From an uncultured Planctomycetaceae bacterium (GTDB lineage Bacteria > Planctomycetota > Planctomycetia > Isosphaerales > Isosphaeraceae), in the NCBI GenBank assembly GCA_963833985.1, contig CAWIAD010000002.1, forward strand, positions 1,216,001 to 1,280,000: a stretch of DNA of 64,000 nucleotides, read 5' to 3'. The position numbers were made by a program, and so were the translations under genes. Positions 1 to 64,000 of this stretch are shown here, in pieces (within the stretch, counting starts at the first letter, position 1; each line of letters begins with the position of its first letter). The notes beneath the pieces were generated by a model. That model was not told the DNA's origin. It saw only the letters and a list, made by a program, of their open reading frames with translations, and did no database searches.

Positions 1-2268
1 GCCGCACTCCTTGAGGCCGACCCCCAACCGCAAGTGACGGTCGGCGACGTGACCGTGCTCAAGCCCACTTCCGGGCAGATCCAGGCGACCTTCACGGTCA
101 GCCTTTCGAACGCCAGCGACTTGCCCACCACGGTCAATTACACGACCTCCGACATCACAGCCAAGGCCGGGACCGATTACCTCTCGAATTCCGGTTCCAT
201 CACGTTTGCTCCCGGCCAGACCACCCAGCTCGTTCCGGTGACCGTAGTCGGGAATGCGTCGCCCACCGGCAACTTGACCTTCGGCTTCAACCTGACGAGT
301 GCTCTGAACGCGAGCATTGCCCGCACGCAGGCGATCGGCACCATCAACGACGTGAATCCCGCCGTCGGCCTGTACGTGGCCAATACCGTGGCAACAGTCG
401 ATGGCCCGGGGAACACTCAGGCAGTCTTCACGGTGACCCTCGCGCCCGCTCGGCTCGGTCAGGTCGTCACCGTGCAGTACATGACCATCGACGGAGACGC
501 CCTCGCGAATCGTGATTACCTGCCGAGCCAGGGGATCCTCACGTTCGAACCCGGCGTGTCGTCCCTGACCGTACCAGTCACCGTTCTCGGCGCGTTGACC
601 CCCCAGCCGACCCGAGAGTTCACACTGTTGCTCTCTTACGCGAACCCGTCGGGAACCGCCATCAGCCTCTCCGAGGCCACCGCAACAATCCTCAACTCGA
701 TCGTCGTGCCGACCATTTCCATCAATAACGTGGACGTGCTGCGTAGTAGCTCGGGTACAACCCCGGCGACCTTCACGGTCAGCCTCTCCGCCCCGACGCA
801 GGAGACGATCTCCGTCAACTACATGACCAGTGATGGGACGGCAATCGCGGGCATCGATTACCTTCCCGTCTACGGCACGCTCACGTTTCTGCCCGGTGAG
901 ACCAGCCTGCCCATCTCGGTGCCTGTGATCGGCAGCAGCGAGTACAGCCCCAACAAGACGTTTTCGGTCATTCTCAGTTCCCCAACCGCCGGCAAGCTCG
1001 ACGCACTTCAATCGAGGGGAACCGCAACCATCCTCAGCCAGGTCCCCCTTCCTTCGATCAACTGGCTGCCGGTCAATGCCGTGGAAGGGGTTCTGTTGAA
1101 CAACGTCGCGCTGGCCTCTTTGACCACGGGAACGCCCTCCGGAGCCCCGGTGCCGCCAGGCACCTACTTCGCATCCATCAACTGGGGTGACGGGACCGGC
1201 GTTTCTCAGGGGCAGCTGGTCTCGCAAGCAGCGCCGTCGGCGACGCTGGTCCTGGGGAGTCATCGCTATGCCGAGTCGGGAACCTACACGGTCCGGATCA
1301 CTCTCGGCAACAGCAGCACTCCGGTAGTCACGACCGGGAGTAACCCGCTGATCGTGGCCGAGGCGCCGATCGTCCTGACGGGCGGGCTCGACCCGGCCAG
1401 CGACAGCGGCATCTCGCACAGCGACGGCATCACGAACGTGACCCAGCCGGTCTTCGACGGTACGTCGGAAGCCTTCTCCACGGTGAGCGTCTACGCACAG
1501 CCGACCAGCGGCGGGGCTCGACAGCTCCTGGGGACCACGGTCACGAATGCCTCGGGAGCCTGGGGGCTGCAATCGACGGTGGCCCTGGCCGATGGTACTT
1601 ATACGGTCATCGCCCAGGCCGTGGATCAAAGCGGTGGGGCGACGGCACAGACCCAGCTTCTCCCCGGGGGAACAACCGGCCCGCTGATCATCGACACGGT
1701 CGGCCCAACGGTGACCAGCGCGGTGTTCGCCCGGCTGGAGGGATCGGTCTTTGTCACCTTCCAGGACAACCTGAGTGGGCTGTCCATGGCGACAGTCGTC
1801 AGCGGCGCGAATTATTCGCTCAACAAGCTGGTACACGGCCAGCCGGGACAGTTCTTCCCCAGCAACATCAGCCTGATTGCGAGCGGTGGGCCGACAGCCC
1901 CTCAGCAGGTGAGGATCAGCTTCAACGGCGGCCGTTACATCCGGGGCGGACAGTACCTGCTGACCATCCTCTCCGGAGGTGTCACCGATGTCGCCGGGAA
2001 CGCCCTGGACGGCGAGTTCTACGGCACCTTCCCCTCGGGCAATGGCACGCCGGGAGGCAATTACTATGCTGGCCTGGACGCCATACACAACAGCGTCTTC
2101 GCGCCCAAGCCGATCACCAGCGTCTACACCTCGCCCACGGGTTCAGGCAGGAGGCCACCCACGCGGAGCAGGAACCCGGGCAAGCAACCGCCGACGCAAA
2201 GCAAGTCCGGCAAACTTCTGCCGGTCGGCAGCATCCATAATGGCAGACAGGTCGTGAACCATTTCTGA
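1..2268 (+). CDS. Calx-beta repeat / Ig-like domain surface protein (5' partial)
   Basis: Frame open from base 1. Three Calx-beta-like repeats (FTVSLS...TVNYTTSD.TA.AG.DY...G.ITF.PG.T), a PKD-like INWGDG segment, and an Ig-like LDPASDSGISHSDGITNVTQPVFDGTSE segment. Confidence 0.85.
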   Translation, partial: AALLEADPQPQVTVGDVTVLKPTSGQIQATFTVSLSNASDLPTTVNYTTSDITAKAGTDYLSNSGSITFAPGQTTQLVPVTVVGNASPTGNLTFGFNLTSALNASIARTQAIGTINDVNPAVGLYVANTVATVDGPGNTQAVFTVTLAPARLGQVVTVQYMTIDGDALANRDYLPSQGILTFEPGVSSLTVPVTVLGALTPQPTREFTLLLSYANPSGTAISLSEATATILNSIVVPTISINNVDVLRSSSGTTPATFTVSLSAPTQETISVNYMTSDGTAIAGIDYLPVYGTLTFLPGETSLPISVPVIGSSEYSPNKTFSVILSSPTAGKLDALQSRGTATILSQVPLPSINWLPVNAVEGVLLNNVALASLTTGTPSGAPVPPGTYFASINWGDGTGVSQGQLVSQAAPSATLVLGSHRYAESGTYTVRITLGNSSTPVVTTGSNPLIVAEAPIVLTGGLDPASDSGISHSDGITNVTQPVFDGTSEAFSTVSVYAQPTSGGARQLLGTTVTNASGAWGLQSTVALADGTYTVIAQAVDQSGGATAQTQLLPGGTTGPLIIDTVGPTVTSAVFARLEGSVFVTFQDNLSGLSMATVVSGANYSLNKLVHGQPGQFFPSNISLIASGGPTAPQQVRISFNGGRYIRGGQYLLTILSGGVTDVAGNALDGEFYGTFPSGNGTPGGNYYAGLDAIHNSVFAPKPITSVYTSPTGSGRRPPTRSRNPGKQPPTQSKSGKLLPVGSIHNGRQVVNHF

Positions 2269-2328
2269 CGAGGACGGATCGGAGATGGTGTGCACATTCA
2301 GCCGATTCGATCCAGTAGATTGATTGAT

Positions 2329-4434
2329 TCAGTAGAGGACACGCAACTCGGTGCGAACCCACGGGTCGGCCCAGTAGTGGTACGAGACAGGCCAGGTGAC
2401 CGCGGTACCGAAATCGACGCGCTTGCAAATCGACATGCGCAGTCCGGGGCCGATGTTGAAGTAGGATTCGTTGCTGGACTTCGAGGGGCCCGTGAACGGG
2501 TTGGTGTAAAGGCCGTCCTGGAAAGACCATCCGTCCATCTCCAGGGTTCCGATGAGGGGAACCTCCGGGGCGGCGCGGTAGAGCACGTGATTGAACGCAA
2601 AAGCATATTTGAGAATGCCGCCGGCGTAGGACTGATCGCCGCCGATCGGAATCCACTCGGCGAGCTGGCCCTGAAAGTAGGTTTCGGGTCCGAGCTTGAT
2701 GCTCGTGAGCAAGGACGGCTCGAGAGAGATGTGGCCGTTGCCCAGACCCTGTCCCACATTGCCGATGGGAAAGTAAGTGCGGAACTGGAAGGTGAGCTGT
2801 ATCAGCTCGCAGTCCAGCAGCAACGATTTGGTGCCGATGTTCATGTCGGAAAAGCCGGCGGCATGGCGAAACGTGCCGATGTTCGGCTGCGCGTTGGGGG
2901 CATTGGGGTAGGCGTTGAGCGATGAATAGGGGATCTCGACAAAGAACGACCCTCTCTTGGAGGCGGCCTCGGTGTAGAACGAGCCGACGTTCATGTTGAG
3001 GTAGGACCAGCCTCTGACGATGCTGCCCCGGGGCCCCACGAGCAGAGGCGGCTTTGGGCCTTTCCCCTGAAATTTCCCCTGGTAGTTGTACATCGCCTGG
3101 GCCCACCAGTATTCGTTGCGGTCGGGGAACTCAAGGTGGGGCATGGCGTCATAGCGGAATCGTGTCAGGGTCTGGGGCCGCGCGTAGTCCACGAAGAATG
3201 CGGCATTGGCCTCGGGAACCCAGCTCGGCTGGTAGCAGGGGTCGGGGCAGCAAATACACTCGTAGAGGTTGGCGAAGAAGCGCCCGACCGCGGTATGGGT
3301 CTCGATGGGATAGCACGCCTTCTGGCCGGGAAAGCACGTGCCCCGGCCTCCGCATGTCAGGCACGAATTCGTGCTGCCGGAGAGATGTCCGCTGCCCCCG
3401 CAGGTTGGGCACGAGACGCTGATGACGTCGGCATCGGTTCGCGGCTTCTCGCCGGGTCCTGGCCCGGCAACGGAGAGTGGCGATGTTGCCGACGGGGTGT
3501 CGCGGCTGCCGGCAGGGGCCTGCGTGGCCGGCGCGTTTCCCGGACCGGGAGCAGCCAGGATATCGACGGCTCGTGCAATGCCGGCCGGTACGCCGGGCGG
3601 CGCTGGGACGTTGTCGGGTAAGCGTGGAAGCTCGGCTGTCGGAGGCGTGCGGAGTGGCTCTGTCCGAACCTCAATCGATGTGTCAGCGGCCTGGATCACC
3701 TCCGGGTCCAGTGGCCGGGGATGCGCAGTGGATGTCTCGCTTTTTCCGGTGTCGTCGCGCGCCCATCCGTCTTCGAGGCCGGGCCAGCCGCGAGGCTCCG
3801 TGGGATCCCTGGCGCCGGAAGGCACGGAAGCGTCCTCCTCCCAGTCGCTGGCGGCAGTACGCCCGGGCTCGAGAGAGCTCGTGACGCTTTCGGACTGTGT
3901 CCAGTCGTCATCGCGAGCGCTCGTGGTGGTGCCCCGTTTTTCGGACGCATCGTCCCAGCCCGTCACTCGGCGGCGCAGGCTGGCTTTGTGCTCCGCGCGT
4001 GGCGGAGTGAGCCCGGTTCCCGTTTGCCCGCGCGGGCGATCGCTCTGCGACCATTCGTCCTCCTCGGCGTCCGCGGGTCGCTCGTCGCCAGAGGGGTCCT
4101 CGTTCGCGAACCCTCGGGATTCGCTCTCACGTTCCGGACGATACAAGTCCTCGCCGGCGCACGGTCGCCTGAGAGGCTGATACACGGTTTCGTCGTTCGC
4201 GTCGAGTCTCTCCTTTCCAGGTACGGACGAAGGGTCCGAACGATCCGTGCGGCCCGCCGTGGTGCCGGTGCCGGCACCCTTCGGGATCCAGGAGATGGAG
4301 ACGTCCAGGGGAATCGAAGGCTTGAGGGTCACCAGCAGAAGGCTGCCCAGCAGGGCAACGAGAACCCAGGCGAGCCGGTTTGAGCCGCGCTGACGGTGCG
4401 ACCCGACGGTCTGGGATCTCTCAGCGCCGTTCAC
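2329..4434 (-). CDS. Envelope protein: disordered N-terminus, Cys-rich linker, putative C-terminal outer-membrane beta-barrel
   Basis: N-terminal hydrophobic segment; CPTCG/CLTCG/CICCPDPC cluster; amphipathic strands (GFSDMNIGTKSLL, FQFRTYFPIG, GHISLEPSLL) ending in an aromatic residue (ELRVLY). Confidence 0.6.
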   Translation of the reverse strand: MNGAERSQTVGSHRQRGSNRLAWVLVALLGSLLLVTLKPSIPLDVSISWIPKGAGTGTTAGRTDRSDPSSVPGKERLDANDETVYQPLRRPCAGEDLYRPERESESRGFANEDPSGDERPADAEEDEWSQSDRPRGQTGTGLTPPRAEHKASLRRRVTGWDDASEKRGTTTSARDDDWTQSESVTSSLEPGRTAASDWEEDASVPSGARDPTEPRGWPGLEDGWARDDTGKSETSTAHPRPLDPEVIQAADTSIEVRTEPLRTPPTAELPRLPDNVPAPPGVPAGIARAVDILAAPGPGNAPATQAPAGSRDTPSATSPLSVAGPGPGEKPRTDADVISVSCPTCGGSGHLSGSTNSCLTCGGRGTCFPGQKACYPIETHTAVGRFFANLYECICCPDPCYQPSWVPEANAAFFVDYARPQTLTRFRYDAMPHLEFPDRNEYWWAQAMYNYQGKFQGKGPKPPLLVGPRGSIVRGWSYLNMNVGSFYTEAASKRGSFFVEIPYSSLNAYPNAPNAQPNIGTFRHAAGFSDMNIGTKSLLLDCELIQLTFQFRTYFPIGNVGQGLGNGHISLEPSLLTSIKLGPETYFQGQLAEWIPIGGDQSYAGGILKYAFAFNHVLYRAAPEVPLIGTLEMDGWSFQDGLYTNPFTGPSKSSNESYFNIGPGLRMSICKRVDFGTAVTWPVSYHYWADPWVRTELRVLY

Positions 4435-4823
4435 GATCGGCCACCCTTCAATGGTTCACTCCGATGCCCGCGCGCATCAATGCGAGCGAGGCTCTGCGAG
4501 GCCTGCAAGCTTCACGGTGGTGCAGGCCCAGGTTCTGAGCGGGCCACGGGATTGTCGGCGCCCGAGAAAACGAGGCATCCCGGCAGGGATGAGACACATC
4601 CGCAAACGACAGGAGATGGACCACATCGGGAATCGGCAACCCGAGGGGCGGCGGTTTATACACGAATACCGCCGGCGGCACAAGCCAGGATCCGCAGTTT
4701 CGTCAAAAGCGTCCAGACCGGCAAAATCATCAGGGTCGTGCGTGTCTGGAGCCGATGAGTGTCGCCGAGGGCCCTGATATTCTGGAAGAGTCACGCGGGT
4801 TTCGGCGCGCCGGAGACGGTCGC

Positions 4824-6095
4824 ATGAGTAAAGGGTTGATCTTGTTTCTGTGCCTGTCCGCCTGGGTCGGGGCGATTGCGGGTCTGGCAGTACCGGCTCA
4901 CGCGCAGTTTTCCGTCCCGTCCCCTGTGATCCCGTCCAGTCCCGTGCCCTCGGCGGCAGGGCTGGCGGCCCCCGCAGCGTTGGCGGCCCCGGTGGCGGCA
5001 CCCCGGACGCTCTGGAGCAGTCTGGGTTTGAGCGCGGCGAGTATCCACGCCTGCCGGGACAAGCTGTGTGCCTCGCCGCTCGGGCAGATGATGAATGGTA
5101 TGCTGCTTCCGATGGGATCGCTCACAGGCGGTCTGATTCCCACGATTTGCCCGACGAACACGAATGCATCGAACCTGGCGGACCAGCCGGGGGGACCGGC
5201 GGGACCGGCAGGAGCACAGGCAGCCGCAGCCGCCATCCAGGCAGACGTGGCCGGAGCAGGGGCCCGGATCGCGGCGATCGAATACCTGGCAACGGTGGAT
5301 TGTCATTACTGGCCCGAGGCCGAGGCGGCGTTGATCGGCCGGCTGCGTGGCGACCGGGTGGAGTGCGTGCGGTTCGCCGCGGCACGGGCCCTCGGTTCGG
5401 GTTGCTGCTGCACCAAGAAGACCATCGAGGCCCTCGAGCTGGTGGTCGCGGGCGAGGACAAGGACGGGTTTCCGTCCGAGACCTCGGAGCGCGTGCTTGC
5501 TGCCTCGAGCGATGCGCTGCAAAACTGCATGACGCGCCTCGAGGGCGTGCCAACCCCACCCGAGCCGCCCGAACCTCCTGAGCCAGCGACTCCCAAACCT
5601 CCCGAGCCGCCAGGCTCCGGCGGTGCCAGTCCCTTCTCACCGAAGGTCGGTCAGCGTCCCAGGGACGCCCTGGGGTATTACGATCTGGCCAGCCAGCGCC
5701 GATCGCTGGCCCAGGTGAAGGCCGACGGCAAGCGCATCCTGGCCCAGGCAAAGTCTCAGGGTGTGGGAAAACGCACCCTGACCACCGGCAATCGAAGCGT
5801 CTTCGGAGCCATGGCCCATGCTTCCTCGCCGTATTCCCATGGCGATCGCGGCGCGACGGTCTTGAACCTGGAACACGAGGCCGTGGCCGAGCCCGCGCAG
5901 CCGGCCATCGAGAACCAGCCGCAGGAACCTGCGCAGGCCGGCTCCGATCGAGCCGGGGACCGATCCGTTACCCGGGCGAACGACCCGGATGCCGGCGAAA
6001 CGCGGAAACCGCGATCGGCCTTCCAGTTAATCCGCCGCTCACTCTTTCCTCGAGCGGACGCAAATCTGGAGCAACCCGCTGCATCCCGGCCCTGA
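4824..6095 (+). CDS. Secreted Cys-rich HEAT-repeat-like protein
   Basis: GGAG RBS before ATG 4824; signal peptide ending AHA; HEAT-like EAEAALIGRLRGDRVECVRFAAARALG; Pro-rich linker. Confidence 0.65.
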   Translation: MSKGLILFLCLSAWVGAIAGLAVPAHAQFSVPSPVIPSSPVPSAAGLAAPAALAAPVAAPRTLWSSLGLSAASIHACRDKLCASPLGQMMNGMLLPMGSLTGGLIPTICPTNTNASNLADQPGGPAGPAGAQAAAAAIQADVAGAGARIAAIEYLATVDCHYWPEAEAALIGRLRGDRVECVRFAAARALGSGCCCTKKTIEALELVVAGEDKDGFPSETSERVLAASSDALQNCMTRLEGVPTPPEPPEPPEPATPKPPEPPGSGGASPFSPKVGQRPRDALGYYDLASQRRSLAQVKADGKRILAQAKSQGVGKRTLTTGNRSVFGAMAHASSPYSHGDRGATVLNLEHEAVAEPAQPAIENQPQEPAQAGSDRAGDRSVTRANDPDAGETRKPRSAFQLIRRSLFPRADANLEQPAASRP

Positions 6096-6137
6096 GCCGT
6101 CGTTTGCGACCCGCGTATCGACTTCGCCAACAAAAAT

Positions 6138-9100
6138 GTGGAGTCGTATCAAGCTTGGGTTTATACTTCCACAGATTCAGCTCTCCATGAACATCTCTAT
6201 GAGCGGCGCACCATGCCATCTCGCCCAGGAACAGGGACAGGTCAGTCGTGGCGGTCCGCGGAAAACGGTCCGGAAGAAAACGCTGCGGGGCCCGCGTGGA
6301 CCCGAGCGCGGAGCCTGAAGCCCTACAGGCAGCAGCACTGGCGCTGGCCGGTGATTGTGCTGCTGGCACTGGCCTTGCCGGTTGTGCTTGGTTCACTGAT
6401 CTGGATGGTCCAGCGGCTGCGGCTGCCCACGCCGGCGCACCTCGAACTCGTGTGTGCGGGTTATGAGCTCAACGTCCAGGTCCCGCACAATGTTCCGGCG
6501 AAGAATGCGCTCAGGAGGCTGTCTCGAGTCGCCAGGTCCACCGGAGGGCAGTGGTTCGAGAAGCTGGCCCGCTATCATCAAGGGCCCAGAGAACTGGCTG
6601 ACTTGGACATCCAGTCCAGCGCGGCCTGGAAGGCAGCAGGGAACCAGCCGAGCCGCAAGGCGGTCGAGCTTGCGAAGCTGAAATCCCCGACCGTGATCAT
6701 CGTCATGGCGCTGCACGGCGCCGTCGATGAATCGGGCGCCTATTTCCTGCTTCAGGATAGCAAGGCGACCCCGGATCCGGGGAACCGCCTGCGCCTCGCC
6801 GATGTGCTCGAGACCCTGGCCAACCTTCCTCCGTCCCAGAACAAGGTGTTGATCCTGGATGCGACCCGGCTGGAATACCACTTCGAGCTGGGGATGATCA
6901 ACAACAGCTTTGCAGAGCAGCTCGAAGAGCCTGGAAAAACGAATTCTGGAAATCCCCCGGCTGGTCGTAATCAGTGCCAGCAGAGTGAACGAGAAATCCT
7001 GGGTTGATCGCTCGAACAACGAAAGCGTTTTCTTGAGAACGCTGATCGACCACATGATCGTCCCCCGGAACAAGGGCGGGCGACTGAGCCTTGATCATCT
7101 TTTCGAGGCCGTCCGTGAGGACGTCGCGGACTGGGTCTGGGCTCATCGTGAAGCCCTGCAACGGCCGGTGCTGCTGCCGCGCGGCGAGGCAGGCAGGAAT
7201 CGCGCCGCGGCCATCGAGCTGCCGGTGCTGCTGGCCGAGTCGCCCGTTGAAAACCCGCCGGTGGACTCCGGGCAGCTCAGTGCCGAATTGCAGGCGGTGT
7301 GGAAAGAATACCACCACGTCGAAGGCCCGGAAGACCCTCCTTACATGCCCTACATCACCTCACCGGGTTTCTGGCGGCTCTACCAGGCCAACGTGACCCG
7401 CTTCGATGAGCTGGCGCGCGCTGGCGACGTGGAGTCGGCCAGGGTGCTGGAACAGCGGTTCCAGCTCCTGGAAACCGAGATGCGCGGCGTCCAGGTGCGA
7501 AAGCTCGGCGCGGCACTCGGGACGCTGGCCATGCCGATACTGACGGGTGAGATGGATCCGTACCTCGCCGTCGACCGCAGGATCCCGGAGCGGTTCGATA
7601 AACTCTGGAAGCTCCCCGAGCCGGAACAACCGGGGGAATGGAACCGCTGGAAGGCCGAGGCTGCCACGTATCAAACGGCCTCCGGGGATGTTCCGTCGGA
7701 TGCGCGGCCCGGAACGGCCGTAGCCGGCTCCGACTCAGGCACATCGCATCCCCAGTGGCTGGCAGCCCAGGTGGGAGCACTGATCCTGGATCGGGCCTGC
7801 GCGGACCCTGCCGGGAATCTGTCACGCGCCGCCCGACTGGCCAGAGTCCTCGAGGACCCGCTGGAGATCCGACCCCAGGAATTGCACTTCCTGATCATGC
7901 TGGATCGGGACTTGCCTCTTCCCACCCTGAGGGAACATCCCCGGATCATGGCATTGGCCCTGAAGGTCCGCCGCCTGGCCGAGCGTGCCATGATCGGTGT
8001 GCAGGAGGAAGGTCAAACGCGTGAGAACACCGTGGCCATCCCGGAAGTTTCCGCCCTTCTCAGGCAGGCCATGGCGCTGGGCGATGAGCGGAGGCAGCAT
8101 GGTCAGGATCTGCTCTTCGCGACCGACAAGGCGAGTTTGCAGGACGCCGAGGCGGCCCTGAAGGAAGCGGAAAGCTGGTACCGTAACGCGATTTCTTATG
8201 GAGCAAAGATCCGCGTAGCCCTGCGCCTCCGGGATCGTGCGTTCTCCGATTTGCCAGGTTACACCAGCTGGGTCCTGCAATTGAGGTTTCCTCGAGGCCG
8301 GCCCCAGGTCCTCGAGGTCCTGCGCAATCATCTGGGGGATTTCTGGAAGAAGGCCCATCGGCTCAACGAGGCACTCGCGCGCGTGGATTTGCCGGCAACG
8401 GCTCGCACCAACCCGTATACCGCTGTCACCGATCTGAGCCGAGAGACCGAGCACCTGAGCCAGCTCACGACCGAGCTGAATCAAGCCTTCGCCGTGATCA
8501 GAACCGACTTGACCGCTTACGTCGGGACGATTCTCAGGTCCCCGGGCAAAAACATGGCCGAGTTGTGCGCCAGTCACCTGGCGCTGACGGTTCTGGAGCG
8601 CGAGGATCGAGAGAATCTCGAAAAGGCCTACTGGGAAGCCCGCGATCGAGAAAAGGCAACCGGGTCGGGCCAGGCATCGGGAGGGTCCGAGATCAGCCCT
8701 GTCGAGCAGCAGAGCGAGGCCTGGGTGCTGACGAGGAATCGAGGTCTGATTGCGCTGGAAGTCCTGGGAGATCGCGAGCTTTCCCGCGACTGTACCTCTC
8801 CCGAAACGACGACCGTGTCGGTGGGCCAGCCCGCGGTGTCCGCGGACAGGTATTACCAGTTGAAGGAGTTCCTCGGGTCACTGGCCGAAGACGAGATCAG
8901 GCCGGAAACCGGCCGGGAGCGACGGGTCGATCTGATGCAGTTCGGCCATGAGATTGGCGACCGATTCGCTTGCCTGGTGCAGCGCTTCAACATGCAGAGC
9001 CAGCTCCTGATCGGATCAAGCAAGACCGACGCTTCCCGGTCCGGGGGACGATCGGTCCGGCTGGCGGACGATGATCTGATCCGACGCGTCGGACTTGTGT

Positions 9101-11532
9101 CGATCTTCAATACGGACCCGAAGTTGCTTTACTCGGACCCCGTTCCGGTCCGTCGCCTTGCCCTCTTCCTTGAGAGCCAGGCACGCCGGGCCAGCGAGGA
9201 CCGTTGGTATGGGGAAGAATCGCGCGAGAAGGTGGGTCAAACGTCGCCCCCCTATCACGAACGCGTGGCACGCGCGTTCGAGGGAGATGTCAAGGGACTG
9301 GGGCTGCCGGGAGAGGGAGAGTCGACCGCGACTTCGCGCGCCGGAGATCTGCGCCTCAGCGGCCGGGATCGTCTGGCCATCACCAGCGAGCCGCGCGTCG
9401 ACGTGTCCTACCGGCTCGAGGCCGACGACGACCCCGTGCTTCAGCGTGGGGTTGCCGTTGTCGGGATCGACCCCGACCCGTTTCATCCGTTATCGGGTCC
9501 GGCCCCTCCGAAGGCGATGCCCCTGGCGAGGGATAAGTCCCGGGATCTGACGCGCTCCGTGACGGCTCCCTCGGGGCAGGAATGGAATCTGTCACGGCAG
9601 CGGCTTGCAGCGCGGCAAGAACAACTGCGCGCGCGGGCATTGTTTCGCGGCCGGATCATCGAAAAGACAACCCAGATCGCTTTCACTCCCATGCCCGATG
9701 TGCGCATCGTCCAGCCGCCCAACTCATCCAGCGGCATCGTGGTCACATCGAGCGCGGAGGCCAGTGGGGAGAGCCATCCGGACGGGGCCATTGCCATCGT
9801 GCTGGACGCCTCGGGAAGCATGGGGGGCCAGGGCGATCAGCCCGGGAAATCCAAGTACGCCGAGGCGGTCGAGGCGCTGAAGCTCGTGCTGTCTCGCCTA
9901 CCTGAGGGAACCCGGATCAGCATCTGGGTCTTCGGGCAAGCCATGGGCTCGGGGCTGACCGTCGAGGCCGAGCGCGCCATCCAGTGTCTGGTACCCCCGG
10001 TCCGATGGCGCACCGACCTGCTGCCGGGATTGACGAAAGAGCTGACCTCGTTCCGCCCCTGGAACCAGTCCGCCGTGCTGCGGGCCATGCTTCAGGCTGC
10101 CCAGGACCTTGAGGGCGTGGAAGGTTACAGGGCGCTCGTAGTCCTTACCGACGGAGAAGACAATCGCTGGCAGCGCGACTCCGAGGCTAACCCTCAGCAC
10201 CTGGAAGTGGCCCCGGCGCTTCGTGAGCGGTTTGACCAGGCGGGTATCGCCATCCACGTGATCGCCTATCGCGTCCACGACTCCCTTGAACGTGATCGGA
10301 CCCAGGCCCAGTTTCAGGTGGTCACGCGATTCAAGACGCGCGGATCCTTTCTGCTGGCGGACGAGGCGGGAATGCTCGCGGAACGACTTGACCGATCGAT
10401 GCCTCGCGGCCTCAGCTACCGGCTACTTCAAGGCGACAACCGCCCGGTCGCGGGTATGACACCCGGCGGCATCCCCGTGGGGCGCCCCGGCACGCTCGAT
10501 CGTCCGCTGCGGCTGGCACCGGGAGGCTATCAATTCTGGCTTCAGGGACAGGAGCGTGCGGGCAACGAGATTGTGGTCGATGCCGGGCGCTGGCTGCTCC
10601 TGAAGGTTGTTCCCGGATCAGGCCCATCAGATCTGAGGGTGATCCGCGGTCTGTACGCGTCCGAACTGTTCCCCTTCCGGCCGGCTCGACGCGACGTCAG
10701 GTCGCAATGGGTCCTCTCGGCGCTGCAAAACGGCCTGGAGAATGGGGGGGGACTTCAAACGGTCCTCACGCTGGAGCGGACCTTCGATGCCAGGGAGGCC
10801 ATCCTTCAATCGGTCTACCCGCGCGAGGTCTGGGTGGAACTGGTTCCCGACAGCGGAGAACGCCGCGGTATCGCGACCCGGCTCGTGGCGTTGCCCGGAT
10901 ATCCGGGGCCAACCTGGAATGCGGACGCGATGAGCTGGCCGTCCGATGCCGGCTCGAAGCTGCCAGCCGCCCCGGTACTCGAGGCCTGGTGGGATCCTGA
11001 CCGGCCTGCAACCGCCGACGCCTCGCTGACGCCCGGACGCGACTTTCAGTCCCTGGACGACTTGCAAGCGCAGACGATCGACATCGGGGGCAAAGCGGTG
11101 ATCGTGGAGAGCGTGTCCCTGGAGACGCAGACCGTCATGATCGATTCCGAGCGAACCGGGCGGCGCCCCTGCCTCGTTGTGCGGGTTGCCCACCCGCCAG
11201 GCCACCCGGTCCGGGTGCGGCTGGACGCCCTCGGAATTGCGGGATCCGAGGAATGGTTCTACCAGGAGGCCGGAAAGGCGACGGCTCTGTTCTGGCCGTT
11301 CACGGCGGACCAGGGAGTTGCGGCGGTCCATCGGATCGAGCTGTTCTCGCTCAATGGCTTCAAGCAGGTGGCCGAGCAGCGGGGGTTCCATATTCGTTTG
11401 AACGGGCTCGGGTCCCCCCAGGCCGGCGACTCCCGGCCGCTCTCCGTTCTGGCGGGGGGAATCCCGCCGAGATCGACCTCCGAGGACCTCCCTGCCTCCG
11501 CGCCACTTCCTCCGCATCGGCAGGAGCGCTGA
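6138..11532 (+). CDS. Large membrane-anchored protein with caspase-like N-terminal domain and vWA domain (frameshift near 6930 joins two ORFs)
   Basis: ORF 6138-7007: TM helix, IIVMALHG, VLILDAT. ORF 6910-11532 continues the caspase fold (LVVISAS..EKSW, LSLDHLFEAVRE) and has vWA MIDAS motifs VLDASGSM and VLTDGED. Confidence 0.7.
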
Positions 11533-11703
11533 AACATGCCGTGCCTCACGACTGTTCCCGGACACCAGGTGACAGGTCATCCGCGCCACGGTCCCGGAAT
11601 GCTCCGCCGCCTCGGGCCCGATCGCCGTCGAACGGGCCAGTTCCGGACGCACGGGCTGCGGCCATCGGCGGAGAATCTCTCTGACGAAGGCGGTTGCTGT
11701 GCT

Positions 11704-12510
11704 CTAATGCCGATTCCGCAACGGCTCTGTATGCTGTTCCAGCGAGCTTTCAAGCATCTGGAGGCTTTCAAGCAATCTCGACGGGGATCGCGACTCAGGC
11801 TCGTCTCGCCGCGGCATGCGATTCAAGACGATCAGGATGACCGCTGCCCAGGCAGCCGCCATCACCTTGAGAATCAGGCTCAGCATGTGGAAGGGAGGGG
11901 GATCGAAAGCGCCGAGATGGAACAGGGGAAGCCCATTGGCCCCGAGGTACAGCCAGGTCGCCAGTGTGATCACGAACAGCGTCAGTGCCTGGGCCGATCC
12001 GCCCCTGGACGCAAGCAAACGAGCGGCACGCGTCTCGAGCGAGGGATTCGCCCGCCATTCATCCTCGTTCTGCCGTCTCGATTGATCCTCGAGCGACATG
12101 GAAATCGAGCGCAGTCGCCGCGCCACTCGCGCTATGATCGCCACAAGAATCCTTGGAGCTTGTGCGCTCAGTTCGTCGAGGTCGGATCGATCCAGAACGC
12201 ACAACTCGCAATCTCCGAGGGCGGTTGCCTGGTAGAGCGACGGAACGCCGCCCAGGAGGAGTTCCTCGCCGAAGAAATCTCCTTCACCATGACTCGTCAC
12301 GGTCGGGCGGCCCATGTCGTGCTCGGTGGAGAGCTCGATGGTACCCCCGCAAACCACGAACATCACATTGCTTCGCTCTCCCCGGCGCAGCACGACCGCG
12401 TCCTTCGGATAGTGCCTGTGCGTGAACAGGCGGCCAAGGAGCTTTGCCTGCTGGGGATCCAGGCCAGCCAGTTCGGATCGGCTCGGGCTGGCAATCGAAT
12501 CAAGCCCCAC
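11704..12510 (-). CDS. Cyclic-nucleotide-binding domain membrane protein (DUF1003-like C-terminus)
   Basis: AGGAG RBS before GTG 12510; cNMP motifs RGERSNVMFVVCGG, GDFFGEELLL, ATALGDCEL; two TM helices with FDPPPF. Confidence 0.75.
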   Translation of the reverse strand: MGLDSIASPSRSELAGLDPQQAKLLGRLFTHRHYPKDAVVLRRGERSNVMFVVCGGTIELSTEHDMGRPTVTSHGEGDFFGEELLLGGVPSLYQATALGDCELCVLDRSDLDELSAQAPRILVAIIARVARRLRSISMSLEDQSRRQNEDEWRANPSLETRAARLLASRGGSAQALTLFVITLATWLYLGANGLPLFHLGAFDPPPFHMLSLILKVMAAAWAAVILIVLNRMPRRDEPESRSPSRLLESLQMLESSLEQHTEPLRNRH

Positions 12511-12776
12511 GCATGCTCCTCCCCGGTGGATCCTTGAAGTCTGGATGATCCCAGTTCGGTCCTGCGGACGCGCTGGATTCTTGATTCTAGTTGATGTCCC
12601 GGAGCATGGCACGGAATTTCGATGGGGCAACGATCTGAAAGAGGCTGCATCGAAACCTGGTCCCGGTGGTGGGAAGCCAATGATCCGATCGCGGACAAGG
12701 GGGCCTTCCTTCCGGAACCCCTGGGACGGGGCAGGGCCGTGGATGATACGCGAGCCGTTGTTCGAGGAGAGTCGCG

Positions 12777-13427
12777 GTGAAAGACGAGACAGCCGAGTTC
12801 GTATATCCGATCCTGGATTACCTCCTCCAGTCGAAGGAACGACTCGATCGCGGCGAAGCACCCTCGCTGGACGAGGAGCAACTGACTCTGGGACGGTTGC
12901 TGACGCGCGAGCTGAGGAAGGAACACCACTCCGGCTCCGAGACGCAAGAGAAGGTCTCGTCGCGTCAGAGCGAGGAGCTGCGCTATGCGATGGTGTGCGT
13001 GATCGACGAGTTTTTCATCTCCCACACGTCTTGGGGCGAAAGCTGGAACGAGCGCAAGTTCGAGTCCAGGCACTACGGCACCAATGACCGAGCCTGGAGG
13101 TTCTGGAGGGGTGCCAGGCAATCGCTCGCGGACGGCGATGTCGAGATGGTGGAAGTTTACCTGGTCTGCGTGATGGTTGGGTTTCGAGGTCAGATGGCCG
13201 ACGATCGCCCGGGACTCCAGGACTGGGTGGGCAAGGCACAGCGCTTGATCGAGACGCGGCGGGCGAGATTCTGGGTGGATCCTCCATCCCGCGAACCCCG
13301 CACCTTCGTTCCACCGCTTCGGGGCCGGCGGAGCATGGAGTCGGCCTCGCTGGGCCTGGGAATCCTGGCTCTCGCCACCGTCTCTCTGCTCGTGTTTCTG
13401 GCCGTGCAGCAACTGGGAAGCTTGTGA
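12777..13427 (+). CDS. tssL: DotU/TssL family type VI secretion membrane protein
   Basis: RYAMVCVIDEFF, W.E.KFESRHYGTNDRAWRFW, EVYLVCVMVGFRG and a C-terminal TM helix; GAGGAG RBS. Confidence 0.85.
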   Translation: MKDETAEFVYPILDYLLQSKERLDRGEAPSLDEEQLTLGRLLTRELRKEHHSGSETQEKVSSRQSEELRYAMVCVIDEFFISHTSWGESWNERKFESRHYGTNDRAWRFWRGARQSLADGDVEMVEVYLVCVMVGFRGQMADDRPGLQDWVGKAQRLIETRRARFWVDPPSREPRTFVPPLRGRRSMESASLGLGILALATVSLLVFLAVQQLGSL

Positions 13428-13460
13428 CCGGAGAGAATCCGGAGAGAGTGGCTGAAACTC

Positions 13461-15005
13461 ATGGCCAGGACAATTTCGCGTGCATTGAGCTCCCGTCCAG
13501 TCCGCATCGCGTTGCTCATCCTCGCGCTCGTGATCGTGCTCGTGGGCGCCGGGGTTTTCAACGTCTGGTCCGGCCTCGAGCAATTCGTGGCCCTCTCTTC
13601 CCACGGGATGCGGGTCCTCTGGCTGCCGCTCGTGCTGCTCCTCATCGTGCTGATTCTCGGCGTCGTCTGGGCATTATGGCGGTTGGCCGCGGAGCAACGG
13701 CGCGTCTCGCAGTTTCCCGATATCGACTGGGCCTGGGAAGAGGCCACGCTGGGCCTGAGAAAAGCCGCAGTCGGACTCGACCGTGCCCCGTTGATCCTGG
13801 TGCTGGGCGAGCCCGCCAACGGCATCGAGGCATTGTTCCAGGCCTCGCGCATGTCATTCCTGGTCTCGGATCTCCCGAGACGGCCGAATGCCCCGGTCAG
13901 GGTCTACGCAACGCGCGAGGCCATCTTCGTGACTTGCCCTGAATCGTCGGTGCTCGCGCGGTTGGCGAACGAGATGGCAAGCCGCTCGGATCCTCGGTCG
14001 ACCACCTCCGGCACGACCGCAGAGGAAACCCCTGACGAACCACCATCATCGCTGCCCCTGCAACCGACCATGCCCGCCGGGGATGCACTCTCATCCTCGG
14101 CCGAGCGCCTGAACCCTGCCGCGCCGGCGGCATCGACACAGGTGCTCGTTGGGCCGGAACCGGTCGCGGCAGCAGCGTCCCCGCACCGTCCAAGCCTGCT
14201 CAGCCGCACGGAAGAAGTGGAAACCCTGAAAGAGCGGCTTCACCATCTCTGCGGCCTGATCGTCCGTGATCGCCGGCCCTTCTGCCCGGCCAACGGCATA
14301 CTGGCGCTCATTCCCTACACCGCGACAGACGACGACTCGCAGGCTCGTCAGGCGGGTATCGCGTGCCACCTGGATGTTTCCACCGTCCGCACGGCGCTGG
14401 GGGTCTCGTGCCCGATGTTTGCCCTTCTCTGCAATATCGAAGAGGCGCAGGGCTTCGATCAATTGATGCGCGCTTACATCTCAATACCTTCGTACGGCCT
14501 TCTGGGCCGATCGTTCCCGCTCGTTCCAGACATGGATGTTCCCGAGCGCGTGCAGATGATCGACAAGGGGATGGAATGGATTTGCCAGAGCCTTTTCGCC
14601 CCGATGACCTATCGACTGTGCGAGCTCGAATCGCCGAACCAGGCAGATCATGCAAAGACTCTCGAGTCGAATGCGGGGTTGATTCGCTTCCTTTCTCACA
14701 CCCACGCGCGATGGCGGCGCCTGGGGCGGATTCTCAGCCGGGTGATCTCCCTCGACCCCGGAGGCGACCTGATGCTCGGCGGCTGCTATCTCGCCGCCAC
14801 CGGGCAGACGGAAAACCAGCAGGGTTTCGTCGCCGGGGTAATGCGGACCGTCCTCGAGCATCAGAACTTCGTCTCCTGGACAACCAGTGCCTTGCAGCAA
14901 GATCGTGCCGAGAGCCGGCGTGCGGCTCTCTGCAACCTCGGCTCGCTTGGCGTCGCGGTACTCGCGGCCGCCGTCGCCTATCTGATCTGGGCCGGTTACC
15001 CGTGA
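13461..15005 (+). CDS. tssM: IcmF/TssM N-terminal-domain protein (short form)
   Basis: Two N-terminal TMs, degenerate P-loop region LILVLGEPANG, RRPFCPANGILALIP, LGGCYLAATG, C-terminal TM; follows tssL. Confidence 0.75.
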   Translation: MARTISRALSSRPVRIALLILALVIVLVGAGVFNVWSGLEQFVALSSHGMRVLWLPLVLLLIVLILGVVWALWRLAAEQRRVSQFPDIDWAWEEATLGLRKAAVGLDRAPLILVLGEPANGIEALFQASRMSFLVSDLPRRPNAPVRVYATREAIFVTCPESSVLARLANEMASRSDPRSTTSGTTAEETPDEPPSSLPLQPTMPAGDALSSSAERLNPAAPAASTQVLVGPEPVAAAASPHRPSLLSRTEEVETLKERLHHLCGLIVRDRRPFCPANGILALIPYTATDDDSQARQAGIACHLDVSTVRTALGVSCPMFALLCNIEEAQGFDQLMRAYISIPSYGLLGRSFPLVPDMDVPERVQMIDKGMEWICQSLFAPMTYRLCELESPNQADHAKTLESNAGLIRFLSHTHARWRRLGRILSRVISLDPGGDLMLGGCYLAATGQTENQQGFVAGVMRTVLEHQNFVSWTTSALQQDRAESRRAALCNLGSLGVAVLAAAVAYLIWAGYP

Positions 15006-15128
15006 ACCATGCCCGCCTCGGCCGTTGTCACTTCGCTTTCCATCGCCTGGGCATATTCGACGCTGAACATAAATGGAAGATCGGCGTGGGCAGGCTTCTG
15101 GTTGGCTGATCTGTGTCATGCCGATCAC

Positions 15129-15350
15129 TCATTGATGATCTCCGAGATACTGAAAACGGGGTACGGACTGCCCGTCTTTCTGAACAGTCTCCAGGAACAT
15201 CTGCCTGGGCCGTACCCAGAGGCTGCGATCCTCGTATTCCTGCTGGTAAACAACCATTTCTTCAAGTGTCTCACTGTGCCGTGCCACGCCCAGGACCGTG
15301 TATTCCTTGCCTTTGTAGTGGCGGTAGCGCCCCGTGGGGATGACGCCCAT
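15129..15350 (-). CDS. DUF1653 family protein
   Basis: GRYRHYKGKEYTVLGVARHSETLEEMVVYQ...LWVRP..MF signature; GAGGAGG RBS. Confidence 0.9.
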   Translation of the reverse strand: MGVIPTGRYRHYKGKEYTVLGVARHSETLEEMVVYQQEYEDRSLWVRPRQMFLETVQKDGQSVPRFQYLGDHQ

Positions 15351-15430
15351 TGAACCTCCTCATCGTAACTCGCACCGTGACCAAGATCATCTCGAGCTGC
15401 CGCGTGGCGCTTTCCGGGCCATGCAGGCGA

Positions 15431-16045
15431 TCACCTCCGTGCGGCTCCACTGAACATCGAACCGATGATCCGGGGCATTCCTTGCATCACGAACCGCTCG
15501 GCCTGCACCTCCCGGAACGCTCCTGACCGAACGAGAGCCTCGATGTCCACGTCCAGGCGACAGCCATCCCCCAGTTGCCTCTGAAGCGGCGTCAGGCAAC
15601 GTTGCAAGCGCTGGACTCTCGGTTCTTCGCTCAACCCATGCTCCAGATACAGGAATCGCCCGCCTGGCTTGAGCACCCGACTGATCTCGGCCATGGCCTG
15701 CCTGCCATCCCGGATGCTGCACAGCGTCCAGGTGCTCACCACGCAGTCGAATTGCCCGTCCGGGAAGGGCAGCTCCTCGGCGGTTTGAACACGCAGATCG
15801 ACGTCGATCCCACTCCTGTCGATCCTGCGACGGGCGAACCGTATCATTCCCAGCCCAGGCTCGACCGCTGCGAGATGACGGACATGATCGGGGTAATGTT
15901 CCAGGTTGAGCCCTGTCCCGAGCCCGATCTCCAGGATCCTGCCTTCCGCCTGGGCAAGTCGCTTTCGTCGCAGTCCGGCGATCTGGGGCGTCCGCAGCGA
16001 CCAGTCACAGAGGCGGGGAAAGATGTGCCGCGAGTACAGACCCAT
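15431..16045 (-). CDS. Class I SAM-dependent methyltransferase
   Basis: ILEIGLGTGLN, AEELPFPDGQFDCVV, RVLKPGG motifs. Confidence 0.9.
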   Translation of the reverse strand: MGLYSRHIFPRLCDWSLRTPQIAGLRRKRLAQAEGRILEIGLGTGLNLEHYPDHVRHLAAVEPGLGMIRFARRRIDRSGIDVDLRVQTAEELPFPDGQFDCVVSTWTLCSIRDGRQAMAEISRVLKPGGRFLYLEHGLSEEPRVQRLQRCLTPLQRQLGDGCRLDVDIEALVRSGAFREVQAERFVMQGMPRIIGSMFSGAARR

Positions 16046-16251
16046 GAGACCGCCTCTTTCGCTCAACCACCGTGATCGTCACAGGAGGCGCCCGCGCTCA
16101 GTGGGGCGATGCGGTACCGCGCCGGCAGCCAGACAAGTGGCGATCAGAATCCACACCAGGCCGGCGGGCAATAGAGAGGGACTGCTGTGCGCACTCGCGT
16201 GAACCATTCTCGCCTGGCCATGGGTCCCGGACCCTTCGCTGGCTGCCACGC

Positions 16252-18837
16252 TCAATGCTTGTAGGTCTCGTACAGGCTCCGGATGCGCAGCGATCCCTGG
16301 AAGGCTTCCTTGCTCAGCGGTTTGACCGGGGAGACCTCGATCGTCACCGGGCGGCCCTGCATCACATGCACGAAGTTATCGGAGAAGCGAGCGTCCGCGC
16401 TGTCGAGTTCCAGCCACGTCCACAGGGCCGGATGCTCGGCATGCAGGGTCACCGTGTATCCGCCGTCCCGCTCCGAGATCTCGGCCGACAACCGCGGGTC
16501 AAGGAGATGGAACTCGCGCGGATAGGCCAGCGTCACCAGGTTCTCGGATTCGGTCCGGCCGCCCACGTCAAGCCGCAGCCAGACCAGCAGATCCTCGGTG
16601 CCGTGGCCTTGCAGTGCGTCGCGGAGGGAGAACGACCGAGCCACTCGGGATGTCCGGCCAGGAATCTCGAGGCTGGACGAGCCAGACGCCAGCGCTTTCC
16701 CGGCGAGGTCGGTCACGGTCCAGGTCAGCTTGCCCTGGCAATCGCTCATACGATCGCTGGTGACGTGGACGTCGACCTTGCCGGTTTTCGCGTCCGCGAC
16801 GCCGGAGACCAGGACCGGAGCATAGAACCGCCGGGCCAGGTAGTGCAGGGCCTTCCAGCGGCCGAAGTAATCGACCGATGACCAGGACGAGCACGGCCAG
16901 GTGTCGTTGTACTGCCAGTACACGCAGCCCATCGATCTGGGCATCTCGCGCCGCCAGCTTTCGGCCCCGTACTTGATGCCGTACGCCTGGGTGATCTGGC
17001 TCAGCCACAGCGTGCTTTCAAAATCCTTGGGGTCGCGAAAGTATTTCTTCACGAGAAGCATGATCTTGCTCGTGCCGATCTTGCCGTCCTCGGGAACGTC
17101 CATGTACATGCGATTGGATCGTTCGTGGTACTTCATCACGGGCGAATCGACGGACTCGCGGTCGGCCGGCTCCGTGAAGGTGCGCACGGTCTTCGGCTCG
17201 GGGAACGACTGGAACCCAAACTCGCTGACGAACCCGTGAATATTGCGATACACCTCGAACGGTTTGCCACCGTGCCAGACCTCCCAGAAATGCACGTCGC
17301 CGCAGTCGGGCGAGCCGGTGACGTAGTCGGTCTGCGGAGACAGCTCGCGTACCTGCTCGCCAAGCAGGTCGCGAAACAGCTTGTAATAGTCTCCCGCGCT
17401 CATCTTGTCCCTGGTCCACTGGTCCTTCCCGCGGAAGAACATGATCTCGTTGTTGCCGCACCACAGGGCGATCGACGGGTGATGGCGCAGCCGGAGCAGG
17501 TTGTCGCGGGCTTCCGCCCTGACGTTGTCCAGGAACGCCCGGTCGAACGACGGATAAGTAGTACAGCCGAACTTGAAGTCCAGCCAGATGCACAGGCCCA
17601 GTTCGTCGCACGCATCGAACAGGTCGTCGTCCTCGTAGTATCCTCCGCCCCAGAAGCGGAGGCAGTTCATATTCGCCGCCACGGCGTCGGCCGCGTAACG
17701 GCGGAGAACCTCTCTGGTCAGCCGCGGGGCGAAGCAGTCGGCCGGGATCCAGTTGGCCCCCTTGGCGAAGAACGGCACGCCGTTAACCACGAAGTGCATC
17801 GGCTCCTTGTCGGTCTGCTCGATCGTGCGCAGGGTGCGCAGGCCAATGCGCCTGGTCGACGAATCGAGCACCTGGCCCGTAGCGCCCTGCAATTCCACCT
17901 TCACGTCGTAGAGCGGATGATCGCCCATGCCGGCCGGCCACCAGAGCCTGGGGTCAGCCACGAGAATCTCGGCCCGCGCGCGGCCGTCCCGGACCGGAGC
18001 GGTTGCCGATGCCACGTTCTGCGAGCCAAGGCGCACGGTCATCTTTGCGGTCGCTCCCGCCGGCGGCGCCGGGGCGGCTGTCGCGGCGATCGCCAGGGTC
18101 ACTTTCCCGGGCTGCGCATGGTCCTGCAAGATGGCCACGTCTTCCAGGCGCGCGGTATCGAACGCAACGAGCTCGATCTTCCGCCAGATGCCGCAGGTGA
18201 TCAGCGTCGGCCCCCAGTCCCAGCCGAAGTTGCACGGTTCCTTGCGCACGTAGGCAGCGCCCGGGTAGGCCCAGGTGGGCAGCTTGCGCTCGGCCTCCCT
18301 GTTCCGGATGGCGGGGAGCACGGAATCAAACCGGATCTCGATCTGGTTGGCACCGGGCCGCAGGTGCTTCTTGATGTCGAACTCGTACGTGCGGAACATG
18401 TTGTCCGTTCTGGCGACGACGGCGTTGTTCACCCGGATGGTGGCCAGAGTGTCCAGCCCCTCGCAACGCAGCAAGATATGCGCGCGCGCCAGCAGGTCCG
18501 CCGGGACGTCGAACGAGCGGCCGTAGATCCAGTTCGTTTCTCCCACCCACTGCACGGCCCGCTCGTTGTTCCGGAAAAACGGGTCGGGGATCTGGCCGGC
18601 GGCCATCAGGTCGGTGTGGATCGTGCCGGGCACGGTGGCCGGAATCGCATCGCTACTCCCCTCCTGAACGACTTGCCAGGCGCCGCCCAGGTTCAAGCGC
18701 GACGGTTCGCCCGCGTGCGCGGGGGCAGCCGTCGCGAGTGCGGCTCCCATGACGATCGCCGCGATCAACTGGCCGAGCGGTTTACCCACCATCACGTCCG
18801 TGCGTTGTTCGATCAGTTCCTGCCACTTCACTGCCAT
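16252..18837 (-). CDS. Beta-mannosidase, glycoside hydrolase family 2
   Basis: EGLDTLA, FGWDWGP, KGANWIPAD, WGGGYYE, RHHPSIALWCGNNE, FVSEFGFQS, YWQYND; signal peptide ending AHA. Confidence 0.92.
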   Translation of the reverse strand: MAVKWQELIEQRTDVMVGKPLGQLIAAIVMGAALATAAPAHAGEPSRLNLGGAWQVVQEGSSDAIPATVPGTIHTDLMAAGQIPDPFFRNNERAVQWVGETNWIYGRSFDVPADLLARAHILLRCEGLDTLATIRVNNAVVARTDNMFRTYEFDIKKHLRPGANQIEIRFDSVLPAIRNREAERKLPTWAYPGAAYVRKEPCNFGWDWGPTLITCGIWRKIELVAFDTARLEDVAILQDHAQPGKVTLAIAATAAPAPPAGATAKMTVRLGSQNVASATAPVRDGRARAEILVADPRLWWPAGMGDHPLYDVKVELQGATGQVLDSSTRRIGLRTLRTIEQTDKEPMHFVVNGVPFFAKGANWIPADCFAPRLTREVLRRYAADAVAANMNCLRFWGGGYYEDDDLFDACDELGLCIWLDFKFGCTTYPSFDRAFLDNVRAEARDNLLRLRHHPSIALWCGNNEIMFFRGKDQWTRDKMSAGDYYKLFRDLLGEQVRELSPQTDYVTGSPDCGDVHFWEVWHGGKPFEVYRNIHGFVSEFGFQSFPEPKTVRTFTEPADRESVDSPVMKYHERSNRMYMDVPEDGKIGTSKIMLLVKKYFRDPKDFESTLWLSQITQAYGIKYGAESWRREMPRSMGCVYWQYNDTWPCSSWSSVDYFGRWKALHYLARRFYAPVLVSGVADAKTGKVDVHVTSDRMSDCQGKLTWTVTDLAGKALASGSSSLEIPGRTSRVARSFSLRDALQGHGTEDLLVWLRLDVGGRTESENLVTLAYPREFHLLDPRLSAEISERDGGYTVTLHAEHPALWTWLELDSADARFSDNFVHVMQGRPVTIEVSPVKPLSKEAFQGSLRIRSLYETYKH

Positions 18838-18857
18838 GAAATCGCTCCTCATCGGCT
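18778..18857 (+). repeat. 80-bp direct repeat copy A (RBS plus first 20 codons of DUF433 gene, reused by the GH2 gene)
   Basis: 67/80 identical to 20391-20470 by manual alignment. Confidence 0.9.
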
Positions 18858-18884
18858 AACCTCTGCGACGGGTACATCAGCCAG

Positions 18885-20064
18885 CTAGTGTCCTGAGTTA
18901 CAATTTCGCCAAATAACCTTGAATTATCGTTTATATCATCATATAATCTCTCAAAGGAGATTTATGATGAATAAAGGTGGTCGCCCCAAGGCTACTCTCA
19001 CTTTGAATGATGTCGAGCGCCAGAAACTCGAAGCGTGGTCGCGCCGGCCCAAGACCAGCCAGCGTCTCGCCCTCCGTTCGCGGATCATCTTGGCTTGCGC
19101 TCAAGGTTTCGATAATCAGGAAGTCGCCGCACAGCTCCGGGTGAATGTCGTGACGGTCGGGAAATGGCGGAAACGTTTCCTCCTCGATCGTCTCGACGGC
19201 CTGTCCGACGAGCCAAGGCCGGGGGCGCCCTGCAAAATCACGGACGCAATGGTCGAGGCCGTTGTGACCAAGACTCTGGAGGAGAAACCCAAGGCCGCCA
19301 CGCATTGGAGCACTCGGGGCATGGCGGAAGCCGTCGGCTTGTCTCAGACAGCGATCTCGCGTATCTGGCGAGCGTTCGAGTTGAAGCCTCACCGCAGCGA
19401 GACGTTCAAGCTTTCCACGGACCCCTTTTTCATCGAGAAGGTCCGCGACATCGTCGGGTTGTATATGAGCCCGCCGGAGCGCGCTATCGTCTTGAGCATC
19501 GACGAGAAGAGCCAGGTGCAAGCGTTGGACCGTACCCAGCCGTTGCTTCCCATGGGGCCTGGCCAGGCGGAGAGGCGAACTCCGGATTATGTACGCAATG
19601 GGACGACTTCGCTGTTCGCCGCCTTGGACGTCGCGACAGGTCGTGTGATTGGCAAATGCTACCGTCGCCATCGACAACAAGAATTCCTCAAATTCCTCAA
19701 CGAGATCGATAGCCAGATCGCCAAAGCACCAGGCGTCGAGATTCACCTCGTCATGGACAACTACGGCACACACAAAGCTCCAGCCGTGAAGCGGTGGTTC
19801 GCTCGCCATCCCGAGTATCATCTGCATTTCACTCCCACCAGCGGCTCTTGGCTGAACCAGGTTGAACGATTCTTCGCGGAGATTACCGAGAAGCGAATTC
19901 GCCGTGGAGTATTCCGGAGCGTGGCGGCGTTGGAACAGGCGATCCATGAATTCCTGGCAAAACACAACGTAAATCCCAAGCCTTTCGTATGGACGGCAGA
20001 TGCTGATATGATCTTAGATCGAGTGGCGAGGGTTTGTGAGCGAACTTCTAACTCAGGACACTAG
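18885..20064 (+). mobile_element. IS630-family insertion sequence
   Basis: CTAG at both ends (18885-18888, 20061-20064). TIRs TGTCCTGAGTTACAATTTCG (18889-18908) and the reverse complement of 20041-20060 match at 18/20. Confidence 0.95.
18964..20064 (+). CDS. IS630-family transposase
   Basis: HTH N-terminus, [18 protein letters not shown] triad in [22 protein letters not shown]; stop codon lies in the terminal CTAG. Confidence 0.95.
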
Positions 20065-20150
20065 TCATCGCTAAGGCAGATCGATCGAAACGCTCGTCTT
20101 CCCGCTGCCGTTCGCTCCCACGAGCACGGTGAACCGTTCCAGCTCGACGC

Positions 20151-20207
20151 TCATATCCCGCAGGTGTTTGAGAGGCTGGCGATAATCTCATCCGCGAAGA
20201 TTCGCAT
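20151..20207 (-). pseudogene. Truncated DUF5615-type PIN toxin remnant
   Basis: MRIFADEIIASLSNTCGI* starts 12 nt after the DUF433 stop and resembles the MRxxADEN start of the PIN partners of DUF433. Confidence 0.5.
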
Positions 20208-20219
20208 GTTCGCGTCGCA

Positions 20220-20450
20220 TCATTGGTAAATAGACTCATCCATTGACACGACGTCAGCCGCGTAAAGCATGGCGGCGCGAAGATGTTCGGGTTTCAGGGT
20301 GGGGTACTGATCGAGCAGGGCTTCGTGAGTCATGCCGGCTCCGATCTGCTTCAAGATGAACTCGACGGTGAGGCGGGTTCCCTTGAAAACGGGCTTGCCC
20401 ACCATCACGTCCTTGCGTTCCTCAATATAATCCTGCCACTTCAGTGCCAT
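20220..20450 (-). CDS. DUF433 family antitoxin
   Basis: VMVGKPVFKGTRLTVEFIL...GMT...LL.QYPTL..EHLRAAMLYA signature. Confidence 0.92.
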   Translation of the reverse strand: MALKWQDYIEERKDVMVGKPVFKGTRLTVEFILKQIGAGMTHEALLDQYPTLKPEHLRAAMLYAADVVSMDESIYQ

Positions 20451-20470
20451 GAAATCGCTCCCCATCGGCT
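20391..20470 (+). repeat. 80-bp direct repeat copy B (DUF433 5' end)
   Basis: 67/80 identical to 18778-18857. Confidence 0.9.
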
Positions 20471-20637
20471 CCGTGTCTGCACGATCCCTTGACCTTCATC
20501 CTCTGCCGGGCCGCCTGCTTCTGGACGTTCATCTCGTGCCGGTCGTTCCCCCCGCTTCCCCTTGAAGATACTGCCGGGCCAGAACCCAATACCGTTGAAA
20601 TTGCGATAAGTTGAGTGCAGGCAGAGGTTTGCTCCTC

Positions 20638-20660
20638 GTTCCCACGCTCCGCGTGGGAAC
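20638..20660. repeat. REP-like palindrome
   Basis: GTTCCCACGC-TCC-GCGTGGGAAC: perfect 10-bp stem, 3-nt loop, intergenic. Confidence 0.7.
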
Positions 20661-20743
20661 AAGTCTGTCGCAAGCCGCTTGCCCCTTTTCGTTAACGCTA
20701 TTTCAACGGTATTGGGCCAGAACCAGAATCACCATGGTCGTTC

Positions 20744-22166
20744 TCAAGTTCGGAGCAGTTGAGGGTACCGCTCGTGGACCGTCAGGATCAATTCTCCGAA
20801 CAGCGTGTTGGCCCAGGCGAACCAGGAACGCGTGTATTTGCTTGCGTCGTCCTTGGAGAAGGACTCGTGCATGAATCCGGTCCCGGCGTGCGTCTGCTTG
20901 AGCATGGTCAGGCAGCGGGCCACTTCCGGTTCGGACCGGCTCGTCAGGGCGCGCATGATGATCCCCAGCGGCCAGATCATGTCGAGCCCCGAGTGCGGTC
21001 CGCCGAGCCCCTCCGCGGCAGTCCCGCGGAAGAAGTACGGATTATCGTCGCTGAGAACCCAGGCCCGGGTCCGGACGTAGATCGGGTCATCCGCCGCACA
21101 GCACCCCAGGTAGGGCAGCGACAGGAGGTTGGGAACGTTGGCGTCGTCCATGAAGAGCTGGTTGCCGAACCCGTCCACCTCGTAGGCGTAGACCTCGCCC
21201 CCCTTGCGCTGGGCTCGCCCGTGGGTGTGAATGGCATCGCGAACCTGGTCAGCCAGCTCCTGACACTCGCGCGAACGACTTGTTACTCAATTCCGCGGTG
21301 GAGATCTCCCGGAGCTGCTCGAGCGTCGTGACCGCGAAGAGGTTGGAAGGGATCAAGAACGGAAAGATGCAGGCGTCATCCGACGGGCGGAAGCCGGAGT
21401 GGATCAGGCCGCACGGGCGCGTGGGGTTCCCGTAGCCTTGCTGGGGTAGCGAGTCCGTCGGGTTCGCCGTCTCGCGCTGGAATGTGTAGGGGCCGCGGTT
21501 CTTCAGCCGCTGTTGTTCACGGAACGTCTGGACGATGAGCGCCGCAGCCTTTTGCCAATCGCCGTCAAAGTGTGAGGCATCGCCCGTGGTCTTCCAGTAT
21601 CCGTGGGCCAGGCGGACGGGGTAGCAGAGCGAATCGATCTCCCACTTCCGCTCGTGCAGCTCGGGCCGCATGCGAGTGTGGTCCTTCGCCCACGGGCTGC
21701 CGGTCGGCCCGTCGTTGAAGGCGTTGGCATAGGGGTCGATCAGGATGCACCGGGTCTGCCGGTGGATCACGCCGGCGATCAAGGTCGCCAGCGCGCGGTC
21801 TTCCTTCGCCAGCGGCAGATAGGGCCACACCTGCGCAGTGGAGTCGCGCAGCCACATGGCGCTGATGTCGCCGGTGATCACGAAGGTGTCTGGGTTGCCA
21901 GCGCGCCCGCCGGTCCGCACGGTGGTATCAAGGGTGTTCGGGAAACAGTTCTCGAACAGCCAGGCCAGCTCCGGATCGGAGATCGCCTTCTTGACCTCCA
22001 CAATGCTTGCCTCGACGGCTTTGCTCACGAACCTCCGCTCGGAATCAGGGGGCCTGCGGCTTTGCAGAGGAACGGACCGCTGCGAGCCAGCGGAAGCCCG
22101 TAGCGGAACGGAGAGCGGGGTCGCCACGGCTGCTGTGAGCCGGAGGAAGGATCGTCGCGTATGCAT
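20744..22166 (-). CDS. Glycoside hydrolase family 125 (exo-alpha-1,6-mannosidase-like), Tat-exported; frameshifts near 21270 and 21200
   Basis: MHTRRSFL Tat motif; FENCFPNTLDTT, ITGDISAMWLRDS, ERKWEIDSL, SGFRPSDD, MDDANVPNLL, MHESF, WFAWANTLFGE spread over three frames. Confidence 0.88.
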
Positions 22167-22646
22167 GAGAAGCTCGCAGGGGCACCGTTTGCGCGGTGGC
22201 TGGCCCGCGCCACGTTCGGCGATTGCGGAACCAGGCCAGCCGGTGCAGCTTCCTCTCTCTATATACGAACCCGCCGGTGTTGTCCACGGTGCGGGTGCGG
22301 GAGGCCGCGACCGGACCGGTCCGTTCAGAGCCTCTGGGGCCGGGGCACGCGCCGGCCCGCGGGTGCCGGCAGCCACTTGTTTGCACCCTGCGGCTCCCAG
22401 CATAATGCTTGAGGGTGCTCGGACGGGCGTCTTCATCAAGCCGGATACGCCGTGTTGTGCGTGTCAATTTGGCACATGAGAAAATCCATGAGAGACGCGG
22501 CGCAGGGGTTGCTGGCGCTCCCCGTGGGGTGCCCGCGCAGGGAGAAGACTCCCGGGAGAGCCGACGGTAGCACGCTGTGAAGCTGCTCCGGCCATGGTAA
22601 AACTCTGAAGAGCGGAATCGTTTTCCAGCGCTCGAGAGGCTTGCCG

Positions 22647-23825
22647 ATGCGAGTGAAGACACTACCGATCTTTCTGGCGTTCTTCCTGATGGGCCTGGCC
22701 GACGCCATGGGACCGAACGCCGAGAAGATGAAAACGGCCTACGAGCTGAGCAACTGGCAGTCGACGCTGGTCTCGTTCTCGGTGTTCATCGCGTTCGCCG
22801 TGTGCAGCGTTCCCGGCGGCGTCCTGGCGGCTCGCATCGGCAAGAAAAGGCTGTTGTTGCTGGGCCTGGGGCTGAACGCGCTGGCGCTGGTGCTGCCGTC
22901 GATCCTGGCACCCCCGTTCATGGTCGTGCTCGGGTGCATCTTCTTGCTCGGCGTGGGGACGACCTTCCTTCAGGTCGCAGGCAACCCCATCATGAGGGAC
23001 GTGAGCCCCGAGGGCGCGTACAGCCGGAACCTGGCCCTGGCCCAGGGCATCAAGGGCCTTGGCAGCGCGGCTTCCACCTACATCGTGCTGGCCATCAGCT
23101 CTCTTGCCTTTTTTCACAGCATGAACTGGCGCGGCGCCTTTCCCCTGTTTTGCGTGCTGATGACGCTGGCCTTCGTTGCCGTGCTCTTCTTGAAGGTCGA
23201 GGAAACCAGGGTGGAAGAGCCGCCGAGCATTGGCTCGAGCCTGGCGCTGCTTGGCGAGCCGATCTTCCTGCTGGCCGTCGTCGGCATCTTCCTCTATGTG
23301 GGGGCCGAGGCGTCGATGGGGCGGTTCCTGCAACCGACCCTCCAGGGTTTCGGCCTGGACATGGACACCGCCGCTTTCTGGGGCCCCACCGTTTTCTTCC
23401 TGACGTTGACCGTGGGCCGGCTGCTGGGAAGCGCCTTGCTGACCGTCATGTCACCGCGGACCTGCTTCCGAGGGTCTGCCTTGCTGGGCGTTCTGGGGGC
23501 GGCCGCCCTGATGAGCGGGTCGAAGTGGCTCTCCATGGCCGGCGTGCTGGCGGCGGGTCTGGGCTTCGCCAACATCTGGCCGATGCTCTTTTCGATCACG
23601 GTGGAGGAGAGACCCGACCGCGCCAACGAGCTGAGCGGCCTGATGTGCATGGCCATCTCGGGTGGCGCCATTGTGCCCCTGGTGATGGGCGGCCTGCTGG
23701 ACCTGAAGCTCGGAGCGCTGGCTTATATCGTCCCCACCGGCTGTTTCGCGTACCTGCTGCTGCTGTCGCTGCGCGGTGGTAATCCGGCGCCCGCGGCTGC
23801 CCCGGAACCCGCGCAAGCGGTGTGA
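22647..23825 (+). CDS. MFS sugar transporter (FucP/GluP-like)
   Basis: About 12 TM helices; LQVAGNP, GIFLYVGAE, MAISGGAIVP. Confidence 0.9.
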   Translation: MRVKTLPIFLAFFLMGLADAMGPNAEKMKTAYELSNWQSTLVSFSVFIAFAVCSVPGGVLAARIGKKRLLLLGLGLNALALVLPSILAPPFMVVLGCIFLLGVGTTFLQVAGNPIMRDVSPEGAYSRNLALAQGIKGLGSAASTYIVLAISSLAFFHSMNWRGAFPLFCVLMTLAFVAVLFLKVEETRVEEPPSIGSSLALLGEPIFLLAVVGIFLYVGAEASMGRFLQPTLQGFGLDMDTAAFWGPTVFFLTLTVGRLLGSALLTVMSPRTCFRGSALLGVLGAAALMSGSKWLSMAGVLAAGLGFANIWPMLFSITVEERPDRANELSGLMCMAISGGAIVPLVMGGLLDLKLGALAYIVPTGCFAYLLLLSLRGGNPAPAAAPEPAQAV

Positions 23826-23841
23826 GCTCACGGAGACCTTC

Positions 23842-24957
23842 ATGAGCCAGAGTAACGACCGTCGCGTCGTCATGACTCTCGACGCCGGCGGGACCAACTT
23901 CCGGTTCTGCGGCATGCAGGGGCAGAAGCCGGTGACCGAGACCGTCGCGCTGCCGTCGGACGGCGATCGACTGGATCAGTGCCTGTCGAACATCGCCCTG
24001 GGCTTCGCGCGCACCAGGGACCTCTGCCCCGAGCCGCCCGTTGCCATCAGCTTCGCCTTCCCCGCACCGGCCGACTACCCGGCCGGCATCATCGGCGACC
24101 TGCTGAACCTGCCCGGCTTCCGCGGGGGCGTGGCCCTGGGGCCCATGCTCGAGGACCGGTTCCAGGTCCCCGTCTTCATCAACAATGACGGCGACCTCTT
24201 CGTTTACGGCGAGGCCATCGCCGGTTTCCTGCCCTACGTCAACGGCATGCTGGAACAGGCGGGGAGTCCCAAGCGGTACAGGAACCTGTTCGGCGTGACG
24301 CTTGGCACCGGCTTCGGCGGCGGGATTGTCCGCAACGGCGAGCTGTTCATTGGCGACAATTCCATGGCCGGAGAGGTCTGGCTGCTGCGGAACAAGCGGG
24401 ACCCCGCGATGAACGCCGAGGAGGGGGCGAGCATCCGCGCGGTGCGGCGCGTGTTCGCCGAGCAGTCGGGTATCCCATTCGAGCAGGCACCGGAGCCAAG
24501 GGTGATTTTCGAGATCGGCATGGGTCATGCGCCGGGTGACCGTGCGGCCGCTGTCGAGGCGTTCCGCCAGATGGGCGAGGTCGTCGGCGATGCGATGGCC
24601 AACGCGCTGACGCTCACCGACAGCCTGGCGGTCATCGGCGGCGGCGTCGCGGGTGCCTGGCCGCTCTTCCTGCCGGCGGTCGTGAATGAACTCAACAGCA
24701 CGTACACGGGCCTCGATGGTCGTCACTTCAGCCGGCTGGCAGCCCGGGCCTTCAATCTTGAAGATGCGGACCAGCGGGAAAAGCTCCTGAAGGGAGACGT
24801 ACGCCAGATCACAGTCCCCGGCGGAACCCGCACGTTGCAGTACGATCCGCTGCCGCGCATTGGCATCGGTATGACACGCCTTGGCACGAGCGAGGCCGTC
24901 GCTGTGGGCGCGTGCGCCTTCGCCCTGCGCCAGCTCGACCAGCGCGGGCCGCGGTGA
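23842..24957 (+). CDS. ROK family sugar kinase
   Basis: TLDAGGTN, PVFINNDG, TLGTGFGGG, AGEVW, VIGGG. Confidence 0.9.
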   Translation: MSQSNDRRVVMTLDAGGTNFRFCGMQGQKPVTETVALPSDGDRLDQCLSNIALGFARTRDLCPEPPVAISFAFPAPADYPAGIIGDLLNLPGFRGGVALGPMLEDRFQVPVFINNDGDLFVYGEAIAGFLPYVNGMLEQAGSPKRYRNLFGVTLGTGFGGGIVRNGELFIGDNSMAGEVWLLRNKRDPAMNAEEGASIRAVRRVFAEQSGIPFEQAPEPRVIFEIGMGHAPGDRAAAVEAFRQMGEVVGDAMANALTLTDSLAVIGGGVAGAWPLFLPAVVNELNSTYTGLDGRHFSRLAARAFNLEDADQREKLLKGDVRQITVPGGTRTLQYDPLPRIGIGMTRLGTSEAVAVGACAFALRQLDQRGPR

Positions 24958-25013
24958 GAAATCAACACTTTTCTGAGGCTCGTCATCCACGAGCAGCCCT
25001 TGAGGAACAAATC

Positions 25014-27281
25014 ATGACACGCCTCGCCGACAAGACCGCTGGTATCGTTGGTATTGCCCTGTTCCTGCTTTCGACAGCGTGCCTGGGTGCGAGCCCGGCC
25101 GACCACGTCAAGCCGCTGATCGGCACCGACGGCCACGGGCACGTCTTCCCCGGCCCGACGCTCCCCTTCGGCATGATGCAGCTTTCGCCGGACACGCGCG
25201 ACGAATCCTGGGATGGCTGCTCCGGCTATCACTATTCCGATACCAGCATCCTCGGGTTCTCCCACAACCACCTGAGCGGCACAGGGTGTGGAGACCTGGG
25301 CAACGTGCTGCTCATGCCGACCGTCGGGGCACTGAAGCTTGAGGCCGGCAGCAAGCCCGGCGAGGGCTATCGCGCCGCCTTCTCTCACGACCAGGAGGAA
25401 GCCCGCCCGGGCTACTACCGGGTACTGCTGCCAAAATTAAAGATCAACGTCGAGCTGACCGCCACGCTGCGCGCGGGCCTGCACCGCTACACCTTCCCGC
25501 AAACCGACGATGCACACGTCATCCTGGACCTCTGGCACGGCATCAGCAATCGCCCGACCTCTTCGCAGATCACCATCGCCGACGACCATACCGTGACCGG
25601 ATTCCGCCGTAGCGACGGTTGGGGTGGCGACAAGGTCTTCTACTTCGTCATCGAGTTCTCACGCCCGTTCGACAGCGCCGGCCTGGCATCCGACCACAAG
25701 CCCACAGAGGGCAAGCAAGCCACGGGCCGGAACCTGCAAGCTCATTTCGACTTCAAGACCCGGGCCGGCGAGGCGATCCTGGCCAGGGCCGCACTCTCGA
25801 CGGTGAGCGTCGAGGGAGCCCGCAAGAATCTTCAGGCCGAGCTGCCCGGCTGGGATTTCGACGCCGTCGCCGTGGCCGCCCGGACTGCCTGGGACCGTGT
25901 CCTCGGCGCCGTTCAGGTTGAGTCCAGCGATCACAACTTCAAGGAAACCTTTTACACGGCCGTCTACCACACCTTGGTGGCTCCCACGGTCCTGAACGAC
26001 GTTGACGGCCAGGTCCGCGGCCCCGATGGCCGGGTGCACGCCGTCAAGGGGTTCGACTATTACACCGAGCTGTCGTTCTGGGACACGTTCCGCGCCGAGC
26101 ACCCGCTCTTGACCCTGGTGCAGCCGAACCGCGTCAACGACTTCGTGAAGACTTGCCTGGCACACTACCGGTTCACGAGCCCGGACGCCCGCTACTTGCC
26201 GGTCTGGGCCAACGGCGGCAAGGAGACCAACTGCATGATCGGCAACCACTCGATCCCCGTGATTGCCGATGCCTACCTCAAGGGCTTCCGCGATTGGGAC
26301 GCCGGCGAGGCCCTGGCCGACATGATCGCCACCACCAGCCTGAACCGCGAATTCCTCGATTCCTACCGGGACAAGGGCTACGTGGTGCAGCGGAAGGACG
26401 AACAGAGCGCCGCCAAGACGCTGGAATACTGTTACGACGATATCTGTATCGCACGGATGGCCCGCGCGATGGGGAAGACCGAGGTGGCCAGGGCGTATGA
26501 AAAGCGGGCGGGGAACTGGCAGAACGTCCTGGATCGGGAGACAGGCTTCATGCGGAGCCGCGATGCCGCAGGCGCCTGGGTCCGGCCCTTCGATCCAAAA
26601 CGGATCGACATGTCCAGCTATACTGAGGCCAACGCCTGGCACTACGAGTTCTTCGTCCCGCACCAGGTTCCCAGCCTGATCGAGAAGCTCGGCGGCGACG
26701 CCAGGTTCCTCGCGAGGCTGGACGAGATGTTCGACCCCGACCAGAAGATCCCCAACTCTCTGCAAGACATCACCGGCGTCATCGGCATGTACTCGCACGG
26801 GAACGAGCCGTGCCACCACGTCGCCTACCTTTACAACTATGCGGGCCAGGCCTGGAAGACGCAGACCCTGGTGCGTCATGTGGCCGACACGCTGTACAAC
26901 AACACCAGCGCGGGCATCTGCGGCAACGACGATTGCGGTCAGACGTCGGCCTGGTTCGTCTTCACCGCCCTGGGATTCTACCCGGTCGACCCGGCCGACG
27001 GCGTCTATGTCATCGGCAGCCCGCTGGCCGACCAGGTCACGCTCAAACTGGACCCCGGCTACTACAAGGGCGGCAAGTTCACGGTCGTCGCCAGGGACAA
27101 CTCGCCCCGGAATGTGTACATCCAGTCGGCAACGCTCGACGGGCGGCCGTACACGCGGAGCTGGATCACTCACAATCAGATCGTCGCCGGCGGTACGCTG
27201 GAGTTGCAAATGGGCCCGAACCCCAACAAGAGCTGGGGCACCGCGCGTGAGGATCGGCCGGGCGTCTCTGGACAGCCGTGA
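25014..27281 (+). CDS. Alpha-1,2-mannosidase, glycoside hydrolase family 92
   Basis: PFGMMQLSPDT, GFSHNHLSGTG, WDTFRA, TLEYCYDD, EANAWHY, HGNEP, GNDDCGQ; signal peptide. Confidence 0.93.
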   Translation: MTRLADKTAGIVGIALFLLSTACLGASPADHVKPLIGTDGHGHVFPGPTLPFGMMQLSPDTRDESWDGCSGYHYSDTSILGFSHNHLSGTGCGDLGNVLLMPTVGALKLEAGSKPGEGYRAAFSHDQEEARPGYYRVLLPKLKINVELTATLRAGLHRYTFPQTDDAHVILDLWHGISNRPTSSQITIADDHTVTGFRRSDGWGGDKVFYFVIEFSRPFDSAGLASDHKPTEGKQATGRNLQAHFDFKTRAGEAILARAALSTVSVEGARKNLQAELPGWDFDAVAVAARTAWDRVLGAVQVESSDHNFKETFYTAVYHTLVAPTVLNDVDGQVRGPDGRVHAVKGFDYYTELSFWDTFRAEHPLLTLVQPNRVNDFVKTCLAHYRFTSPDARYLPVWANGGKETNCMIGNHSIPVIADAYLKGFRDWDAGEALADMIATTSLNREFLDSYRDKGYVVQRKDEQSAAKTLEYCYDDICIARMARAMGKTEVARAYEKRAGNWQNVLDRETGFMRSRDAAGAWVRPFDPKRIDMSSYTEANAWHYEFFVPHQVPSLIEKLGGDARFLARLDEMFDPDQKIPNSLQDITGVIGMYSHGNEPCHHVAYLYNYAGQAWKTQTLVRHVADTLYNNTSAGICGNDDCGQTSAWFVFTALGFYPVDPADGVYVIGSPLADQVTLKLDPGYYKGGKFTVVARDNSPRNVYIQSATLDGRPYTRSWITHNQIVAGGTLELQMGPNPNKSWGTAREDRPGVSGQP

Positions 27282-27636
27282 CGAGCGGTAAGGCGTCAGG
27301 GCGAAGGCAAGAAATGCCTGTTGGGCCGGTGGTTCATCACCGTTTACTTATGGGGGATCGGCCCCCGGCGATGCTGAACCCCGGTAGCCGTTCCCTCAAC
27401 TCCCTGGTTCACCCATTGACACCGGCCAGGAGAGGACGTCTACTCTTTCGGTGCTCGAGGGCGCAGGTTGTGTCGAGTCGAAGGCTCTTCATTCTCACGT
27501 CCGGCGCGGCGCATGCCTGAAATCGTCGCATCGATTCGTCTGCATCGGATACGAAACCTTCATCGTTCGCGAAGATCCTGGCGCCGGCTCTGACCTATCT
27601 ACCGGCCGGGCTGAGAAGTTCTACAGGGAGCGGCCC

Positions 27637-29046
27637 TTGGCTTTTCCAGAGAAGGCGGCTGCGAGCCCTTTGGCAGAGAGTGATCAGCCCAGCGAACTGG
27701 TCCGTACCCCACTCCCTGGACCTTTGGGCAGCATGCTCCTCGAGCGGATGAAGACGCATCCTTGCCTGGCCGGCTATACGGATCCGATGCAGGCATCAGA
27801 GCGGGTCTTCCTGGCGAGCCAGCATGATGGTTATCTCTGGGATGTGGATGGGAATCGGTTCATCGACTTCGCCTCGGGCTGGGCGACGAACAACGTCGGG
27901 CACGCCCCGGCGGAGATTGTTGACGCTGCGTCCTCGGCATTACGCGAGCTGGGAGCGGTTTGTTGCACCCCGGGATTCGTGCCCTTCATCCGTTATGAAT
28001 TCGCGGAGAGGCTCCTCACGACCTTCCCCGCCCACCTGCGGCGCGTGGCCCTCTGTGCGACCGGAAGCGAGGCCGTGGAGGCGGCGACGAGATTCATGCG
28101 CGCCGCGACCGGGCGGCCGAATGTGCTGACCACCTACACCAACTTCCACGGGTTCTCCTATGCGGGACTGGCCGCGGGTCCATTCCATGCCCCGTGGCGC
28201 GACACGGCCACGCAGGCGATTCCCTTCTATCTTTACACGCCCTACGCCACCTGCGGGCGTTGTCCGCACCGACTCGATTACCCCTCGTGCGATCTCTGGT
28301 GCGTGCAAGCCATCGAGGAGTATCTGCTGCGTCACCAGGCCGCACCGGAGACCGTCGCCGGGATGATCGTGGAACCGGTGCAAGGTGAGGCCGGAGTCTG
28401 GGTGCCGCCCAGGGAGTATCTGCCCCGGCTGGAGAAACTCTGCCGGAAGTATGGCTGGCTCATGTGCGTCGACGAGGTGGAATGCGGGTTCGGGCGCTGC
28501 GGACGGATGTGGGCGTTCGAGTCGAGTGGCATCTTGCCCGATCTGGTAATCGTCGGCAAGGGCATCGGCGGGAGTCTGCTGCCGCTGGCGGCAGTCGTGG
28601 GGACGCCGGAGGTCATGGACCGAAGGGTCGTCTGGGGTAGCACCTACGCAGGCCAGCCGGCCGCCTGCGTGGCAGCCATCAAGGCCCTGGAGCGACTTCA
28701 GCGCGACGGCCTCGTGGAACGGTCCGCCCGGCTCGGCGCCGCCGGACTGGAGCGGCTTGGACGCTTGTGCGAGAGCAGCACCATCGTGGGCGCGGCCCGG
28801 GGGCAGGGGCTATTCCTGGGGCTGGAGCTGGTCAACGATCGCACCGGCAACATTCCCTCGCCGGAACTGGCACATCGGGTTTATGACGAGTGCCTCTCTC
28901 GTGGCCTGTGCCTGCTCTTTCTGTCCGTGACTCCCACCGTGCGTGTGGCACCTCCCCTGGATATCCCCGAAGATTTATTCTTCCGGGGTCTGGGCATCAT
29001 CGAGAACGTTATCCAAAACCTGCTTCCCGACGCGTATCATTCATGA
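27637..29046 (+). CDS. Class III PLP-dependent aminotransferase (GabT-like)
   Basis: TPLPGP, DVDGNRFIDFASG, TGSEAVE, FHG, VEPVQGEAG, DEVECGFGR, VGKGIGG (PLP Lys). Start placed at a TTG with GGGAG RBS (uncertain). Confidence 0.88.
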   Translation: MAFPEKAAASPLAESDQPSELVRTPLPGPLGSMLLERMKTHPCLAGYTDPMQASERVFLASQHDGYLWDVDGNRFIDFASGWATNNVGHAPAEIVDAASSALRELGAVCCTPGFVPFIRYEFAERLLTTFPAHLRRVALCATGSEAVEAATRFMRAATGRPNVLTTYTNFHGFSYAGLAAGPFHAPWRDTATQAIPFYLYTPYATCGRCPHRLDYPSCDLWCVQAIEEYLLRHQAAPETVAGMIVEPVQGEAGVWVPPREYLPRLEKLCRKYGWLMCVDEVECGFGRCGRMWAFESSGILPDLVIVGKGIGGSLLPLAAVVGTPEVMDRRVVWGSTYAGQPAACVAAIKALERLQRDGLVERSARLGAAGLERLGRLCESSTIVGAARGQGLFLGLELVNDRTGNIPSPELAHRVYDECLSRGLCLLFLSVTPTVRVAPPLDIPEDLFFRGLGIIENVIQNLLPDAYHS

Positions 29047-29429
29047 TCAACCACCCACATAAAGTCGATGTGCTTGGCAGGCATCTGGTTGCCGATCTGA
29101 GTGGGATCAGGCAAACGCTCCTGCTTGATCCGGACGAGATCATGAACGCGCTTGAGCGTGCCGTTTCCTCGGCGGGGTATCATGTCGTTGATCGTCTCAC
29201 ACATGTCTTCAGCGAGTTCGGGTGCGGCTTCACGGGTGTGCTGATCCTGGCCCAGTCCCACGCAATTGTCCACACGTACCCGGAGGCGTGCTACCTGGCC
29301 CTGGACATTTTCGGCTGTGGAACCCATGACCCGCACGTGGTCGTCAATCAACTGATCCATGAATTGGGACCTCAATCAACCTGCTCTCGAGAGCTTGTTC
29401 GAGCGCCTGCCACCAGCGAGTGTTCATAA
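29043..29429 (+). CDS. speD: Pyruvoyl-dependent S-adenosylmethionine decarboxylase-like proenzyme
   Basis: GRHLVADL, GFTGVLILAQSHAIVHTYPE, LDIFGCG; ATGA overlap with the aminotransferase. Confidence 0.8.
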   Translation: MINHPHKVDVLGRHLVADLSGIRQTLLLDPDEIMNALERAVSSAGYHVVDRLTHVFSEFGCGFTGVLILAQSHAIVHTYPEACYLALDIFGCGTHDPHVVVNQLIHELGPQSTCSRELVRAPATSECS

Positions 29430-29458
29430 AGCCTTCTCGCATGGAATCGATCGTCTCG

Positions 29459-31330
29459 TCATTCTTCAAGTTCCATGCAGCAGGGCAGGCTGCCGATCGC
29501 GAACCGACAACCCTCGATGTAGACGAAGTCTGCGCGGAATGGTCTTGGCGGCCAGGGACCGCTCGCCTCGCAGACCTCCTCGCAGAATCCGGCTGAGTCG
29601 GCCGGCCAGTCCCATCGTGCACTCAGCGACGTGAGGGGCGGAACATGCAGCAGGACGGCTGCACCTCTGCGCAACGTCAGTGCCGGATCGATAGCGAATG
29701 ACCGAGGTGTTCGGCGGGTGAACCGGATGGGAGGAAATCCATCCGGCGCATCCTCGACGATCCCGCAACGCACGCAAGACTTCAGTCGTCTCGCCGACGC
29801 GCCCGGGATCCGCATCGAGTACAGTTCGGTGCACAGGGCCTGCCCGCAAACAGGACAGGGAGGACCGTGCGACGAGGTCTCCACCAGCTCGGCCAGCTTC
29901 TGCCAGGCATCGAAAGCGCGGCAGCCCCATGCCGAGAACAGATCCAGCAAGCTGCGGCGCAACTCGGATCTGGCGGCGTCGGCCCCGTCCCCGCAGTCGC
30001 CCCCGAGAAACATTCGCATCTGGAGCGCATCGATACTGCCCATGGCATGGTCGCGTCGCAGCTCCGTCGCAGGGGGCATGCGATTGGACTGGAGCTTGAT
30101 GATCGTCCTGATGAGATCGAGGTCGCCGGAGTCGGATGGGTCGACGGGCGGGACCTCTGGCAGCACGCAGGGCTGATCGGGAGGGACGGCTGACTGCTCC
30201 TGCCTTGGTCCGGGAAGCGGCACGCTGACGAGTGGATCTCCCAGCAGGCAGAAGCGCACGCCGAAGTGTTGCGCCGCGGGCGACCGTAAGAAATGGGTGA
30301 GGGCTGCTCCCACGGGAACTCCCCTGTCGAGGTGATCCGTCAGGTAAGCCGTCATCCGTGGAGACCCGTTGAACAAACCCCATGAAGTTACGACGGCCCC
30401 CAGACGGGGGTTGTTGGCGATGCGCGATGGGAGGGCCCAGGCCTGGTCGACGACCGAGGGCTGCAAGAGAACGCCCCAGCATGTGGCCCAGACGAAGATC
30501 CGCGCGGATAGATCGTCGGGGTCCATGAGCAGCTCGGACTGGAGCACTTCCTCGAGCGGCAAGTCATGCCGGTGGCAAATTCCCGTGACCTGGCAGCCGG
30601 GTGGGCGCAGGGGGTCCGGCCGAGGGGGCGGCCTGCGCATGGGACACAAGGTCAGCTTGCCCAGGAAGGCGTCCATGCCATCGGAATGTGAAAAAACGGA
30701 GAGCACCGCCGGACCACGACCGACCGCGTCCCGCAGTTCGGCGGCCAACGCCCGCGCCCCGAGAATCTCCCGGCCGGAGAAGGTGAACCTGGGCATCTCG
30801 AGTCCCGGGTAGAGCTCGATGGCCCGCGTCGGGGCCGGGCCTGCAAGCACCGCCGCCGCCGAACGAACCAGCACCTGGCCCCGCAGGCTGTCGCGGTCGC
30901 TTGCGAATAAAATACCGGTCGCCGGTTCCACGGGCTCGTCTGGATACAGGGCGTTCATCAATTCCAGGGTAAGTTGATCCGTGGAGGTGATGAGTACGGA
31001 AGGATGAGTCTGCCCGGCAAGCTGGCTTACGCTCTCGATGCTCTGATAGCGCCGGCCCGTGAGGTGAGCGTACAGGTTGCCAAGATCGCTTCCCAGGTGA
31101 TCCAGGTGTAGGCCGACGACGAGCGCGAGGTTTGCCGCGGGCGCGTCGGACCTAAGGTAAGTCTCCCGTTCCTCGCGAAGCTCGGCATGGAAGAGAGACG
31201 CAAGCTGCTTGAGTGACGCGAAGTCAGTCTCATTCTTGAGCGGCCAGACGGGTTCACCGGTACGGTTGACCAGAAGGTCCGTCGCCAGCGTCCATTGGAC
31301 CGGCAAGGCCTGGAGTTTTCGGTGCATCAT
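29459..31330 (-). CDS. Putative clan CD (C25/CHAT-like) cysteine protease with C-terminal zinc-ribbon motifs
   Basis: Strand-His LSVFSHSDG, strand-Cys IFVWATCWG, GAVVTSWG, closing FCLLGDP; CPVCG...CVRCG. Confidence 0.55.
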   Translation of the reverse strand: MMHRKLQALPVQWTLATDLLVNRTGEPVWPLKNETDFASLKQLASLFHAELREERETYLRSDAPAANLALVVGLHLDHLGSDLGNLYAHLTGRRYQSIESVSQLAGQTHPSVLITSTDQLTLELMNALYPDEPVEPATGILFASDRDSLRGQVLVRSAAAVLAGPAPTRAIELYPGLEMPRFTFSGREILGARALAAELRDAVGRGPAVLSVFSHSDGMDAFLGKLTLCPMRRPPPRPDPLRPPGCQVTGICHRHDLPLEEVLQSELLMDPDDLSARIFVWATCWGVLLQPSVVDQAWALPSRIANNPRLGAVVTSWGLFNGSPRMTAYLTDHLDRGVPVGAALTHFLRSPAAQHFGVRFCLLGDPLVSVPLPGPRQEQSAVPPDQPCVLPEVPPVDPSDSGDLDLIRTIIKLQSNRMPPATELRRDHAMGSIDALQMRMFLGGDCGDGADAARSELRRSLLDLFSAWGCRAFDAWQKLAELVETSSHGPPCPVCGQALCTELYSMRIPGASARRLKSCVRCGIVEDAPDGFPPIRFTRRTPRSFAIDPALTLRRGAAVLLHVPPLTSLSARWDWPADSAGFCEEVCEASGPWPPRPFRADFVYIEGCRFAIGSLPCCMELEE

Positions 31331-31942
31331 TGCTGTCCGCTCTCGAATCGGAGGACCTGGACAATGGCGGGCGCCTCACCCGACTACGAGTGCCACCGGC
31401 ACGGTATGATCTCCGTCGAGTGGTCGATCACGGGTCGCTTCGCCCCTTCCGGTCGCCATGCGCACCAGCTCATCGAGGAAATCATCATGCAGGACGGTTC
31501 GATTGTCAAAGTCTTCACCCTGTGCGGAAGCCGGCCGGGGCAGGCCCGATCCTCCGGCTTCACGCCGTCGTCTGCACGATTCTCGAAGCGCAGGCAGACC
31601 CGACGCTGAGAGCGAATGAAGGCGAAAACAAAAAATGCCAGTTCTCGCGTGGCCGTCCTTGACACCTTCATTATGAACCTCGTTCTGTCCGCGACTCGCG
31701 CGTGGCTCCCGAGCCAGCCAGGGAAATCCAGCAGGGACTTGATTTCTTTTGACAATGATTCCAGAACAGGGATGCCAGGGCGTGCCGCGATCACGCGGAG
31801 GCCTGCGCGATGCGGGCGGGATTCGCCACGGCCGTGGGAGTGCCGTCGCAATCTGCTGGTTTGAAGCCGGTCTGGCGGAGTGCATCGGCCAGGACCTGTG
31901 GTTGACCCACTGGAAGACCCTCCTCATGGAGATCCGGCCCCG

Positions 31943-32755
31943 ATGATCACGCGAGAGCAGGTGAATCGCTACAGTGAGCACGGTTACCTTGTCGTACCGA
32001 ACCTTCTGGGCGCGTCTGAGCTGGAGAAGTTGAGAGTCGCGGTGGCCGCTGTGGAACAGGCGGCAAGTGCGCTCGATGCGACCAATGATCGTTTCCAGCT
32101 CGAGGCCGAGCCCTGCGATGGCCGGAAAGTCGCCAACGCAGTCGCCGACCCGATCCTCGATCACCCCGGGTTCTTCGAGGTTCTCAGTCTGCCCCATGTC
32201 CTCGACGTCGTCGCGGGGCTTCTCGGTACGCCGAACGTCAAGCTCCACCACACCAAGCTCTTCATGAAATACCCCGGCTCTCCGTGGTCGATTCACTGGC
32301 ACCAGGATTTCTCGTATCTTCTCCACTGCAATTTTGACCTGCTGGCGGTGATGTTCATGCTCGATGGATCGGACGACGAGAACGGGGGCCTGAAGGTCGT
32401 GCCGGGCTCGCATCGCGAAGGACCGATCGAAGTGACAAATCCCGAGGCAGGCTGGATGATCGACCTGGCGCCCTGGGCCGCCGGACGTCTCGTGGAGTCG
32501 CTCACGGTCCCGCCTGGGGGAGCTTCCATACACCACTGCTGCCTGGTCCATTCCTCCGCCCCCAATCGATCCACGCGTCCGCGCCGGGCGTTCATCGTCG
32601 AATATTCCGCCGCAGACAATTATCCGATCGCGGGCAGGACTGACTACGCTGGCTATGGGACGATGCTCCGCGGTTTGGACCCTCGGAGAGCTCGCTGCAT
32701 CGCGGGAGACTGGCGCATCCCGCCGGCACGCAGCCGAAGTCGACACCGCCAGTGA
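31943..32755 (+). CDS. Phytanoyl-CoA dioxygenase family Fe(II)/2OG oxygenase
   Basis: YSEHGYLVVPNLL, WHQD, ENGGLKVVPGSH, VHSSAPNRS...RR. Confidence 0.9.
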   Translation: MITREQVNRYSEHGYLVVPNLLGASELEKLRVAVAAVEQAASALDATNDRFQLEAEPCDGRKVANAVADPILDHPGFFEVLSLPHVLDVVAGLLGTPNVKLHHTKLFMKYPGSPWSIHWHQDFSYLLHCNFDLLAVMFMLDGSDDENGGLKVVPGSHREGPIEVTNPEAGWMIDLAPWAAGRLVESLTVPPGGASIHHCCLVHSSAPNRSTRPRRAFIVEYSAADNYPIAGRTDYAGYGTMLRGLDPRRARCIAGDWRIPPARSRSRHRQ

Positions 32756-33137
32756 GCACCCGTTTCCGAGCATGAAGCCCGGCCCGGCCCTCAGGTCTCT
32801 GGTCATCGGGCCGCCGCTCCCAGAGACTGGCCAAGCAGGGCGTGCCCGTATTCGCAGGCGACGGGCGCGTGCACTGACCGGTCAAAGTGTGGCGCTGCGC
32901 CGTTGTCGCGACCGGCTGAGTGCGATGCTCCCATTGCCGAACGGAAAAGTTCGGGAGCCGCGGCCGGCGTTCCATGATTCATTCGGAACGAGTAGTGATC
33001 CAGAGCCTTGACACGGGCGTTCCGGCGCGTTCAAAATCATTTCGCTCAAGTCGGCATCGGAGATTCTCCGGTGCACGGACAACTCTATGTGCACCTCAAC
33101 GGGCCAGCAAATCCTTTCTCAAGGCCGGAGTGACACG

Positions 33138-33464
33138 ATGAGCGAACAAGATCGGATCAAGGACGCGCTCAGCAAGATGACCGAGGATCAGGTCGAGGCC
33201 ATCAGACGTGTATTGACATCCACGTACGAGGAAGGTCCCACGAAGCTCACGCCGGAGCAGATCAAGAGCCTGGCGGCTGAGTCTGCCGAATTCCACAGGG
33301 CACAGAAACAGGTGGCCGAAGCGGTCGGCGTGCTGTGGAACGCTCGTCTCGATCTGGCCATCAAACTCGGAGATCCGGAAGACGTACAGCGTGCCATGAT
33401 GCGACCGGTCGACTTTTACGACAACTGCGACTGCGGTGGCACCGTAGGCACCCAGTGCTGGTGA
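33138..33464 (+). CDS. Candidate RiPP precursor peptide (108 aa; helical leader, Cys/Gly-rich C-terminal core ending in Trp)
   Basis: GGAG RBS 7 nt before ATG; all three Cys lie in the last 12 residues (CDCGGTVGTQCW); directly upstream of SPASM radical SAM genes. Confidence 0.8.
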   Translation: MSEQDRIKDALSKMTEDQVEAIRRVLTSTYEEGPTKLTPEQIKSLAAESAEFHRAQKQVAEAVGVLWNARLDLAIKLGDPEDVQRAMMRPVDFYDNCDCGGTVGTQCW

Positions 33465-33481
33465 CTCATGCTCCTGGCAGG

Positions 33482-33508
33482 TCGCACCTTGCGTAGCGCG
33501 AGGTGAGA
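33482..33508 (+). promoter_or_regulatory. Stem-loop after the precursor gene (mRNA stabiliser or partial terminator)
   Basis: CACCTTGCG-TAG-CGCGAGGTG: 9-bp stem with one G-U pair, extendable; 17 nt after the stop; no U-tract. Confidence 0.45.
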
Positions 33509-33651
33509 TTCTTCAACGGAATGGTGACAGGGCGAGTGCGTCCCCGAGCTTCCTGCGCATGGGACGGCTCGCAACCCGGTCAGCCTCTACGGACTGTCTG
33601 GGACGGAAGCACTCTGTTGATCGAAACTCGACAACCGAGGTGGCGAAGACC

Positions 33652-35037
33652 ATGAACGTAACGACCTGGATGCCATCGCGCTTCAACCTCGCAACTCGGG
33701 ACGCGGACGGTTCCCTGCTGCTCTACAACAGCTACATGGGCGCCTTCGCCCGGATCCCGGAGGCCGAAGTGCCACGGGTCCGATCGGCCCTCGACGGCGG
33801 ATTGTCCGAGGACCCCACTGGCATCCTGGCGGAGCTGTGCATCAACGGCTTCCTCGTACCCGACGGCGTCGACGAATTCAAGAGGGCCGAGGCGCTGCGG
33901 ACCGAGGAGTACACGACCAGCCGCGAATTACAGCTCGTGCTGCTTCCGAACGAGCAGTGTAATTTCCGCTGCAAGTACTGCTCGCAGACGTTTACACGAA
34001 AGAAGATGAAGCGGGAAGTCATTGAAGGTATCGTTGCGCACGTTCGATCGAGAGCTGCGGATCTGTCAGTACTCACGGTCGGGTGGTTCGGCGGCGAACC
34101 ACTCACCGCCATCGAGATCATCGAGGAGGTCGCAGGTCGCTTGCAGACGATCTGTGCAGAGTACGGGATCTATTACTCCAGCAGTATGACCACGAATGGT
34201 TACCTGCTGACGCCGCGGGTCGCGAAGATCCTCTTCCGCGCGGAGGTCCGAGGATTCCAGATCACGCTCGATGGTCCCCAGGAACAGCACGATCGGTTGC
34301 GGGTGCTCGGCGATGGCAAGACCGGCACCTTCAAGACGATCCTCAGCAACCTCAACGCCCTGCGCGACCAGCCGGAAGCGTTCAAGGCGGTCATCCGCGT
34401 CAATTTCGACGCGGAGTCGGTGGATTGCATGGACCCTTTCCTTGATCTGGTGCGCTCCGAGTTCGCTGCGGATTCGAGATTCTGCCTCGATTTCCACCCC
34501 GTGGGAAAGTGGGGCGGGCCCCATGACGAATACCTCTCGGTCTGCGGGATCGACGATGGCCGAACCTACTCGGTGGATCTGGCCAGGAAGGCGGCCGAGG
34601 GAGGGTTTGAACCTTACGCCCTGCGTGAGAAGCTCAAACCGCTTGGCAGCAAGTGCTACGCGGCCAGACCGCATTCGTTTGTCATCGGATCCGACGGGAC
34701 CGTCTACAAGTGTACGGTTGCGCTGGAAGATCCGAGGAATCATGTTGGCCGCATCACCGGCGAGGGCGCGCTGCTCATCGATGCCGACAAGCACGCTCAA
34801 TGGATCGGCACGGGAGACAATGAGGACGCCGGTTGCCATTCGTGTTTCTTCCGGCCGTCGTGTCAGGGGAACGCCTGCCCTTTACATCGAATGAACACGA
34901 GTGAGCGTCCCTGCCCGACGATCAAGACGAATATCGAACAGGTCCTGTACACGATCTCGGCAAGCCATGCCATTAAGTCGGCGGGCCGACGGGCCGAACC
35001 GGTGAAGGAGCCCGCCCATCTCACAGTCGATTCCTGA
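33652..35037 (+). CDS. Radical SAM/SPASM peptide maturase 1 with probable N-terminal RRE
   Basis: CNFRCKYC, WFGGEP, TTNGYLL, QITLDG; SPASM CYAA...GTVYKC and CHSCFFRPSCQGNACP..C; N-terminal SRFN...LLLYNSYMG. Confidence 0.92.
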   Translation: MNVTTWMPSRFNLATRDADGSLLLYNSYMGAFARIPEAEVPRVRSALDGGLSEDPTGILAELCINGFLVPDGVDEFKRAEALRTEEYTTSRELQLVLLPNEQCNFRCKYCSQTFTRKKMKREVIEGIVAHVRSRAADLSVLTVGWFGGEPLTAIEIIEEVAGRLQTICAEYGIYYSSSMTTNGYLLTPRVAKILFRAEVRGFQITLDGPQEQHDRLRVLGDGKTGTFKTILSNLNALRDQPEAFKAVIRVNFDAESVDCMDPFLDLVRSEFAADSRFCLDFHPVGKWGGPHDEYLSVCGIDDGRTYSVDLARKAAEGGFEPYALREKLKPLGSKCYAARPHSFVIGSDGTVYKCTVALEDPRNHVGRITGEGALLIDADKHAQWIGTGDNEDAGCHSCFFRPSCQGNACPLHRMNTSERPCPTIKTNIEQVLYTISASHAIKSAGRRAEPVKEPAHLTVDS

Positions 35038-35041
35038 TTCC

Positions 35042-36088
35042 GTGACTCGCATGGAAATCGCGGACGATGCGACGGCGTCCGGCGCGTCCGGGACCCTGTC
35101 GTCATTCTTCGCGGCGTGGATCGAGCCTTTGTTCCCCCGGGACGAGCAAACGCGGATGCTCGAGGGCTTCGCATTCCTCGTCGACCGAGCCTTTGCCGCT
35201 CCGCTCGGTCCGGGAAGTCGCAGGTCCAATCTCTGTGCGGACGGGACCCCGCTGGAGATGTCGCTGGCGCTTGACAACAGCGGTCGCTGGGCGATCCGGT
35301 TTGTATGCGACGTGGCGGCAGGGTCGACCGCCGACGAGTCGATCGGGTTCCATCGCGCACTTGCGGACAGGGTGATCCCGGACTCCGGTTCACGCGCGGA
35401 GGAACTCGACTGGCTCTTCGGCAAACACCTCTCGGGTGCGCTCGAAAGCTCGCGGTTCCGGGTCTGGTACGGGATGGGCTTTGCTCCTCAGCACATGGAT
35501 GTCGGTAAACTTTATTTCAATACCGAATGGTTGTCGGCGGTCCAGGTGCACGAGATCGCGGCTCGGTTTCTGTCGCCGGAGATGCTCGACGGCCTGGCGT
35601 CGATTCCTTTGCTGAAGAGGGAATCCTACGTCGGCGTCGGTTACGATTTTGACCGCGCAGGGCTACGAAAACTGAAAACCTATGTCAGATTGGCCGGGCT
35701 CGACGTCGCTGCACTCGAGAGCAGCGTGGACTGCCATTGTCGCGGCCGGCAGGGCCGCTTTCGGCAACTCCTGGAGAGGGTAGCCGAGGCCTGCGGTCGG
35801 CCCTACGAGGACAGCTTCGTCGCTTCCGCCGGCTACGTTCCTCGCTGGGGGAAGCGAGAGTTCAAGGTCTACCTCTCGCTGGCGGCCTGGGGCATACGCG
35901 ACTTCGCGGCGACGGCTCCGTTGTTGCAGGCGATTCTCGCCGGCTGGGGATTTCAGGCGGGCACTCTTGACACCTCACCCGGCCCCGCAGGGTGCGTGCC
36001 GACGCTCCTGGCGATCGGCGTGGATGATGATCGAGAGCTGGCGTCAATCTATTTCAAACCCGAGCTGGATCCCGGAGTGTGCCCGTGA
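35042..36088 (+). CDS. DMATS-type (ABBA barrel) aromatic/indole prenyltransferase
   Basis: SNLCADGTPLEMSL (the DMATS DG.P.E.S motif) and repeated K-x-Y strands KLYFN, KTYVR, KVYL, plus IYFKP. Confidence 0.7.
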   Translation: MTRMEIADDATASGASGTLSSFFAAWIEPLFPRDEQTRMLEGFAFLVDRAFAAPLGPGSRRSNLCADGTPLEMSLALDNSGRWAIRFVCDVAAGSTADESIGFHRALADRVIPDSGSRAEELDWLFGKHLSGALESSRFRVWYGMGFAPQHMDVGKLYFNTEWLSAVQVHEIAARFLSPEMLDGLASIPLLKRESYVGVGYDFDRAGLRKLKTYVRLAGLDVAALESSVDCHCRGRQGRFRQLLERVAEACGRPYEDSFVASAGYVPRWGKREFKVYLSLAAWGIRDFAATAPLLQAILAGWGFQAGTLDTSPGPAGCVPTLLAIGVDDDRELASIYFKPELDPGVCP

Positions 36089-36360
36089 TCGTTTCGGCTC
36101 CTCGATCACTCGTCCGAGGCCTTGGCGGCGTTCCATGGCAACTTGAACCTGGAGACCGATGACGCAAGGCATCCTGTACCGGCATAAGATCGCGCGGCGA
36201 TCTGCCGAAGCCAAGGCACCGGGCCATCTGGAGATGCTCGTGGGACGGTGGAGGGAGCCAGGCGCCGGGCGGAGACTCCGCTCGCGGCTTGCCGGGGGTG
36301 GATGAATGCGAGCCCGAACCGTAGTCGATAGGAAGAGCCTTCTCGCTGGGAGTCCGCGAC

Positions 36361-37908
36361 ATGAACGCCGTTCAGGATTCTTCGATCCGCTCCTTCTCTT
36401 ATTCGGGAACGGTCTACGATTTCGACACTGCCACGCTGCGTTTCCTGGCGCGCGATCGGTCGGGGCATCCTGCGGAGACGGCCTGTGGATGCCGGGAACC
36501 GGAGAGCCCCGCCGAGCCAGCGATGCGTCCGGCCGGCATCAACTTCATCACTCTGAACGTGGCCCACGACTGCAATATGACCTGCCCCTACTGCTTTGCC
36601 AAGGAAGGGCTCTACGGCGGACCGCGGCAGCTCATGACGGCGGAGACGGCCAGGCGCTGCGTGGACTGGCTGATCAAGGTCTCGGGGGCGCACTCGGATT
36701 GCTTCCTGCGCTTCCTGGGCGGCGAGCCGCTCCTGAACTTGCCTGTGATGCGCGCAGCCATGGAGTACGCCCTTGAGCAGGGGGCCGCACGGGGCAAGCA
36801 CATCCACTTCAGCGTGAATACCAACGGCACGATCTTCAGTGAGGAGGTTGATGAGCTTTTGCGGAAGTACCGCGTGACTATCTCGATCAGCATGGACGGC
36901 ACGCGGGAGGCCCATGACACGTATCGAGTTTTCCGATCCGGGCGGGGGAGCTACGACACGGTCGTGCAGAACGTCCCGAAGTTCCTTGCGATCGATCCCT
37001 ATGCGATGGTGAACGCCACCCTCACGGCCGACAACGTCGACCTCTTCGAGTACGCCGTGCATTTCCGCAGCCTGGGGTTTCAGATCATCCGGTTCGCGAT
37101 CGTCGGCACCGCGGTGCCTGGAGTTGCCGTGCGTCGCGAGGAATTGCTGGATCGCATCCGGACCAACTATGACCGGCTTGCCGAGTACTATGCTGATGAC
37201 CTGAGACACGGACACATCTGGTACCTGTCAGACTTTTACAAGTATTTCGAGAACCTGCGCTTCCTTCACCCACGAATGAATCGGTGCGGGGCCGGGACGT
37301 CGTACGTGAACATCGACGTGAATGGAAAAGTGCACCTTTGCCACCGCTTCACCGCCGACAAAACTCAGGAAATCGGCGACGTCTCGAATGGCCTGGATCA
37401 GCTCGCGGTTCCCCACGAGATCCGGAGGATGAACCAGCTGCTGCCCATGAACGGCTCGGTCCCCTCTGGCGTGCAGCCGTCCCCGGTTCCGTCGCGAGGT
37501 AATTCCGTCAGCGTCGCGCTGCCGGTCATCGGCCAGGTCTCAGGGGCCTCCTCCTGCGGGAGTCATGTAAGCAGACCGCATGCGGAGGATCCGCTCACCG
37601 CCGTGCATCGCCGGCTTGATGGAGAAGTGATGCTCGAGCAGCGCGGCTCTCTGGCCGGCGGCAATAATCCGTGCTCGATTTGCGACATTCGCTTCTTGTG
37701 CGGGGGCATGTGTTTCCACGATGGGGAAATCCTTCACGGGGACCTGTTCGGCGGTCCGGACGTTTTCAAATGCGAAGTGGATCGACACCTGGCCAAGATT
37801 GCCATCTGGCTCGTCGACCAGATCCACGCGCTGGACGATGGCGTCTTCGCCGAGCTGGACAGGTTGCACCAATGCTCGGCCCAGCGCACCAAGGGCAAGG
37901 AGCACTGA
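36361..37908 (+). CDS. Radical SAM/SPASM peptide maturase 2 (CteB/PapB ranthipeptide-like)
   Basis: LNVAHDCNMTCPYCFA.EG.YGG, FLGGEPLLN, NTNG, SMDG; SPASM CGAG...GKVHLCHRF and CSICDIRFLCGGMCFH..C. Confidence 0.92.
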   Translation: MNAVQDSSIRSFSYSGTVYDFDTATLRFLARDRSGHPAETACGCREPESPAEPAMRPAGINFITLNVAHDCNMTCPYCFAKEGLYGGPRQLMTAETARRCVDWLIKVSGAHSDCFLRFLGGEPLLNLPVMRAAMEYALEQGAARGKHIHFSVNTNGTIFSEEVDELLRKYRVTISISMDGTREAHDTYRVFRSGRGSYDTVVQNVPKFLAIDPYAMVNATLTADNVDLFEYAVHFRSLGFQIIRFAIVGTAVPGVAVRREELLDRIRTNYDRLAEYYADDLRHGHIWYLSDFYKYFENLRFLHPRMNRCGAGTSYVNIDVNGKVHLCHRFTADKTQEIGDVSNGLDQLAVPHEIRRMNQLLPMNGSVPSGVQPSPVPSRGNSVSVALPVIGQVSGASSCGSHVSRPHAEDPLTAVHRRLDGEVMLEQRGSLAGGNNPCSICDIRFLCGGMCFHDGEILHGDLFGGPDVFKCEVDRHLAKIAIWLVDQIHALDDGVFAELDRLHQCSAQRTKGKEH

Positions 37909-38015
37909 ACAGAGGCCCGTCCGCGCCGGCCCGGGGACTTTCCCAACCTCGGTGCAGGTCTCAACGTCAATACGGCTCGTCCTTCACGGGCGGCCCGCCG
38001 GAGGCTCACTCAGCC

Positions 38016-39449
38016 ATGGTCGACTGCGTCCTGGTCTACCCGAACCCGTCTCGCGATAGCCCCAATCGCAACCTGGCGCTGGGCATTCTCTTCGTCGGTG
38101 CGGCTCTCGAGGAGCAGGGCTTCTCCGTCGCCTACATCGACCTGCGCTTCGACACGAGGCAGGAACTCGCCGGCTTGCTGACTGGCGGTGTGCGCGTGCT
38201 CGGCGTCTCCGTCATGACCGGGAACCAGTGCAAGGAAGCCGCGGAGGTACTTCGCATGGCGAAGACCCTCGCGCCCACTGTCCGCACGGTCCTTGGCGGT
38301 GTGCACCCGTCGATGCTGCCACAGGAATGCCTGGATGAACCCGACGTCGACTTCGTCGTCACCGGCGAGGGCGAGCAGACCATGGTCGAGCTGGTCCAGG
38401 CCATCCTCGACGGCACTCACGATTTTGGCGGCATCACGGGGCTGGGGTGGAAAGATCACGGGGAGACGAAGCGGAACCCCGACCGTCCGTTCATGGACCT
38501 GGCAAGTGCGCCGTTCCCGATGACTCCGGCCAGCAGGCGCTTCTACGAGATTGCCGCCCGTACGGGTCACGTCAGTTACTTCACCACGCGCGGCTGCCCT
38601 TTCCGTTGCAGCTTCTGCTACAACCTGGCCTTCAACAAGCGGAAGTGGCGCTCGCTTCCGATGGAGCGACTCGAGGAGGATCTCCGGCGGGTCCGCCGCG
38701 AAGTTCCGTTCGACCACGTCTACTTCGTCGACGATTACGTCGGCCATCGCGTCGAGCGTCTCCGCGACCTGGCCAGCACCATGAACCGCATCCAGCTCAC
38801 CTGGCACTCCTCGATCCGCGTCAACGACATCAGCGCCGAGACGGTGAAGATCCTGGCCGACGGGAATTGCAGGCTGATGCTTCTGGGTGTCGAATCGGCC
38901 GCCGAGGACGTGCAGCAGGGAATCCTCGTGAAGGACTATCGCCAGGGCATCGACGACGTGCGCCGTTGCGTCACGAGCATCGCGCGGACGAATATCACGC
39001 CGCTCTACAGCTTCATGTACAATGTCCCCGGCGAGACGTCCGAGCAGCTCAAAGAGTCATGCGAGCTGGCCGAGTGGATCCATCGCACCGATCGACGGGC
39101 GCGGATCGGCTTCTACGCGTACACGCCCTACCCGGGAACGCCCCTCTATAATCAGGCCCTCCAGTCGGGCTTTCGGCCCCCCTCGCGGCTGGAAGGCTGG
39201 GGACAGATGAGCCTGAGCAACGACCTCAACCCGAAGCTGCGCGACCTCTACTACATCGCCGGACTTCGCTTCCGGGGCCGCAAGGGCGACCGCACGGATG
39301 AGAACTTCCCCGGGCTCCAGCGGCTGCGCATCCTGCCTTTCGAGGCCATTTCACGAATGCGCTGGCGAATGCGGAGTTTCGTCTACACGGACTACGAACG
39401 CCGGATGGTCACCAACATGATCGAGCACGCCACGCGCCGTGCGCGCTAG
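38016..39449 (+). CDS. Cobalamin-binding radical SAM enzyme (class B methyltransferase-like)
   Basis: VLGGVHPS, VTGEGE, TRGCPFRCSFC, YFVDD, GVES, TPYPGTPLY. Confidence 0.92.
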   Translation: MVDCVLVYPNPSRDSPNRNLALGILFVGAALEEQGFSVAYIDLRFDTRQELAGLLTGGVRVLGVSVMTGNQCKEAAEVLRMAKTLAPTVRTVLGGVHPSMLPQECLDEPDVDFVVTGEGEQTMVELVQAILDGTHDFGGITGLGWKDHGETKRNPDRPFMDLASAPFPMTPASRRFYEIAARTGHVSYFTTRGCPFRCSFCYNLAFNKRKWRSLPMERLEEDLRRVRREVPFDHVYFVDDYVGHRVERLRDLASTMNRIQLTWHSSIRVNDISAETVKILADGNCRLMLLGVESAAEDVQQGILVKDYRQGIDDVRRCVTSIARTNITPLYSFMYNVPGETSEQLKESCELAEWIHRTDRRARIGFYAYTPYPGTPLYNQALQSGFRPPSRLEGWGQMSLSNDLNPKLRDLYYIAGLRFRGRKGDRTDENFPGLQRLRILPFEAISRMRWRMRSFVYTDYERRMVTNMIEHATRRAR

Positions 39450-39469
39450 ATGAGAGGGTCGGCACGACG

Positions 39470-42085
39470 ATGATGGAGGACACAACGGAAATCTGCATCT
39501 GGGGGGCCGGCCTGGTGGGCTATTCGCTCGCGTGCGCCCTGGCGGAACGCGGGCGGAAGTGCATACTGGTCGATATCTCCCGGGATGTCGTCGAGCGCAT
39601 CAACGCCGGTGCTCCCCCCCGTTCACTGCATGGTGTGTACGGCTCTCAGCCCCTGGATGCCGGTGTCCGCGGTCGCTTGCGGGCGACGATGGAGCCGTCG
39701 CTGGCACTGTCGCCCGAGCACCCTGTGCACATCATCGCGGTGCCCACGGAGCGTGGGGGCCTGGTTTGCTCGGACCACCTGCGTGAGGTGGTCGAGAATG
39801 TCGCCCGTGCGGAATCCGCGGCGCGTCCGCTCTACTTCCTGATCGAGTCCACCGTCTCCCCCACCTGGATCGATGGCATCGTCCACGCGACGTTCCGAGC
39901 CGCCGGTTGGAGGCACGGCGAGGATTACCACGTTGGCTGTTCACCGCGGCGCGATGTCTTCGGCGATCCTGCTTATGCGATGCAGCAGATCGACAAGGTT
40001 TACGGTGCCGACAGCGAGCAGGGTGCGGAACTGATGCAGGCACTCTACACTCCGCTCTGCCGGGGACTGCATCGGGCGCCCGATGCTCGCCATGCATCGC
40101 TCACGAAGCTCGTGGAGAATCTCTACCGGCACCAGGCGATCCTGCTGGCGAATCGGCTCGCGGCCGCGCTCCCCGGCTTCGACGTCGCGGAGGTGCTCCG
40201 CCTGGCCGCGACGAAATGGAATATGCAACTCTACCATCCCTCCCTCTGGGTCGGCGGCTACTGCGTTCCGCTCGCGAAGGATTACCTGGCGTCCTCGGTG
40301 GAACCGCAATGGAGGGACGATCTCCTCCCGGTCGAGGATATATCAAGGATGGAAAAGTTGTTCCTGGATGCCCTTTTTGCCGGAGCGTCGGGCCGGCGGG
40401 TTGGTCTGCTCGGGCTTTCGTACGCGCCGGGTCTACGTATCGTGGTGAACGCTCCGGCGCTGCGGGTCGTGCGTTACCTGAAGCGTCGGGGCCTCGAGGT
40501 GGCTGTCCACGACCCCTATTTCAGCGAGACCGAGATCCTCGAGCTCGCAGCAGTGCCCAGGTTCGATTTCCCGAGCGAGCTGCGAGACTACGATGACGTT
40601 GTGCTGCTGACCGCGCACGTGGAGTATAGCCGGATCTCCGATCGCGAGCTGGCCGCTCATCTGCCGGCGCGGGCCCGGCTCATCGACAACTGCGGCATCT
40701 GGAGACGGCGCCGCTGGGCGGAGGGGATCCGCTACGTCGAGATTGGCGGGGCGGGCTTTCGCGGCACCGACATGCCGGATGGGCAGGCAATTCAAGCCTC
40801 GGAGATCGAGGCCTCCGACTGCCCCGTCGCGTGCTCACCCGCCAGGAACCGGGCGTACCTGGAGCGGCTCGAGCGGGAAGGTGAGCTGCCAGGGTTTTAT
40901 ACACACGTGGATCGCATCCTCCAGATCGACCGAGACTACCTGCACGCGCAATTCGACGGTGAGCGAATGAATATCCCGCAGCTCGGGGAACGGGTGCGGG
41001 CCCTACGAGGCAAGCCGATCGCCGACCACTCCGACGCCCAGATCGATACCATCTGTGCTCTTGCAGTCTATGGGATGGCGTGGGTGCGGCTCGAATACGT
41101 CGATATGCGAGTGACGATGGAGCGCGCCTGTCGCTACCTCGTGGATACGGCCGAAACTTACAATCGGAACCTCCTGGAGATTGGAGAGGAGCCAGCCCGA
41201 TGGCCGCCGGGATCTCCCTGGTGGAAGATCGCGTCGCAAATCCCGGAGCTACGCGAGCGGATCGACGGGCATTATTTCCGGCTCTCTCTCATCAACGGCG
41301 CGAACTGGTACCGGAGGGAGGTCTTCCTGAGGAAGCAAGAGCTCGAGCCGCAGCCAATGCCCCGGACTCTTGCCGGCGCATTCGCAGCGCATTCGCCGGT
41401 TCCCAGGCTGATCGACGCGAGCGATCCGCACGAATCGCTCCGTGCCCTCACGAGGGCGGTGCTCGAGCGAGATCAATCCCCCACAACTTTGCTGGTGACA
41501 TTGATGAAGGCGGCGACCGAGGACCCTTGCATCGACGCCCACCACACGACACTGCTGTGCCCGCGGGGCACGATGCTGGAACGTCCCTGGGAGATGTCGC
41601 CAGAGGACTTCCTCGCGTACGTCGTGTTCCGCCCGGGGTTCGAGCCGCCGGTCGGCCAGGGCGTGCACGACTTCCGCACGATCCAGAAGGCGATGCTGGC
41701 TCATCACGCGGCGAAAAAAACCAAGCTGGCAAGGCGTTACAAGGCGCGCTACGGCCCTGGCTCGGTGGCGCAGCTTGCCGACAATCTTGGTGATCTGGGG
41801 ATCTACTACAATGAGGACGCGCACCATAAGGGCCACCAGGTTGCCGGCGTCGCGTCCGCCATGCGTTATCTCATGCCCGTGCGGGTGCGGCGCGAGGAAA
41901 AGGAATTCCGGATCGAGGGCCTGACCGACTTCCGGGTCACACGCATGAGCCGGGCGGAACGAGATCGCTTCCGCCTGGAGGACTTCCCGCTGTTCCATGA
42001 CTACGGCGGCTGGGCGCGTACCATCCTGGAGACTGCGTATTCGATGGGCTTCGTCTTTCCCCGAATGCTCGAGAACTGGCGATGA
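39470..42085 (+). CDS. NDP-sugar (UDP-GlcNAc/ManNAc/Glc) 6-dehydrogenase fused to a ~430-aa domain of unknown function
   Basis: GAGLVG, AVPT, IESTV, KLVEN (catalytic Lys), GGYCVP (catalytic Cys), LGLSY, HDP, LTAH; unassigned C-terminal half with EDAHHKGH. Confidence 0.82.
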   Translation: MMEDTTEICIWGAGLVGYSLACALAERGRKCILVDISRDVVERINAGAPPRSLHGVYGSQPLDAGVRGRLRATMEPSLALSPEHPVHIIAVPTERGGLVCSDHLREVVENVARAESAARPLYFLIESTVSPTWIDGIVHATFRAAGWRHGEDYHVGCSPRRDVFGDPAYAMQQIDKVYGADSEQGAELMQALYTPLCRGLHRAPDARHASLTKLVENLYRHQAILLANRLAAALPGFDVAEVLRLAATKWNMQLYHPSLWVGGYCVPLAKDYLASSVEPQWRDDLLPVEDISRMEKLFLDALFAGASGRRVGLLGLSYAPGLRIVVNAPALRVVRYLKRRGLEVAVHDPYFSETEILELAAVPRFDFPSELRDYDDVVLLTAHVEYSRISDRELAAHLPARARLIDNCGIWRRRRWAEGIRYVEIGGAGFRGTDMPDGQAIQASEIEASDCPVACSPARNRAYLERLEREGELPGFYTHVDRILQIDRDYLHAQFDGERMNIPQLGERVRALRGKPIADHSDAQIDTICALAVYGMAWVRLEYVDMRVTMERACRYLVDTAETYNRNLLEIGEEPARWPPGSPWWKIASQIPELRERIDGHYFRLSLINGANWYRREVFLRKQELEPQPMPRTLAGAFAAHSPVPRLIDASDPHESLRALTRAVLERDQSPTTLLVTLMKAATEDPCIDAHHTTLLCPRGTMLERPWEMSPEDFLAYVVFRPGFEPPVGQGVHDFRTIQKAMLAHHAAKKTKLARRYKARYGPGSVAQLADNLGDLGIYYNEDAHHKGHQVAGVASAMRYLMPVRVRREEKEFRIEGLTDFRVTRMSRAERDRFRLEDFPLFHDYGGWARTILETAYSMGFVFPRMLENWR

Positions 42086-42714
42086 ACCGGACGATGCTTG
42101 CGCTCATGGCCCACCCGGACGATGCCGAGCTGTGCATGGGGGGGACAATCGCCCGCTACGCGCACGCCGGGTTCCGGGCCGAGATCGTGATCTCGTCGCT
42201 GCCGGACTTCCCGGACGTCCGTCGTGCCGAGGCTGCTCAGGGGGCTGCGGTCCTCGGCGCAGGTGTCCGCATCCTCGCTCCGCCCTCGAAACGCGAGACC
42301 TGGCAGGTCGAGGACTTTCCGGTGTACCGGCTGGTGGCGGCCTTCGACGCGATCCTGGAGGAGCTCCAGCCGTCCCTCGTATTCACGCACTGGCCCAAAG
42401 ACACGCACTTCGATCATGTTCGAGTGAGCCAGGCAGCCTTCTCGGCCACACGGAGGCACAGGGTCGACCTGTACCTGTGCGAGCAACCCAACCTCTACGC
42501 GGCCACCGTGGAGCCGATGAAGTTGAATACGTATGTGGACGTATCCCAGTTCATGGATAAGAGACTGGACAGCATCGCCTGCCACCGGTCGCAGACACAG
42601 GGGAAGACCTATTCGGAGCACGTCCGTGCCCGCACCCGGTTCCACGGGGAACGGACCGGCTGCCAGTATGCGGAGGCCTTCTGCTGCGCAATCCAGCGGC
42701 TGAGGATTGATTGA
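42082..42714 (+). CDS. PIG-L/LmbE family N-deacetylase
   Basis: AHPDDAE and DTHFDH zinc motifs, HRSQ, YAEAF; ATGA coupling to the upstream gene. Confidence 0.92.
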   Translation: MNRTMLALMAHPDDAELCMGGTIARYAHAGFRAEIVISSLPDFPDVRRAEAAQGAAVLGAGVRILAPPSKRETWQVEDFPVYRLVAAFDAILEELQPSLVFTHWPKDTHFDHVRVSQAAFSATRRHRVDLYLCEQPNLYAATVEPMKLNTYVDVSQFMDKRLDSIACHRSQTQGKTYSEHVRARTRFHGERTGCQYAEAFCCAIQRLRID

Positions 42715-42716
42715 GC

Positions 42717-43574
42717 ATGGGGCATTCCAGTCCTGTTGGGTTCTCGACAACGGTCATCGGGCGTTCGACCGACCTCAGCCGTCTGCTGGAGCTCGAACCC
42801 GACATCATCGAGCTGTGCGGCTATTCCGCCGCGCAGTGGCCCTCAGTGCGGGCGCAAATCGAGCGGTTGGGCATTCCCGTAGGGCTCCACTGTCCTTTGC
42901 CGTTCGAAGGATTCGTCCCCCACTTCGATATCACGGGACCAGACTCTGCGCGACAGGAAGAGGCTTTTGCGCTGGTCCGCCAGACACTTCGAGCTGCTTG
43001 CGAAGTGCAGGCCCGGTACGTCATTGTCCATTTCCCGAGCGTGCTCCGTGAGATTCTCGACGAGGATGACGCTCTCGAATCTCGTCGTGCTGCGGCGCTG
43101 TGCAGCGCACGGCGGATCGCGGAGCTCAGCCAGCAATACGGGGTGGCGATCCTGCTGGAGAACGTCGGCCCCAATCCTTATCTCTATCTCGGCGAGCACT
43201 TCACCTGGTTGTTCGGCCAGGTTCCCGAGCTGAGGATGTGCCTCGATTTCGGCCACTCCCATGTCCTGCCGGGAGCCGAGGACGTGTATCGATTTGCCGA
43301 GCAGGTCGCACCATTCGTCTCCGGGCTCCACGTCTACAATGCGACCCGGGCGGGCTATCGGGTCGGTTTCCACGAGGCACCGCTGGCTGAGCACGATCCC
43401 GACGAAGGCTGGATGGACCTGTCCAGGCTGCTCGCCGTGATGGCGAAGAGAGCCACGATTCCTTATTTCATTTTTGAGTACTCCGAAGATAGTGGACAGG
43501 ATGTGGAAGCCGTCCGGCGCGGCGTGCAACACTGGACCGCGACCTGGAGGAGTCTATGCCGCGAGGAGGGTTAA
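42717..43574 (+). CDS. Sugar phosphate isomerase/epimerase (xylose-isomerase-like TIM barrel)
   Basis: GLHCP, IVHFP, LLENV, CLDFGH, LHVYN, IFE metal-ligand pattern. Confidence 0.8.
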   Translation: MGHSSPVGFSTTVIGRSTDLSRLLELEPDIIELCGYSAAQWPSVRAQIERLGIPVGLHCPLPFEGFVPHFDITGPDSARQEEAFALVRQTLRAACEVQARYVIVHFPSVLREILDEDDALESRRAAALCSARRIAELSQQYGVAILLENVGPNPYLYLGEHFTWLFGQVPELRMCLDFGHSHVLPGAEDVYRFAEQVAPFVSGLHVYNATRAGYRVGFHEAPLAEHDPDEGWMDLSRLLAVMAKRATIPYFIFEYSEDSGQDVEAVRRGVQHWTATWRSLCREEG

Positions 43575-44707
43575 GAGGCTGGCTCCGTGGGCAACGGCTC
43601 CGTGCGCGGGGGGCGTCGCTCGGGGCGGGAACTTACGTCAGCCAGGGAGTGCGGATCAGCGCCCCGGACATCCGGATCGGGGCCGGCGGTTTCCTCGCCC
43701 CGGGCGTCGAGATCCAGGCGGATCGTGTCGTGATCGGCGACCGCTGTCACGTTGCGGAGGGGGTTTCACTTCGCGCAGAGCGCATCGAGATCGGCGAGAA
43801 TTGCATCCTGTTTCCGGGCGTTCGCATTCAGACGCTCGGCGAATTCCGCATGGGCCCGTACGGGAAGATCAGCCGTGGCGCGACGATCAAGGGGGGAAGC
43901 GTCCGGATCGGGTCCGAATTCTGGATGAACGCCGGCGCCGAGATTGGCGGCGGGGGATGGCGCAGTCGGACAGGTTGTTTCGAGGCGGGGGACCGCTGTC
44001 ACGTGGGCCGGTTGACTCACATCAATGTGACCGAGCCGGTCGTCTTCGGCGACGATACGGCGGTGGGCATGCACTGTATCCTGGCAACACATGCGCACTG
44101 GCAACCCGCAACGCAGGGCTATCCGCGGCTGCGCGGGGCCATCCGGCTGGGGTCAGACGTGGCGATCTATTCGGGAGTGATCATATCTCCGGGCGTCACC
44201 GTGGGTCACGGCGCGGTAATCGCGGCGGGCGCGGTCGTTCAGACGGACGTACCGGATCTGTCCCTGGCGGCGGGAGTGCCGGCACGAATCGTCCGTGAGC
44301 ACTTTCCCCGCGGTGGGGGAGCGCCTGTCGCCCTGGCACTGCTCTGCGAGTACATGGAAACGCGCTTCCCGGGTGTATCGTACCACTCGAAGGCCGGGCG
44401 TTTCATCGCCCAGCCCGCCACCGGAGCCCAGTGCATTCTGTATGACGACGATGAGAGTGCGATGGACCACGAGTCACGGCCCGGGTCGCTGATCGTCGTC
44501 ACGCTGAACCGGGCTGTTGCGGACGCGGCACAATCCGGAGCCGAGACCGTCTTCAACCTCGGTGATCGCGAGTTGACGGGCCGCTCCACGGAATTGAGCG
44601 AGTCGCTGCGTCAGTTCTTTTTCAGCGCGGGCCTGCGCTTCAAGTACCGAGGATACCAGCGCGGACCGCTGGACTACGCGCAACTGATCGAGTCCGGAAT
44701 CGAGTGA
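43556..44707 (+). CDS. Hexapeptide-repeat (left-handed beta-helix) acyltransferase
   Basis: Many [IV]G..[CV].[IV] repeats; ISPGVTVGHGAVIAAGAVV..DVP...AAGVPARIVR. Confidence 0.88.
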   Translation: MPRGGLRGWLRGQRLRARGASLGAGTYVSQGVRISAPDIRIGAGGFLAPGVEIQADRVVIGDRCHVAEGVSLRAERIEIGENCILFPGVRIQTLGEFRMGPYGKISRGATIKGGSVRIGSEFWMNAGAEIGGGGWRSRTGCFEAGDRCHVGRLTHINVTEPVVFGDDTAVGMHCILATHAHWQPATQGYPRLRGAIRLGSDVAIYSGVIISPGVTVGHGAVIAAGAVVQTDVPDLSLAAGVPARIVREHFPRGGGAPVALALLCEYMETRFPGVSYHSKAGRFIAQPATGAQCILYDDDESAMDHESRPGSLIVVTLNRAVADAAQSGAETVFNLGDRELTGRSTELSESLRQFFFSAGLRFKYRGYQRGPLDYAQLIESGIE

Positions 44708-44779
44708 CTGGAAGGAGCAGCATGGCATGCCCTGGATACGCCCACCGAGTTGCGGGGTGGGTCCGCCTGGCCGTACCCG

Positions 44780-47224
44780 TCACCAATCCCGGACCAGTCC
44801 TCCCACCTCACGCTCGAGGCGCCCCACGAGCTCCCGAACGGACTGGTTCACCTCCTCCATGGAGAGGGTTCGGTCGCTGGCCTGGTACAGCAGCCGATAG
44901 GTCATGCTCCGCTTGCCCGGAGGGATTGGCGCACCCCGATATTCCGTCACGAAATCGACCGACGCGATCCAGTCAGAGTGAGCCGCGCTGAGCAGGCGAT
45001 CCAGCGCCTCGTGCGTGACGGCCTCGTCAACCGTGATGGAGATGTCGATCGGGACGCCCGGGTGTCGATGGATGGGACGGAAGACCTCGGGCGTCGGGGT
45101 CAGTTGCTGGAGCACGTCGAGATTGAACTCCGCCAGCGCCAGGTGCGGGCCGCAGCCGAGCGCGTCGGCGATTCTGGGGTGGAGCGTCCCGCACACGCCG
45201 ACGGGCGCGCCTGCCGCATCAACGAACTCGGCCGAGCGTCCGGGATGGAACCACGGGGCAAGCTGTCGCTCGGGATGACGAGGCCGGATCTCCAGGTTAA
45301 GCCTGCGAAACAGTGCCTGGGTGTGCCCTTTCAGGATGGACATCGCCTCCCGGTGCCAGCCCGAGTCGCTTGCGGGTTCAAGTCCTCCGCCTCCGGACGG
45401 ATCGCCGCCTTTCGCATGCTTCCAGTAGACCAGTCCCAGGTGGAAGGGCTGATCCGGCAGACCCTTGGCGGGATGAAAGGTTCGGCCCACCTCGTAAAGC
45501 GAAAGCTCTCGCGTGTAAGGAAGACTGCGCTGAAGCAAGCGGAGCAGGCCAGGTACGAGGTAAGCCCTGAGATGGGTGTTCTCCGCGCTGATCGGGTTGC
45601 GGAGCGACACTCGCGCCCAGGTGCAAGGACCCAGTATCTTCAGAAACGGCTCGAAATCGAAGGAATAGGTCCGCGCCTCGGTGTATCGCAGGGCCAGAGA
45701 GAGCAGTGTGCGAACGCGCTTCTGGAAGACCAGGACAGGGTCGCGGTAGGCGTTGGGCAACTGGATCTGGGGTTGTACGGGTGGGATGTTGCCGTAGCCG
45801 TGGATTCGGCCGACCTCCTCCACGATGTCTTCCGGGATGGCGATGTCCTTCGTGGCCCGGAAGCTTGGTACCCGGATGCGCAACGTGTCGCCCTCGAGTT
45901 CGCGAATTTCGAACTCCAGACGACGCAGGTCGGAGACGATCGCCTCCGCGGGAATCGCAGTGCCCAGCCGCTCATTGATGAAGGAGACGGATACGTCGAT
46001 CTCGACTGATGGCGTTGGGCCCGACTGGAAGTCGGTAAGGGAAGAGGCGACGCGCGCGCCGGGCAACAAATCGATCAGCAACTGCGCACACCGTTGCGCT
46101 GCGAGCGGAGGAAGAGTCGGGTCCACTGCCCTTTCGAACCGGGCGCTGGCCTCGGTGCGCAGGCCGAGGCGAGACGCCGTCTTGCGTATCGAGGCCGGAT
46201 CGAACGTGGCCGCCTCGATGAGAATGCTGCTGGTATCAGCGCGCACTTCGCTGTTTTTCAGGCCGCTCACCCCAGCGAGCGCGACCGGCCCTTCGGCATC
46301 GCAGATCAGCAGATCGTCGCTGCCGATCTGGTACTCCTGGCCGTCGAGGCCGACCACCGTCTCGCCGGCGGGCTGTCCCGTTTGCACGACGATGCGGCGA
46401 CCGTGAATCTCGCGTGAATCGAAGGCGTGCAGCGGGTTGCCCAGATCGAGCATCACAAAATTCGTGACATCGACAAGCAGGTTGATCGGCCTGAGCCCGC
46501 AGCGTGACAGCAGCGTCTGCATCCACAGGGGCGAGGGCACCGGCCTGACCCCCTCGACACGCAACGCGACGTAGCGAGCACAGCGCTCGGGTGCCCGCAC
46601 GTCGACGGCCACGGCAGGCGTTGTGCCGAGAGACAGTTCCACGGGAGGGATACGGAAGGGTCGCCTCAACAAGGCTGCCACCTCGTGCGCCAGGCCGGCG
46701 TGGCCCCACAGGTCGGGCCGGTGGGTGATTGACTTGTTGTCGAGCTCGAAGATGGTGTCCACCAGCGGGAGAACCCGGTCCAGAGGCGTCCCCGGCGCCA
46801 GCTCATCGGGCAGCACGCAGATGCCTGTCTGGTTGTCCGTCAAGGTGAGCTCGGCCGGCGAGCAGAGCATTCCATCGCTCGATGTGCCACGAATGCTCGC
46901 GCTCTTGACCGTGGCGCCGCCCAGACGCGTCCCGGGTGGAGCGAGCGCACTCTTCATGCCCTGCCGCACGTTCGGTGCGCCGCAGACGACCTGGCGCGGG
47001 GATCCTGATCCGTCGGACACAATGCAGATCGAAAGGTGGTCGGAGTCGGGGTGGGGCTGCACGCTGATCACTTCGGCGACGACGACGCCCTCAAGGCCGG
47101 CCCCGAATACGTGAAACCCTTCCAGTTCGGCCACGGAGCTTGTGAATCGGCGTGCCAGGTCCTCCCGATCAACACCGTTCAAATCGACATAACGTCTCAA
47201 CCAGTGAAATGAAAACTTCATCAT
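44780..47224 (-). CDS. pheT: Phenylalanine--tRNA ligase beta subunit
   Basis: MKFSFHWLRRYV, QVVCGAPNV, GMLCS, DVTNFVMLDLGNPLHAFD, RTEASARFE, EDIVEEVGRIHGY; C-terminal FDX-ACB domain (DRTLS). Confidence 0.95.
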   Translation of the reverse strand: MMKFSFHWLRRYVDLNGVDREDLARRFTSSVAELEGFHVFGAGLEGVVVAEVISVQPHPDSDHLSICIVSDGSGSPRQVVCGAPNVRQGMKSALAPPGTRLGGATVKSASIRGTSSDGMLCSPAELTLTDNQTGICVLPDELAPGTPLDRVLPLVDTIFELDNKSITHRPDLWGHAGLAHEVAALLRRPFRIPPVELSLGTTPAVAVDVRAPERCARYVALRVEGVRPVPSPLWMQTLLSRCGLRPINLLVDVTNFVMLDLGNPLHAFDSREIHGRRIVVQTGQPAGETVVGLDGQEYQIGSDDLLICDAEGPVALAGVSGLKNSEVRADTSSILIEAATFDPASIRKTASRLGLRTEASARFERAVDPTLPPLAAQRCAQLLIDLLPGARVASSLTDFQSGPTPSVEIDVSVSFINERLGTAIPAEAIVSDLRRLEFEIRELEGDTLRIRVPSFRATKDIAIPEDIVEEVGRIHGYGNIPPVQPQIQLPNAYRDPVLVFQKRVRTLLSLALRYTEARTYSFDFEPFLKILGPCTWARVSLRNPISAENTHLRAYLVPGLLRLLQRSLPYTRELSLYEVGRTFHPAKGLPDQPFHLGLVYWKHAKGGDPSGGGGLEPASDSGWHREAMSILKGHTQALFRRLNLEIRPRHPERQLAPWFHPGRSAEFVDAAGAPVGVCGTLHPRIADALGCGPHLALAEFNLDVLQQLTPTPEVFRPIHRHPGVPIDISITVDEAVTHEALDRLLSAAHSDWIASVDFVTEYRGAPIPPGKRSMTYRLLYQASDRTLSMEEVNQSVRELVGRLEREVGGLVRDW

Positions 47225-47332
47225 GTCCTCGGATTAGTGGACCTGCTGGCAGGCACATGCTGCGCCATCCGGAATGCGTGGGGCTTCCTCCCGGAGCCGC
47301 ATCGACGACCCGGGGGCGCGCTGGCTCCCCGC

Positions 47333-48387
47333 TCACTCCAGGCCCAGGCCCAAGAATTGCTTGAGGAAGCGGATGTCCCCGTCGAGAAACAAGCGGATAT
47401 CCGGGATCTTGTAGCGCATCATTGCGAGACGGGACAGCCCGAGCCCGAACGCCCAACCCTGCCATTGCTCGGGGTCGAGGCCGCCGGCACGGATGACGTT
47501 GGGGTGGACCAGTCCGCACGGGAGCAATTCCACCCAGCCCGACATCTTGCAGACCGAGCATCCCGCCTGGCCGCACACCAGGCAGCCAATATCCAGCTCG
47601 AAGCCGGGCTCGACGAAGGGGAAGAAGCCTGGGCGAAGCCGGATGGCCACCCTGGCGGCGAACACTTCCGAGAGCAGGCTGGTCATCGAAGCAATCAGGT
47701 TCGCCACCGTGGCCCGTCGATCGATGAAGAGGCCTTCCACCTGGAAGAAGGTGTGCTCGTGCGAGGCGTCAACGGCCTCGTGCCGGAACACCCGCCCCGG
47801 GAAGATGGCTCGGAACGGCGGAGTAAAAGTGCGCATGGCCCGGACCTGGCCGGCGCTCGTATGGGTCCGGAGCAGGTTGCCATCCTCCAGCCAGAACGTA
47901 TCTTGCATGTCTCGGGCGGGGTGATCGGGGGGAATGTTCAAAGCATCGAAATTGTAATATTCCGATTCGGCCTCCGGATAATCGAGTACGTAGAACCCCA
48001 TCGACTGGAAGATCTCCTGGAGGCGCCACTCCATGAGGCTGATCGGATGGAATGTTCCAGTATTGACCGGGGTGCCAGGGAGCGTGGCGTCGAAGTCGTC
48101 CGCGACGAGCTCGGCCTGGAGCCGAGCTTCCGCAAGCTCGGCCTTGCGCCGGCCGGCCAGGCCTTCGACTTCCCGAACCGCGTTGTTCAAGGCGCTGCCA
48201 AAGACCTGCGCTGCTCGGGGGAGAGGGTTACGATCTTCTGGAACAGGGCACGCAGCAGTCCTTTCTTGCCGGTGTACCGGCGCTCGGCGGCCTCGAGCGC
48301 CGTCAGGTCCGCCGCGCGCGTGATGGCATCTCGGGCCTCTTCCTCGAGACTCTTCAACACTTCGTCCGCAGGCTGATTTTCGCTCAT
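47333..48387 (-). CDS. pheS: Phenylalanine--tRNA ligase alpha subunit (1-nt frameshift near 48205)
   Basis: N-terminal coiled coil MSENQ...YTGKKG in one frame; NFDALNIPPDHPARDMQDTF, LRTHTS, PGRVFR, FFPFVEP, WAFGLG in the next. Confidence 0.93.
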
Positions 48388-48616
48388 ATCTGGATGGCTC
48401 ACGGGAGCTCTCGGCGAAGCACTCGCGCAGGGCGCAAATGGACCGCTCGAGCATGGCCGGTTCCGCACAGGGCTCGAACGCTTTCCCGATGGTCTGACGT
48501 AACTCGTGACTGGATCGGCGAATTCGCACGCGTCGAACCGGTCGGAACGCAATCAGTCTAACCGATGCCCGGGAGGAGAAGTCAACGGCAGACTAACCCG
48601 AAGGCCGGTCCGGAGA

Positions 48617-48970
48617 TCAGGCGGCAGTCCCGGTCAGAGGGAGCCCGGTAAGGCTCCAGTGAGGAAGCCCACCCTGAAGGTAATTGATGCGAGTGACCCC
48701 ATGCCGCTGGAGCTCGTGGCAGGCGGCGAACTCCTCCTCCTCATTGTCGCCGACGACCAGGTAGTGCAGCCCCCGAGGGAGCGTGGGAAGCATTGCCGGC
48801 AATGACTCCAGGGGAACATTCCGCGCACCCTCGATGTGCCCCAGGGCGTACGCGGCTGGATGTCGGATGTCCAGAAGTTCGAGAGTGGGAGTACCCCGGA
48901 GGGAGTGATAGGCCTCGGTCGGTGTCAGGTCTCTCCATTCCCGGTTAAGTCCTCGGGGGCCCGGCGGCAA
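48617..48970 (-). CDS. Rhodanese-like domain (probably the C-terminal domain of the upstream decarboxylase)
   Basis: LLDIR..AAYALGHIEGARNVP and YLQGGLPHW; frame stays open upstream to ~49130. Confidence 0.75.
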   Translation of the reverse strand: MPPGPRGLNREWRDLTPTEAYHSLRGTPTLELLDIRHPAAYALGHIEGARNVPLESLPAMLPTLPRGLHYLVVGDNEEEEFAACHELQRHGVTRINYLQGGLPHWSLTGLPLTGTAA

Positions 48971-49007
48971 CGCTTCCTCCAGGCTGTCTGTCCTTGCCGG
49001 ATTGCCC

Positions 49008-50366
49008 TCAACCCTCGCTGGCGCCTGGCACGGGAATGCGAGCGTGATCCGCTCCTCCTCCCGCGTCTCGACGGCGCGAGGTGGAAACGAGCTGACGTCC
49101 GTCGTACGAAAGACCCCGCCGTCGAGGCTCGACGAGAATTTCTCTGGGCGGAGTCTGGTTGATGAAGTAGATCGGGCTACCTGTCAAACCGTAGGCACCG
49201 GAGCAGCAGACCGCCAGGAGATCCCCGACTTCCAGGGAAGGCAGCATGGCCTTGCGGGCAAAGGTATCGTGAGGAGTGCAAAGTGGTCCCGCCAGGCAAT
49301 ACGGTCGCTCTGCTCCGGCAGGCTTTGCGCCGGAGACCCTGATGATCTCATAAGGCTCGCCGAGAAGTCCGAGATGCCGGCATGCGCCGAGATTGTGATG
49401 CATACCGCCGTCACAGATCGCAATCTCGTCTCCTCCAGATGATTTGAGGTAGAGCACTCGCGTCAGATAACAACCGGCCTCGCCAGCAAGATAGCGGCCG
49501 GTCTCCAGCACGAACCGCGTCTCCTCGAAGCCAGCGCTTCCACGCAGTTCCACGAGCATGGGGCGGAGGCGCCGGGCGAGCGCTGGAAGGTCAACGGGCT
49601 CGGCCGCCACGGTATAGGGGATACCCAGGCCAGCACCGAGCACGAGCAGCTCAGGCCGGAGCCTGAACCTGGAAACGGCGGGAACGCATGCCCGCAGGAA
49701 CCGTCCCATGTTCTCGGCAATCTGGCCGGCATCACAAAACTGTCCACCTTGATACGTGTGAAAACCACGTAAACAAAGGCGGGGAAGGCGAGCAATCTGT
49801 TCCAGGGCGTCGTGGAAGCAGCTCTCGGCAATCCCGAACTTGTCGGGGATTCGGAGTGCCTGCTCGCTCGCAGGGGGCGCTGGCCTGGCGAGGGCCAGGC
49901 GAACCAGCACGGACTGCGGACTCTCGCCGTGCCCCGCCGGGACGTGGTGATGCAATCGTTCGGCCTCCTCCACGGATTCCAGCACAACGTAGCCGATCCG
50001 CTGACTGGCCGCGGCCCGCAGTTCCTTGTCGGTCTTGCCGGGACCTGTGAAGCTGAGTTGCTCGGCGGACCAGCCGGCCGCCGTGGCGAGAGAGATCTCT
50101 CCTGCGGACGACACATCCAGCAGCTCGGCGTGCCCACGGAGCCTGCTCAGGAGCGCGGGGTTGGGATTACTCTTGACGGCGTAGCTGATGTCCAGAATGT
50201 CGTCGAACGCGCGGCGCAGCATGCGAATGCGGTCGTGGATCTGATCCATGAAGTAGACGTAGCAGGGCGTCTCGTACCGCTCGGCGATTGCGCCCAGCAG
50301 CGGGTGCAAGAGGGCCGCGGCATCCGTGCCCGCAAGCTGGGGTAAGTTGATCCGCTTCATCTGCAT
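49008..50366 (-). CDS. Fold-type III PLP-dependent decarboxylase (diaminopimelate decarboxylase-like)
   Basis: TPCYVY, SYAVKSNP (PLP Lys), DVSSAGE, FTGPGK, KFGI, ETGRYL, AGPLCTPHD, GAYGLT. Confidence 0.9.
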   Translation of the reverse strand: MQMKRINLPQLAGTDAAALLHPLLGAIAERYETPCYVYFMDQIHDRIRMLRRAFDDILDISYAVKSNPNPALLSRLRGHAELLDVSSAGEISLATAAGWSAEQLSFTGPGKTDKELRAAASQRIGYVVLESVEEAERLHHHVPAGHGESPQSVLVRLALARPAPPASEQALRIPDKFGIAESCFHDALEQIARLPRLCLRGFHTYQGGQFCDAGQIAENMGRFLRACVPAVSRFRLRPELLVLGAGLGIPYTVAAEPVDLPALARRLRPMLVELRGSAGFEETRFVLETGRYLAGEAGCYLTRVLYLKSSGGDEIAICDGGMHHNLGACRHLGLLGEPYEIIRVSGAKPAGAERPYCLAGPLCTPHDTFARKAMLPSLEVGDLLAVCCSGAYGLTGSPIYFINQTPPREILVEPRRRGLSYDGRQLVSTSRRRDAGGGADHARIPVPGASEG

Positions 50367-50463
50367 TCCGTCAAAGGGGGACCTGCGTCATGAACTGGAA
50401 GCGGCTCGCCGCGCGCGTTCGACGGGGGGGTCTCTCGGACGCTTGAGACACGGAAGCTCATGT

Positions 50464-51321
50464 CTATGTCGGGAAGATCGGTCGGAAATGCCTGCGCAGC
50501 CAGTCGTTCGCCTGCAAGTCAATGGCCAGAGTGATGCGATCTGTCGTGCCAAAGTTCCACATATTATGATAATATATTGTATTGAAATAATAGAGCGCAC
50601 CTGGCGGAAGCTGATAGATCTTGATGGCATCCTGGTTGGCCGCTACGAACATCTGGTACCACGATTCCATCTGGGCTCGCCCCACGCCTTCCCCGGCCCA
50701 ATCCTTCGTGGTGCAGAACCGACGATCCGGGACAGTGAACTCCTCGAGCTGCGTTGCCGAGCTGACCATGAGGAAAGCCTGGTCATTGGTGACGATCGGA
50801 ATCTGAAATCGCTTGATCTCGGGGCTGAGGTCGATGTCCGCGTGCAACGTGTAGCTGGTACCTGGCGCCCGTCGCAGCAGGCGAAACGAGACGATCTCAC
50901 ACGAGAAAGCCTCGAACAGCTCCTCGAGGTACGGGCAGCCGTCAAGGCGTTCCGCAGGCGGTTCGGGAGATCCGTGACCCTCAGGGAGGACCCAGTTGTT
51001 GCCGTGCTCCCTCCCCGAGGCCGAAAGCCGACGAAACGTGAGCGGCAGGCTGTGGCCGTACCGGCCCCGGCTCCAGTCCCAGCCCGCAATCGCGTGCCGC
51101 ATGTCGGCGACCAGGCGGTCCAGGTCAAGTTTCAAGAACGTGTAAAGGTCCCCATGAGCCGCGCGGCCAGCGATCGGGCGCACGATTGCCGGGTGCAGAG
51201 TCTCGACCAAGGATACTGGTGGAACGCTTGGTTTCCCCAAAGGACCTGCTCCTCGGCTCCTTGACCGGATGATTCCTCTGATTCGATCATCATCGAAGTC
51301 GACCACTCTGTTGCAGATCAT
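50464..51321 (-). CDS. Aspartyl/asparaginyl beta-hydroxylase-family Fe(II)/2OG oxygenase
   Basis: RLL...PG....LHAD, RFQIPIVTN, YYFNT..YHN..N.G..DRITLAID; ATGA overlap with the upstream gene. Confidence 0.78.
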   Translation of the reverse strand: MICNRVVDFDDDRIRGIIRSRSRGAGPLGKPSVPPVSLVETLHPAIVRPIAGRAAHGDLYTFLKLDLDRLVADMRHAIAGWDWSRGRYGHSLPLTFRRLSASGREHGNNWVLPEGHGSPEPPAERLDGCPYLEELFEAFSCEIVSFRLLRRAPGTSYTLHADIDLSPEIKRFQIPIVTNDQAFLMVSSATQLEEFTVPDRRFCTTKDWAGEGVGRAQMESWYQMFVAANQDAIKIYQLPPGALYYFNTIYYHNMWNFGTTDRITLAIDLQANDWLRRHFRPIFPT

Positions 51322-52406
51322 CCCGCTTCTCGGTGCTTCTCGGCGGCATCCGCGCGAACTTCCGCGTACACTGGAAAATCATCACCGATGCTCACACCAA
51401 CGACCATGGCGGTCACCGGACCGAGCGTCACACCACGGCCGGGCAACACCGGCTCTTCACGCACGCAGGCTCCGTCGCCCCGAGACAGCTGCACCAGGTT
51501 GAGGAAGATATTGGTCGCAAACGAGCCGGAGGGGACCTCCCGCATCGACGGATACGCTCTGCCTTGTTCATCGAGGACCCGGGGCAGAGATCTTCGCCTC
51601 CTCAGGGTCAGGCCGACCGTGTTCGAGCCTCCCGAGAGAAACGCCTGGGCCAGCTTGCCCTGGTAATCACCGAGGTGGCCGATATTGCTCAGATAGACGT
51701 ATTCATAACGCGACGATGCAGCCAGCTCGCGGATGTCAGCCAGACCGACGCGCAGCACCGTGTGACAAAGTCGTTCTTTAAGAAGATCATAGGTGTTTTC
51801 CGTAAGGAAAGCATCGATCCGCTGCTGTGCGGCCGGGTGATAGCACAGCCTGTGACGGACGAGCCTGGAGTTGTCGGCGTCCCGTGCGTTGACAGTCGCC
51901 AGCATGCGGTAATGCGGTTGCCGGAGCAAATCAAAATACGTCCGAGCCGGAGGTGAAAGCCAGGCGCGTAGGGACTCATATCCCGCTTCATCGAAGAAGG
52001 GCCCGCAATATGTGTTGTCGTTGATTTCGGGGAGCTTGAAGAGTCGCAAATACTCGATTAGCGACAATTGCTCAACGGCTAGGAATTTCAGCTCCGTCAA
52101 GAACAGCGCAAAGGGGGAAAGATCCATCACGCGAATCGAGGCGCAGCCCTTCGAGACGAAAAGGAGCGGCAGGTCCCCGCAGCCCGCAACCGTCAAGACG
52201 TTCCGGCCCGCGAGATCGACCGTCCTGGCCAGTACACCGAATGGGTCAGATGAGTTAACATAGAGAACAGTGCTCACGTCCTCAATCGATGTGAGCGTTT
52301 GTCCTGGCAGGCCGTCGGCGAGGCTGTGCATCAGGCAAGAGACGCGCTCCGCGGTGAGACCGGAGGAAGCGTACTCGGATTCCAGTTGCTCCGCTACAAA
52401 GCTCAT
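51318..52406 (-). CDS. DUF3419/BtaA-like SAM-dependent (3-amino-3-carboxypropyl) transferase
   Basis: VLTVAGCGD, VMDLSP...LTELKFLAV..L...EYL.LF and YVYLSNI match the DUF3419/BtaA pattern. Confidence 0.62.
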   Translation of the reverse strand: MSFVAEQLESEYASSGLTAERVSCLMHSLADGLPGQTLTSIEDVSTVLYVNSSDPFGVLARTVDLAGRNVLTVAGCGDLPLLFVSKGCASIRVMDLSPFALFLTELKFLAVEQLSLIEYLRLFKLPEINDNTYCGPFFDEAGYESLRAWLSPPARTYFDLLRQPHYRMLATVNARDADNSRLVRHRLCYHPAAQQRIDAFLTENTYDLLKERLCHTVLRVGLADIRELAASSRYEYVYLSNIGHLGDYQGKLAQAFLSGGSNTVGLTLRRRRSLPRVLDEQGRAYPSMREVPSGSFATNIFLNLVQLSRGDGACVREEPVLPGRGVTLGPVTAMVVGVSIGDDFPVYAEVRADAAEKHREAG

Positions 52407-53155
52407 GATGATTCCCCGTGCTCGCGGACCGGCAATCAACTGCGCCCTCGTGGTACGCCTCACTGGGGGTTACGCCAGAGAGTCTCTGCCAGGACTGAAA
52501 CGGCGGCCGACCGTGCCGTCCCGGGTCCCTGGCAAGCTCCACTGGGACCCGCTGCCCGTGCGGCCGGTCTTGAAGCAAGCGCTGCTCAGGCACCCTTCAG
52601 GATCAGGATCCTGCCACCTGGGACCGCTCGGCGAGAAGCAGAGCGGGATGACGGGGCAAGTCCTCATCATAGCGAGGTCGAATGGGCCGGTCAAAGCCGA
52701 GTTCTCGTAGCCCCTTCATGCTGCTCGATAGCCCAATCCGCTGGCGAAGGCCAGTGGAAACCGCATTCAGCATGATATAATATGGAAGTGCGACAATATA
52801 AGCAAACACAAAACTCAGTGCTGTCGCGAGTGATCACTGTCAGCTCCTGGATTGGCATCGGGCGGCTTCAATGGGGCCCGGATTCGCCTCTGTGTCATCC
52901 TCCCCGTGGTCATGGCGGCAGGGGAGGCCCGGCGAGTTGGCGCCCGAGCCCCATCCTGTAACGGAAACGGCTTGCTCAAGGACTGATCCGGTGCATAATG
53001 AAGAGCCGGAAGTCCAATCGTCGATCCGGCGCGTTCGGTCGGTATTTGCCCCTGGCTCAGGTCCTGTCACGCGCTGGACCCAGGCTGCGGTGGCAGGGGC
53101 GATACGGGCGATCCTTTCCACGAGCTTTTTGCCAACCCACGAGGATGCGGGACCT

Positions 53156-53533
53156 ATGGACCGACTGGCGGCGGATCAGGTGCACCTCATTCTGCAAGAC
53201 CTGCCTGAGTTCTCACCGCAAGGGCGCTCGGTGCTGCGACTCTACCGGTCGCCGGAGAGCGAAATCTTGCTCGTCTGCTGGGAGCCCGGGCAGGAGAGCT
53301 CCACACACGATCATGGATCGTCGGAGTCTATTGTCCATGTGCTCCAAGGCAGCCTGATTGCCAATCCGGGTGGCCGGCTGATCCGCGAGCGAGAAATGGT
53401 GATCACGCCGCGCGGTGCGATCCACCAGCTTGTGAACAGCTCTTCGTCTCGAGCCGTGAGCCTGCATGTGTACAGTCCCCGTTTGCACACCCCGATCTCG
53501 CCTCCCTTCAAGGACCTGACTCAGGTCCCCTGA
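53156..53533 (+). CDS. Cysteine dioxygenase-like cupin
   Basis: CWEPGQESSTHDHG, IHQLVN and AVSLHVYSP, the His triad and SLHVY motif of the CDO type I family. Confidence 0.8.
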   Translation: MDRLAADQVHLILQDLPEFSPQGRSVLRLYRSPESEILLVCWEPGQESSTHDHGSSESIVHVLQGSLIANPGGRLIREREMVITPRGAIHQLVNSSSSRAVSLHVYSPRLHTPISPPFKDLTQVP

Positions 53534-53658
53534 ATGGTCGATGGCGAGCTGAGTATGTTCCACTTTGGCTTCGGCCGCGCCGCCGGTGACAACCTCGTCT
53601 TCAGGTCGCGAGAATCAAGGATAGCCGCAGGGCCCCTGGAGCCGGACACGGAGATCCG

Positions 53659-55703
53659 TCAACACCGAGCCACCCGGGAGGCGCCGAGGACGCTTTCCGT
53701 GCTGTCGCCGGGCCCCAGGTCAGGACGCACGCGCACATAGCCGCGCACGTTACGGATGCGGTCGAACCAATGGTTGAACTGGCCGGCATCACAGGTCGCG
53801 GGATTCAGCGTGACCAGGTCTTCCTTCGGTAAGGACTCAGGATTTCGATCGAAAAGGTACTCTCCGGCGCGCAGAGTGCGAAATGGGACAGGTCGTGCAG
53901 GTAATTCGTGGCACTCCAGGCGGACACGTCGTGCCCGAGCTCCACGCGGTTGGGCCGACCATGATCGGCAGCGCCGTAGTATGCCAGTGTGAAATCTCTG
54001 AGTGACTCGAGCTCCACGGCCGTCGTCCTCGGACGACCCGGATCCGCGTCGGGAAGGCACTGGACCAGAGTCTCGAGCACCAGTTCGACGAGCGCCGGGA
54101 CGAGATCGTTTCGGATGAGATGGTGCGCGAAGAGGAAGCCAACGCGCGTGAGCCGATGCTCTCGCGAGAATCTCTGCCTGACCGCGCAGCAGCTCGTCAT
54201 GGGAACAGTAGAGCTCGGACTCGAGTTGATCTTGCAGGTAGGCAAGCGATGCCGACACGGCAGGAGATTGGGCGGCGCGCTTGATGACCCGGAAGAACAG
54301 CTCTGATTCGATGAGGCCTCGGGAACGAGCGAAGCGTGAAATGGGTTCACCCAGTCCGCAGTGGTGCCAGAACGCCGTCAGTGAATGAAAATGGCGGAGT
54401 GTGAAGTAGTCGGCCTGTGACAGGGTGCTGGTGGCGATGACGATCTCCTCGGATTCAATGACGATCTCTTTGCCGTCGAGCTCGAGGATGCAGCCGTCCG
54501 ACAGTCGAAACCGCGTCTCCAGCCCGAATTGCTCTCGCGCCCGGGGGGACGCGAGCTCGGTACCGGGTATGAGCACGAGATTGAACATATCAACCTTATC
54601 AACTCCTTGCTCGTAGAGGCTGCCCAGGCTGCGACGGAAGGAGCCGAGCGAGTCGCCGGGGAGCCCGACGATGAGGTCCGACGCGGTAAAAAGGTTCTTC
54701 GAGCGGGCGTAGTCCGCGAGGTCCCGATAGTCGGACAGCCGGATGTTCTGACGCTTGATGTTCTCCAGCACTTCCGCGTTCAGCGACTGGACCGCGAGCA
54801 GGAAGCGGACTTTCTTGCCGAGGATTTCCGCAATTTCCACAAGCCGTCGGCTCGAGTTCTTTGCGTACCAGAGGTGGATCTGAGCCGGATAGCCATGTGT
54901 ATTCCAGAGCTTCTCGAGGTGCGTGGCGATGGCGCGGTCGCGGCCAAGGATACCGAAGTTGGCGTCCGCGATGGTGAGATGGTCATTCCCGCGGCGCGCC
55001 GGGCAATATAGCTCAATTCCTCGCACACCCGATCGAAGCTGAATTGATGGATCTTCGCGACAGTCGCCGACCCCCAATTGCAGAACGTGCAAGAGAAAGG
55101 GCAGCCGCGGTTGGTCTCGACAATGGGCGTGAAACCCCGGTCGAGGAAACGATCGAGCAACCCGCTCAGGTACGGCGACGGCACCTGATCGAGATCCTTC
55201 AGGCGTTCCGGGGCACCGCCATGGCAGAGCTGGCCGTCGCGCAGGTAGCCCAGGCCAGCGCCTGGCAACGCATCGAGACTGCCGCCGAGGACGGCCTCGA
55301 TGATGGCGGCGAACGTCCGCTCGCCCTCGCCGATGACATAGTAATCCAGCAGGGGACGGTGTTTCAGGAACGCCCACGCGGCGGCGCTTTCAGCGTCATC
55401 GAAATGAGGTCCCCCCTGGATGGTGATCGTGGCCGAATTCGACTCCTTGGCGCGACGGAGGCATTCGTAAGAGAGCGCCGTGTTCCAGACATAGTTGCTG
55501 GAAGCAACGATGTCGTAGCGGGTCGCCGCCAACGCCGCCAGAATCCGGTCCACCTCGCGCTCGATGTCGATGCGGACCTCCTGGCCAAACCGGCTAAGGA
55601 CGTACGATGCCAGCAGGCCGGCGCCCAGGGGCATGTACCAGTACGGTGTATGCCTCCCGTAGACGGGGTCGATCAGCAGGATATGCAGTGGTCTGCTGGC
55701 CAT
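53659..55703 (-). CDS. Cobalamin-binding radical SAM enzyme 2 (frameshifts near 54990, ~54190 and ~53870)
   Basis: MPLGAGLLASY, SNYVWN, GGP, GEGE, ETNRGCPFSCTFCNWG, then IADANFG, QSL, DLIVGLPGD, LIPGTEL in the next frame. Confidence 0.85.
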
Positions 55704-55799
55704 GAGAACTTCCCGATCGGATGCTGCCGCTTGCGGCCTGACTCATGAGCGAGTTGCCGTGCAAGGGTTGGATATCAGATGTGTGAATTCACAAGAGCG

Positions 55800-56531
55800 T
55801 CATTCCAGACCGATCCGGCAATTGCCAAGGCAAACCTCCGTGACCCTGCCGTCGGTGCCGCAGTCCGTCCGCGCGTGCAGGAATCGGTGGTTCGAAAACG
55901 CAATCAATTCCCCCGCGCGGAGAGTGGCGCGCACGTGGAGATCGGTCCAGATCGGGCAGAGGCGGATGAGCTCGTCGAACAGCTCTCCTTCACGCTGAGT
56001 GAGCTCGAGGTGGCTGGCCTTGTCCGCGGCACGGCGGTCGAACACCCGGGTCACGCCCCGAGGATGATCGCGGGGCACCAAGGGTACGAGCGGCCTTCCA
56101 CCCTCCGCGAGGTTCAGGATCCGAGGCTCGTGGAGCATGTGAAGAATGTCGTTGCGCCCGAGCGACGTGAGCCGTTCCATCACGTCGTCGATGTGGACCA
56201 GGAGATTCGCACCGCCCGTCGGGTCGGGGTGCACACAGCGGATGATCGTATACATCGGAGGCACAAGATAACGCGTCATGTCAGTATGGAATGCCAGGAA
56301 ACCGTGTCGCTGGGAGGTGTATTGACCGGAATCCTCGTCGATGCGGCAGACCCAGACGCCCTCCTTCCAGAATGGATGATCCGTCCACGCCTTGAACCAG
56401 GGCATCAGCGCGGCGAGCAGCTCGAGCAGCTCAGCCGGTGCGTCCGGCAGCTTCTTGATCAAGACCGCCTGGGAATGTAACGGATCATGCGTGATCGGGC
56501 AGGAGTCGAGTTCGTCCCACGTGTCCACCAC
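55800..56531 (-). CDS. TauD/TfdA-family Fe(II)/2OG oxygenase
   Basis: LAFHTD, GGANLL, L.AGELIAFSNHRFLHAR. Confidence 0.82.
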   Translation of the reverse strand: MVDTWDELDSCPITHDPLHSQAVLIKKLPDAPAELLELLAALMPWFKAWTDHPFWKEGVWVCRIDEDSGQYTSQRHGFLAFHTDMTRYLVPPMYTIIRCVHPDPTGGANLLVHIDDVMERLTSLGRNDILHMLHEPRILNLAEGGRPLVPLVPRDHPRGVTRVFDRRAADKASHLELTQREGELFDELIRLCPIWTDLHVRATLRAGELIAFSNHRFLHARTDCGTDGRVTEVCLGNCRIGLE

Positions 56532-57137
56532 GCGAAGCCTTCGCGCCCGCCCCGGGACAAGGTTCGCTCAGGCTCCATCCGAATTGCGCGCTCGCTGCCA
56601 TTGTGGTCAGCCCCGTCATGCCCTGGTACCAACCCCGGACGGAAATCACGGAGAGCAGACAGCGCGTGCACCGAATCACCGACTGGCGATGCTCCGCACC
56701 AGAACCCGGTCGTAGGTTATCACAACCCGTCTGCGTATCAAGATGCCGCCAGGCGTCCCGCCGGGTCTCCCAAACAGGGATCGCCGAGTCTTTCATGCTG
56801 GCCCAGCGCGCTCAGCCCCGCTATGATCGTGGGCCGGGACAGGACCGCTGGCCGGGGCCACGACCCAGAGACCGCCCCAGCCCGGGTCGCACGCTTCCGC
56901 GATTGCTCATAGTCGACGCCGTCGCCTTTCCATCCCTGGGTACTGGAAGCTGAGACCTTCGCCGAGTTCGTTAGATCATCCTGCAAGCCTTGTCAGTCGC
57001 GGATTCGGGCAGACGGGCCTTTTGGAATCCATTGGTGGAAACCTGCTCTTGCGGGTACATCAGCACATCCAGACCCGCCTGCAAGCGGAAAAACGATCGC
57101 AAACCACCTCACCCGGCGCCGCCACCGAGGGACCCTC

Positions 57138-57911
57138 ATGACCGCGAATGTGGAGCATCCGGCAATCCGCTCAATGAACCTGGCCGATCTCGTCGAGGAA
57201 TTGGTCCAGCACCCGATCTACGCATTGATCCGCGACGAGGACTCCCTGTGCAGGTTCATGCAGAGCCACGTGTTTTGCGTGTGGGACTTCCAGTCGTTGC
57301 TGAAGGCCTTGCAGCGCCGGCTGACCTGCGTGGACATCCCCTGGCTACCTTCCGGCGACCCTGAAGCGCGTCGGCTCATCAACGAGATCGTGCTCGATGA
57401 GGAGAGCGACGCGATGCCGGACGGCGGTTATCTGTCACACTTCGAGCTCTATCTCCGCGCGATGCAGGTCTGCGGGGCGGACACCGGGCCAATCCTGGAG
57501 TTCACGCAATCGATCCGCGACGGCCGCACCGTGGATGACGCACTGGGCGAGACGGTGCTGCCGGACGGTGTCGCTGCGTTCGTCGCGCACACGCTTCGTC
57601 TCGCGCGGCACGCCGAAGTACACCGCATCGCCGCGGCCTTCACGTATGGCCGCGAGGACGTGATTCCGTCCATATTTCAGCAGATGGTGGGCCGTCTTTC
57701 GGCGCACTCCGGAAATCAGTGGGAGCTCTTCCTGCTCTACCTGAACCGGCACATCGAGCACGATGGGGAGCGGCACGGGCCGCTTTCCAGGGCACTGGTC
57801 GCGCGCTTATGCGGTGACGATCACAAGCTTTGGAGCGAGGCCGAGCAAACCGCGCGGGCCTGTTTGAGGGCCCGGCTCGACCTCTGGGACCGCATCGCCG
57901 CCCGGCTTTGA
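57138..57911 (+). CDS. DUF3050 family heme-oxygenase-like protein
   Basis: FMQSHVFCVWDFQSLLKALQ, INEIVLDEESD, SHFELYL.AM, FTYGREDVIP, YLNRHIEHDG..HG. Confidence 0.88.
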   Translation: MTANVEHPAIRSMNLADLVEELVQHPIYALIRDEDSLCRFMQSHVFCVWDFQSLLKALQRRLTCVDIPWLPSGDPEARRLINEIVLDEESDAMPDGGYLSHFELYLRAMQVCGADTGPILEFTQSIRDGRTVDDALGETVLPDGVAAFVAHTLRLARHAEVHRIAAAFTYGREDVIPSIFQQMVGRLSAHSGNQWELFLLYLNRHIEHDGERHGPLSRALVARLCGDDHKLWSEAEQTARACLRARLDLWDRIAARL

Positions 57912-58527
57912 GAGTCGTCGCGCAAGGCGGCTCCCACGGCAGGCGATTGCGGTCGACAGCCTGAATCGGGATGGATTCTCCCCGCACGCTCCACTCGCCC
58001 AGTGCCGATCAGGCCAGCGGATGCGGCAGCCCGGCGAGCCCGTCGGCCACTTGCTCCTGGCGAGCAAGGCGAGCCGGGCACCCGTCACCCGGAGGTAATC
58101 CTCCGGCGCGATCAGGACTTGCAGCCCTCGCAGACCTGCCGAGACCGAGATCACGTCGAAGAGCTGGGCCGTCTCATCGAGGTAAACCGGGTAGTTCTTC
58201 TTGCAGGCGAACGCGGTGACTCCACCCCGTATGTACCCGGGGAGCGGCTCGACCTCGTTCAGCGGCACCGTGTCAATCTTCCTGTCTCCGGTCGTCCTGG
58301 CCAGCGCCTTCAGGTCCAGCGCAGTGGCCCGGTACGAGCGCCAGGCAGACGTCGTGCTTGTCCCCCCGTGCGACGAGTGTCTTGAACACCTGCTCCGGTC
58401 CCATGCCGACCTTGCTGGCGACCGTCTCCGCAGACAGGTCCTCGGGATCGACCTCGTATTCCCGCAACTCGAACGGCACTCCCAGCCGCTCCAGCAGACC
58501 GACGGCGTTGTTCCTGGCTGTGGCCAC
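57807..58527 (-). CDS. ybaK: Cys-tRNA(Pro) deacylase YbaK (frameshift near 58328; 3' end uncertain)
   Basis: NNAVGLLE, EQVFKTLV, LDLKALA, GYIRGG, ISVSAG.RG. Confidence 0.82.
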
Positions 58528-58550
58528 GATGCACGTCCACCTCTCACCCC

Positions 58551-59195
58551 TCACTCGTCAGGGTCCCAGAGCCGCTTGCGGAAGTAGTCCTTCCAGCTCT
58601 CAGGGAGCCTGGGGGTCTGTGTCGCGCGGCGGAGGAGTTCCTGATTCTTCGCATCGACCGTGTAGAGCCTGACCACGTCCGCGACGGTCAACCCCTCATC
58701 CATCCGCTCGATCGGCTCGATGGCGTCTTCCGCCCCGACCTCACCCTCGGCCGTCACGGCGAGGTAGAAGCCGGTCCGGCCATTCCTGAGCATCCGCTTG
58801 AGCATGTCCATCCGGCCGAACCGGATCCCGAGCTTGTAACAGGGCATCCGCGGCTGAGTCACCACGAACTCGGCCGACCCGATCCGGAAGCGGTCGCCGA
58901 TCCGCACGTCCTCGCTCAGCCCCTCGGTGGTCAGGTTCTCCCCGAAGACGGCCTGGGGGAAGTCCACGTCCGGAAGCTCGTGGCGCCATTCCTCATAGTG
59001 CTCGGACGGGTAGACGTAGACGGCCTTGTCGATACCGCCGTGGACCGTCAGGTCCGACTGTTCGTCGCCCTCGAAGTTGAGGCTGGACACGCGCAGGCGG
59101 CGCCCGACCGGGTGCTTGAAGATCGAGGTGAGCACGGAATGGCCCTCCCATTCGACCTCGCGAGGAAGCCCGACGCTCAGCGATACGACTTTCAA
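58551..59195 (-). CDS. MOSC-domain protein (YiiM-like)
   Basis: GDEQSDLTVHGG.DKAV, FGENLT, VTQPRMPCYKL, TGFYL. Confidence 0.9.
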   Translation of the reverse strand: MKVVSLSVGLPREVEWEGHSVLTSIFKHPVGRRLRVSSLNFEGDEQSDLTVHGGIDKAVYVYPSEHYEEWRHELPDVDFPQAVFGENLTTEGLSEDVRIGDRFRIGSAEFVVTQPRMPCYKLGIRFGRMDMLKRMLRNGRTGFYLAVTAEGEVGAEDAIEPIERMDEGLTVADVVRLYTVDAKNQELLRRATQTPRLPESWKDYFRKRLWDPDE

Positions 59196-59428
59196 TCGTC
59201 CCTCCCTCCGAGCCTCTTCGTTCGAAGCCCGGTTTCCCGGCATCAAGCCGTACTGTCCACGGTCAGGCTGCGGCCGCTGAAACTCACAAAACCTGGTGCG
59301 CAGGGAGACGCTCGGGTAGTTCCCCGCTATGATCCTATGTGAATCAACTCGGTTCGGCCACTGCGTCGCATCAGAAATGGAAGCAAGATCGTTCCACTTT
59401 GCAGACTCCCGTTCGAGGAAACAAGCTG

Positions 59429-60364
59429 ATGATCCGTTTGCCTTTGCTCACCGCCGTGATGCTGGCCCTTGGCGTTCCGGCCTCCGCCCAGCACCCCGCC
59501 GTGCTCCACAAGACCGCGAAAATCGGCGACCTGAACATCTTCTACCGCGAATCCGGGCCGAAAGATGCTCCGACGATCCTGCTCCTTCACGGCTTCCCGA
59601 CCAGCTCGCAGATGTTCCGAAACCTGATCCCGGCGCTGGGGCAGGAGTATCACGTCGTCGCCCCCGACTACCCCGGCTACGGCCACAGCTCGATGCCGGC
59701 CCACGACAAGTTCGCCTACACGTTCGACAATCTGGCGAAGGTCATCGACGAGTTCACCGAGACGCTCGGCTTGACCAGGTACGCCCTCTACGTTCAGGAT
59801 TACGGGGCGCCCGTCGGCTACCGCCTGGCGGTCAAGCACCCGGAGCGGGTCACCGCCATCGTGGTACAGAACGGCAACGCCTATGACGAGGGGATCGATA
59901 ACGAGTTCTGGAAGCCCATCAAGGCTTACTGGAAGGAGCCGAAGAGCAAGGAGAAGCGGGACGCCATCCGCAATCTGGTCACCTACGAAGCGACCAGGTG
60001 GCAGTACATGACAGGGGCGAAGAACCCAGAGCTGGTAAGCCCCGACGGCGCGGCCCACGACCAGTTCCTCCTGGACCGAAAGGGCAACGACGAGATCCAG
60101 CTCGACCTGTTCCTCAGCTACGGCAGCAATCCGCCGCTCTATCCGAGCTGGCAGGCGTATTTCCGTGAGCATCAGCCGCCCATGCTGATCGTCTGGGGCA
60201 AGAACGACCAGATCTTCCCGCCCGCTGGGGCCGAGCCGTACAAGCGCGACCTGAAGACATTGGAATTCCACCTCCTCGACGCCGGGCACTTCGCCCTCGA
60301 GACGAACGGCGACGAGATCGCGAAGTTGATGCGCGACTTCCTCGGCAAGCACGTAAAGAAGTAA
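59429..60364 (+). CDS. Secreted alpha/beta hydrolase (epoxide hydrolase-like, Asp nucleophile)
   Basis: Signal peptide; LLHGFP, PDYPGYG, VQDYGA, GHFALE. Confidence 0.9.
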
Positions 60365-60390
60365 CCCGAATATCGACGAGGAGCTTCGAG

Positions 60391-61038
60391 ATGGAGTTCA
60401 AAAAGAGTGACACTGCCCTGGTCGTCATCGATCCTCAGAACGACGTCTTGAGCGAGACGGGCGTCTCCTGGGGGCTGGTTGGCGAGAGCATTAGGGAGAA
60501 CAACACCGTCGAAAACCTGGAGCGTCTCTTCCGGGCCGCGAAGGGTGGCAGGTTCGAGGTCTTCATCTCGCCCCACTACCTATACCCGGCCGATCAGGGC
60601 TGGGGGTTCGGCGGGGCGGTCGAGCGGATGATGCTCGAGGGCAAGGAGTTCTTCCGGCGCGACCCGCTCAGCCTCGACGGCTTCACGGGCTCAGGCGCTG
60701 ATTGGCTCGACCGCTACAAGCCGTCCATCGAGGACGGCAAGACGATCGTGGTGAGCACCCACAAGGTGTGGGGGCCACAGACCAACGACCTTGTGCTGCA
60801 GCTTCGTAAACGCCGCGTCAGCAAGGTCGTCCTGGCCGGGATGCTCGCCAATCTCTGCGTGGAGAGCCACCTGCGCGAGCTGATCGAGCAGGGTTTCGAG
60901 GTTGCCGTGGTGAAGGACGCGACGGCCGGGCCAAGGCATCCCGAACTCGGGGACGGTTATAAGGCCGCGGTCGTAAACTACAACTTCATCGCCAACGCGG
61001 TACTGACTACCGACGAAGCGGTGAGCGCGATGCGGTAA
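60391..61038 (+). CDS. Isochorismatase-family cysteine hydrolase
   Basis: ALVVIDPQND, LAGMLANLCVES, VVKDAT. Confidence 0.88.
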   Translation: MEFKKSDTALVVIDPQNDVLSETGVSWGLVGESIRENNTVENLERLFRAAKGGRFEVFISPHYLYPADQGWGFGGAVERMMLEGKEFFRRDPLSLDGFTGSGADWLDRYKPSIEDGKTIVVSTHKVWGPQTNDLVLQLRKRRVSKVVLAGMLANLCVESHLRELIEQGFEVAVVKDATAGPRHPELGDGYKAAVVNYNFIANAVLTTDEAVSAMR

Positions 61039-61085
61039 GCCAGCGCGATCGCTTCAGACCTGACTCAACTCCGGAGATTCGCGTC

Positions 61086-62021
61086 ATGCCTTCCGAACTT
61101 GCCGGCAAGCTTCTCGGCGTGCTCGATCAGCTTTCCGGGGGCGTGCATCCCGGCTTCCGTCCCGTTCACGCCAGGGGCGTGATGTTCTCGGGTAAGTTCG
61201 TCCCCGCGCCCGCCGCGGCCGAATTGACGATGGCTCCGCACGCCACACGCCCCTGGACCCCGGTCACCGTGAGGTTCTCCGCCTCGTCCGGCATCCCCAC
61301 CGTGGCCGATAACGCCCCGGAAGGATCGAGTCCGCAGGGGATGGCGACCCGGTTCCACCTGGCCGAGCACGTCCATACCGACATCATCGCCCACTCGTTC
61401 AACGGATTCCCGGCACGAACCGGGGAGGAGGTGCTGGAGTTCTTCGAGGCGGCTGCCGCAAGCGGGCCAGGGGCTCCGGCACCGCCGCCGATCGTGGCGT
61501 TTCTGGCCGCTCACCCGGCGGCGAAAGCCTTCGTCGAGGCCCCGAAGCCGATCCCATCGAGCCTGGCGCGCCAGCCCTATTTCGCGGTCAACGCCTTCCA
61601 GTTCACGAACGCCGGCGGCCGGAGCCGGTTCGGCCGGTTCCGCCTTGTCCCCGATGCGGGGACCGATTTCTTGACCCCCGATCAAGCGAGCCGCAAGACG
61701 GCTGACTTCCTCGCCGCCGAGATGTCCGAGCGTCTTGCAAAGGGTCCGGTGATCTTCCATGCGCTGGTGCAACTGGCCGAGGACGGTGACGACGTGACCG
61801 ACGCCACCGTGATCTGGCCCGAGACCCGGCACCTCGTGGAGTTCGGCACCGTCACGCTGAGCGAGCGGATCGACGAGCTGGCGCCTGAGCATCGAAAGAT
61901 CATCTTCGATCCGGTCCCGAGGGTGGACGGGATCGATCCCTCGGGCGATCCTCTCATCGACGTGCGGGCAGATGTCTACCTGCTGAGCGGCCGCAGGCGG
62001 CGCGCAGACGCGGCGAAATGA
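61086..62021 (+). CDS. Catalase-related peroxidase (SrpA-like)
   Basis: GFRPVHARG, VRFSASSG, GMATRF, IFDP...DGI..SGDPL..R..VY. Confidence 0.88.
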   Translation: MPSELAGKLLGVLDQLSGGVHPGFRPVHARGVMFSGKFVPAPAAAELTMAPHATRPWTPVTVRFSASSGIPTVADNAPEGSSPQGMATRFHLAEHVHTDIIAHSFNGFPARTGEEVLEFFEAAAASGPGAPAPPPIVAFLAAHPAAKAFVEAPKPIPSSLARQPYFAVNAFQFTNAGGRSRFGRFRLVPDAGTDFLTPDQASRKTADFLAAEMSERLAKGPVIFHALVQLAEDGDDVTDATVIWPETRHLVEFGTVTLSERIDELAPEHRKIIFDPVPRVDGIDPSGDPLIDVRADVYLLSGRRRRADAAK

Positions 62022-62395
62022 GACCTCGGCCGGGGTTGACGCTCGATGATGAGCATCGATTCACCGAAGACCCGCATCCGAGATGCCGGCTGCGCTGAGC
62101 GATGGCTACTCGAACATCGCGATTGGTAGGTTCCTGGACTTAACGGATGCGGCCGTCAGGATCATGCTGAAGCCGGCGGGAATCAGGCGGGCGAATCGGG
62201 TTCTCTCGTCCCTCCACGATTGGCAGGCAGTCATCATCAGGGCCGAACTCAAGGCGAAACTGGCTCAGAAGGATACGGCGAATGGGACGGTGATCGCAGG
62301 TTGATTCGACCATCTCATCGGGGGATTGCCCGGGCCGGAGTTGCACGCGAAGATCGTGGAGACGCTCAAGGGGGAGCCCCGTCCGCCGGATGACC

Positions 62396-63826
62396 CTAAG
62401 AGCCGTCAGTCGCCGACGGCTTCGGCAACTTACCCTCGAGTCCCTTGTACCTCTCGACCGCCTTCTTGAAGGCTGAGCCGTCGTCGATGAACTTCCGCTG
62501 CTGACGCTGCTCGTTCGCCACGGCGAAAAGCCTGCGCACGATGGCCGGGCTGCTTTCGTTGGCCGCGTCGCTGCGACCGCTTTCCTTGTCTGGCCGCCAG
62601 GTCTCGATCAGCTCGGGGACGATTTCGAGGAGAAACTTCACGCGGGTGGCCCGGGCGAGCTTCGGATCTTCGAGCTTCGCCAGAACCTGGGCAGGAGTTC
62701 GCTGAGCGGTGCCGGAAACAACCTTGATCGGTCCGTCGTCCGCTGGCGTCGGTTCAAACGCCGTCCGCGCAAAAGGCTGGAGTGCGAGCTTCTCCGCTTT
62801 GAGGGGATCGCGGTCCAACACACCTGCTTTGTATGCATGCACCTCCTCGAGGATGCCACGCAATGCGGTGGCGAGCGGCGTCCGGGACTCCGCCCGCGAC
62901 GGATCGAGAGAGACGCGCAGGAGGTTCGCGAGGTGCTCGTTCTGGAGCCTCCGATCGCTCGGGTAGCGTTCCGCTGCCTGCATGAGCAGCCCATTGGCCC
63001 ACCGCGTCTGCCCCGCCCTGGCTTCGATCAGCGTACGCAGCGAGGCCGCCTCACCGTCGTCAAGCGCCCGAACCGGTACCTTCGAATCGGCCGCGGGGCC
63101 GGTGGTCGCTCCCGTCGCCTTTGTCACAGGCGGCATCACTGCTGGACCGCGCGGCGCCGGCTCAGGGGTTGGTGGAGTCTTGACCGTGCCCGCTGACGGG
63201 GCCGGATTGGCCGTGTCGTCATATTGCCGAAGTGGCCCAGTCGGACGCCGCCGTTCCCGAGCAGGCGCCGGCCGGGGTGCCTCGGGTTCCGGTTCGATCT
63301 CGGCAGGCGGTAACGGCGCATCACCGAGCCCGGCCAGGGCGATCGCGTGCAGCCGATCCATGTCGAACACATCGGCATCGAGCTTGCCGAGACGGGGGCC
63401 GGCGATGGGCAGGTCCGTGACCATCTCACCACTTGCCGTCTCGAACTTGGTCAGGACGAGTGCGTCCCCGTCCACCCGGCAGAAAATCTCTCGGACGCGG
63501 ATCTCCTGAGGTTCGCCGGCGCCGTTGACATAGGTGATCCTGATCGAGGGCGTCGAGGGACGTTTGGTCATTCCGTCCCTGTACCTCGGGTCAGCTGCGG
63601 CGGTCGCCAGCAATTGACGGGCGGCATACGAGCCGTATGTGGCGGGATCGGACTGGTCGATCCGCAGGCGTCCCAGTTCATCCTTGAAGACCCGGATCTC
63701 CGGTATCGTCCATGCCGCCGACGCCTGAGGCGCACGGGCTGGTGGTTTCGCCTCTCTCCGCCCGCCTTGATTATTCGCTGCGACCACTGCGACCATCCTC
63801 GCATGTCGGAAGGGTCGACATTCCAT
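62396..63826 (-). CDS. Hypothetical protein (start uncertain)
   Basis: Long ORF with protein-like composition and a Pro/Ala-rich central linker; no recognised motif. Confidence 0.5.
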   Translation of the reverse strand: MECRPFRHARMVAVVAANNQGGRREAKPPARAPQASAAWTIPEIRVFKDELGRLRIDQSDPATYGSYAARQLLATAAADPRYRDGMTKRPSTPSIRITYVNGAGEPQEIRVREIFCRVDGDALVLTKFETASGEMVTDLPIAGPRLGKLDADVFDMDRLHAIALAGLGDAPLPPAEIEPEPEAPRPAPARERRRPTGPLRQYDDTANPAPSAGTVKTPPTPEPAPRGPAVMPPVTKATGATTGPAADSKVPVRALDDGEAASLRTLIEARAGQTRWANGLLMQAAERYPSDRRLQNEHLANLLRVSLDPSRAESRTPLATALRGILEEVHAYKAGVLDRDPLKAEKLALQPFARTAFEPTPADDGPIKVVSGTAQRTPAQVLAKLEDPKLARATRVKFLLEIVPELIETWRPDKESGRSDAANESSPAIVRRLFAVANEQRQQRKFIDDGSAFKKAVERYKGLEGKLPKPSATDGS

Positions 63827-64000
63827 CCCAGGGCCACCTGATCAGAAGGTCCGTTCGTGACGGTGCCTGCCGCCTAGCGCGGTACTCGACCTTCCATCCG
63901 AATCAAGTCACGGGGATTCTTGACCAGGCCTGGCCTTCTGTCTCTTTTGATACTTCATCCCACCGGAAAGTTCCATGGCTTCCGGGCGACCGAGGAGGCG

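Follow-up and report, generated by a model that had tools for sequence, protein, structure and literature searches.

The window analysed here, a 64,000-nt stretch of a metagenome-assembled genome (2 contigs, 96% complete, 3.9% contamination), carries at about 27.3-56.8 kb a horizontally acquired foreign block of biosynthetic genes (Table 1). The gene run described in the initial annotation is real, its order and most of its labels being borne out by Pfam, and the block enzymes contain catalytic motifs.

Table 1. Features of the block and its right edge, with the matches on which their names rest.
Feature	Position	Strand	Basis or remark
Class III PLP aminotransferase	27451..29046	+	PF00202 E 3e-79; longest ORF, true start probably later
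SpeD-like SAM decarboxylase proenzyme	29043..29429	+	TIGR03330 90 bits vs cut-off 75.65; QSH motif; Pfam AdoMet_dc
623-aa His/Cys protein with Cys clusters	29459..31330	-	27% homologue in L002
PhyH-type Fe/2OG dioxygenase	31943..32755	+	PF05721 E 1e-29
Sigma-70-like promoter match upstream of precursor	33008..33037	+	Consensus match, 10/12
108-aa RiPP precursor	33138..33464	+	Helical leader with VLWNA.LD; core YDNCDC..CW
rSAM/SPASM maturase 1 (rSAM1)	33652..35037	+	Best NCBIfam TIGR04463, below cut-off; Pfam Radical_SAM
DMATS-type (ABBA) prenyltransferase	35042..36088	+	Profile matches 4yl7, PriB, 6-DMATS
rSAM/SPASM maturase 2, PapB/nif11-like	36361..37908	+	224 bits vs cut-offs 340 and 518.7
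B12-dependent radical SAM enzyme	38016..39449	+	PF02310 + PF04055
NDP-sugar dehydrogenase fused to 430-aa conserved domain	39470..42085	+	Pfam UDPG/MGDP dehydrogenase in N-terminal part
PIG-L de-N-acetylase	42082..42714	+	PF02585
Xylose-isomerase-like TIM barrel	42711..43574	+	PF01261 (AP_endonuc_2)
Hexapeptide-repeat acyltransferase	43556..44707	+	PF00132 (Hexapep)
pheT, foreign type, N-terminal tRNA-binding domain	44780..47224	-	Pfam PheT domains; single copy in genome
pheS, single intact-type copy	47333..48387	-	tRNA-synt_2d; one frame break near 48.2 kb
Alanine-racemase-fold PLP decarboxylase (BtrK-like) + rhodanese domain	48617..50366	-	Pfam Orn/DAP/Arg decarboxylase, Rhodanese; different frames
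Asp/Asn-hydroxylase-like Fe/2OG enzyme	50464..51321	-	PF05118 24.7 vs 22.6 bits; weak, 36-residue match
DUF3419-like protein	51318..52406	-	PF11899 29.7 vs 28.2 bits
Cysteine-dioxygenase-like cupin	52871..53533	+	PF05995 (CDO_I)
Second B12 radical SAM gene	53659..55703	-	Three frame breaks
TauD-type Fe/2OG dioxygenase	55800..56531	-	PF02668
DUF3050	57138..57911	+	Pfam; probably flank

Extent and composition of the foreign block

The left flank is collinear with congener G004 at 80-83%, and synteny breaks at ~27,270, just before the aminotransferase gene. For 21 of the 23 genes or segments in the block GC3 lies below the host median, as against above it for all six flank genes, and the DNA of 27.3-47.0 kb has a match in a single one of 120 family genomes (two candidates per genome scored), a 67% pheT piece. 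Because of this low GC3 and near-absence from family genomes, the gene run is more than chance. The TauD-type gene is the last gene of the block; DUF3050, previously counted as a cluster member, is probably flank, since 16/120 family genomes have DNA matching it, the best at 76% over 722 nt, and its GC3 is at the 47th percentile of the host. The block comprises several transcription units. Among its ORFs, Pfam recognised no glycosyltransferase, leaving the glycosylation that had been proposed without a recognised transferase, and no transporter, spermidine synthase or ThiF (MccB-type adenylyltransferase); Pfam and NCBIfam together recognised no adenylating enzyme, YcaO, PEARL, GNAT, exporter or lanthionine synthetase. 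The whole window contained no tRNA, Rfam match or terminal repeats.

An unclassified RiPP core

The precursor, rSAM1, the DMATS-type prenyltransferase and the His/Cys protein are the core of the block. This core belongs to an unclassified RiPP family in which an rSAM/SPASM enzyme and a DMATS-type prenyltransferase occur together. The initial annotation had recognised no known class, and indeed neither Pfam nor NCBIfam contains a corresponding family and the leader is neither Nif11 nor NHLP. The precursor search returned 8 matches including self, and the family numbers 56 representatives; the two core Cys are the sole invariant residues in 50 aligned precursor rows. An rSAM1 homologue (56-68%) lies directly after the precursor in 7/7 informative outside loci, followed by a prenyltransferase in three of the four long enough to tell (35-42% identity in L002, L005 and L006, of which L002 and L005 are near-copies and hence not independent). 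The order precursor-rSAM-prenyltransferase, in part with the His/Cys protein, recurs in a MAG from the Alphaproteobacteria as well as in metagenome contigs, and the host has a paralogous precursor-rSAM locus on its other contig. Synteny shows a conserved RiPP unit made up of precursor, rSAM1 and prenyltransferase. Our data lend no support to the idea of a single peptide as the common substrate of all 22 genes, because the core occurs without the other block genes in L002, in L009 and in the host's own second locus, and because the gene upstream of the closest precursor (L004) is RmlD-like rather than PhyH. Two further loci (L003, L011) were dropped as weak precursor matches without any cluster gene. 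The precursor was absent from the 40 relatives and 400 phylum genomes searched, and none of 15 intergenic stretches contained a second precursor with convincing RBS and composition. Promoter-like sites numbered 6, vs 3.2 +/- 2.1 in shuffles, which is not significant by itself.

Next to this Cys-bearing precursor, the rSAM has CxxxCxxC and C-terminal SPASM cysteines, an arrangement shared with ranthipeptide and sactipeptide maturases (TIGR04463, PapB NF047865). In contrast to these, however, both block enzymes fall far under the family cut-offs, with rSAM/SPASM scores of 220.6 bits vs 525 for TIGR04463, 224.2 vs 340 for PapB, 216.5 vs 425 for SCIFF and 224.6 vs 518.7 for nif11; rSAM1 scored 44-51 bits with GrrM/FxsB/YhhB-type maturase models (cut-offs 310-445). 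The Cys-X3-Asp motif associated with PapB is absent from the present core. The best plasmid match of rSAM1 is at 42%, with none close, and maturase 2 has no close homologue in other precursor loci.

The prenyltransferase, which has no match on plasmids, scores under its Pfam cut-off (20.2 vs 25 bits), and a single-sequence search matched no structure, but a profile of four sequences retrieved bacterial DMATS-type structures (E 5e-8 to 2e-5). Its residues E72, R86, K212, Y214 and Y337, invariant in the four rows, preserve the Glu/Arg/Lys/Tyr active-site pattern of bacterial DMATS-type indole prenyltransferases; the block enzyme differs from these in being tied to a Trp-ending peptide precursor. 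Such a precursor is present in 5/5 prenyltransferase-bearing loci and absent from the sole long locus without the enzyme, which points to the C-terminal Trp as the probable target. Nothing Phe-specific is conserved in the core. Prenylated lanthipeptides provide a parallel in that, in the case of MppC (PMC12715784), an ABBA prenyltransferase modifies Trp in the core of a precursor that carries a leader and is cyclised through thioethers; here, however, the ring enzyme is rSAM/SPASM rather than LanM, and the leader is of another type. As for the presumed clan CD protease, searches of Pfam, NCBIfam and PDB gave no match to the His/Cys protein, but L002 encodes, at a distance of 6 kb from its core, a homologue (27-29%) that keeps the HSDG / TC.G pair and the Cys clusters. 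With this pair conserved in the two sequences, the protein is a candidate clan-CD-like leader peptidase.

Among the genes outside the core, the decarboxylase (nearest PDB entry BtrK, E 4e-49) and rhodanese domains are both present as annotated but lie in different frames; a fusion is likely. Indels are frequent in this genome (15/90 orthologues broken), and at that background rate the probability of at least three breaks, as in the second B12 radical SAM gene, is 0.003; this gene is possibly a true pseudogene. The DUF3419-like gene occurs in 0/120 family genomes and encodes a candidate SAM-derived aminocarboxypropyl transferase, given a putative family link to BtaA. The C-terminal domain of the dehydrogenase fusion, absent from 120 family genomes and from viral contigs, has eight homologues with invariant His/Lys residues and no useful Pfam, PDB-sequence or Atlas match. 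Its predicted model (pLDDT 85) resembles GAF folds at Z about 10 over residues 186-421 (VIA, Z 10.3, rmsd 2.9 over 139 residues; others, Z 10.0 over 154-163), with a best Foldseek E of 0.017 and sensory GAF domains as the only structural matches, suggesting a GAF-like domain.

The block carries the only PheRS of the cell

PheS and PheT each occur once in the genome, inside the block. The initial annotation had listed both and overlooked their sole and foreign status. The native site keeps the order rpmI-rplT-pheS-transporter-pheT-kinase, but all that is left of pheS there is 170 nt, and of pheT about 33 codons, followed by multicopy elements; native pheS and pheT have decayed in place, and the island genes are therefore now essential, making the cell dependent on the block. 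The frame break in the island pheS is probably an assembly error.

In its best matches to same-genus proteins, the island PheT is only 31-39% identical, and these lack its N-terminal tRNA-binding domain; the genes beside the native pheST site are 60-92% identical to congeners. Grouping of the island PheT with genus PheT was rejected (AU test on a quick tree of 16 rows, p = 1.7e-36), and on its sequence the island PheRS is foreign. A reading of pheST as native housekeeping genes splitting the cluster was overturned by the PheT divergence, the AU test and the native scars. The island PheS matches in its motifs the sole PheS type of G031 (66%), with no special motif change. The pair is detached from rplT, has foreign biosynthetic genes on both sides and stands last in a series of genes on one strand, DUF3419-hydroxylase-decarboxylase-rhodanese-pheS-pheT, spaced by -4, 97, 228 and 108.

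PheRS probably travels with the cluster, because one and the same longest contig, 52,693, is given for the closest relative of the precursor (71%), of the fusion (82%) and of PheT (75%). The second-best fusion (64%) and PheT (59%) matches likewise share a value of 14,534, which no precursor match lists, and in quick trees the island PheT forms one clade with these two PheT (SH-aLRT 100); two chance repeats of longest-contig values occur among 118 PheT rows. The sugar/acyl operon and pheST would thus co-travel with the RiPP unit. In answer to whether the initial annotation's sub-modules co-occur elsewhere, the core recurs in other loci, and precursor, fusion and PheT very probably share one contig. 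The fusion probably also occurs without island-type PheT: six of its eight homologues share no longest-contig value with the 118 PheT rows listed (of 6,450 matches). The L002 core has no PheRS nearby, and the PheT of G435 is on another contig (34%).

Possible roles of the island PheRS

Aminoacyl-tRNA synthetase (aaRS) genes in biosynthetic clusters have been linked to immunity or substrate supply in the available text of two sources (PMC8323819; 10.64898/2025.12.02.691738). As in clusters with aaRS self-immunity, the gene lies inside the cluster here, but a separate housekeeping copy is absent and the native genes are scars. The tiarin report (10.64898/2025.12.02.691738) describes trifolitoxin-like RiPP aaRS inhibitors whose clusters likewise include an aaRS gene, suggested to encode a resistant version of the target; a housekeeping duplicate exists in every tiarin case, whereas here it is destroyed, and no YcaO or GNAT was recognised in the present block. 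The main text of the tiarin report mentions "PheRS" or "phenylalan" 0 times. Microcin C, albomycin (AbmK) and agrocin 84 (AgnB2) are aaRS-directed products with cluster-borne aaRS (PMC8323819 and PMC10491745), and the latter source describes aminopropylation of microcin C by an ACP transferase and a PLP decarboxylase, a pair with a possible parallel here. Unlike those clusters, the block has no recognised MccB-type adenylyltransferase or siderophore/opine carrier genes.

The dependence of the cell on the block PheRS suggests that the block product attacks PheRS. We therefore lean, with a little less than even confidence, towards a block whose product is directed at PheRS or mimics Phe and is made either in addition to a thioether-linked, Trp-prenylated peptide or on the basis of one, the island PheRS being self-protective and having displaced the native enzyme. 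rSAM1 would form thioethers between the two invariant core Cys and residues close to them, the prenyltransferase would modify the C-terminal Trp, and the His/Cys protein would cut off the leader. The product would inhibit PheRS or be mischarged by it, the weakest step, and with self-protection in place the cell could have done without its native enzyme. The PheRS-directed compound is more likely than not a second product, to which the sugar, hydroxylase, methylase and aminopropyl genes would contribute; the fully tailored peptide is the less likely candidate. The most far-reaching version, in which a natural PheRS inhibitor is made on or alongside a new class of rSAM-crosslinked, Trp-prenylated peptide with a new GAF-fold enzyme, and a resistant PheRS replaced the host's and locked the pathway in, is on the unlikely side. 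In this respect, ochratoxin A is the sole natural PheRS-directed compound named in the accessible text of a PheRS review (PMC7916415), and target-directed mining, as outlined in part of PMC13515044, ranks clusters by housekeeping-gene duplication, so that a cluster whose native copy was lost, like this biosynthetic island with the cell's only PheRS, escapes the filter. Titles and abstracts, mostly of papers outside subscription, gave no account of the present system.

It is rather unlikely that pheST was simply the donor's housekeeping pair, transferred because it lay beside the cluster, and that drift then led to the loss of the native genes in its favour; on this passenger reading the block would be a mosaic in which tailoring genes of unrelated origin adjoin a RiPP unit. 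The ordinary clade type of the island PheRS, the solitary occurrence of the core, the different gene upstream of the L004 precursor, the six fusion homologues without a PheT link among the matches listed and the several transcription units would all fit, but fusion-PheT adjacency seems kept down to 59-64% identity, and pheST is enclosed by foreign biosynthetic genes away from rplT. Even on the passenger reading, the locus is a clear example of a foreign copy in a cluster taking the place of an essential gene, whose scars are still visible. As regards the RiPP chemistry alone, it is quite unlikely that rSAM1 forms an aromatic three-residue cyclophane on Y-D-N instead of thioethers: an aromatic residue precedes D-N/D-D in 37/54 motif-bearing precursors, but 17/54 have a non-aromatic one, whereas both Cys are invariant, and the cyclophane maturase models score far under cut-off (TIGR04261, 44 vs 310).

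We consider a supply role improbable, in which Phe-tRNA or Phe-AMP from the island PheRS, or hydroxylated or methylated Phe charged by it, would go into an amide bond formed in a tRNA-dependent way, such as one to the free amino sugar from the dehydrogenase and PIG-L, with the GAF-like domain as transferase. PheT co-travel is clearest with the sugar fusion, whose invariant His/Lys residues would suit such a role, and AbmK of albomycin both provides substrate and protects (PMC8323819), but among the block genes Pfam and NCBIfam recognise none of the known families of tRNA-dependent transferases, the fusion fold matches only sensory domains, and the native PheRS could itself have provided Phe-tRNA. 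Finally, a chimeric insert with native pheST in missing sequence is very improbable despite the contamination and frequent indels of the MAG, as the native site is assembled with its degraded remnants and multicopy elements, the left flank is collinear with the congener, and a paralogous precursor-rSAM locus lies on the other contig.

The only PheRS genes of the host lie in a foreign block

We found that the phenylalanyl-tRNA synthetase (PheRS) genes of the biosynthetic block, pheS and pheT, each occur once in the host genome (G000; 10.2 Mb, 2 contigs, C1 and C2, 96% complete; the window is C2:1216001-1280000) and are its sole candidate PheRS. The best matches of island PheT within the genus share 31-39% identity with it, and none of the 12 congener matches starts before about residue 160, which means that the congener proteins lack the N-terminal domain of island PheT. 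Across 120 family genomes, that domain has no close match and 14 weak ones (best E 2e-10, at 26%). Quick trees set island PheT apart from genus PheT (p-AU 1.7e-36), and its named neighbours, at 39-50%, belong to Myxococcota and Deltaproteobacteria; since the trees are unrooted, no donor is named. Congeners share the gene order rpmI-rplT-pheS-transporter-pheT-kinase, which contig C1 of the host retains around the native pheS/pheT, with neighbours 60-92% identical. Because this order is kept but pheS and pheT are reduced to scars, we conclude that the native enzyme was lost in place; the pheT site continues into 3.7 kb of two multicopy elements, with copies elsewhere at 92-99%. In another genome of the same class (G031), PheS is 66% identical to island PheS and PheT is divergent and long-branch (34-36%); the class may have seen more than one replacement of PheRS.

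The block, about 27.3-56.8 kb, is foreign. Congener G004 is collinear with the host (80-83%) up to a GH92 gene, at about 27,270. When two candidates were scored per family genome, a scheme that weak matches may escape, 27.3-47.0 kb found a match in 1 of 120 genomes, via a 67% pheT piece, and 47.0-57.95 kb in 20 of 120, 16 of them via DUF3050 and the others via short pheS or intergenic pieces. Relative to the host median, taken from 3,273 heuristically called ORFs, 21 of the 23 genes or segments of the block have a lower GC3, and all six flank genes a higher one. The gene order proposed in the initial annotation, which had placed PheS and PheT within a ~30 kb RiPP-centred cluster, was borne out with few changes by Pfam and NCBIfam; the 623-aa His/Cys protein has no match in either library. 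Just beyond the block, the YbaK-type deacylase is probably native, and is still a tRNA-editing gene adjoining a PheRS island.

Coordinates of features in the window, elsewhere in the host genome and in related loci
Feature	Location	Remarks
RiPP precursor, 108-aa ORF	window:33138-33464	7 close homologues; 56 representatives within an E limit of 0.001
Scarred native pheS/pheT locus	G000:C1:1293826-1300601	pheS: about 170 nt remain, 77-80% identical to congeners; pheT: about 33 codons
Second locus, same RiPP family	L001:8723-about 12950 = G000:C1 about 963.7-968 kb	precursor, rSAM, fused prenyltransferase
PheRS locus L015	G031:C1:910528-915858	
Segment past the core in L002	L002:13327-16933	
VWA/IcmF-related genes	window:7054-15005	1492-aa VWA protein and a protein with an IcmF-related N-terminal domain; GC3 low
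DDE_3 transposase	window:18919-20064	at least 3 copies of 99-100% elsewhere in the genome
YbaK-type aminoacyl-tRNA deacylase	window:57807-58547	81% paralogue at C2:3585701; many family homologues
Probable mobile element	window:62396-63990	no Pfam match; shared at 81-89% identity by 11 genomes of the family, from different genera

The RiPP core and the dehydrogenase fusion

Precursor sequences are covered by no Pfam or NCBIfam family. Among 62 short ones, 54 carry x-[DN]-[DN]-C-x-C, with x aromatic in 37 of those 54, and Trp is the last residue in 18. An alignment of 50 of them has no invariant positions apart from the two core Cys. Ten outside loci were fetched, of which two are weak matches without cluster genes and one ends right after the precursor, leaving seven informative. 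A homologue of rSAM1, the first rSAM/SPASM maturase (56-68%), directly follows the precursor in all seven. The prenyltransferase comes after rSAM1 in L002, from an alphaproteobacterial MAG, in its near-copy L005 and in L006, while three other loci end too soon and L009 has none in 1,570 bases. The His/Cys protein is also present in L002, 6 kb away. A Trp-ending precursor occurs in 5/5 loci with the prenyltransferase, and L009, without one, has no such precursor. Close homologues of the second maturase (rSAM2), the B12 enzyme and the sugar genes are absent from the outside precursor loci.

Placing the prenyltransferase requires a profile, and one built from four homologues matches bacterial DMATS-type structures (E 5e-8 to 2e-5). 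By likeness to MppC, we predict that rSAM1 would form Cys thioethers and that the Trp would be prenylated; MppC is reported to geranylate a core Trp in dependence on the leader (PMC12715784). Past the core, L002 encodes a peptide of 175 aa that resembles a nitrile hydratase leader and repeats a Trp motif at its C-terminus. A further rSAM, a rhodanese and a GT2 glycosyltransferase are encoded there too, and the segment may be another RiPP system. At the second host locus, the 82-aa precursor ends in QCW, the rSAM is 48% identical to rSAM1, and the prenyltransferase, with one frame break, is fused to a part that, judged by a motif, is class II terpene-cyclase-like; this locus may make a peptide bearing a cyclised isoprenoid.

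For the C-terminal 430 residues of the NDP-sugar dehydrogenase fusion there are 8 homologues, of which two stand alone, and H305-H306, K309-K310, N341-E342, H346-K347-G348-H349 and TDFR are invariant. The domain model is confident (pLDDT 85) and its C-terminal half resembles GAF domains (Z about 10); Foldseek returned no E below 0.001 for it. The conserved polar cluster suggests that the domain is an enzyme.

Possible roles of the island PheRS

Each ingredient has precedent, namely rSAM RiPPs, Trp-prenylated RiPPs and aaRS genes in clusters; in the literature listings and abstracts searched, there was no account of the precursor family, the enzyme set or a cluster-borne PheRS. As the RiPP core stands alone elsewhere, a pair of linked products seems more likely than a single one. 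The same-strand run opens with a DUF3419-like gene, presumably of the BtaA ACP-transferase family, continues with the hydroxylase and a BtrK-like PLP decarboxylase, and has pheST last. Microcin C, an AspRS inhibitor, is aminopropylated by an ACP transferase and a PLP decarboxylase, as described in two reports (PMC10491745, PMC8323819). We tentatively favour, at somewhat under even odds, self-protection by the island PheRS against a PheRS-directed or Phe-like product. We found no residue-level resistance sign in it, and recognised no adenylating enzyme or exporter in the block. In tiarin clusters, unlike here, the aaRS gene always accompanies a housekeeping duplicate, according to a report that regards cluster-borne aaRS genes as a sign of inhibitors or tRNA-dependent steps (10.64898/2025.12.02.691738).

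PheRS probably travels with the cluster. The best non-self matches of the precursor (P0002, 71%), the fusion (P0188, 82%) and PheT (P0066, 75%) all list 52,693 bases as their longest contig, and for the second-best fusion (P0189, 64%) and PheT (P0067, 59%) the figure is 14,534 bases, linkage being read from equal listed figures and agreeing ranks. Coincidental equality is uncommon, with two cases among 118 of the 119 PheT contig figures listed, and island PheT, P0066 and P0067 form one clade (SH-aLRT 100). Against co-travel, 6 of 8 fusion-domain homologues have no contig figure in common with the PheT matches listed, no precursor match lists 14,534, and the gene upstream in L004, the locus encoding P0002, is RmlD-like, not PhyH. 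Next to self-protection, the reading that pheST is a mere passenger of the cluster is less likely, and that the island PheRS provides substrate we consider improbable.

An assembly artefact is very improbable, given native scars in retained gene order, although the G000 assembly is prone to errors: 90 of the 179 congener ORFs tested have orthologues in G000, and 15 of these are broken (0.13 per kb). The block has 5 breaks against 3.5 expected (P=0.27), one in pheS, one at the decarboxylase-rhodanese junction and three in the second B12-rSAM gene; this total is consistent with background, as is the single pheS break (P=0.125). Broken genes of this assembly should not be taken as pseudogenes without reads. 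The three breaks within the second B12-rSAM gene exceed the background rate (P=0.003), and this gene may thus be truly dead.

Follow-up and report, generated by a model that had tools for sequence, protein, structure and literature searches.

A new precursor peptide family adjoining a radical SAM/SPASM enzyme in an uncultured Planctomycetaceae bacterium, and its possible maturation by thioether formation and prenylation

The window analyzed here is the whole stretch of 64,000 nucleotides, and it comes from a host genome of 10.2 Mb with 65% GC. At 33138..33464 (+), translation and homologue searches identify the gene of a precursor peptide of 108 amino acids (P0001). As reported in the preliminary description, its cysteines occur only at positions 97, 99, and 107, and W108 is the terminal residue. 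The good ribosome-binding site claimed there is also present: GGAGT at 33127..33131 (+), 7 nt ahead of the ATG. We favor this start over an upstream ATG at 33087 because P0002, a homologue with 71% identity, likewise begins with MSEQD. The GC content at codon positions 1, 2, and 3 of the ORF is 0.62, 0.42, and 0.72. About 100 nt upstream of the precursor, a putative σ70-like promoter (TTGACA-18-CAAAAT, 33008..33037, +) is proposed from its consensus match of 10/12. Directly 3' of the stop codon there is a predicted stem-loop (33480..33510, +), which may stabilize the precursor mRNA. The fold energy of the 191-nt gap 3' of the precursor was compared with shuffled sequences (z = -2.4; 6 of 200 shuffles equally stable). 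The part of the window from 27.3 to 58 kb has no substantial DNA match in nine genomes of the same genus. It is therefore an island.

The AlphaFold2 model of the precursor, built from a 43-sequence alignment, has a pLDDT of 74 and a pTM of 0.40. It contains four helices (residues 3-12, 16-29, 39-77, and 80-88), followed by an unstructured tail of low confidence. This agrees with the helical leader proposed earlier. The model gave no Foldseek match at E≤0.001, and a search of the Atlas with the precursor gave no usable match. Residues 66-72, in a long predicted helix, form the leader motif LWNARLD (33333..33353, +). In the family alignment this motif reads L-W-N-A-x-L-D, with W67 in 66 of 68 aligned members, and it may serve in enzyme recognition.

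A profile search recovered 42 proteins besides the precursor at E≤0.1; for 41, E was ≤1e-10. At the 50% clustering level, the family has 56 representatives. Our counts refer to 96 distinct sequences. Six locus-derived sequences were added, duplicates were removed, and five entries were taken out: P0078 and P0079 (long and unrelated), and P0051, P0055, and P0080 (fragments). One match in G035 (E 1.7e-4) lies inside a 499-aa frame and was treated as chance. The host itself has a paralogue on contig C1 (~963.7-964.0 kb), with the core FYDNHGCDC and the tail SQCW. The 42 further proteins, this paralogue, and a fixed gene neighbor place the homology above chance. The precursor is rare: it was found in 2 of 121 genomes of the host's order, in 1 of 301 Bradyrhizobium genomes, and, within that class, in 1 of 401, which is the seed. 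The search of plasmids returned no match. Four loci (L003, L004, L006, and L011) have tandem precursors, of which only the second ends in Trp.

The core D95-N96-C97-D98-C99 (33420..33434, +) follows the family consensus D-[N/D]-C-x-C. CxC is present in 95 of 96 members. The residue before the first Cys (position 96) is N in 74, D in 19, and G in 2 sequences (n = 95). Position 95 is D in 81, N in 7, and another residue in 7, which makes D/N in 88 of 95. Position 94 is Y in 45, W in 14, F in 11, and another residue in 25 (n = 95). Three residues ahead of the second Cys, N or D stands in 93 of 95 members, and the core of 94 of the 96 contains N(D)-x-x-C, a motif of the NxxC type. The C1 paralogue has two inserted residues (DNHGCDC), and N-x-x-C is still present. 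After C99 the residues are variable or absent: several precursors stop 0-6 residues later, and N/D reaches at most 10% at positions +1 to +5. Trp ends 46 of the 96 sequences, preceded by Y (19), C (15), S (5), F (3), or others (4). It had been predicted that homologues would keep a YDNCxC...CW tail. C97 and C99 are indeed nearly invariant, but the penultimate Cys is limited to 15 of the 46 Trp-ended members.

Among 68 members scanned against Pfam and NCBIfam, none matched Nif11, NHLP, or SCIFF at E≤0.01, which confirms the earlier impression that the leader is of none of these types. The same Pfam scan did pick up an NHLP-type protein in L003. The precursor family itself is covered by no model in either database (68 members scanned), and no description of its core and leader motifs was found in the open literature (PMC, bioRxiv). 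The suspected new family thus extends to 96 sequences with no model in either database. It is real, new, and unnamed. A conserved leader, a variable core, a short ORF, and linkage to a maturase give it the general features of a RiPP precursor, as had been supposed. The FlmA and OhkA precursors were considered as relatives and rejected: they are unrelated and end in DD(I/V)LF. A joint mention of any two of FlmE, OhkG, and radical SAM was not found in the open literature.

The next gene, rSAM1 (33652..35037, +), encodes a radical SAM/SPASM enzyme of 461 aa, identified by HMM, alignment, and locus comparison. It has an N-terminal RRE-like region of ~100 aa. Its SPASM cysteines (335, 354, 395, 398, 404, 409, and 421) and C298 are invariant in the family. 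CxxxCxxC and the seven SPASM cysteines, expected of a ranthipeptide SPASM enzyme, are invariant in 9 of 9 aligned rSAM1 enzymes. We compared 13 precursor loci. The next gene is visible in 12 (L005 ends too early), and in all 12, the window included, it is an rSAM1 orthologue with 46-67% identity; L003/L006 and L008/L009 are close kin, so these linkage counts overstate independence. The search for homologues suggested in the preliminary description therefore found both the Cys core and the same downstream rSAM. The ten family rSAM1 enzymes form one clade (FastTree support 0.83). We consider rSAM1 very probably the cognate maturase of the precursor.

The best NCBIfam match of rSAM1 is TIGR04463 (220.9 bits, model positions 1-426 of 438). 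This score is far below the cut-off of 525 bits, which places rSAM1 outside the family. Its best families also include Clo7bot, CefB, and geopeptide maturases, none of which reaches its cut-off either. A PDB sequence search with the SPASM fragment returned no match. At six active-site-proximal positions, rSAM1 has S,F,T,T,T,V, and CteB has F,F,T,S,H,Q. CrpC, from the available text and by eye, has F,F,S,T,W,E, so rSAM1 differs from it as well. After the AuxI Cys, rSAM1 shows T355-V356 in place of the His of CteB and PapB. The missing His does not exclude ranthipeptide chemistry because CrpC also lacks it.

CrpC of Methanococcus voltae is a member of TIGR04463 that installs ranthionines, according to the available part of PMC13692751. 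Its SPASM cysteines (333/352/390/393/399/403/422) are spaced like the seven of rSAM1; CrpC belongs to the family that rSAM1 matches best, and both have the RRE-rSAM-SPASM layout. Since a TIGR04463 member with a similarly spaced SPASM makes ranthionines, C-S bond formation is the probable chemistry of rSAM1. Thioether formation at Cys, suggested in the preliminary description, is thus among the likeliest reactions. The substrate CrpA, in the same available text, resembles the precursor in its Cys-bearing C-terminal region and folded N-terminal domain. However, CrpA is a repeat protein, whereas the precursors here have 70-125 aa and one D-[ND]-C-x-C motif. With three Cys in 108 aa, P0001 is unlike the large, repetitive, Cys-rich substrates of TIGR04463. 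In CrpA the Cys precedes the acceptor; here the proposed acceptor would precede the Cys. Unlike the loci described here, the CrpC system has no prenyltransferase or protease in what is available of PMC13692751.

The third gene (35042..36088, +) encodes a DMATS/indole-type ABBA prenyltransferase of 348 aa, assigned by profile and alignment. All eight PDB matches of its profile are indole prenyltransferases (best E 3e-8), and Pfam Trp_DMAT scores 20.2 bits, under the gathering score of 25. E72, which has a role in indole binding, is invariant in 5 of 5 sequences. The gene follows rSAM1 in 7 of 9 informative loci and is missing at L004 and L010. In G029, the prenyltransferase and a squalene-hopene-cyclase-like domain (E 3e-5, which falls short of the gathering score) form a fusion of 686 aa. 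The host has a similar prenyltransferase-terpene cyclase fusion on C1 (~965.9-967.9 kb; L002:5865-7930), frameshifted near residue 530. Its two frames have 66% and 79% identity to the intact G029 copy, and the frameshift may be an assembly error.

The terminal W108 (33459..33461, +) is the predicted prenylation site. The preliminary description had named Trp or Tyr as a possible substrate of the prenyltransferase, and Trp prenylation is among the likeliest reactions, given the DMATS-type neighbor and the 46 Trp-ended members. The class of the enzyme, the Trp at the end, and the analogy to MppC lead us to think that the Trp is probably prenylated. The step appears optional, since B. lablabi has a Trp-ended precursor and no prenyltransferase match in its genome. 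The available text of PMC12715784 describes that MppC geranylates Trp after ring closure and needs the leader. Together with NctPC (available text of PMC13290415), these prenylated lanthipeptides combine a thioether macrocycle, ABBA-type Trp prenylation, and a long structured leader. NctPC is also a prenyltransferase-terpene cyclase fusion, the arrangement of G029 and, frameshifted, of C1. The likeness is one of enzyme class and layout. In the MppE system, LanM makes the ring on a Nif11-type leader (same partial source); here the ring would be radical-made on a leader that has no known model.

Upstream of the precursor by 1.8 kb, an unannotated gene (29459..31330, -) encodes a protein of 623 aa with conserved Cys clusters. 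Fold, alignment, and linkage make it a clan CD (gingipain-fold) cysteine protease and a candidate leader peptidase. Its model (pLDDT 87) has Kgp, SAVED-CHAT, and RgpB as top Foldseek matches. It superposes on the gingipain fold with Z 18.6 and an rmsd of 3.1 Å over 258 residues. C284 is conserved in 27 of 27 homologues and H215 in 25 of 27. This modeled caspase-haemoglobinase fold and the conserved His-Cys dyad point to clan CD. No Pfam match to peptidase C25 (PF01364) was found at E≤0.01, and Atlas C25 rows at 0.80-0.81 are leads only. The protein is like RgpB and Kgp (C25) and CHAT/separase in its fold (Z 18.6 and 17.6) and its His...Cys pair. Its identity to gingipains and CHAT proteases is ~9%, and it differs from them in that it matches no Pfam C25 model, has additional Cys clusters, is linked to a RiPP cluster, and shows no evident signal peptide on inspection by eye.

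Of five long loci, three (the window, L003, and L004) have the protease next to the precursor, and two (L002 and L017) lack it there. In Bradyrhizobium, precursor and protease each occur in 1 of 301 genomes. It is the same genome, and they are within 3 kb. Among 121 genomes of the host's order, the protease was found in the host only. G029 (91% complete) has the precursor, the rSAM, and the prenyltransferase-cyclase, and no protease match. On a Rhodococcus plasmid, a distant homologue of the protease has NRPS genes as neighbors, and 17 kb of sequence there include no annotated rSAM. From this linkage, the upstream protease may plausibly be the leader peptidase and would remove the leader, a role about which we are evenly divided. 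The likeliest P1 residue of the cut is R89, though Pro follows it. No description of a clan CD RiPP protease was found in the open literature among the matches listed.

A less favored but possible explanation is that this enzyme is a linked signaling or defense protease, which senses or counters the product. Among its fold neighbors are the CHAT proteases of Craspase, SAVED-CHAT, and DdvA; the protein carries additional Cys-rich domains, and its nearest Atlas clusters are mostly actinobacterial. Its absence beside two loci also fits such a role. However, the family has no other linked protease, apart from an S51 peptidase in L004. A basic residue is found 5-13 positions before C97 in 83 of 95 members, where the background composition predicts ~65; this is a weak fit to an Arg/Lys-type cut. 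In B. lablabi, the S51 peptidase (L004:11730-12431) occupies the place that the prenyltransferase has in other loci, and transketolase, kinase, and oxidoreductase genes precede the cluster (L004:1683-8922).

Other genes of the island surround these four. They encode rSAM2, a PapB/SCIFF/Nif11-like rSAM-SPASM enzyme placed by HMM and tree (36361..37908, +); a B12-binding rSAM identified by HMM, with an approximate start (38016..39449, +); and a PhyH-type 2OG dioxygenase identified by Pfam (31880..32755, +). By locus comparison, all three are specific to this locus. Four co-oriented genes (39470..44707, +), assigned by HMM, encode an NDP-sugar dehydrogenase fusion, a PIG-L deacetylase, a TIM barrel, and a hexapeptide acetyltransferase, and were not seen at other family loci. 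In the first of them (39470-42085, +), the dehydrogenase is fused to a ~440-aa domain that has no Pfam match.

The preliminary description regarded the tail as a substrate for most of its neighbors. This is unsupported. The genes found repeatedly with the family are those of rSAM1, the prenyltransferase, and the protease, the last of which the preliminary description does not mention; at other precursor loci, no orthologue exists of rSAM2, the B12 rSAM, PhyH, or the sugar-type enzymes. Neither C107 nor the tail Thr residues, named as substrates, are conserved across the family. The supposed Asp/Asn beta-hydroxylase neighbor is a weak-match protein 17 kb away, beyond pheST. That these enzymes also tailor the peptide in this host is rather unlikely. 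The island genes are co-oriented and follow at short gaps, and the small ORFs between the prenyltransferase and rSAM2 include no second precursor candidate. Besides, the profile of rSAM2 resembles those of CteB and PapB (F,L,T,S,H,R, with His-Arg after the AuxI Cys), and C107 would be a spare thiol. Against this, the other family loci have none of these enzymes, L002 and L004 contain C-W-ended precursors with no second rSAM nearby, and the many small-molecule enzymes of the ~30-kb island could form a separate pathway.

Several observations concern the surroundings. Class III aminotransferase, SAM decarboxylase, PLP decarboxylase, TauD-like, and DUF3419 genes (27451-29429 and 49008-56531) suggest a separate small-molecule pathway. 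A B12-binding rSAM at 53659-55703 (-) is apparently split over two frames. The pheS and pheT genes at 44780-48529 (-) are the only ones found in the host genome (96% complete). The island PheS shares only 38-45% identity with its counterparts in three same-genus genomes, a very low value within a genus. This sequence divergence suggests that a foreign PheRS has replaced the native one. In L003 (13327-15202), the genes after the prenyltransferase encode a protein with an NHLP leader and a tail of repeated QTW(A/S)DTW, and a second rSAM; nested in the cluster is thus a second RiPP, probably Trp-directed.

We propose the following for the ring. rSAM1 would bind the helical leader and join the Cys99 sulfur to the Asn96 β-carbon, through a Cβ radical and an AuxI-bound thiolate. 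The suggestion comes from the N/D-x-x-C kept in the family, the paralogue, and 7 of 7 sister loci, and from the NxxcB and SycC precedents. We hold the resulting Asn96(Cβ)-S-Cys99 ring to be a reasonable, evenly weighted prediction. The sister clade consists of short, RRE-less relatives with 35-38% identity to rSAM1 and the same Thr-Val/Ile after the AuxI Cys. N-x-x-C was found in 7 of 7 of its loci with an identifiable small ORF (L023, L024, L027, and L031-L034). L028, L030, and L035 had no clear precursor. One sister-clade locus combines a flavoprotein with a peptide ending N-N-V-C, the layout of the syc cluster. There, SycC joins Asn19 Cβ to Cys22 in an AviCamCys (available text of PMC10989515). 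NxxcB, of a streptococcal NxxC ranthipeptide, makes an Asn β-thioether and tolerates Asp (available text of PMC9389541), which matches the 74 N and 19 D at position 96. As those sources present it, both link Asn Cβ to a Cys sulfur within N-x-x-C, the connection that we would expect here. The comparison is by motif and layout: the precursor differs from those described in a leader of ~90 aa, a second invariant Cys, an internal Cys, and the lack of a decarboxylase.

Neither C97, which is as invariant as C99, nor the conserved D95 is accounted for by the N-x-x-C model. Tentatively, and with less confidence than for the first ring, Cys97 would close a second, interlocked i/i+3 ring with residue 94. 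It may instead remain a free thiol. The invariant C298 could fill the open AuxI site of rSAM1, which counts against the N96-C99 model. In addition, RRE-bearing outside relatives are nearer in the tree than the N-x-x-C clade and fit N-x-x-C poorly. The peptides of the Deinococcus relatives show N-I-Y-R-C, N-I-Y-K-C, or D-I-M-C, and one Bacillus peptide shows E-L-R-C-H-C.

The relatives gave other observations. Sister-clade rSAMs (the seven loci above) have ~330-355 aa, no RRE, and a truncated SPASM, and they are widespread. Their precursors share an 'E.D..G.VVI..P.LA'-like leader. Those of Nostoc are annotated 'type A2 lanthipeptide', with no LanM in the 11 kb seen. After a Bacillus rSAM1 relative and a methyltransferase lie two identical, unannotated 27-aa ORFs (L020:5359-5442 and 5543-5626), with a strong RBS and ending in C-H-C-G-E. 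On Deinococcus plasmids (L018:515-6122 and L019), an rSAM1 relative occurs with a luciferase-like monooxygenase and small one-Cys peptides; L018 additionally has lantibiotic dehydratase genes.

It is unlikely that rSAM1 makes thioethers of another connectivity. These would be Cys-first rings (C97-G100 and C99-T102), a D95-C99 ring, or sulfur-to-α-carbon bonds. Cys-first motifs are used by CrpC, of the best-matching family, and PapB likewise has Cys before the acceptor. The D/N at position 95 and the Gly-rich stretches after CxC in many members would also be accommodated. However, the variable or missing residues after C99, with N/D so scarce there, argue against Cys-first rings, and in the sister clade N-x-x-C persists where D95 and a second Cys are absent.

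Even less probable is that rSAM1 oxidizes each Cys without a partner. An SbtM-like thiooxazole (-4 Da) would then turn CxC into a metal chelator. Both Cys are invariant, related NCBIfam families bear names of Cys-rich targets, and C298 could close AuxI. In sulfatase maturases, AuxI is closed by Cys. SbtM has its own NCBIfam model, and no selenobacteriocin-type model is among the best 25 NCBIfam matches of rSAM1. The characterized member of the top family (TIGR04463) makes thioethers, and partnerless oxidation leaves the strict N/D conservation without explanation. SbtM acts in this way on Gly-Cys (available text of PMC9204691). SbtM as a close relative of rSAM1 was dropped; geopeptide-maturase identity is not stated in the available part of that source. 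Finally, a cyclophane synthase joining the Y94 ring to N96 Cβ (triceptide-like aromatic-x-N), with the Cys pair as a disulfide, is very improbable: residue 94 is Y/W/F in 70 of 95 and residue 96 N/D in 93 of 95, but 25 of the 95 have no aromatic residue at position 94, the scores of cyclophane-maturase models on rSAM1 are 44-70 bits vs 221, and the N-x-x-C peptides of the sister clade lack the aromatic residue.

The N96-C99 thioether thus remains the preferred reading of rSAM1. The DMATS-type enzyme would then prenylate Trp108, and the protease would remove the leader. To the observed family, core motif, gene linkage, and enzyme classes, this whole model adds three steps, and we regard it as about evenly poised. 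By the tests run, the system is outside TIGR04463, Nif11, NHLP, SCIFF, and peptidase C25. By analogy, it resembles an N-x-x-C ranthipeptide with lanthipeptide-style Trp prenylation. No description of a ranthipeptide paired with a DMATS enzyme was found in the open literature among the reviews listed. A bolder and improbable reading would be a new RiPP class. Its radical-made thioether rings would be of the i/i+3 type and interlocked: one would link N96 and C99, the other C97 and residue 94, usually at the benzylic carbon of a Tyr, Trp, or Phe. The Trp would be prenylated and, in some hosts, cyclized to a meroterpenoid, and a gingipain-fold protease would be the dedicated leader peptidase.

The predicted product is a small peptide with a thioether ring and a lipid tag, which would most likely serve as a secreted signal or as an antimicrobial. 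If the model is true, radical-made thioether rings would be combined with DMATS-type Trp lipidation, a pairing that we found described only for lanthipeptides. A reaction would be assigned to a wide rSAM clade with N-x-x-C substrates and Thr-Val after the AuxI Cys, whose members occur on plasmids of Nostoc, Streptomyces, Bacillus, Sinorhizobium, and Acetobacter. Peptide engineering would likewise gain a new type of protease in a clan CD leader peptidase. The minimal gene set would be four genes.

Follow-up and report, generated by a model that had tools for sequence, protein, structure and literature searches.

Which substrate does a prenyltransferase of the DMATS type use when its gene stands directly behind those of a radical SAM enzyme and of a peptide ending in tryptophan? 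The question is raised by a 64,000-nucleotide stretch of DNA from an uncultured Planctomycetaceae bacterium (GCA_963833985.1, contig CAWIAD010000002.1, positions 1,216,001 to 1,280,000), termed here the window. Since this aromatic prenyltransferase (PT) accompanies a radical SAM enzyme and a peptide that mostly ends in Trp, it likely prenylates that residue: sequence comparisons and a structure model point to the indole of Trp108 of the precursor as its probable acceptor. Features of the window are collected in Table 1.

Table 1. Features of the window around the PT gene
Feature	Position	Strand	Remarks
Tailoring genes around the cassette	27451-32755 and 38016-44707		Class III aminotransferase, AdoMet decarboxylase-like, PhyH dioxygenase, B12 rSAM, PIG-L deacetylase, TIM barrel, hexapeptide acyltransferase, nucleotide-sugar dehydrogenase fused to ~450 residues without assignment
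623-aa protein	29459-31330	-	No Pfam match
Sigma-70-like promoter match	33008-33037	+	Upstream of precursor; consensus match only
108-aa precursor	33138-33464	+	No Pfam family; ends ...QCW108, has Y94
rSAM1, radical SAM/SPASM maturase	33652-35037	+	ORF opens 33559; start inferred from orthologs
DMATS-fold aromatic PT	35042-36088	+	GTG start, 348 aa; likely start 35051 (ATG, 345 aa, database call P0003)
rSAM2, radical SAM/SPASM protein	36361-37908	+	Nif11/PapB/SCIFF-maturase-like, below cut-offs; accessory
B12-binding radical SAM protein	38016-39449	+	Accessory; possible methyltransferase

A DMATS-fold enzyme remote from its named relatives

The third-position G+C content of the PT frame (0.76) supports it; residue numbers follow the 345-aa form, to which 3 is added for the GTG start. 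The motifs reported in the first-pass annotation are present, DGTPLEMS at 35240-35263 and repeated KxY strands (KLY from 35507, KLKTY from 35669, KVY from 35864), and the stop of rSAM1 indeed ends 4 nt before the GTG. Family models recognize the protein faintly. Trp_DMAT (PF11991), its sole Pfam match at E<=0.1, gives 20.2 bits under a cut-off of 25, and TIGR03429, its sole NCBIfam match at E<=0.01, gives 18.3 bits, far under 163.85, so that the curated DMATS cut-offs of both models are missed. The Pfam cut-off is reached by 9 of the 26 members of the PT family, while 22 match at E<=0.01. No model of the cyanobactin (LynF/TruF/PatF) family matched the PT in Pfam at E<=0.1 or in NCBIfam at E<=0.01, libraries which we take to include a LynF model. 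In the ESM Atlas, Trp_DMAT comes at rank 3 (87% of members) with a score of 0.94 and low recognition. A search of the PDB with the single sequence found nothing; a sequence database holds five homologs (39-77% identity), and identity to characterized PTs is 13-19% only.

The predicted structure is a ten-stranded antiparallel PT barrel of alpha-alpha-beta-beta repeats, in a fold alignment that took in canonical DMATS rows. The first-pass annotation had staked its DMATS assignment on such a barrel, and model, relatives and residues agree in upholding it; the model, a beta-barrel, does not have the all-helical fold of isoprenoid synthases with their Asp-rich motif (ComQ/PalQ type). Conserved residues are E69, R83, K153, Y155, K207, K209, Y211, Y274 and Y334, comprising an indole-binding Glu and an Arg/Lys/Tyr diphosphate set, with no Asp-rich metal motif. 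E69, invariant in the family, aligns with E89 of MpnD and is presumably the partner of the indole N-H, a role which, like those of the diphosphate residues, we assume to carry over from FgaPT2 and MpnD. The window enzyme retains the entire basic and Tyr set; across the family K153 and K272 vary. On the acceptor side, its residues differ from those of Trp DMATS.

In a FastTree phylogeny, which came with long-branch warnings, the PT family (31 rows) joins, at a support of 100, a clade of 57 rows in which fusions of a PT to a squalene-hopene-cyclase-like domain (540-720 aa) are frequent, apart from canonical DMATS; the window PT falls in an 89-row group that contains these PT-cyclase fusions. Profiles of the family and of the fusion clade match at 99.9%. 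Judged by sequence and model, the PT is a DMATS-fold enzyme remote from anything named.

A precursor family that mostly ends in tryptophan

The precursor combines a conserved leader of helical type (WNARLD motif), a core of the form aromatic-D-N-C-x-C, a flexible linker and the terminal Trp108; NCBIfam, like Pfam, has no meaningful family for it. The promoter match upstream agrees with the consensus at 10 of 12 positions, and three such sites were found against 0.9 expected in shuffles.

A profile of the precursor gathered 53 clusters, 50 of which were kept (E 9e-12 or better). Terminal Trp is present in 32 of the 50, behind 19 different tails of 8-14 residues without internal Trp, figures to be read with the terminal-Trp column of the profile and the kinship of the clusters in mind. 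Among the long ORFs of the window genome, 60 of 2931 end in Trp. The first-pass annotation had matched the PT to the C-terminal Trp of a single peptide; with these clusters, and with terminal Trp in five of seven readable loci (window, C1, L001, L003, L006), the link is far stronger than it could see. Terminal Trp thus appears to be under strong selection in the cassette. It is missing in 18 clusters, 6 with Trp only at the aromatic site ahead of Cys and 12 with no Trp in the core, the latter mostly short acidic copies. Better kept than terminal Trp is an aromatic three residues ahead of the first Cys (49 of 50 clusters), which may be Tyr (Tyr94 in the window), Trp or Phe; all cores shown contain D/N-x-x-C.

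Acidic copies without Trp stand in tandem with a Gly-rich copy ending in Trp, under a common leader, in L001 (7767-8541) and L006 (801-1556), and contigs of equal length suggest three further tandem pairs (P0013/P0169, P0015/P0170 and P0177/P0171). In a tree of leaders only, six clusters without terminal Trp make up one long-branched clade, whose counterpart among the PTs (P0039, P0041 and L002) is the only one to carry K209Q. Loss of the terminal Trp and K209Q appear from these trees to be one correlated event, directly linked in L002 only (2425-5162), where precursors without terminal Trp accompany a PT with K209Q and K153M; the PT of this lineage is possibly degenerate or re-purposed.

The conserved cassette

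Nine loci with PT homologs were compared: the window, a paralog on contig C1 of the same genome (L015), G029 (L014) and L001 to L006. Their number is small, and some of them (L001, L006) are closely related. In eight of the nine, the rSAM1 gene immediately precedes that of the PT, L005 having too little DNA; the rSAM1 orthologs in seven related loci share 46-68% identity, and a precursor homolog comes before rSAM1 in all seven readable loci. For rSAM2, the B12 radical SAM protein and the other tailoring genes no ortholog or homolog was found in the eight related loci, and the conserved unit is therefore precursor - rSAM1 - PT. The placement of the PT between two SPASM maturases, put forward in the first-pass annotation, holds in the window; in the related loci only the upstream maturase is conserved. 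Whole-genome searches with the precursor profile returned PT-bearing loci only, apart from one weak match that looks like chance. The PT is closely coupled to rSAM1, and the cassette is rare (2 of 121 genomes of its own family).

Both maturases belong to the radical SAM proteins; SPASM models match them weakly, and their Cys residues follow SPASM patterns. The best matches of rSAM1 are maturases of Cys-rich peptides, none over cut-off (TIGR04463, 220 bits against 525; the PapB model, 107 against 340); rSAM2 reaches about 224 bits, under all family cut-offs. By these cut-offs neither belongs to a characterized family of thioether-forming maturases, though the window does have a radical SAM/SPASM maturase beside a Cys-containing precursor. 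An insertion of about 65 low-complexity residues splits the SPASM halves of rSAM2 (37400-37650).

A second cassette in the window genome (G000:C1:963701-967929; L015 about 5700-9930) has an 82-aa precursor ending in -SQCW and an rSAM1 paralog of 48% identity. Its PT is fused to an MstE-like cyclase, and a change of frame, at about residue 528-531 as counted against the intact G029 protein, breaks the fusion in two. The window genome has both versions of the PT, and both its precursors end in -QCW. In G029 (L014:7981-11759), an intact 686-aa fusion keeps K209; MstE (E 2.5e-7) and the prenylcyclase 6ij1 (E 2e-14) are matched by its C-terminal domain. As in L002, the sole precursor of this locus has only internal Trp, here beside the Cys motif and followed by a Lys-rich end. 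Both fusions belong to the 57-row clade and share the rSAM and precursor families of the window, whose own PT consists of the PT part only.

Proposed function and its alternatives

We infer substrate, donor, prenylation position, order of steps, type of cross-link and protease as follows. rSAM1 would bind the leader and cross-link the aromatic-D-N-C-x-C segment, most likely by a thioether from Cys to Asp or Asn. The D/N-x-x-C arrangement fits Cys-Asp/Asn thioethers as described in an excerpt of PMC11002830; the conserved aromatic ahead of Cys may also be compatible with a cyclophane rather than a thioether. The PT would then hold a short donor, probably DMAPP, through R83, K153, Y155, K207, K209, Y211 and Y334, and ionize it without metal, while E69 would orient the indole N-H for Friedel-Crafts alkylation. 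A flexible linker of 8-14 residues would admit the terminal Trp into the barrel much as free L-Trp enters; because its free carboxylate mimics that of free Trp, such a residue would suit the closed DMATS barrel. A peptidase would finally free the cross-linked lipopeptide. The 623-aa protein, possibly a C25/gingipain-like enzyme, is a candidate leader peptidase and a lead only: a homolog adjoins the L001 cassette (27% identity over 617 columns, E 2e-55), and a match scored 0.92 has Peptidase_C25 on 21% of its members. The His- and Cys-containing motifs of the 623-aa protein resemble those of C25/caspase-fold peptidases, and its C-terminus is rich in Cys pairs.

Several observations run counter to prenylation of the terminal Trp. 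L002 and L014 do without this residue, L014 despite its intact, K209-bearing fusion, as do the 18 clusters mentioned above, such copies in L001 and L006 being partnered by one that ends in Trp. These two loci carry Trp at the site ahead of Cys only, and it might be there, at Tyr94 in the window and at Trp or Phe elsewhere, or at the Trp nearest the ring, that the PT modifies its peptide, the terminal Trp serving for receptor binding or for an rSAM cross-link. The near-universal aromatic at that site, the acceptor-side residues unlike those of Trp DMATS and the acceptance of Tyr by some DMATS (8day) all agree with this. We hold it unlikely: E69, the presumed indole partner, is invariant, alternation of Tyr, Trp and Phe would be unusual for the target of a selective PT, and the terminal Trp is retained over 19 unrelated linkers.

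Characterized DMATS relatives among the matches listed use free Trp or indolactam, all the solved ones small indoles, and the window is well supplied with small-molecule tailoring genes. The PT might then be an ordinary DMATS whose substrate is free Trp or some other indole and whose product is a distinct one, made together with the aminotransferase, the PhyH dioxygenase and the B12 radical SAM protein. This is quite improbable, given that the eight related loci contain homologs of precursor and rSAM1 but of none of these tailoring genes, that the PT is so closely tied to rSAM1, and that it branches outside the canonical DMATS clade. More doubtful still is that the barrel is not mainly a PT, being instead a Trp-binding scaffold or the catalyst of another indole reaction, with rSAM1 or rSAM2 cross-linking the terminal Trp. 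The low identity to characterized PTs, the loss of K209 in one lineage and the variability of K153 and K272 would allow it; the diphosphate set is intact in the window enzyme, however, and PT activity is favoured because the MstE-like terpene cyclase fused to its relatives needs a prenylated substrate.

Comparison with known systems

The bacterial indole PTs of DMATS type (5-DMATS 6zs0, 6-DMATS/IptA, PriB, CymD and MpnD/TleC) have free Trp or indolactam V as their native substrates. The window PT stands in a RiPP cassette, at 13-19% identity, in a separate clade and with changed acceptor-side residues. Closer to the role proposed here is MppC, an ABBA barrel and leader-dependent C5 geranyltransferase which modifies a Trp of a macrocyclized, long-leader lanthipeptide and refuses L-Trp (PMC12715784); it differs in its cyanobactin PT family, as described, the Mg2+ of its model, its internal Trp, its LanM partner and its Nif11 leader. 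NctPC (steromaze), an ABBA PT fused to an MstE-like cyclase, geranylgeranylates a RiPP Trp (PMC13290415, section 2.3). Compared by that description, its architecture is that of the sister clade of the window PT, including the C1 paralog and G029; the window PT itself has no cyclase, a radical SAM/SPASM partner and an unrelated leader. PalQ/PalX prenylates the conserved Trp at the C-terminus of a precursor with a long leader, with a preference for a glycine-rich context, and according to an excerpt of PMC10853753 has a trans-isoprenyl diphosphate synthase fold, an Asp-rich motif and no radical SAM partner. By analogy, the window PT may work like a hybrid of DMATS and PalQ. Peptide PTs are assigned to the cyanobactin and trans-IDS families in an excerpt of PMC13290415, DMATS enzymes appearing there only in vitro, on daptomycin.

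Ranthipeptide systems (PapB, CteB, NxxcB) and Cys-rich-peptide maturases (TIGR04463, Clo7bot, CefB) likewise combine a radical SAM/SPASM enzyme with a neighbouring precursor that has Cys and Asp or Asn, whereas rSAM1 stays under every cut-off; in the literature searched, we found no PT partner reported for them. Lasso peptides come into play as well. Harris et al. are said to have described in 2024 a lasso-peptide Trp PT, WygG ('wygwalassin'), which is reportedly Trp_DMAT-like, and Shi et al., in 2025, reportedly described dimethylallylation of a lasso-peptide Trp in collinodin, a non-cyanobacterial RiPP; these systems reportedly have a lasso scaffold and no radical SAM/SPASM enzyme, unlike the window. 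WygG may be a DMATS-family enzyme acting on a lasso peptide, in which case the action of a DMATS on a RiPP would have a direct precedent. The unusual RiPP chemistry announced by the first-pass annotation is to that extent preceded, by ABBA PTs on RiPP Trp (MppC, NctPC), by prenylation of a C-terminal Trp (PalQ) and by the lasso peptides; what remains of it is the pairing of radical SAM/SPASM with DMATS, for the literature searched holds nothing on such a cassette or on the precursor family.

We tentatively suggest, at somewhat less than even chances, an undescribed class of RiPPs, cross-linked by a radical SAM enzyme and lipidated at a C-terminal Trp by a peptide-specific branch of DMATS, with a sister branch adding an MstE-like cyclase to make polycyclic terpenoid-peptide hybrids. 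Were this true, radical SAM/SPASM cross-linking would be joined with DMATS-type prenylation on a precursor family without a Pfam or NCBIfam model. The chemistry of PalQ would then have been arrived at twice, the second time by an unrelated, metal-free barrel that selects C-terminal Trp and would offer a handle for site-selective lipidation of peptides. The clade bridges small-molecule DMATS and PT-cyclase fusions, which makes the path of indole PTs onto peptides and longer donors testable; the three genes of the cassette are few enough to be co-expressed directly in E. coli.

Neighbours of the related cassettes

Directly 3' of the PT in L001 (11093-12968) and L004 (2078-2745) lie an NHLP-leader precursor (TIGR03793, over cut-off) and a different radical SAM gene. 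The cores of these precursors repeat W-x-D-T-W and are absent from the window; bearing Trp as they do, such peptides could be a second substrate of the PT in these two loci. Upstream of the G029 cassette (L014:109-7689), overlapping ORF pieces appear, by their motifs, similar to the A subunit of Tc toxins.

Follow-up and report, generated by a model that had tools for sequence, protein, structure and literature searches.

Phenylalanyl-tRNA synthetase (PheRS) is a pursued antibacterial target. Aminoacyl-tRNA synthetases (aaRSs) that confer resistance are encoded in or near the gene clusters for the corresponding inhibitors, as described for IleRS and mupirocin, SerRS2 and albomycin, and TrpRS1 and indolmycin (PMC9437257, PMC5388404), for the LeuRS AgnB2 and agrocin 84 (PMC8323819), and for ThrRS and vibriomycin (PMC13515044). 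In producers, the resistant copies diverge from the housekeeping copy (PMC9437257), and gene duplication has been used as a genome mining criterion to rank clusters (PMC13515044). A PheRS paralogue near polyketide synthase (PKS) genes in Azospirillum sp. B510 has been listed as an unverified prediction (PMC5388404, Table 2). The available rows of a table in a review of duplicated aaRSs hold no PheRS case (PMC9437257), and in the available part of another review ochratoxin A alone is named as a natural PheRS inhibitor (PMC7916415); as far as these sources extend, a cluster that encodes its own PheRS thus offers a concrete lead towards a new class of inhibitors. An archaeal-type PheRS has replaced the native enzyme in Spirochaeta, Borrelia and Treponema (PMC3191353). 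The pathway for microcin C, which leads to an aaRS inhibitor, includes aminopropylation by MccD together with MccE (PMC10491745).

The locus described here shares features with each of these systems. Like the known resistance aaRSs, its PheRS is full-length, of foreign lineage, divergent from the host's inherited orthologue, encoded within a biosynthetic cluster and apparently kept with it elsewhere. It differs in that the target would be a two-subunit PheRS, for which resistance is only proposed, and in that the housekeeping copy, which coexists intact with the resistant copy in the known cases as described, has decayed in this genome. Unlike the known clusters, the island is a mix of RiPP-like, sugar and radical SAM genes with no recognisable warhead or exporter. 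As in the spirochaetes (PMC3191353), both subunits were replaced together by a foreign pair and the native lineage was lost, but here the event is recent enough for fragments of the native genes to remain legible, and its vehicle, a biosynthetic island, is visible. The comparison with Azospirillum sp. B510 is one of description, not sequence: both are computational pointers to a PheRS copy that neighbours biosynthetic genes, although the island has no PKS. Like the microcin C pathway, the island pairs a SAM-dependent enzyme with a PLP decarboxylase, but no ThiF/MccB enzyme was found in it, and its DUF3419 protein has no match among solved structures; identity of the DUF3419/decarboxylase pair with MccD/MccE is not supported. 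BtaA is itself not homologous to MccD according to the review (PMC10491745). The literature searched, which covered few subscription papers, contained no description of this cluster.

A biosynthetic island with its own pheS and pheT

The window, the 64,000-nucleotide stretch of DNA that was analysed, contains an acquired island (Table 1) that is missing, together with its pheST, from the relatives searched.

Table 1. Features of the island, with positions in the window
Feature	Position	Strand	Remarks
Acquired island, ~31 kb	27331..58050		genus-like DNA stops at left end, resumes at right; lower GC3
Class III aminotransferase, AdoMet decarboxylase, 623-aa protein (- strand), PhyH dioxygenase	27733..32755	mixed	623-aa protein of no known family
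RiPP-like module	33138..39449	+	candidate precursor, two radical SAM/SPASM, weak DMATS-like prenyltransferase, B12 radical SAM
Sugar module	39470..44707	+	NDP-sugar dehydrogenase fusion, PIG-L deacetylase, TIM-barrel protein, hexapeptide acyltransferase
pheT, PheRS beta subunit, full-length	47224-44780	-	814 aa; OB, B3/4, B5, CLM, FDX-ACB domains
pheS, PheRS alpha subunit	47333..48387	-	~351 aa; ATG at 48387; one frameshift near 48200
Type III PLP decarboxylase fused to rhodanese domain	48617..50366	-	frameshifted near 49130
Asp/Asn beta-hydroxylase-like (AspH-like) 2OG-Fe(II) enzyme	50464..51321	-	PF05118, E 2e-5
DUF3419 protein	51318..52463	-	PF11899 just above cut-off
Cysteine-dioxygenase-like cupin	52871..53533	+	PF05995
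B12-dependent radical SAM enzyme (KedN5-like)	53659..55703	-	in two frames
TauD/TfdA dioxygenase	55800..56531	-	PF02668

The pheST pair closes a row of tailoring genes that share its direction, read on the - strand in the order DUF3419, AspH-like hydroxylase, PLP decarboxylase-rhodanese, pheS, pheT. The initial annotation had placed the pair downstream of these genes and converging on the sugar module, and the ORF order agrees on both points, with 72 bases between the end of pheT and the stop codon of the hexapeptide acyltransferase gene, which is last in that module. No terminator-like site was found between the rhodanese stop and pheS, and the region upstream of pheS has no unusual fold (z -0.14). 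In profile searches, the pheT product scored 597 bits against TIGR00472 (cut-off 403) and the PheS core 268 bits against TIGR00468 (cut-off 237). With both subunits above the curated cut-offs and five Pfam domains in PheT, the pair matches a bacterial PheRS (alpha2 beta2), an assignment that for pheS depends on taking its single frameshift, at a T run, as an assembly error. The decarboxylase-rhodanese frame is also split, and its homologues P0121 and P0248 are unbroken. Since comparable breaks affect 9 of 58 orthologues of a complete relative's genes in this assembly (0.095 per kb), both frameshifts are likely to be assembly errors.

The DUF3419 protein, presumably a SAM-dependent enzyme of BtaA-like aminocarboxypropyl transfer, matched DUF3419 clusters in the Atlas at 0.95, with a recognition score just below the tool's threshold. 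The NDP-sugar dehydrogenase carries a fused C-terminal domain of ~420 aa that belongs to no known family and resembles GAF folds in a fold search (Z about 10); Foldseek gave no match at E<=0.001 and the Atlas no usable one. A homologue occurs in Streptomyces sp. NPDC059786. This domain was found in 0 of 400 genomes of its own phylum and, in a search made without a positive control, in 0 of 401 genomes of the phylum of G137, and no plasmid or viral contig matched it. By its position and sequence, a protein of 108 aa whose tail is rich in Cys and ends in Trp is the candidate precursor of the RiPP-like module. Three island proteins are without an assigned family. Among the island ORFs scanned there was no exporter, no ThiF Pfam domain as expected for a ThiF-like MccB, and no recognisable Phe-analogue pathway; MoeB/MoeZ profiles matched nothing but the rhodanese domain. 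No tRNA was found within the window and no Rfam match in the island.

Displacement of the native PheRS

One full-length pheS and one full-length pheT are present in the genome, both in the island, and no second intact pheST was found in the assembly (2 contigs, 96.3% complete, 3.9% contamination). Because the island pair is the only full one, the description of it as a second copy in the initial annotation is wrong for today. Beside rplT, which is on a different contig from the island and syntenic with genus relatives, the native pheS and pheT persist only as decayed fragments. In the pheS fragments, 12 of 41 family-invariant residues are changed, compared with 1 of 50 in rplT, and the lesions of the locus include substitutions, deletions and a transposase after the pheT stub. 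These fragments indicate that two copies once coexisted. With a foreign copy present and the native one lost from its syntenic position, the genome shows that the cluster-borne PheRS has displaced the native PheRS, whose essential job it is now predicted to fill.

In phylogenetic analysis, the island pheST groups with four Myxococcota rows (SH-aLRT 98), and the AU test rejects a grouping with the host family (p = 3e-52, 29 rows); the PheS tree omits one odd row, L031 (29% identity). PheT of the window forms a clade with P0002 and P0003 at 100% support. A PheS match was found in 112 of 120 family genomes, with long matches 35-49% identical and the best fragment 54%, and a PheT match at E<=1e-110 in 90 of 400 phylum genomes, the best at 45%. 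By this placement the island PheRS is of a foreign lineage, not an inherited pair, as had been suspected for PheT. The initial annotation had named one outcome as speaking against self-resistance, a sole pheST that groups with vertically inherited orthologues; the pair is sole, but the AU test excludes such a grouping. The absence of rplT beside the island pair, noted at the same time, is real but usual for the lineage, with rplT found in only 18 of the 80 nearest loci, some of which are short.

A chimeric island, or a native-type pheST within the unassembled 4%, could produce the same appearance. The completeness and contamination values, and the frameshifts, one of them in pheS, are compatible with such an artefact, but it is very improbable: the native locus is assembled through and syntenic, its decay by substitutions is not a product of single-base indel errors, the island is embedded in a 6.6-Mb contig with genus-like flanks on both sides, and Logan contigs carry near-identical island proteins. 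Whatever the product of the cluster, this genome captures the replacement of an essential two-subunit enzyme, in which the donor lineage, the vehicle and the native genes in decay can all be seen. The genome further exposes a blind spot of duplication-based mining: with the native copy gone, the cluster's PheRS resembles an ordinary housekeeping enzyme.

Association with the cluster and possible roles

The closest PheT relative, P0002 (75%), and the closest relative of the decarboxylase-rhodanese, P0248 (69%), each come from a JGI contig that is 52,693 bases long. For the second-closest PheT relative, P0003 (59%), and the closest relative of the sugar fusion, P0255 (65%), the JGI contig has 14,534 bases. 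Each shared contig is deduced from equal size in bases, not from reading gene order; the chance of equal size is about 2e-6 and 2e-5, respectively, and two chance size matches occurred among short contigs (3,656 and 7,485). The equal sizes argue that pheST likely travels with the cluster in two other organisms. More distant sugar-fusion relatives had no contig size in common with 119 PheT matches. Cluster genes were not found in 80 genome loci, two weak rhodanese matches aside, or in 23 metagenome loci in a scan that missed P0002 and P0003, and these searches yielded no readable homologous cluster.

The foreign island pheST may have begun as the cluster's self-resistance copy, with a product that acts on PheRS, a reading to which we give slightly less than an even chance. 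An island with pheST of another lineage entered the genome, and two copies coexisted until the native one lost function; this part of the scheme is close to certain. It is highly probable, judging from the equal contig sizes, that pheST was already a cluster member before its arrival in this host. The native enzyme could have been lost because the product inhibited or mis-fed it while the cluster's PheRS tolerated the product, a step on which we lean marginally towards doubt. The pheST-bearing part of the island would then no longer be losable, since PheRS is essential. More tentatively still, an undescribed cluster family, with a radical SAM peptide module, an amino-sugar module with a GAF-like domain, and SAM/PLP/2OG tailoring enzymes, might make a bacterial natural PheRS inhibitor whose resistant pheST ousted the host's enzyme and bound the producer to its antibiotic island. 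Counting against self-resistance are the ordinary pockets and lineage-wide motif described below, the lack of an exporter or recognisable warhead, and the presence of the same lineage elsewhere as plain housekeeping PheRS.

Several of these observations would also fit a PheRS unrelated to the product. The cluster may have adjoined a free-standing housekeeping pheST in the donor and moved with it as one block; either copy could then have been lost, the native one went, and the foreign pair now anchors the island. The same broad lineage supplies the sole housekeeping pheS in all five nearest genomes checked, and none of the four nearest Myxococcota loci showed rplT, which suggests that pheST can move as a unit in this lineage. 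Two named planctomycete loci and a genome of the same class, G031, carry the lineage without the cluster; from G031 it follows that displacement needs no inhibitor. Whole-PheRS replacement by transfer, moreover, is documented in spirochaetes (PMC3191353). We nevertheless regard neutral displacement as rather doubtful, given that the link, which draws in genes of the operons on both flanks, seems to be kept across a PheT divergence of 59-75%, and that pheST is interior to the island and away from its edges, between ~17 kb and 9 kb of biosynthetic genes.

A supply role appears unlikely. The cluster PheRS would make Phe-tRNA, or charge a modified form of Phe, for a step that depends on tRNA, for example the transfer of an amino acid onto the precursor peptide or onto the amino sugar, and the native copy would have become redundant to a normal enzyme. 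Known tRNA-dependent biosynthetic clusters include the cyclodipeptide synthase (CDPS), PEARL and Fem types, but no cyclodipeptide synthase, LanB/PEARL, Fem or DUF2156 domain was found in Pfam and NCBIfam scans, the GAF-like domain of the sugar fusion resembles no listed transferase, and the host already makes Phe-tRNA. On the other side, aaRS-like enzymes such as SbzA and AlbC do act in biosynthesis (PMC9437257), the PIG-L deacetylase would expose an amine on the sugar, and the three proteins without an assigned family are to be considered here. The co-occurrence on JGI contigs deduced from equal size applies equally to this role, and normal pockets fit a normal product.

Active-site and editing residues

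The motif DNKSITHRPDLWGH, to which the initial annotation had drawn attention as a variant, is present in the island PheT, but it is not special to this copy. It occurs letter for letter in 39 of the 120 best PheT matches (the window protein included), and all 120 carry it or a close variant, so it was rejected as a mark of resistance. PheS has the FPF loop of the synthetic site and the accompanying motifs, and its pocket motifs equal those of the lineage's housekeeping members. In an alignment of PheT, all seven editing residues listed in PMC8599791 (R244, N254, H265, G318, E334, T354 and A356, E. coli numbering) are conserved. As read from these comparisons, neither the active-site nor the editing residues point independently to a specialised PheRS.

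An excess of clade-specific PheT changes was rejected against a control of 59 other clades (7 changes, 4.9 expected, p 0.23), which superseded a first look at six hand-picked trios (7 versus 0-2); the share of these changes in B3/4 gave p 0.29 with the same control. Nine of the 13 departures of the window PheT lie in B3/4, including T292G and M320S at 99-100% columns, a weak, post-hoc observation. For the window protein and P0002 alone, clade-specific changes gave p 0.013, which is uncorrected and likewise weak and post-hoc.

Replacement of the native PheRS

Searches of the genome under study (G000; 96.3% complete, two contigs) with tblastn and two family models found a single full-length copy each of pheS and pheT, the pair in the window, and the initial annotation's idea of a second copy was not borne out. 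The pair is co-directional with and downstream of the genes for DUF3419, an AspH-like hydroxylase and a PLP decarboxylase-rhodanese, converges on the sugar module, and lacks an rplT context, rplT being on the other contig; all three points had been described correctly. The reading frame of the window pheS is broken near 48200, where a frameshift falls on a T run. As a control, 119 ORFs from 20 stretches of one complete relative were compared with G000; 95 had matches, 58 passed orthologue filters, and 9 of the 58 were frameshifted (0.095 per kb). Since the three breaks in ~25 kb of island genes fit this genome-wide rate, they are likely assembly errors, the one in pheS included.

The suggestion of a different lineage was upheld by phylogeny. 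In a 110-row PheS tree the window grouped with four Myxococcota rows (SH-aLRT 98), distant from 16 rows of the host family. A sole pair in the genome is half of the outcome that would have refuted the initial proposal; the other half, grouping with vertically inherited orthologues, was rejected: constraining the window PheS with the family gave a p-AU of 3e-52 (29 rows). The window PheS was matched in 112 of 120 host-family genomes at E<=1e-20, with long matches 35-49% identical and a best fragment at 54%; PheT was matched in 90 of 400 phylum genomes at E<=1e-110, with a top identity of 45%. The window PheT is full length, whereas the native family PheT has ~672 aa and aligns to the profile from position ~158 only. 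These comparisons indicate that the window pheST is not the inherited copy. The host is likely a planctomycete, judging by a genome of the same class with a PheS at 87% identity to one from Thermogutta. The ~672-aa form (L058, L062, L066, L070 and other family loci) lacks the N-terminal OB (B2) region, and most genomes encoding it have a small separate OB-fold gene.

Relatives in the genus have the gene order rplT, pheS, small ORF, amino-acid permease, pheT, and the same neighbours are present at the G000 rplT locus. An intact second pheST, sought beside rplT, is absent there, but decayed remains of both native genes are present. The interval from rplT to the small ORF holds native-type pheS as fragments only, including a short N-terminal trace, and a pheT remnant past the permease is followed by a DDE transposase. 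Of the positions that do not vary across 16 family members, 12 of 41 are altered in the pheS fragments, compared with 1 of 50 in rplT. The native-type fragments indicate that two copies once coexisted and that the native one was lost. The event is recent, since G002 keeps native-type pheS and pheT and has no island match; among the five relatives compared it is the nearest, its DNA being 87-92% identical in the island flanks. Replacement of the native PheRS by the cluster-borne one is thus well supported. PheRS is essential, so the part of the island bearing pheST would now be locked in.

Coordinates of features in the window and elsewhere in G000
Feature	Coordinates	Strand	Remarks
pheS	window 48387 (ATG) to 47333	-	over NCBIfam cut-off
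pheT	window 47224 to 44780	-	over NCBIfam cut-off
native pheS fragment	C1:1299844-1299675		69-74% identical to genus PheS
native pheT remnant	C1:1297629-1297528		~34 codons; 47-61% to family PheT
tRNA-Phe(GAA)	C1:1302425-1302498		single in G000; just upstream of rpmI-rplT, at decayed-pheST locus
OB-fold gene	C1:3360607		
candidate RiPP precursor	window 33138-33464	+	108 aa; helical leader, Cys-rich tail with terminal Trp
radical SAM/SPASM paralogue	C1:964222-965577		48% to island's first such enzyme; low GC3; no obvious surrounding cluster
~420-aa domain of sugar fusion	window 40832-42085	+	outside known families
623-aa protein	window 29459-31330	-	no family or structure match
YbaK-type tRNA-editing gene	window 57807-58547	-	island's right border; 81% paralogue at C2:3585970
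IS630 transposase	window 18919-20064	+	in mannosidase gene cluster otherwise syntenic with three genus relatives
VWA-domain and IcmF-related genes	window 6910-15005	+	large; GC3 about 0.77

Linkage to the cluster and possible roles

The best two PheT matches among 5.8 billion proteins were P0002 (75%) and P0003 (59%), the next identity being 52%, and these form a clade with the window PheT at 100%. The JGI contig of P0002 measures 52,693 bases, and so does that of P0248 (69%), from the best-match cluster for the decarboxylase-rhodanese; the JGI contig of P0003 measures 14,534 bases, equal to that of P0255, which ranks first among the matches to the sugar-dehydrogenase fusion (65% identity across 870 aa). 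The chance of such agreement per named pair is about 2e-6 (52,693) and 2e-5 (14,534), and from the equal sizes we infer that pheT and a cluster gene are co-located in other organisms. The method gives false positives among short contigs: a size of 7,485 was common to two low-ranked matches of different sources (0.51 expected). A further match, at 3,656, would have appeared had P0122, a near-copy of the window's own gene, stayed listed; it was dropped. The 36 further, more distant fusion entries had no contig size in common with the PheT list. The two contig pairs are in keeping with the expectation that homologous clusters carry pheST. Counting against a special role, no cluster genes were found near related pheST at 80 loci in genomes and 23 in metagenomes, two weak rhodanese matches aside.

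We tentatively favour the reading that pheST is the cluster's self-resistance copy, because it explains the kept link, the place at the end of the tailoring run and which copy died. That the product is a PheRS inhibitor is a testable lead, somewhat more likely wrong than right. Resistant copies of IleRS, SerRS, TrpRS, LeuRS and ThrRS are established (PMC9437257, PMC5388404, PMC8323819, PMC13515044). For PheRS, ochratoxin A is named as a natural inhibitor (PMC7916415), and there is one unverified prediction, in Azospirillum B510 (PMC5388404). The window pheST resembles known resistance loci in position and origin but differs in that the coexisting housekeeping copy is absent today. No description of the cluster was found in the part of the literature that was searched.

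Hitchhiking of pheST with the island ranks second, as a possible but less probable account. PheRS replacement by transfer is known (PMC3191353). G031 has the same broad PheRS lineage among housekeeping genes, so replacement also takes place where there is no cluster. The lineage appears ordinary elsewhere: each of the five nearest genomes checked has one pheS; the variant DNKSITHRPDLWGH, remarked on in the initial annotation in place of the common TPNRxD, is present in 39 of the 120 top PheT matches; the PheS motifs FPFVEPG and GWAFGLGLSR are common to the window and its lineage relatives; the editing residues named in PMC8599791 are conserved; and PheT has no excess of clade-specific changes. 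A role in supplying Phe-tRNA for a biosynthetic step ranks third and is unlikely, while an artefact, ranked last, is highly improbable; the locus is real and unusual. Three planctomycete-class genomes (G031, with L033 and L054; L103; L109) have PheRS of the same foreign type, as a sister branch and with no cluster genes, and replacement in them was likely independent.

Extent and contents of the island

Judged against five relatives, genus-like DNA stops at ~27,331 and resumes at ~58,050. Between 33,000 and 52,900, DNA matches were found in 50 of 120 family genomes (two candidates scored per genome), the longest ~380 bases. Mean GC3 is lower in 23 island ORFs (0.75) than in 8 ORFs of the flanks (0.86; p 6e-5). 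This test was made without four ORFs, a pair at the right border and a pair on the far left; the far-left pair, at 0.77, shows that low GC3 is not unique to the island.

In the island, RiPP-like and sugar modules occur together with many enzymes that depend on SAM, PLP or 2OG; no transporter genes were found within it. The candidate RiPP precursor, which has no family match over cut-off, is directly followed by two radical SAM/SPASM enzymes and a weak DMATS-like prenyltransferase. The ~420-aa domain has conserved His/Glu/Asp motifs and stand-alone homologues, one in Streptomyces sp. NPDC059786; its model is confident (pLDDT 84.5), and part of it is GAF-like (Z about 10; the top rows are 7-10% identical). 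The 623-aa protein has a CxxC...CxxC pair near its C-terminus and a His...Cys pair, which we take to be reminiscent of caspase/CHAT-type peptidases. The YbaK-type gene is probably outside the island, since it is matched in relatives. The VWA-domain and IcmF-related genes are perhaps a second acquired region.
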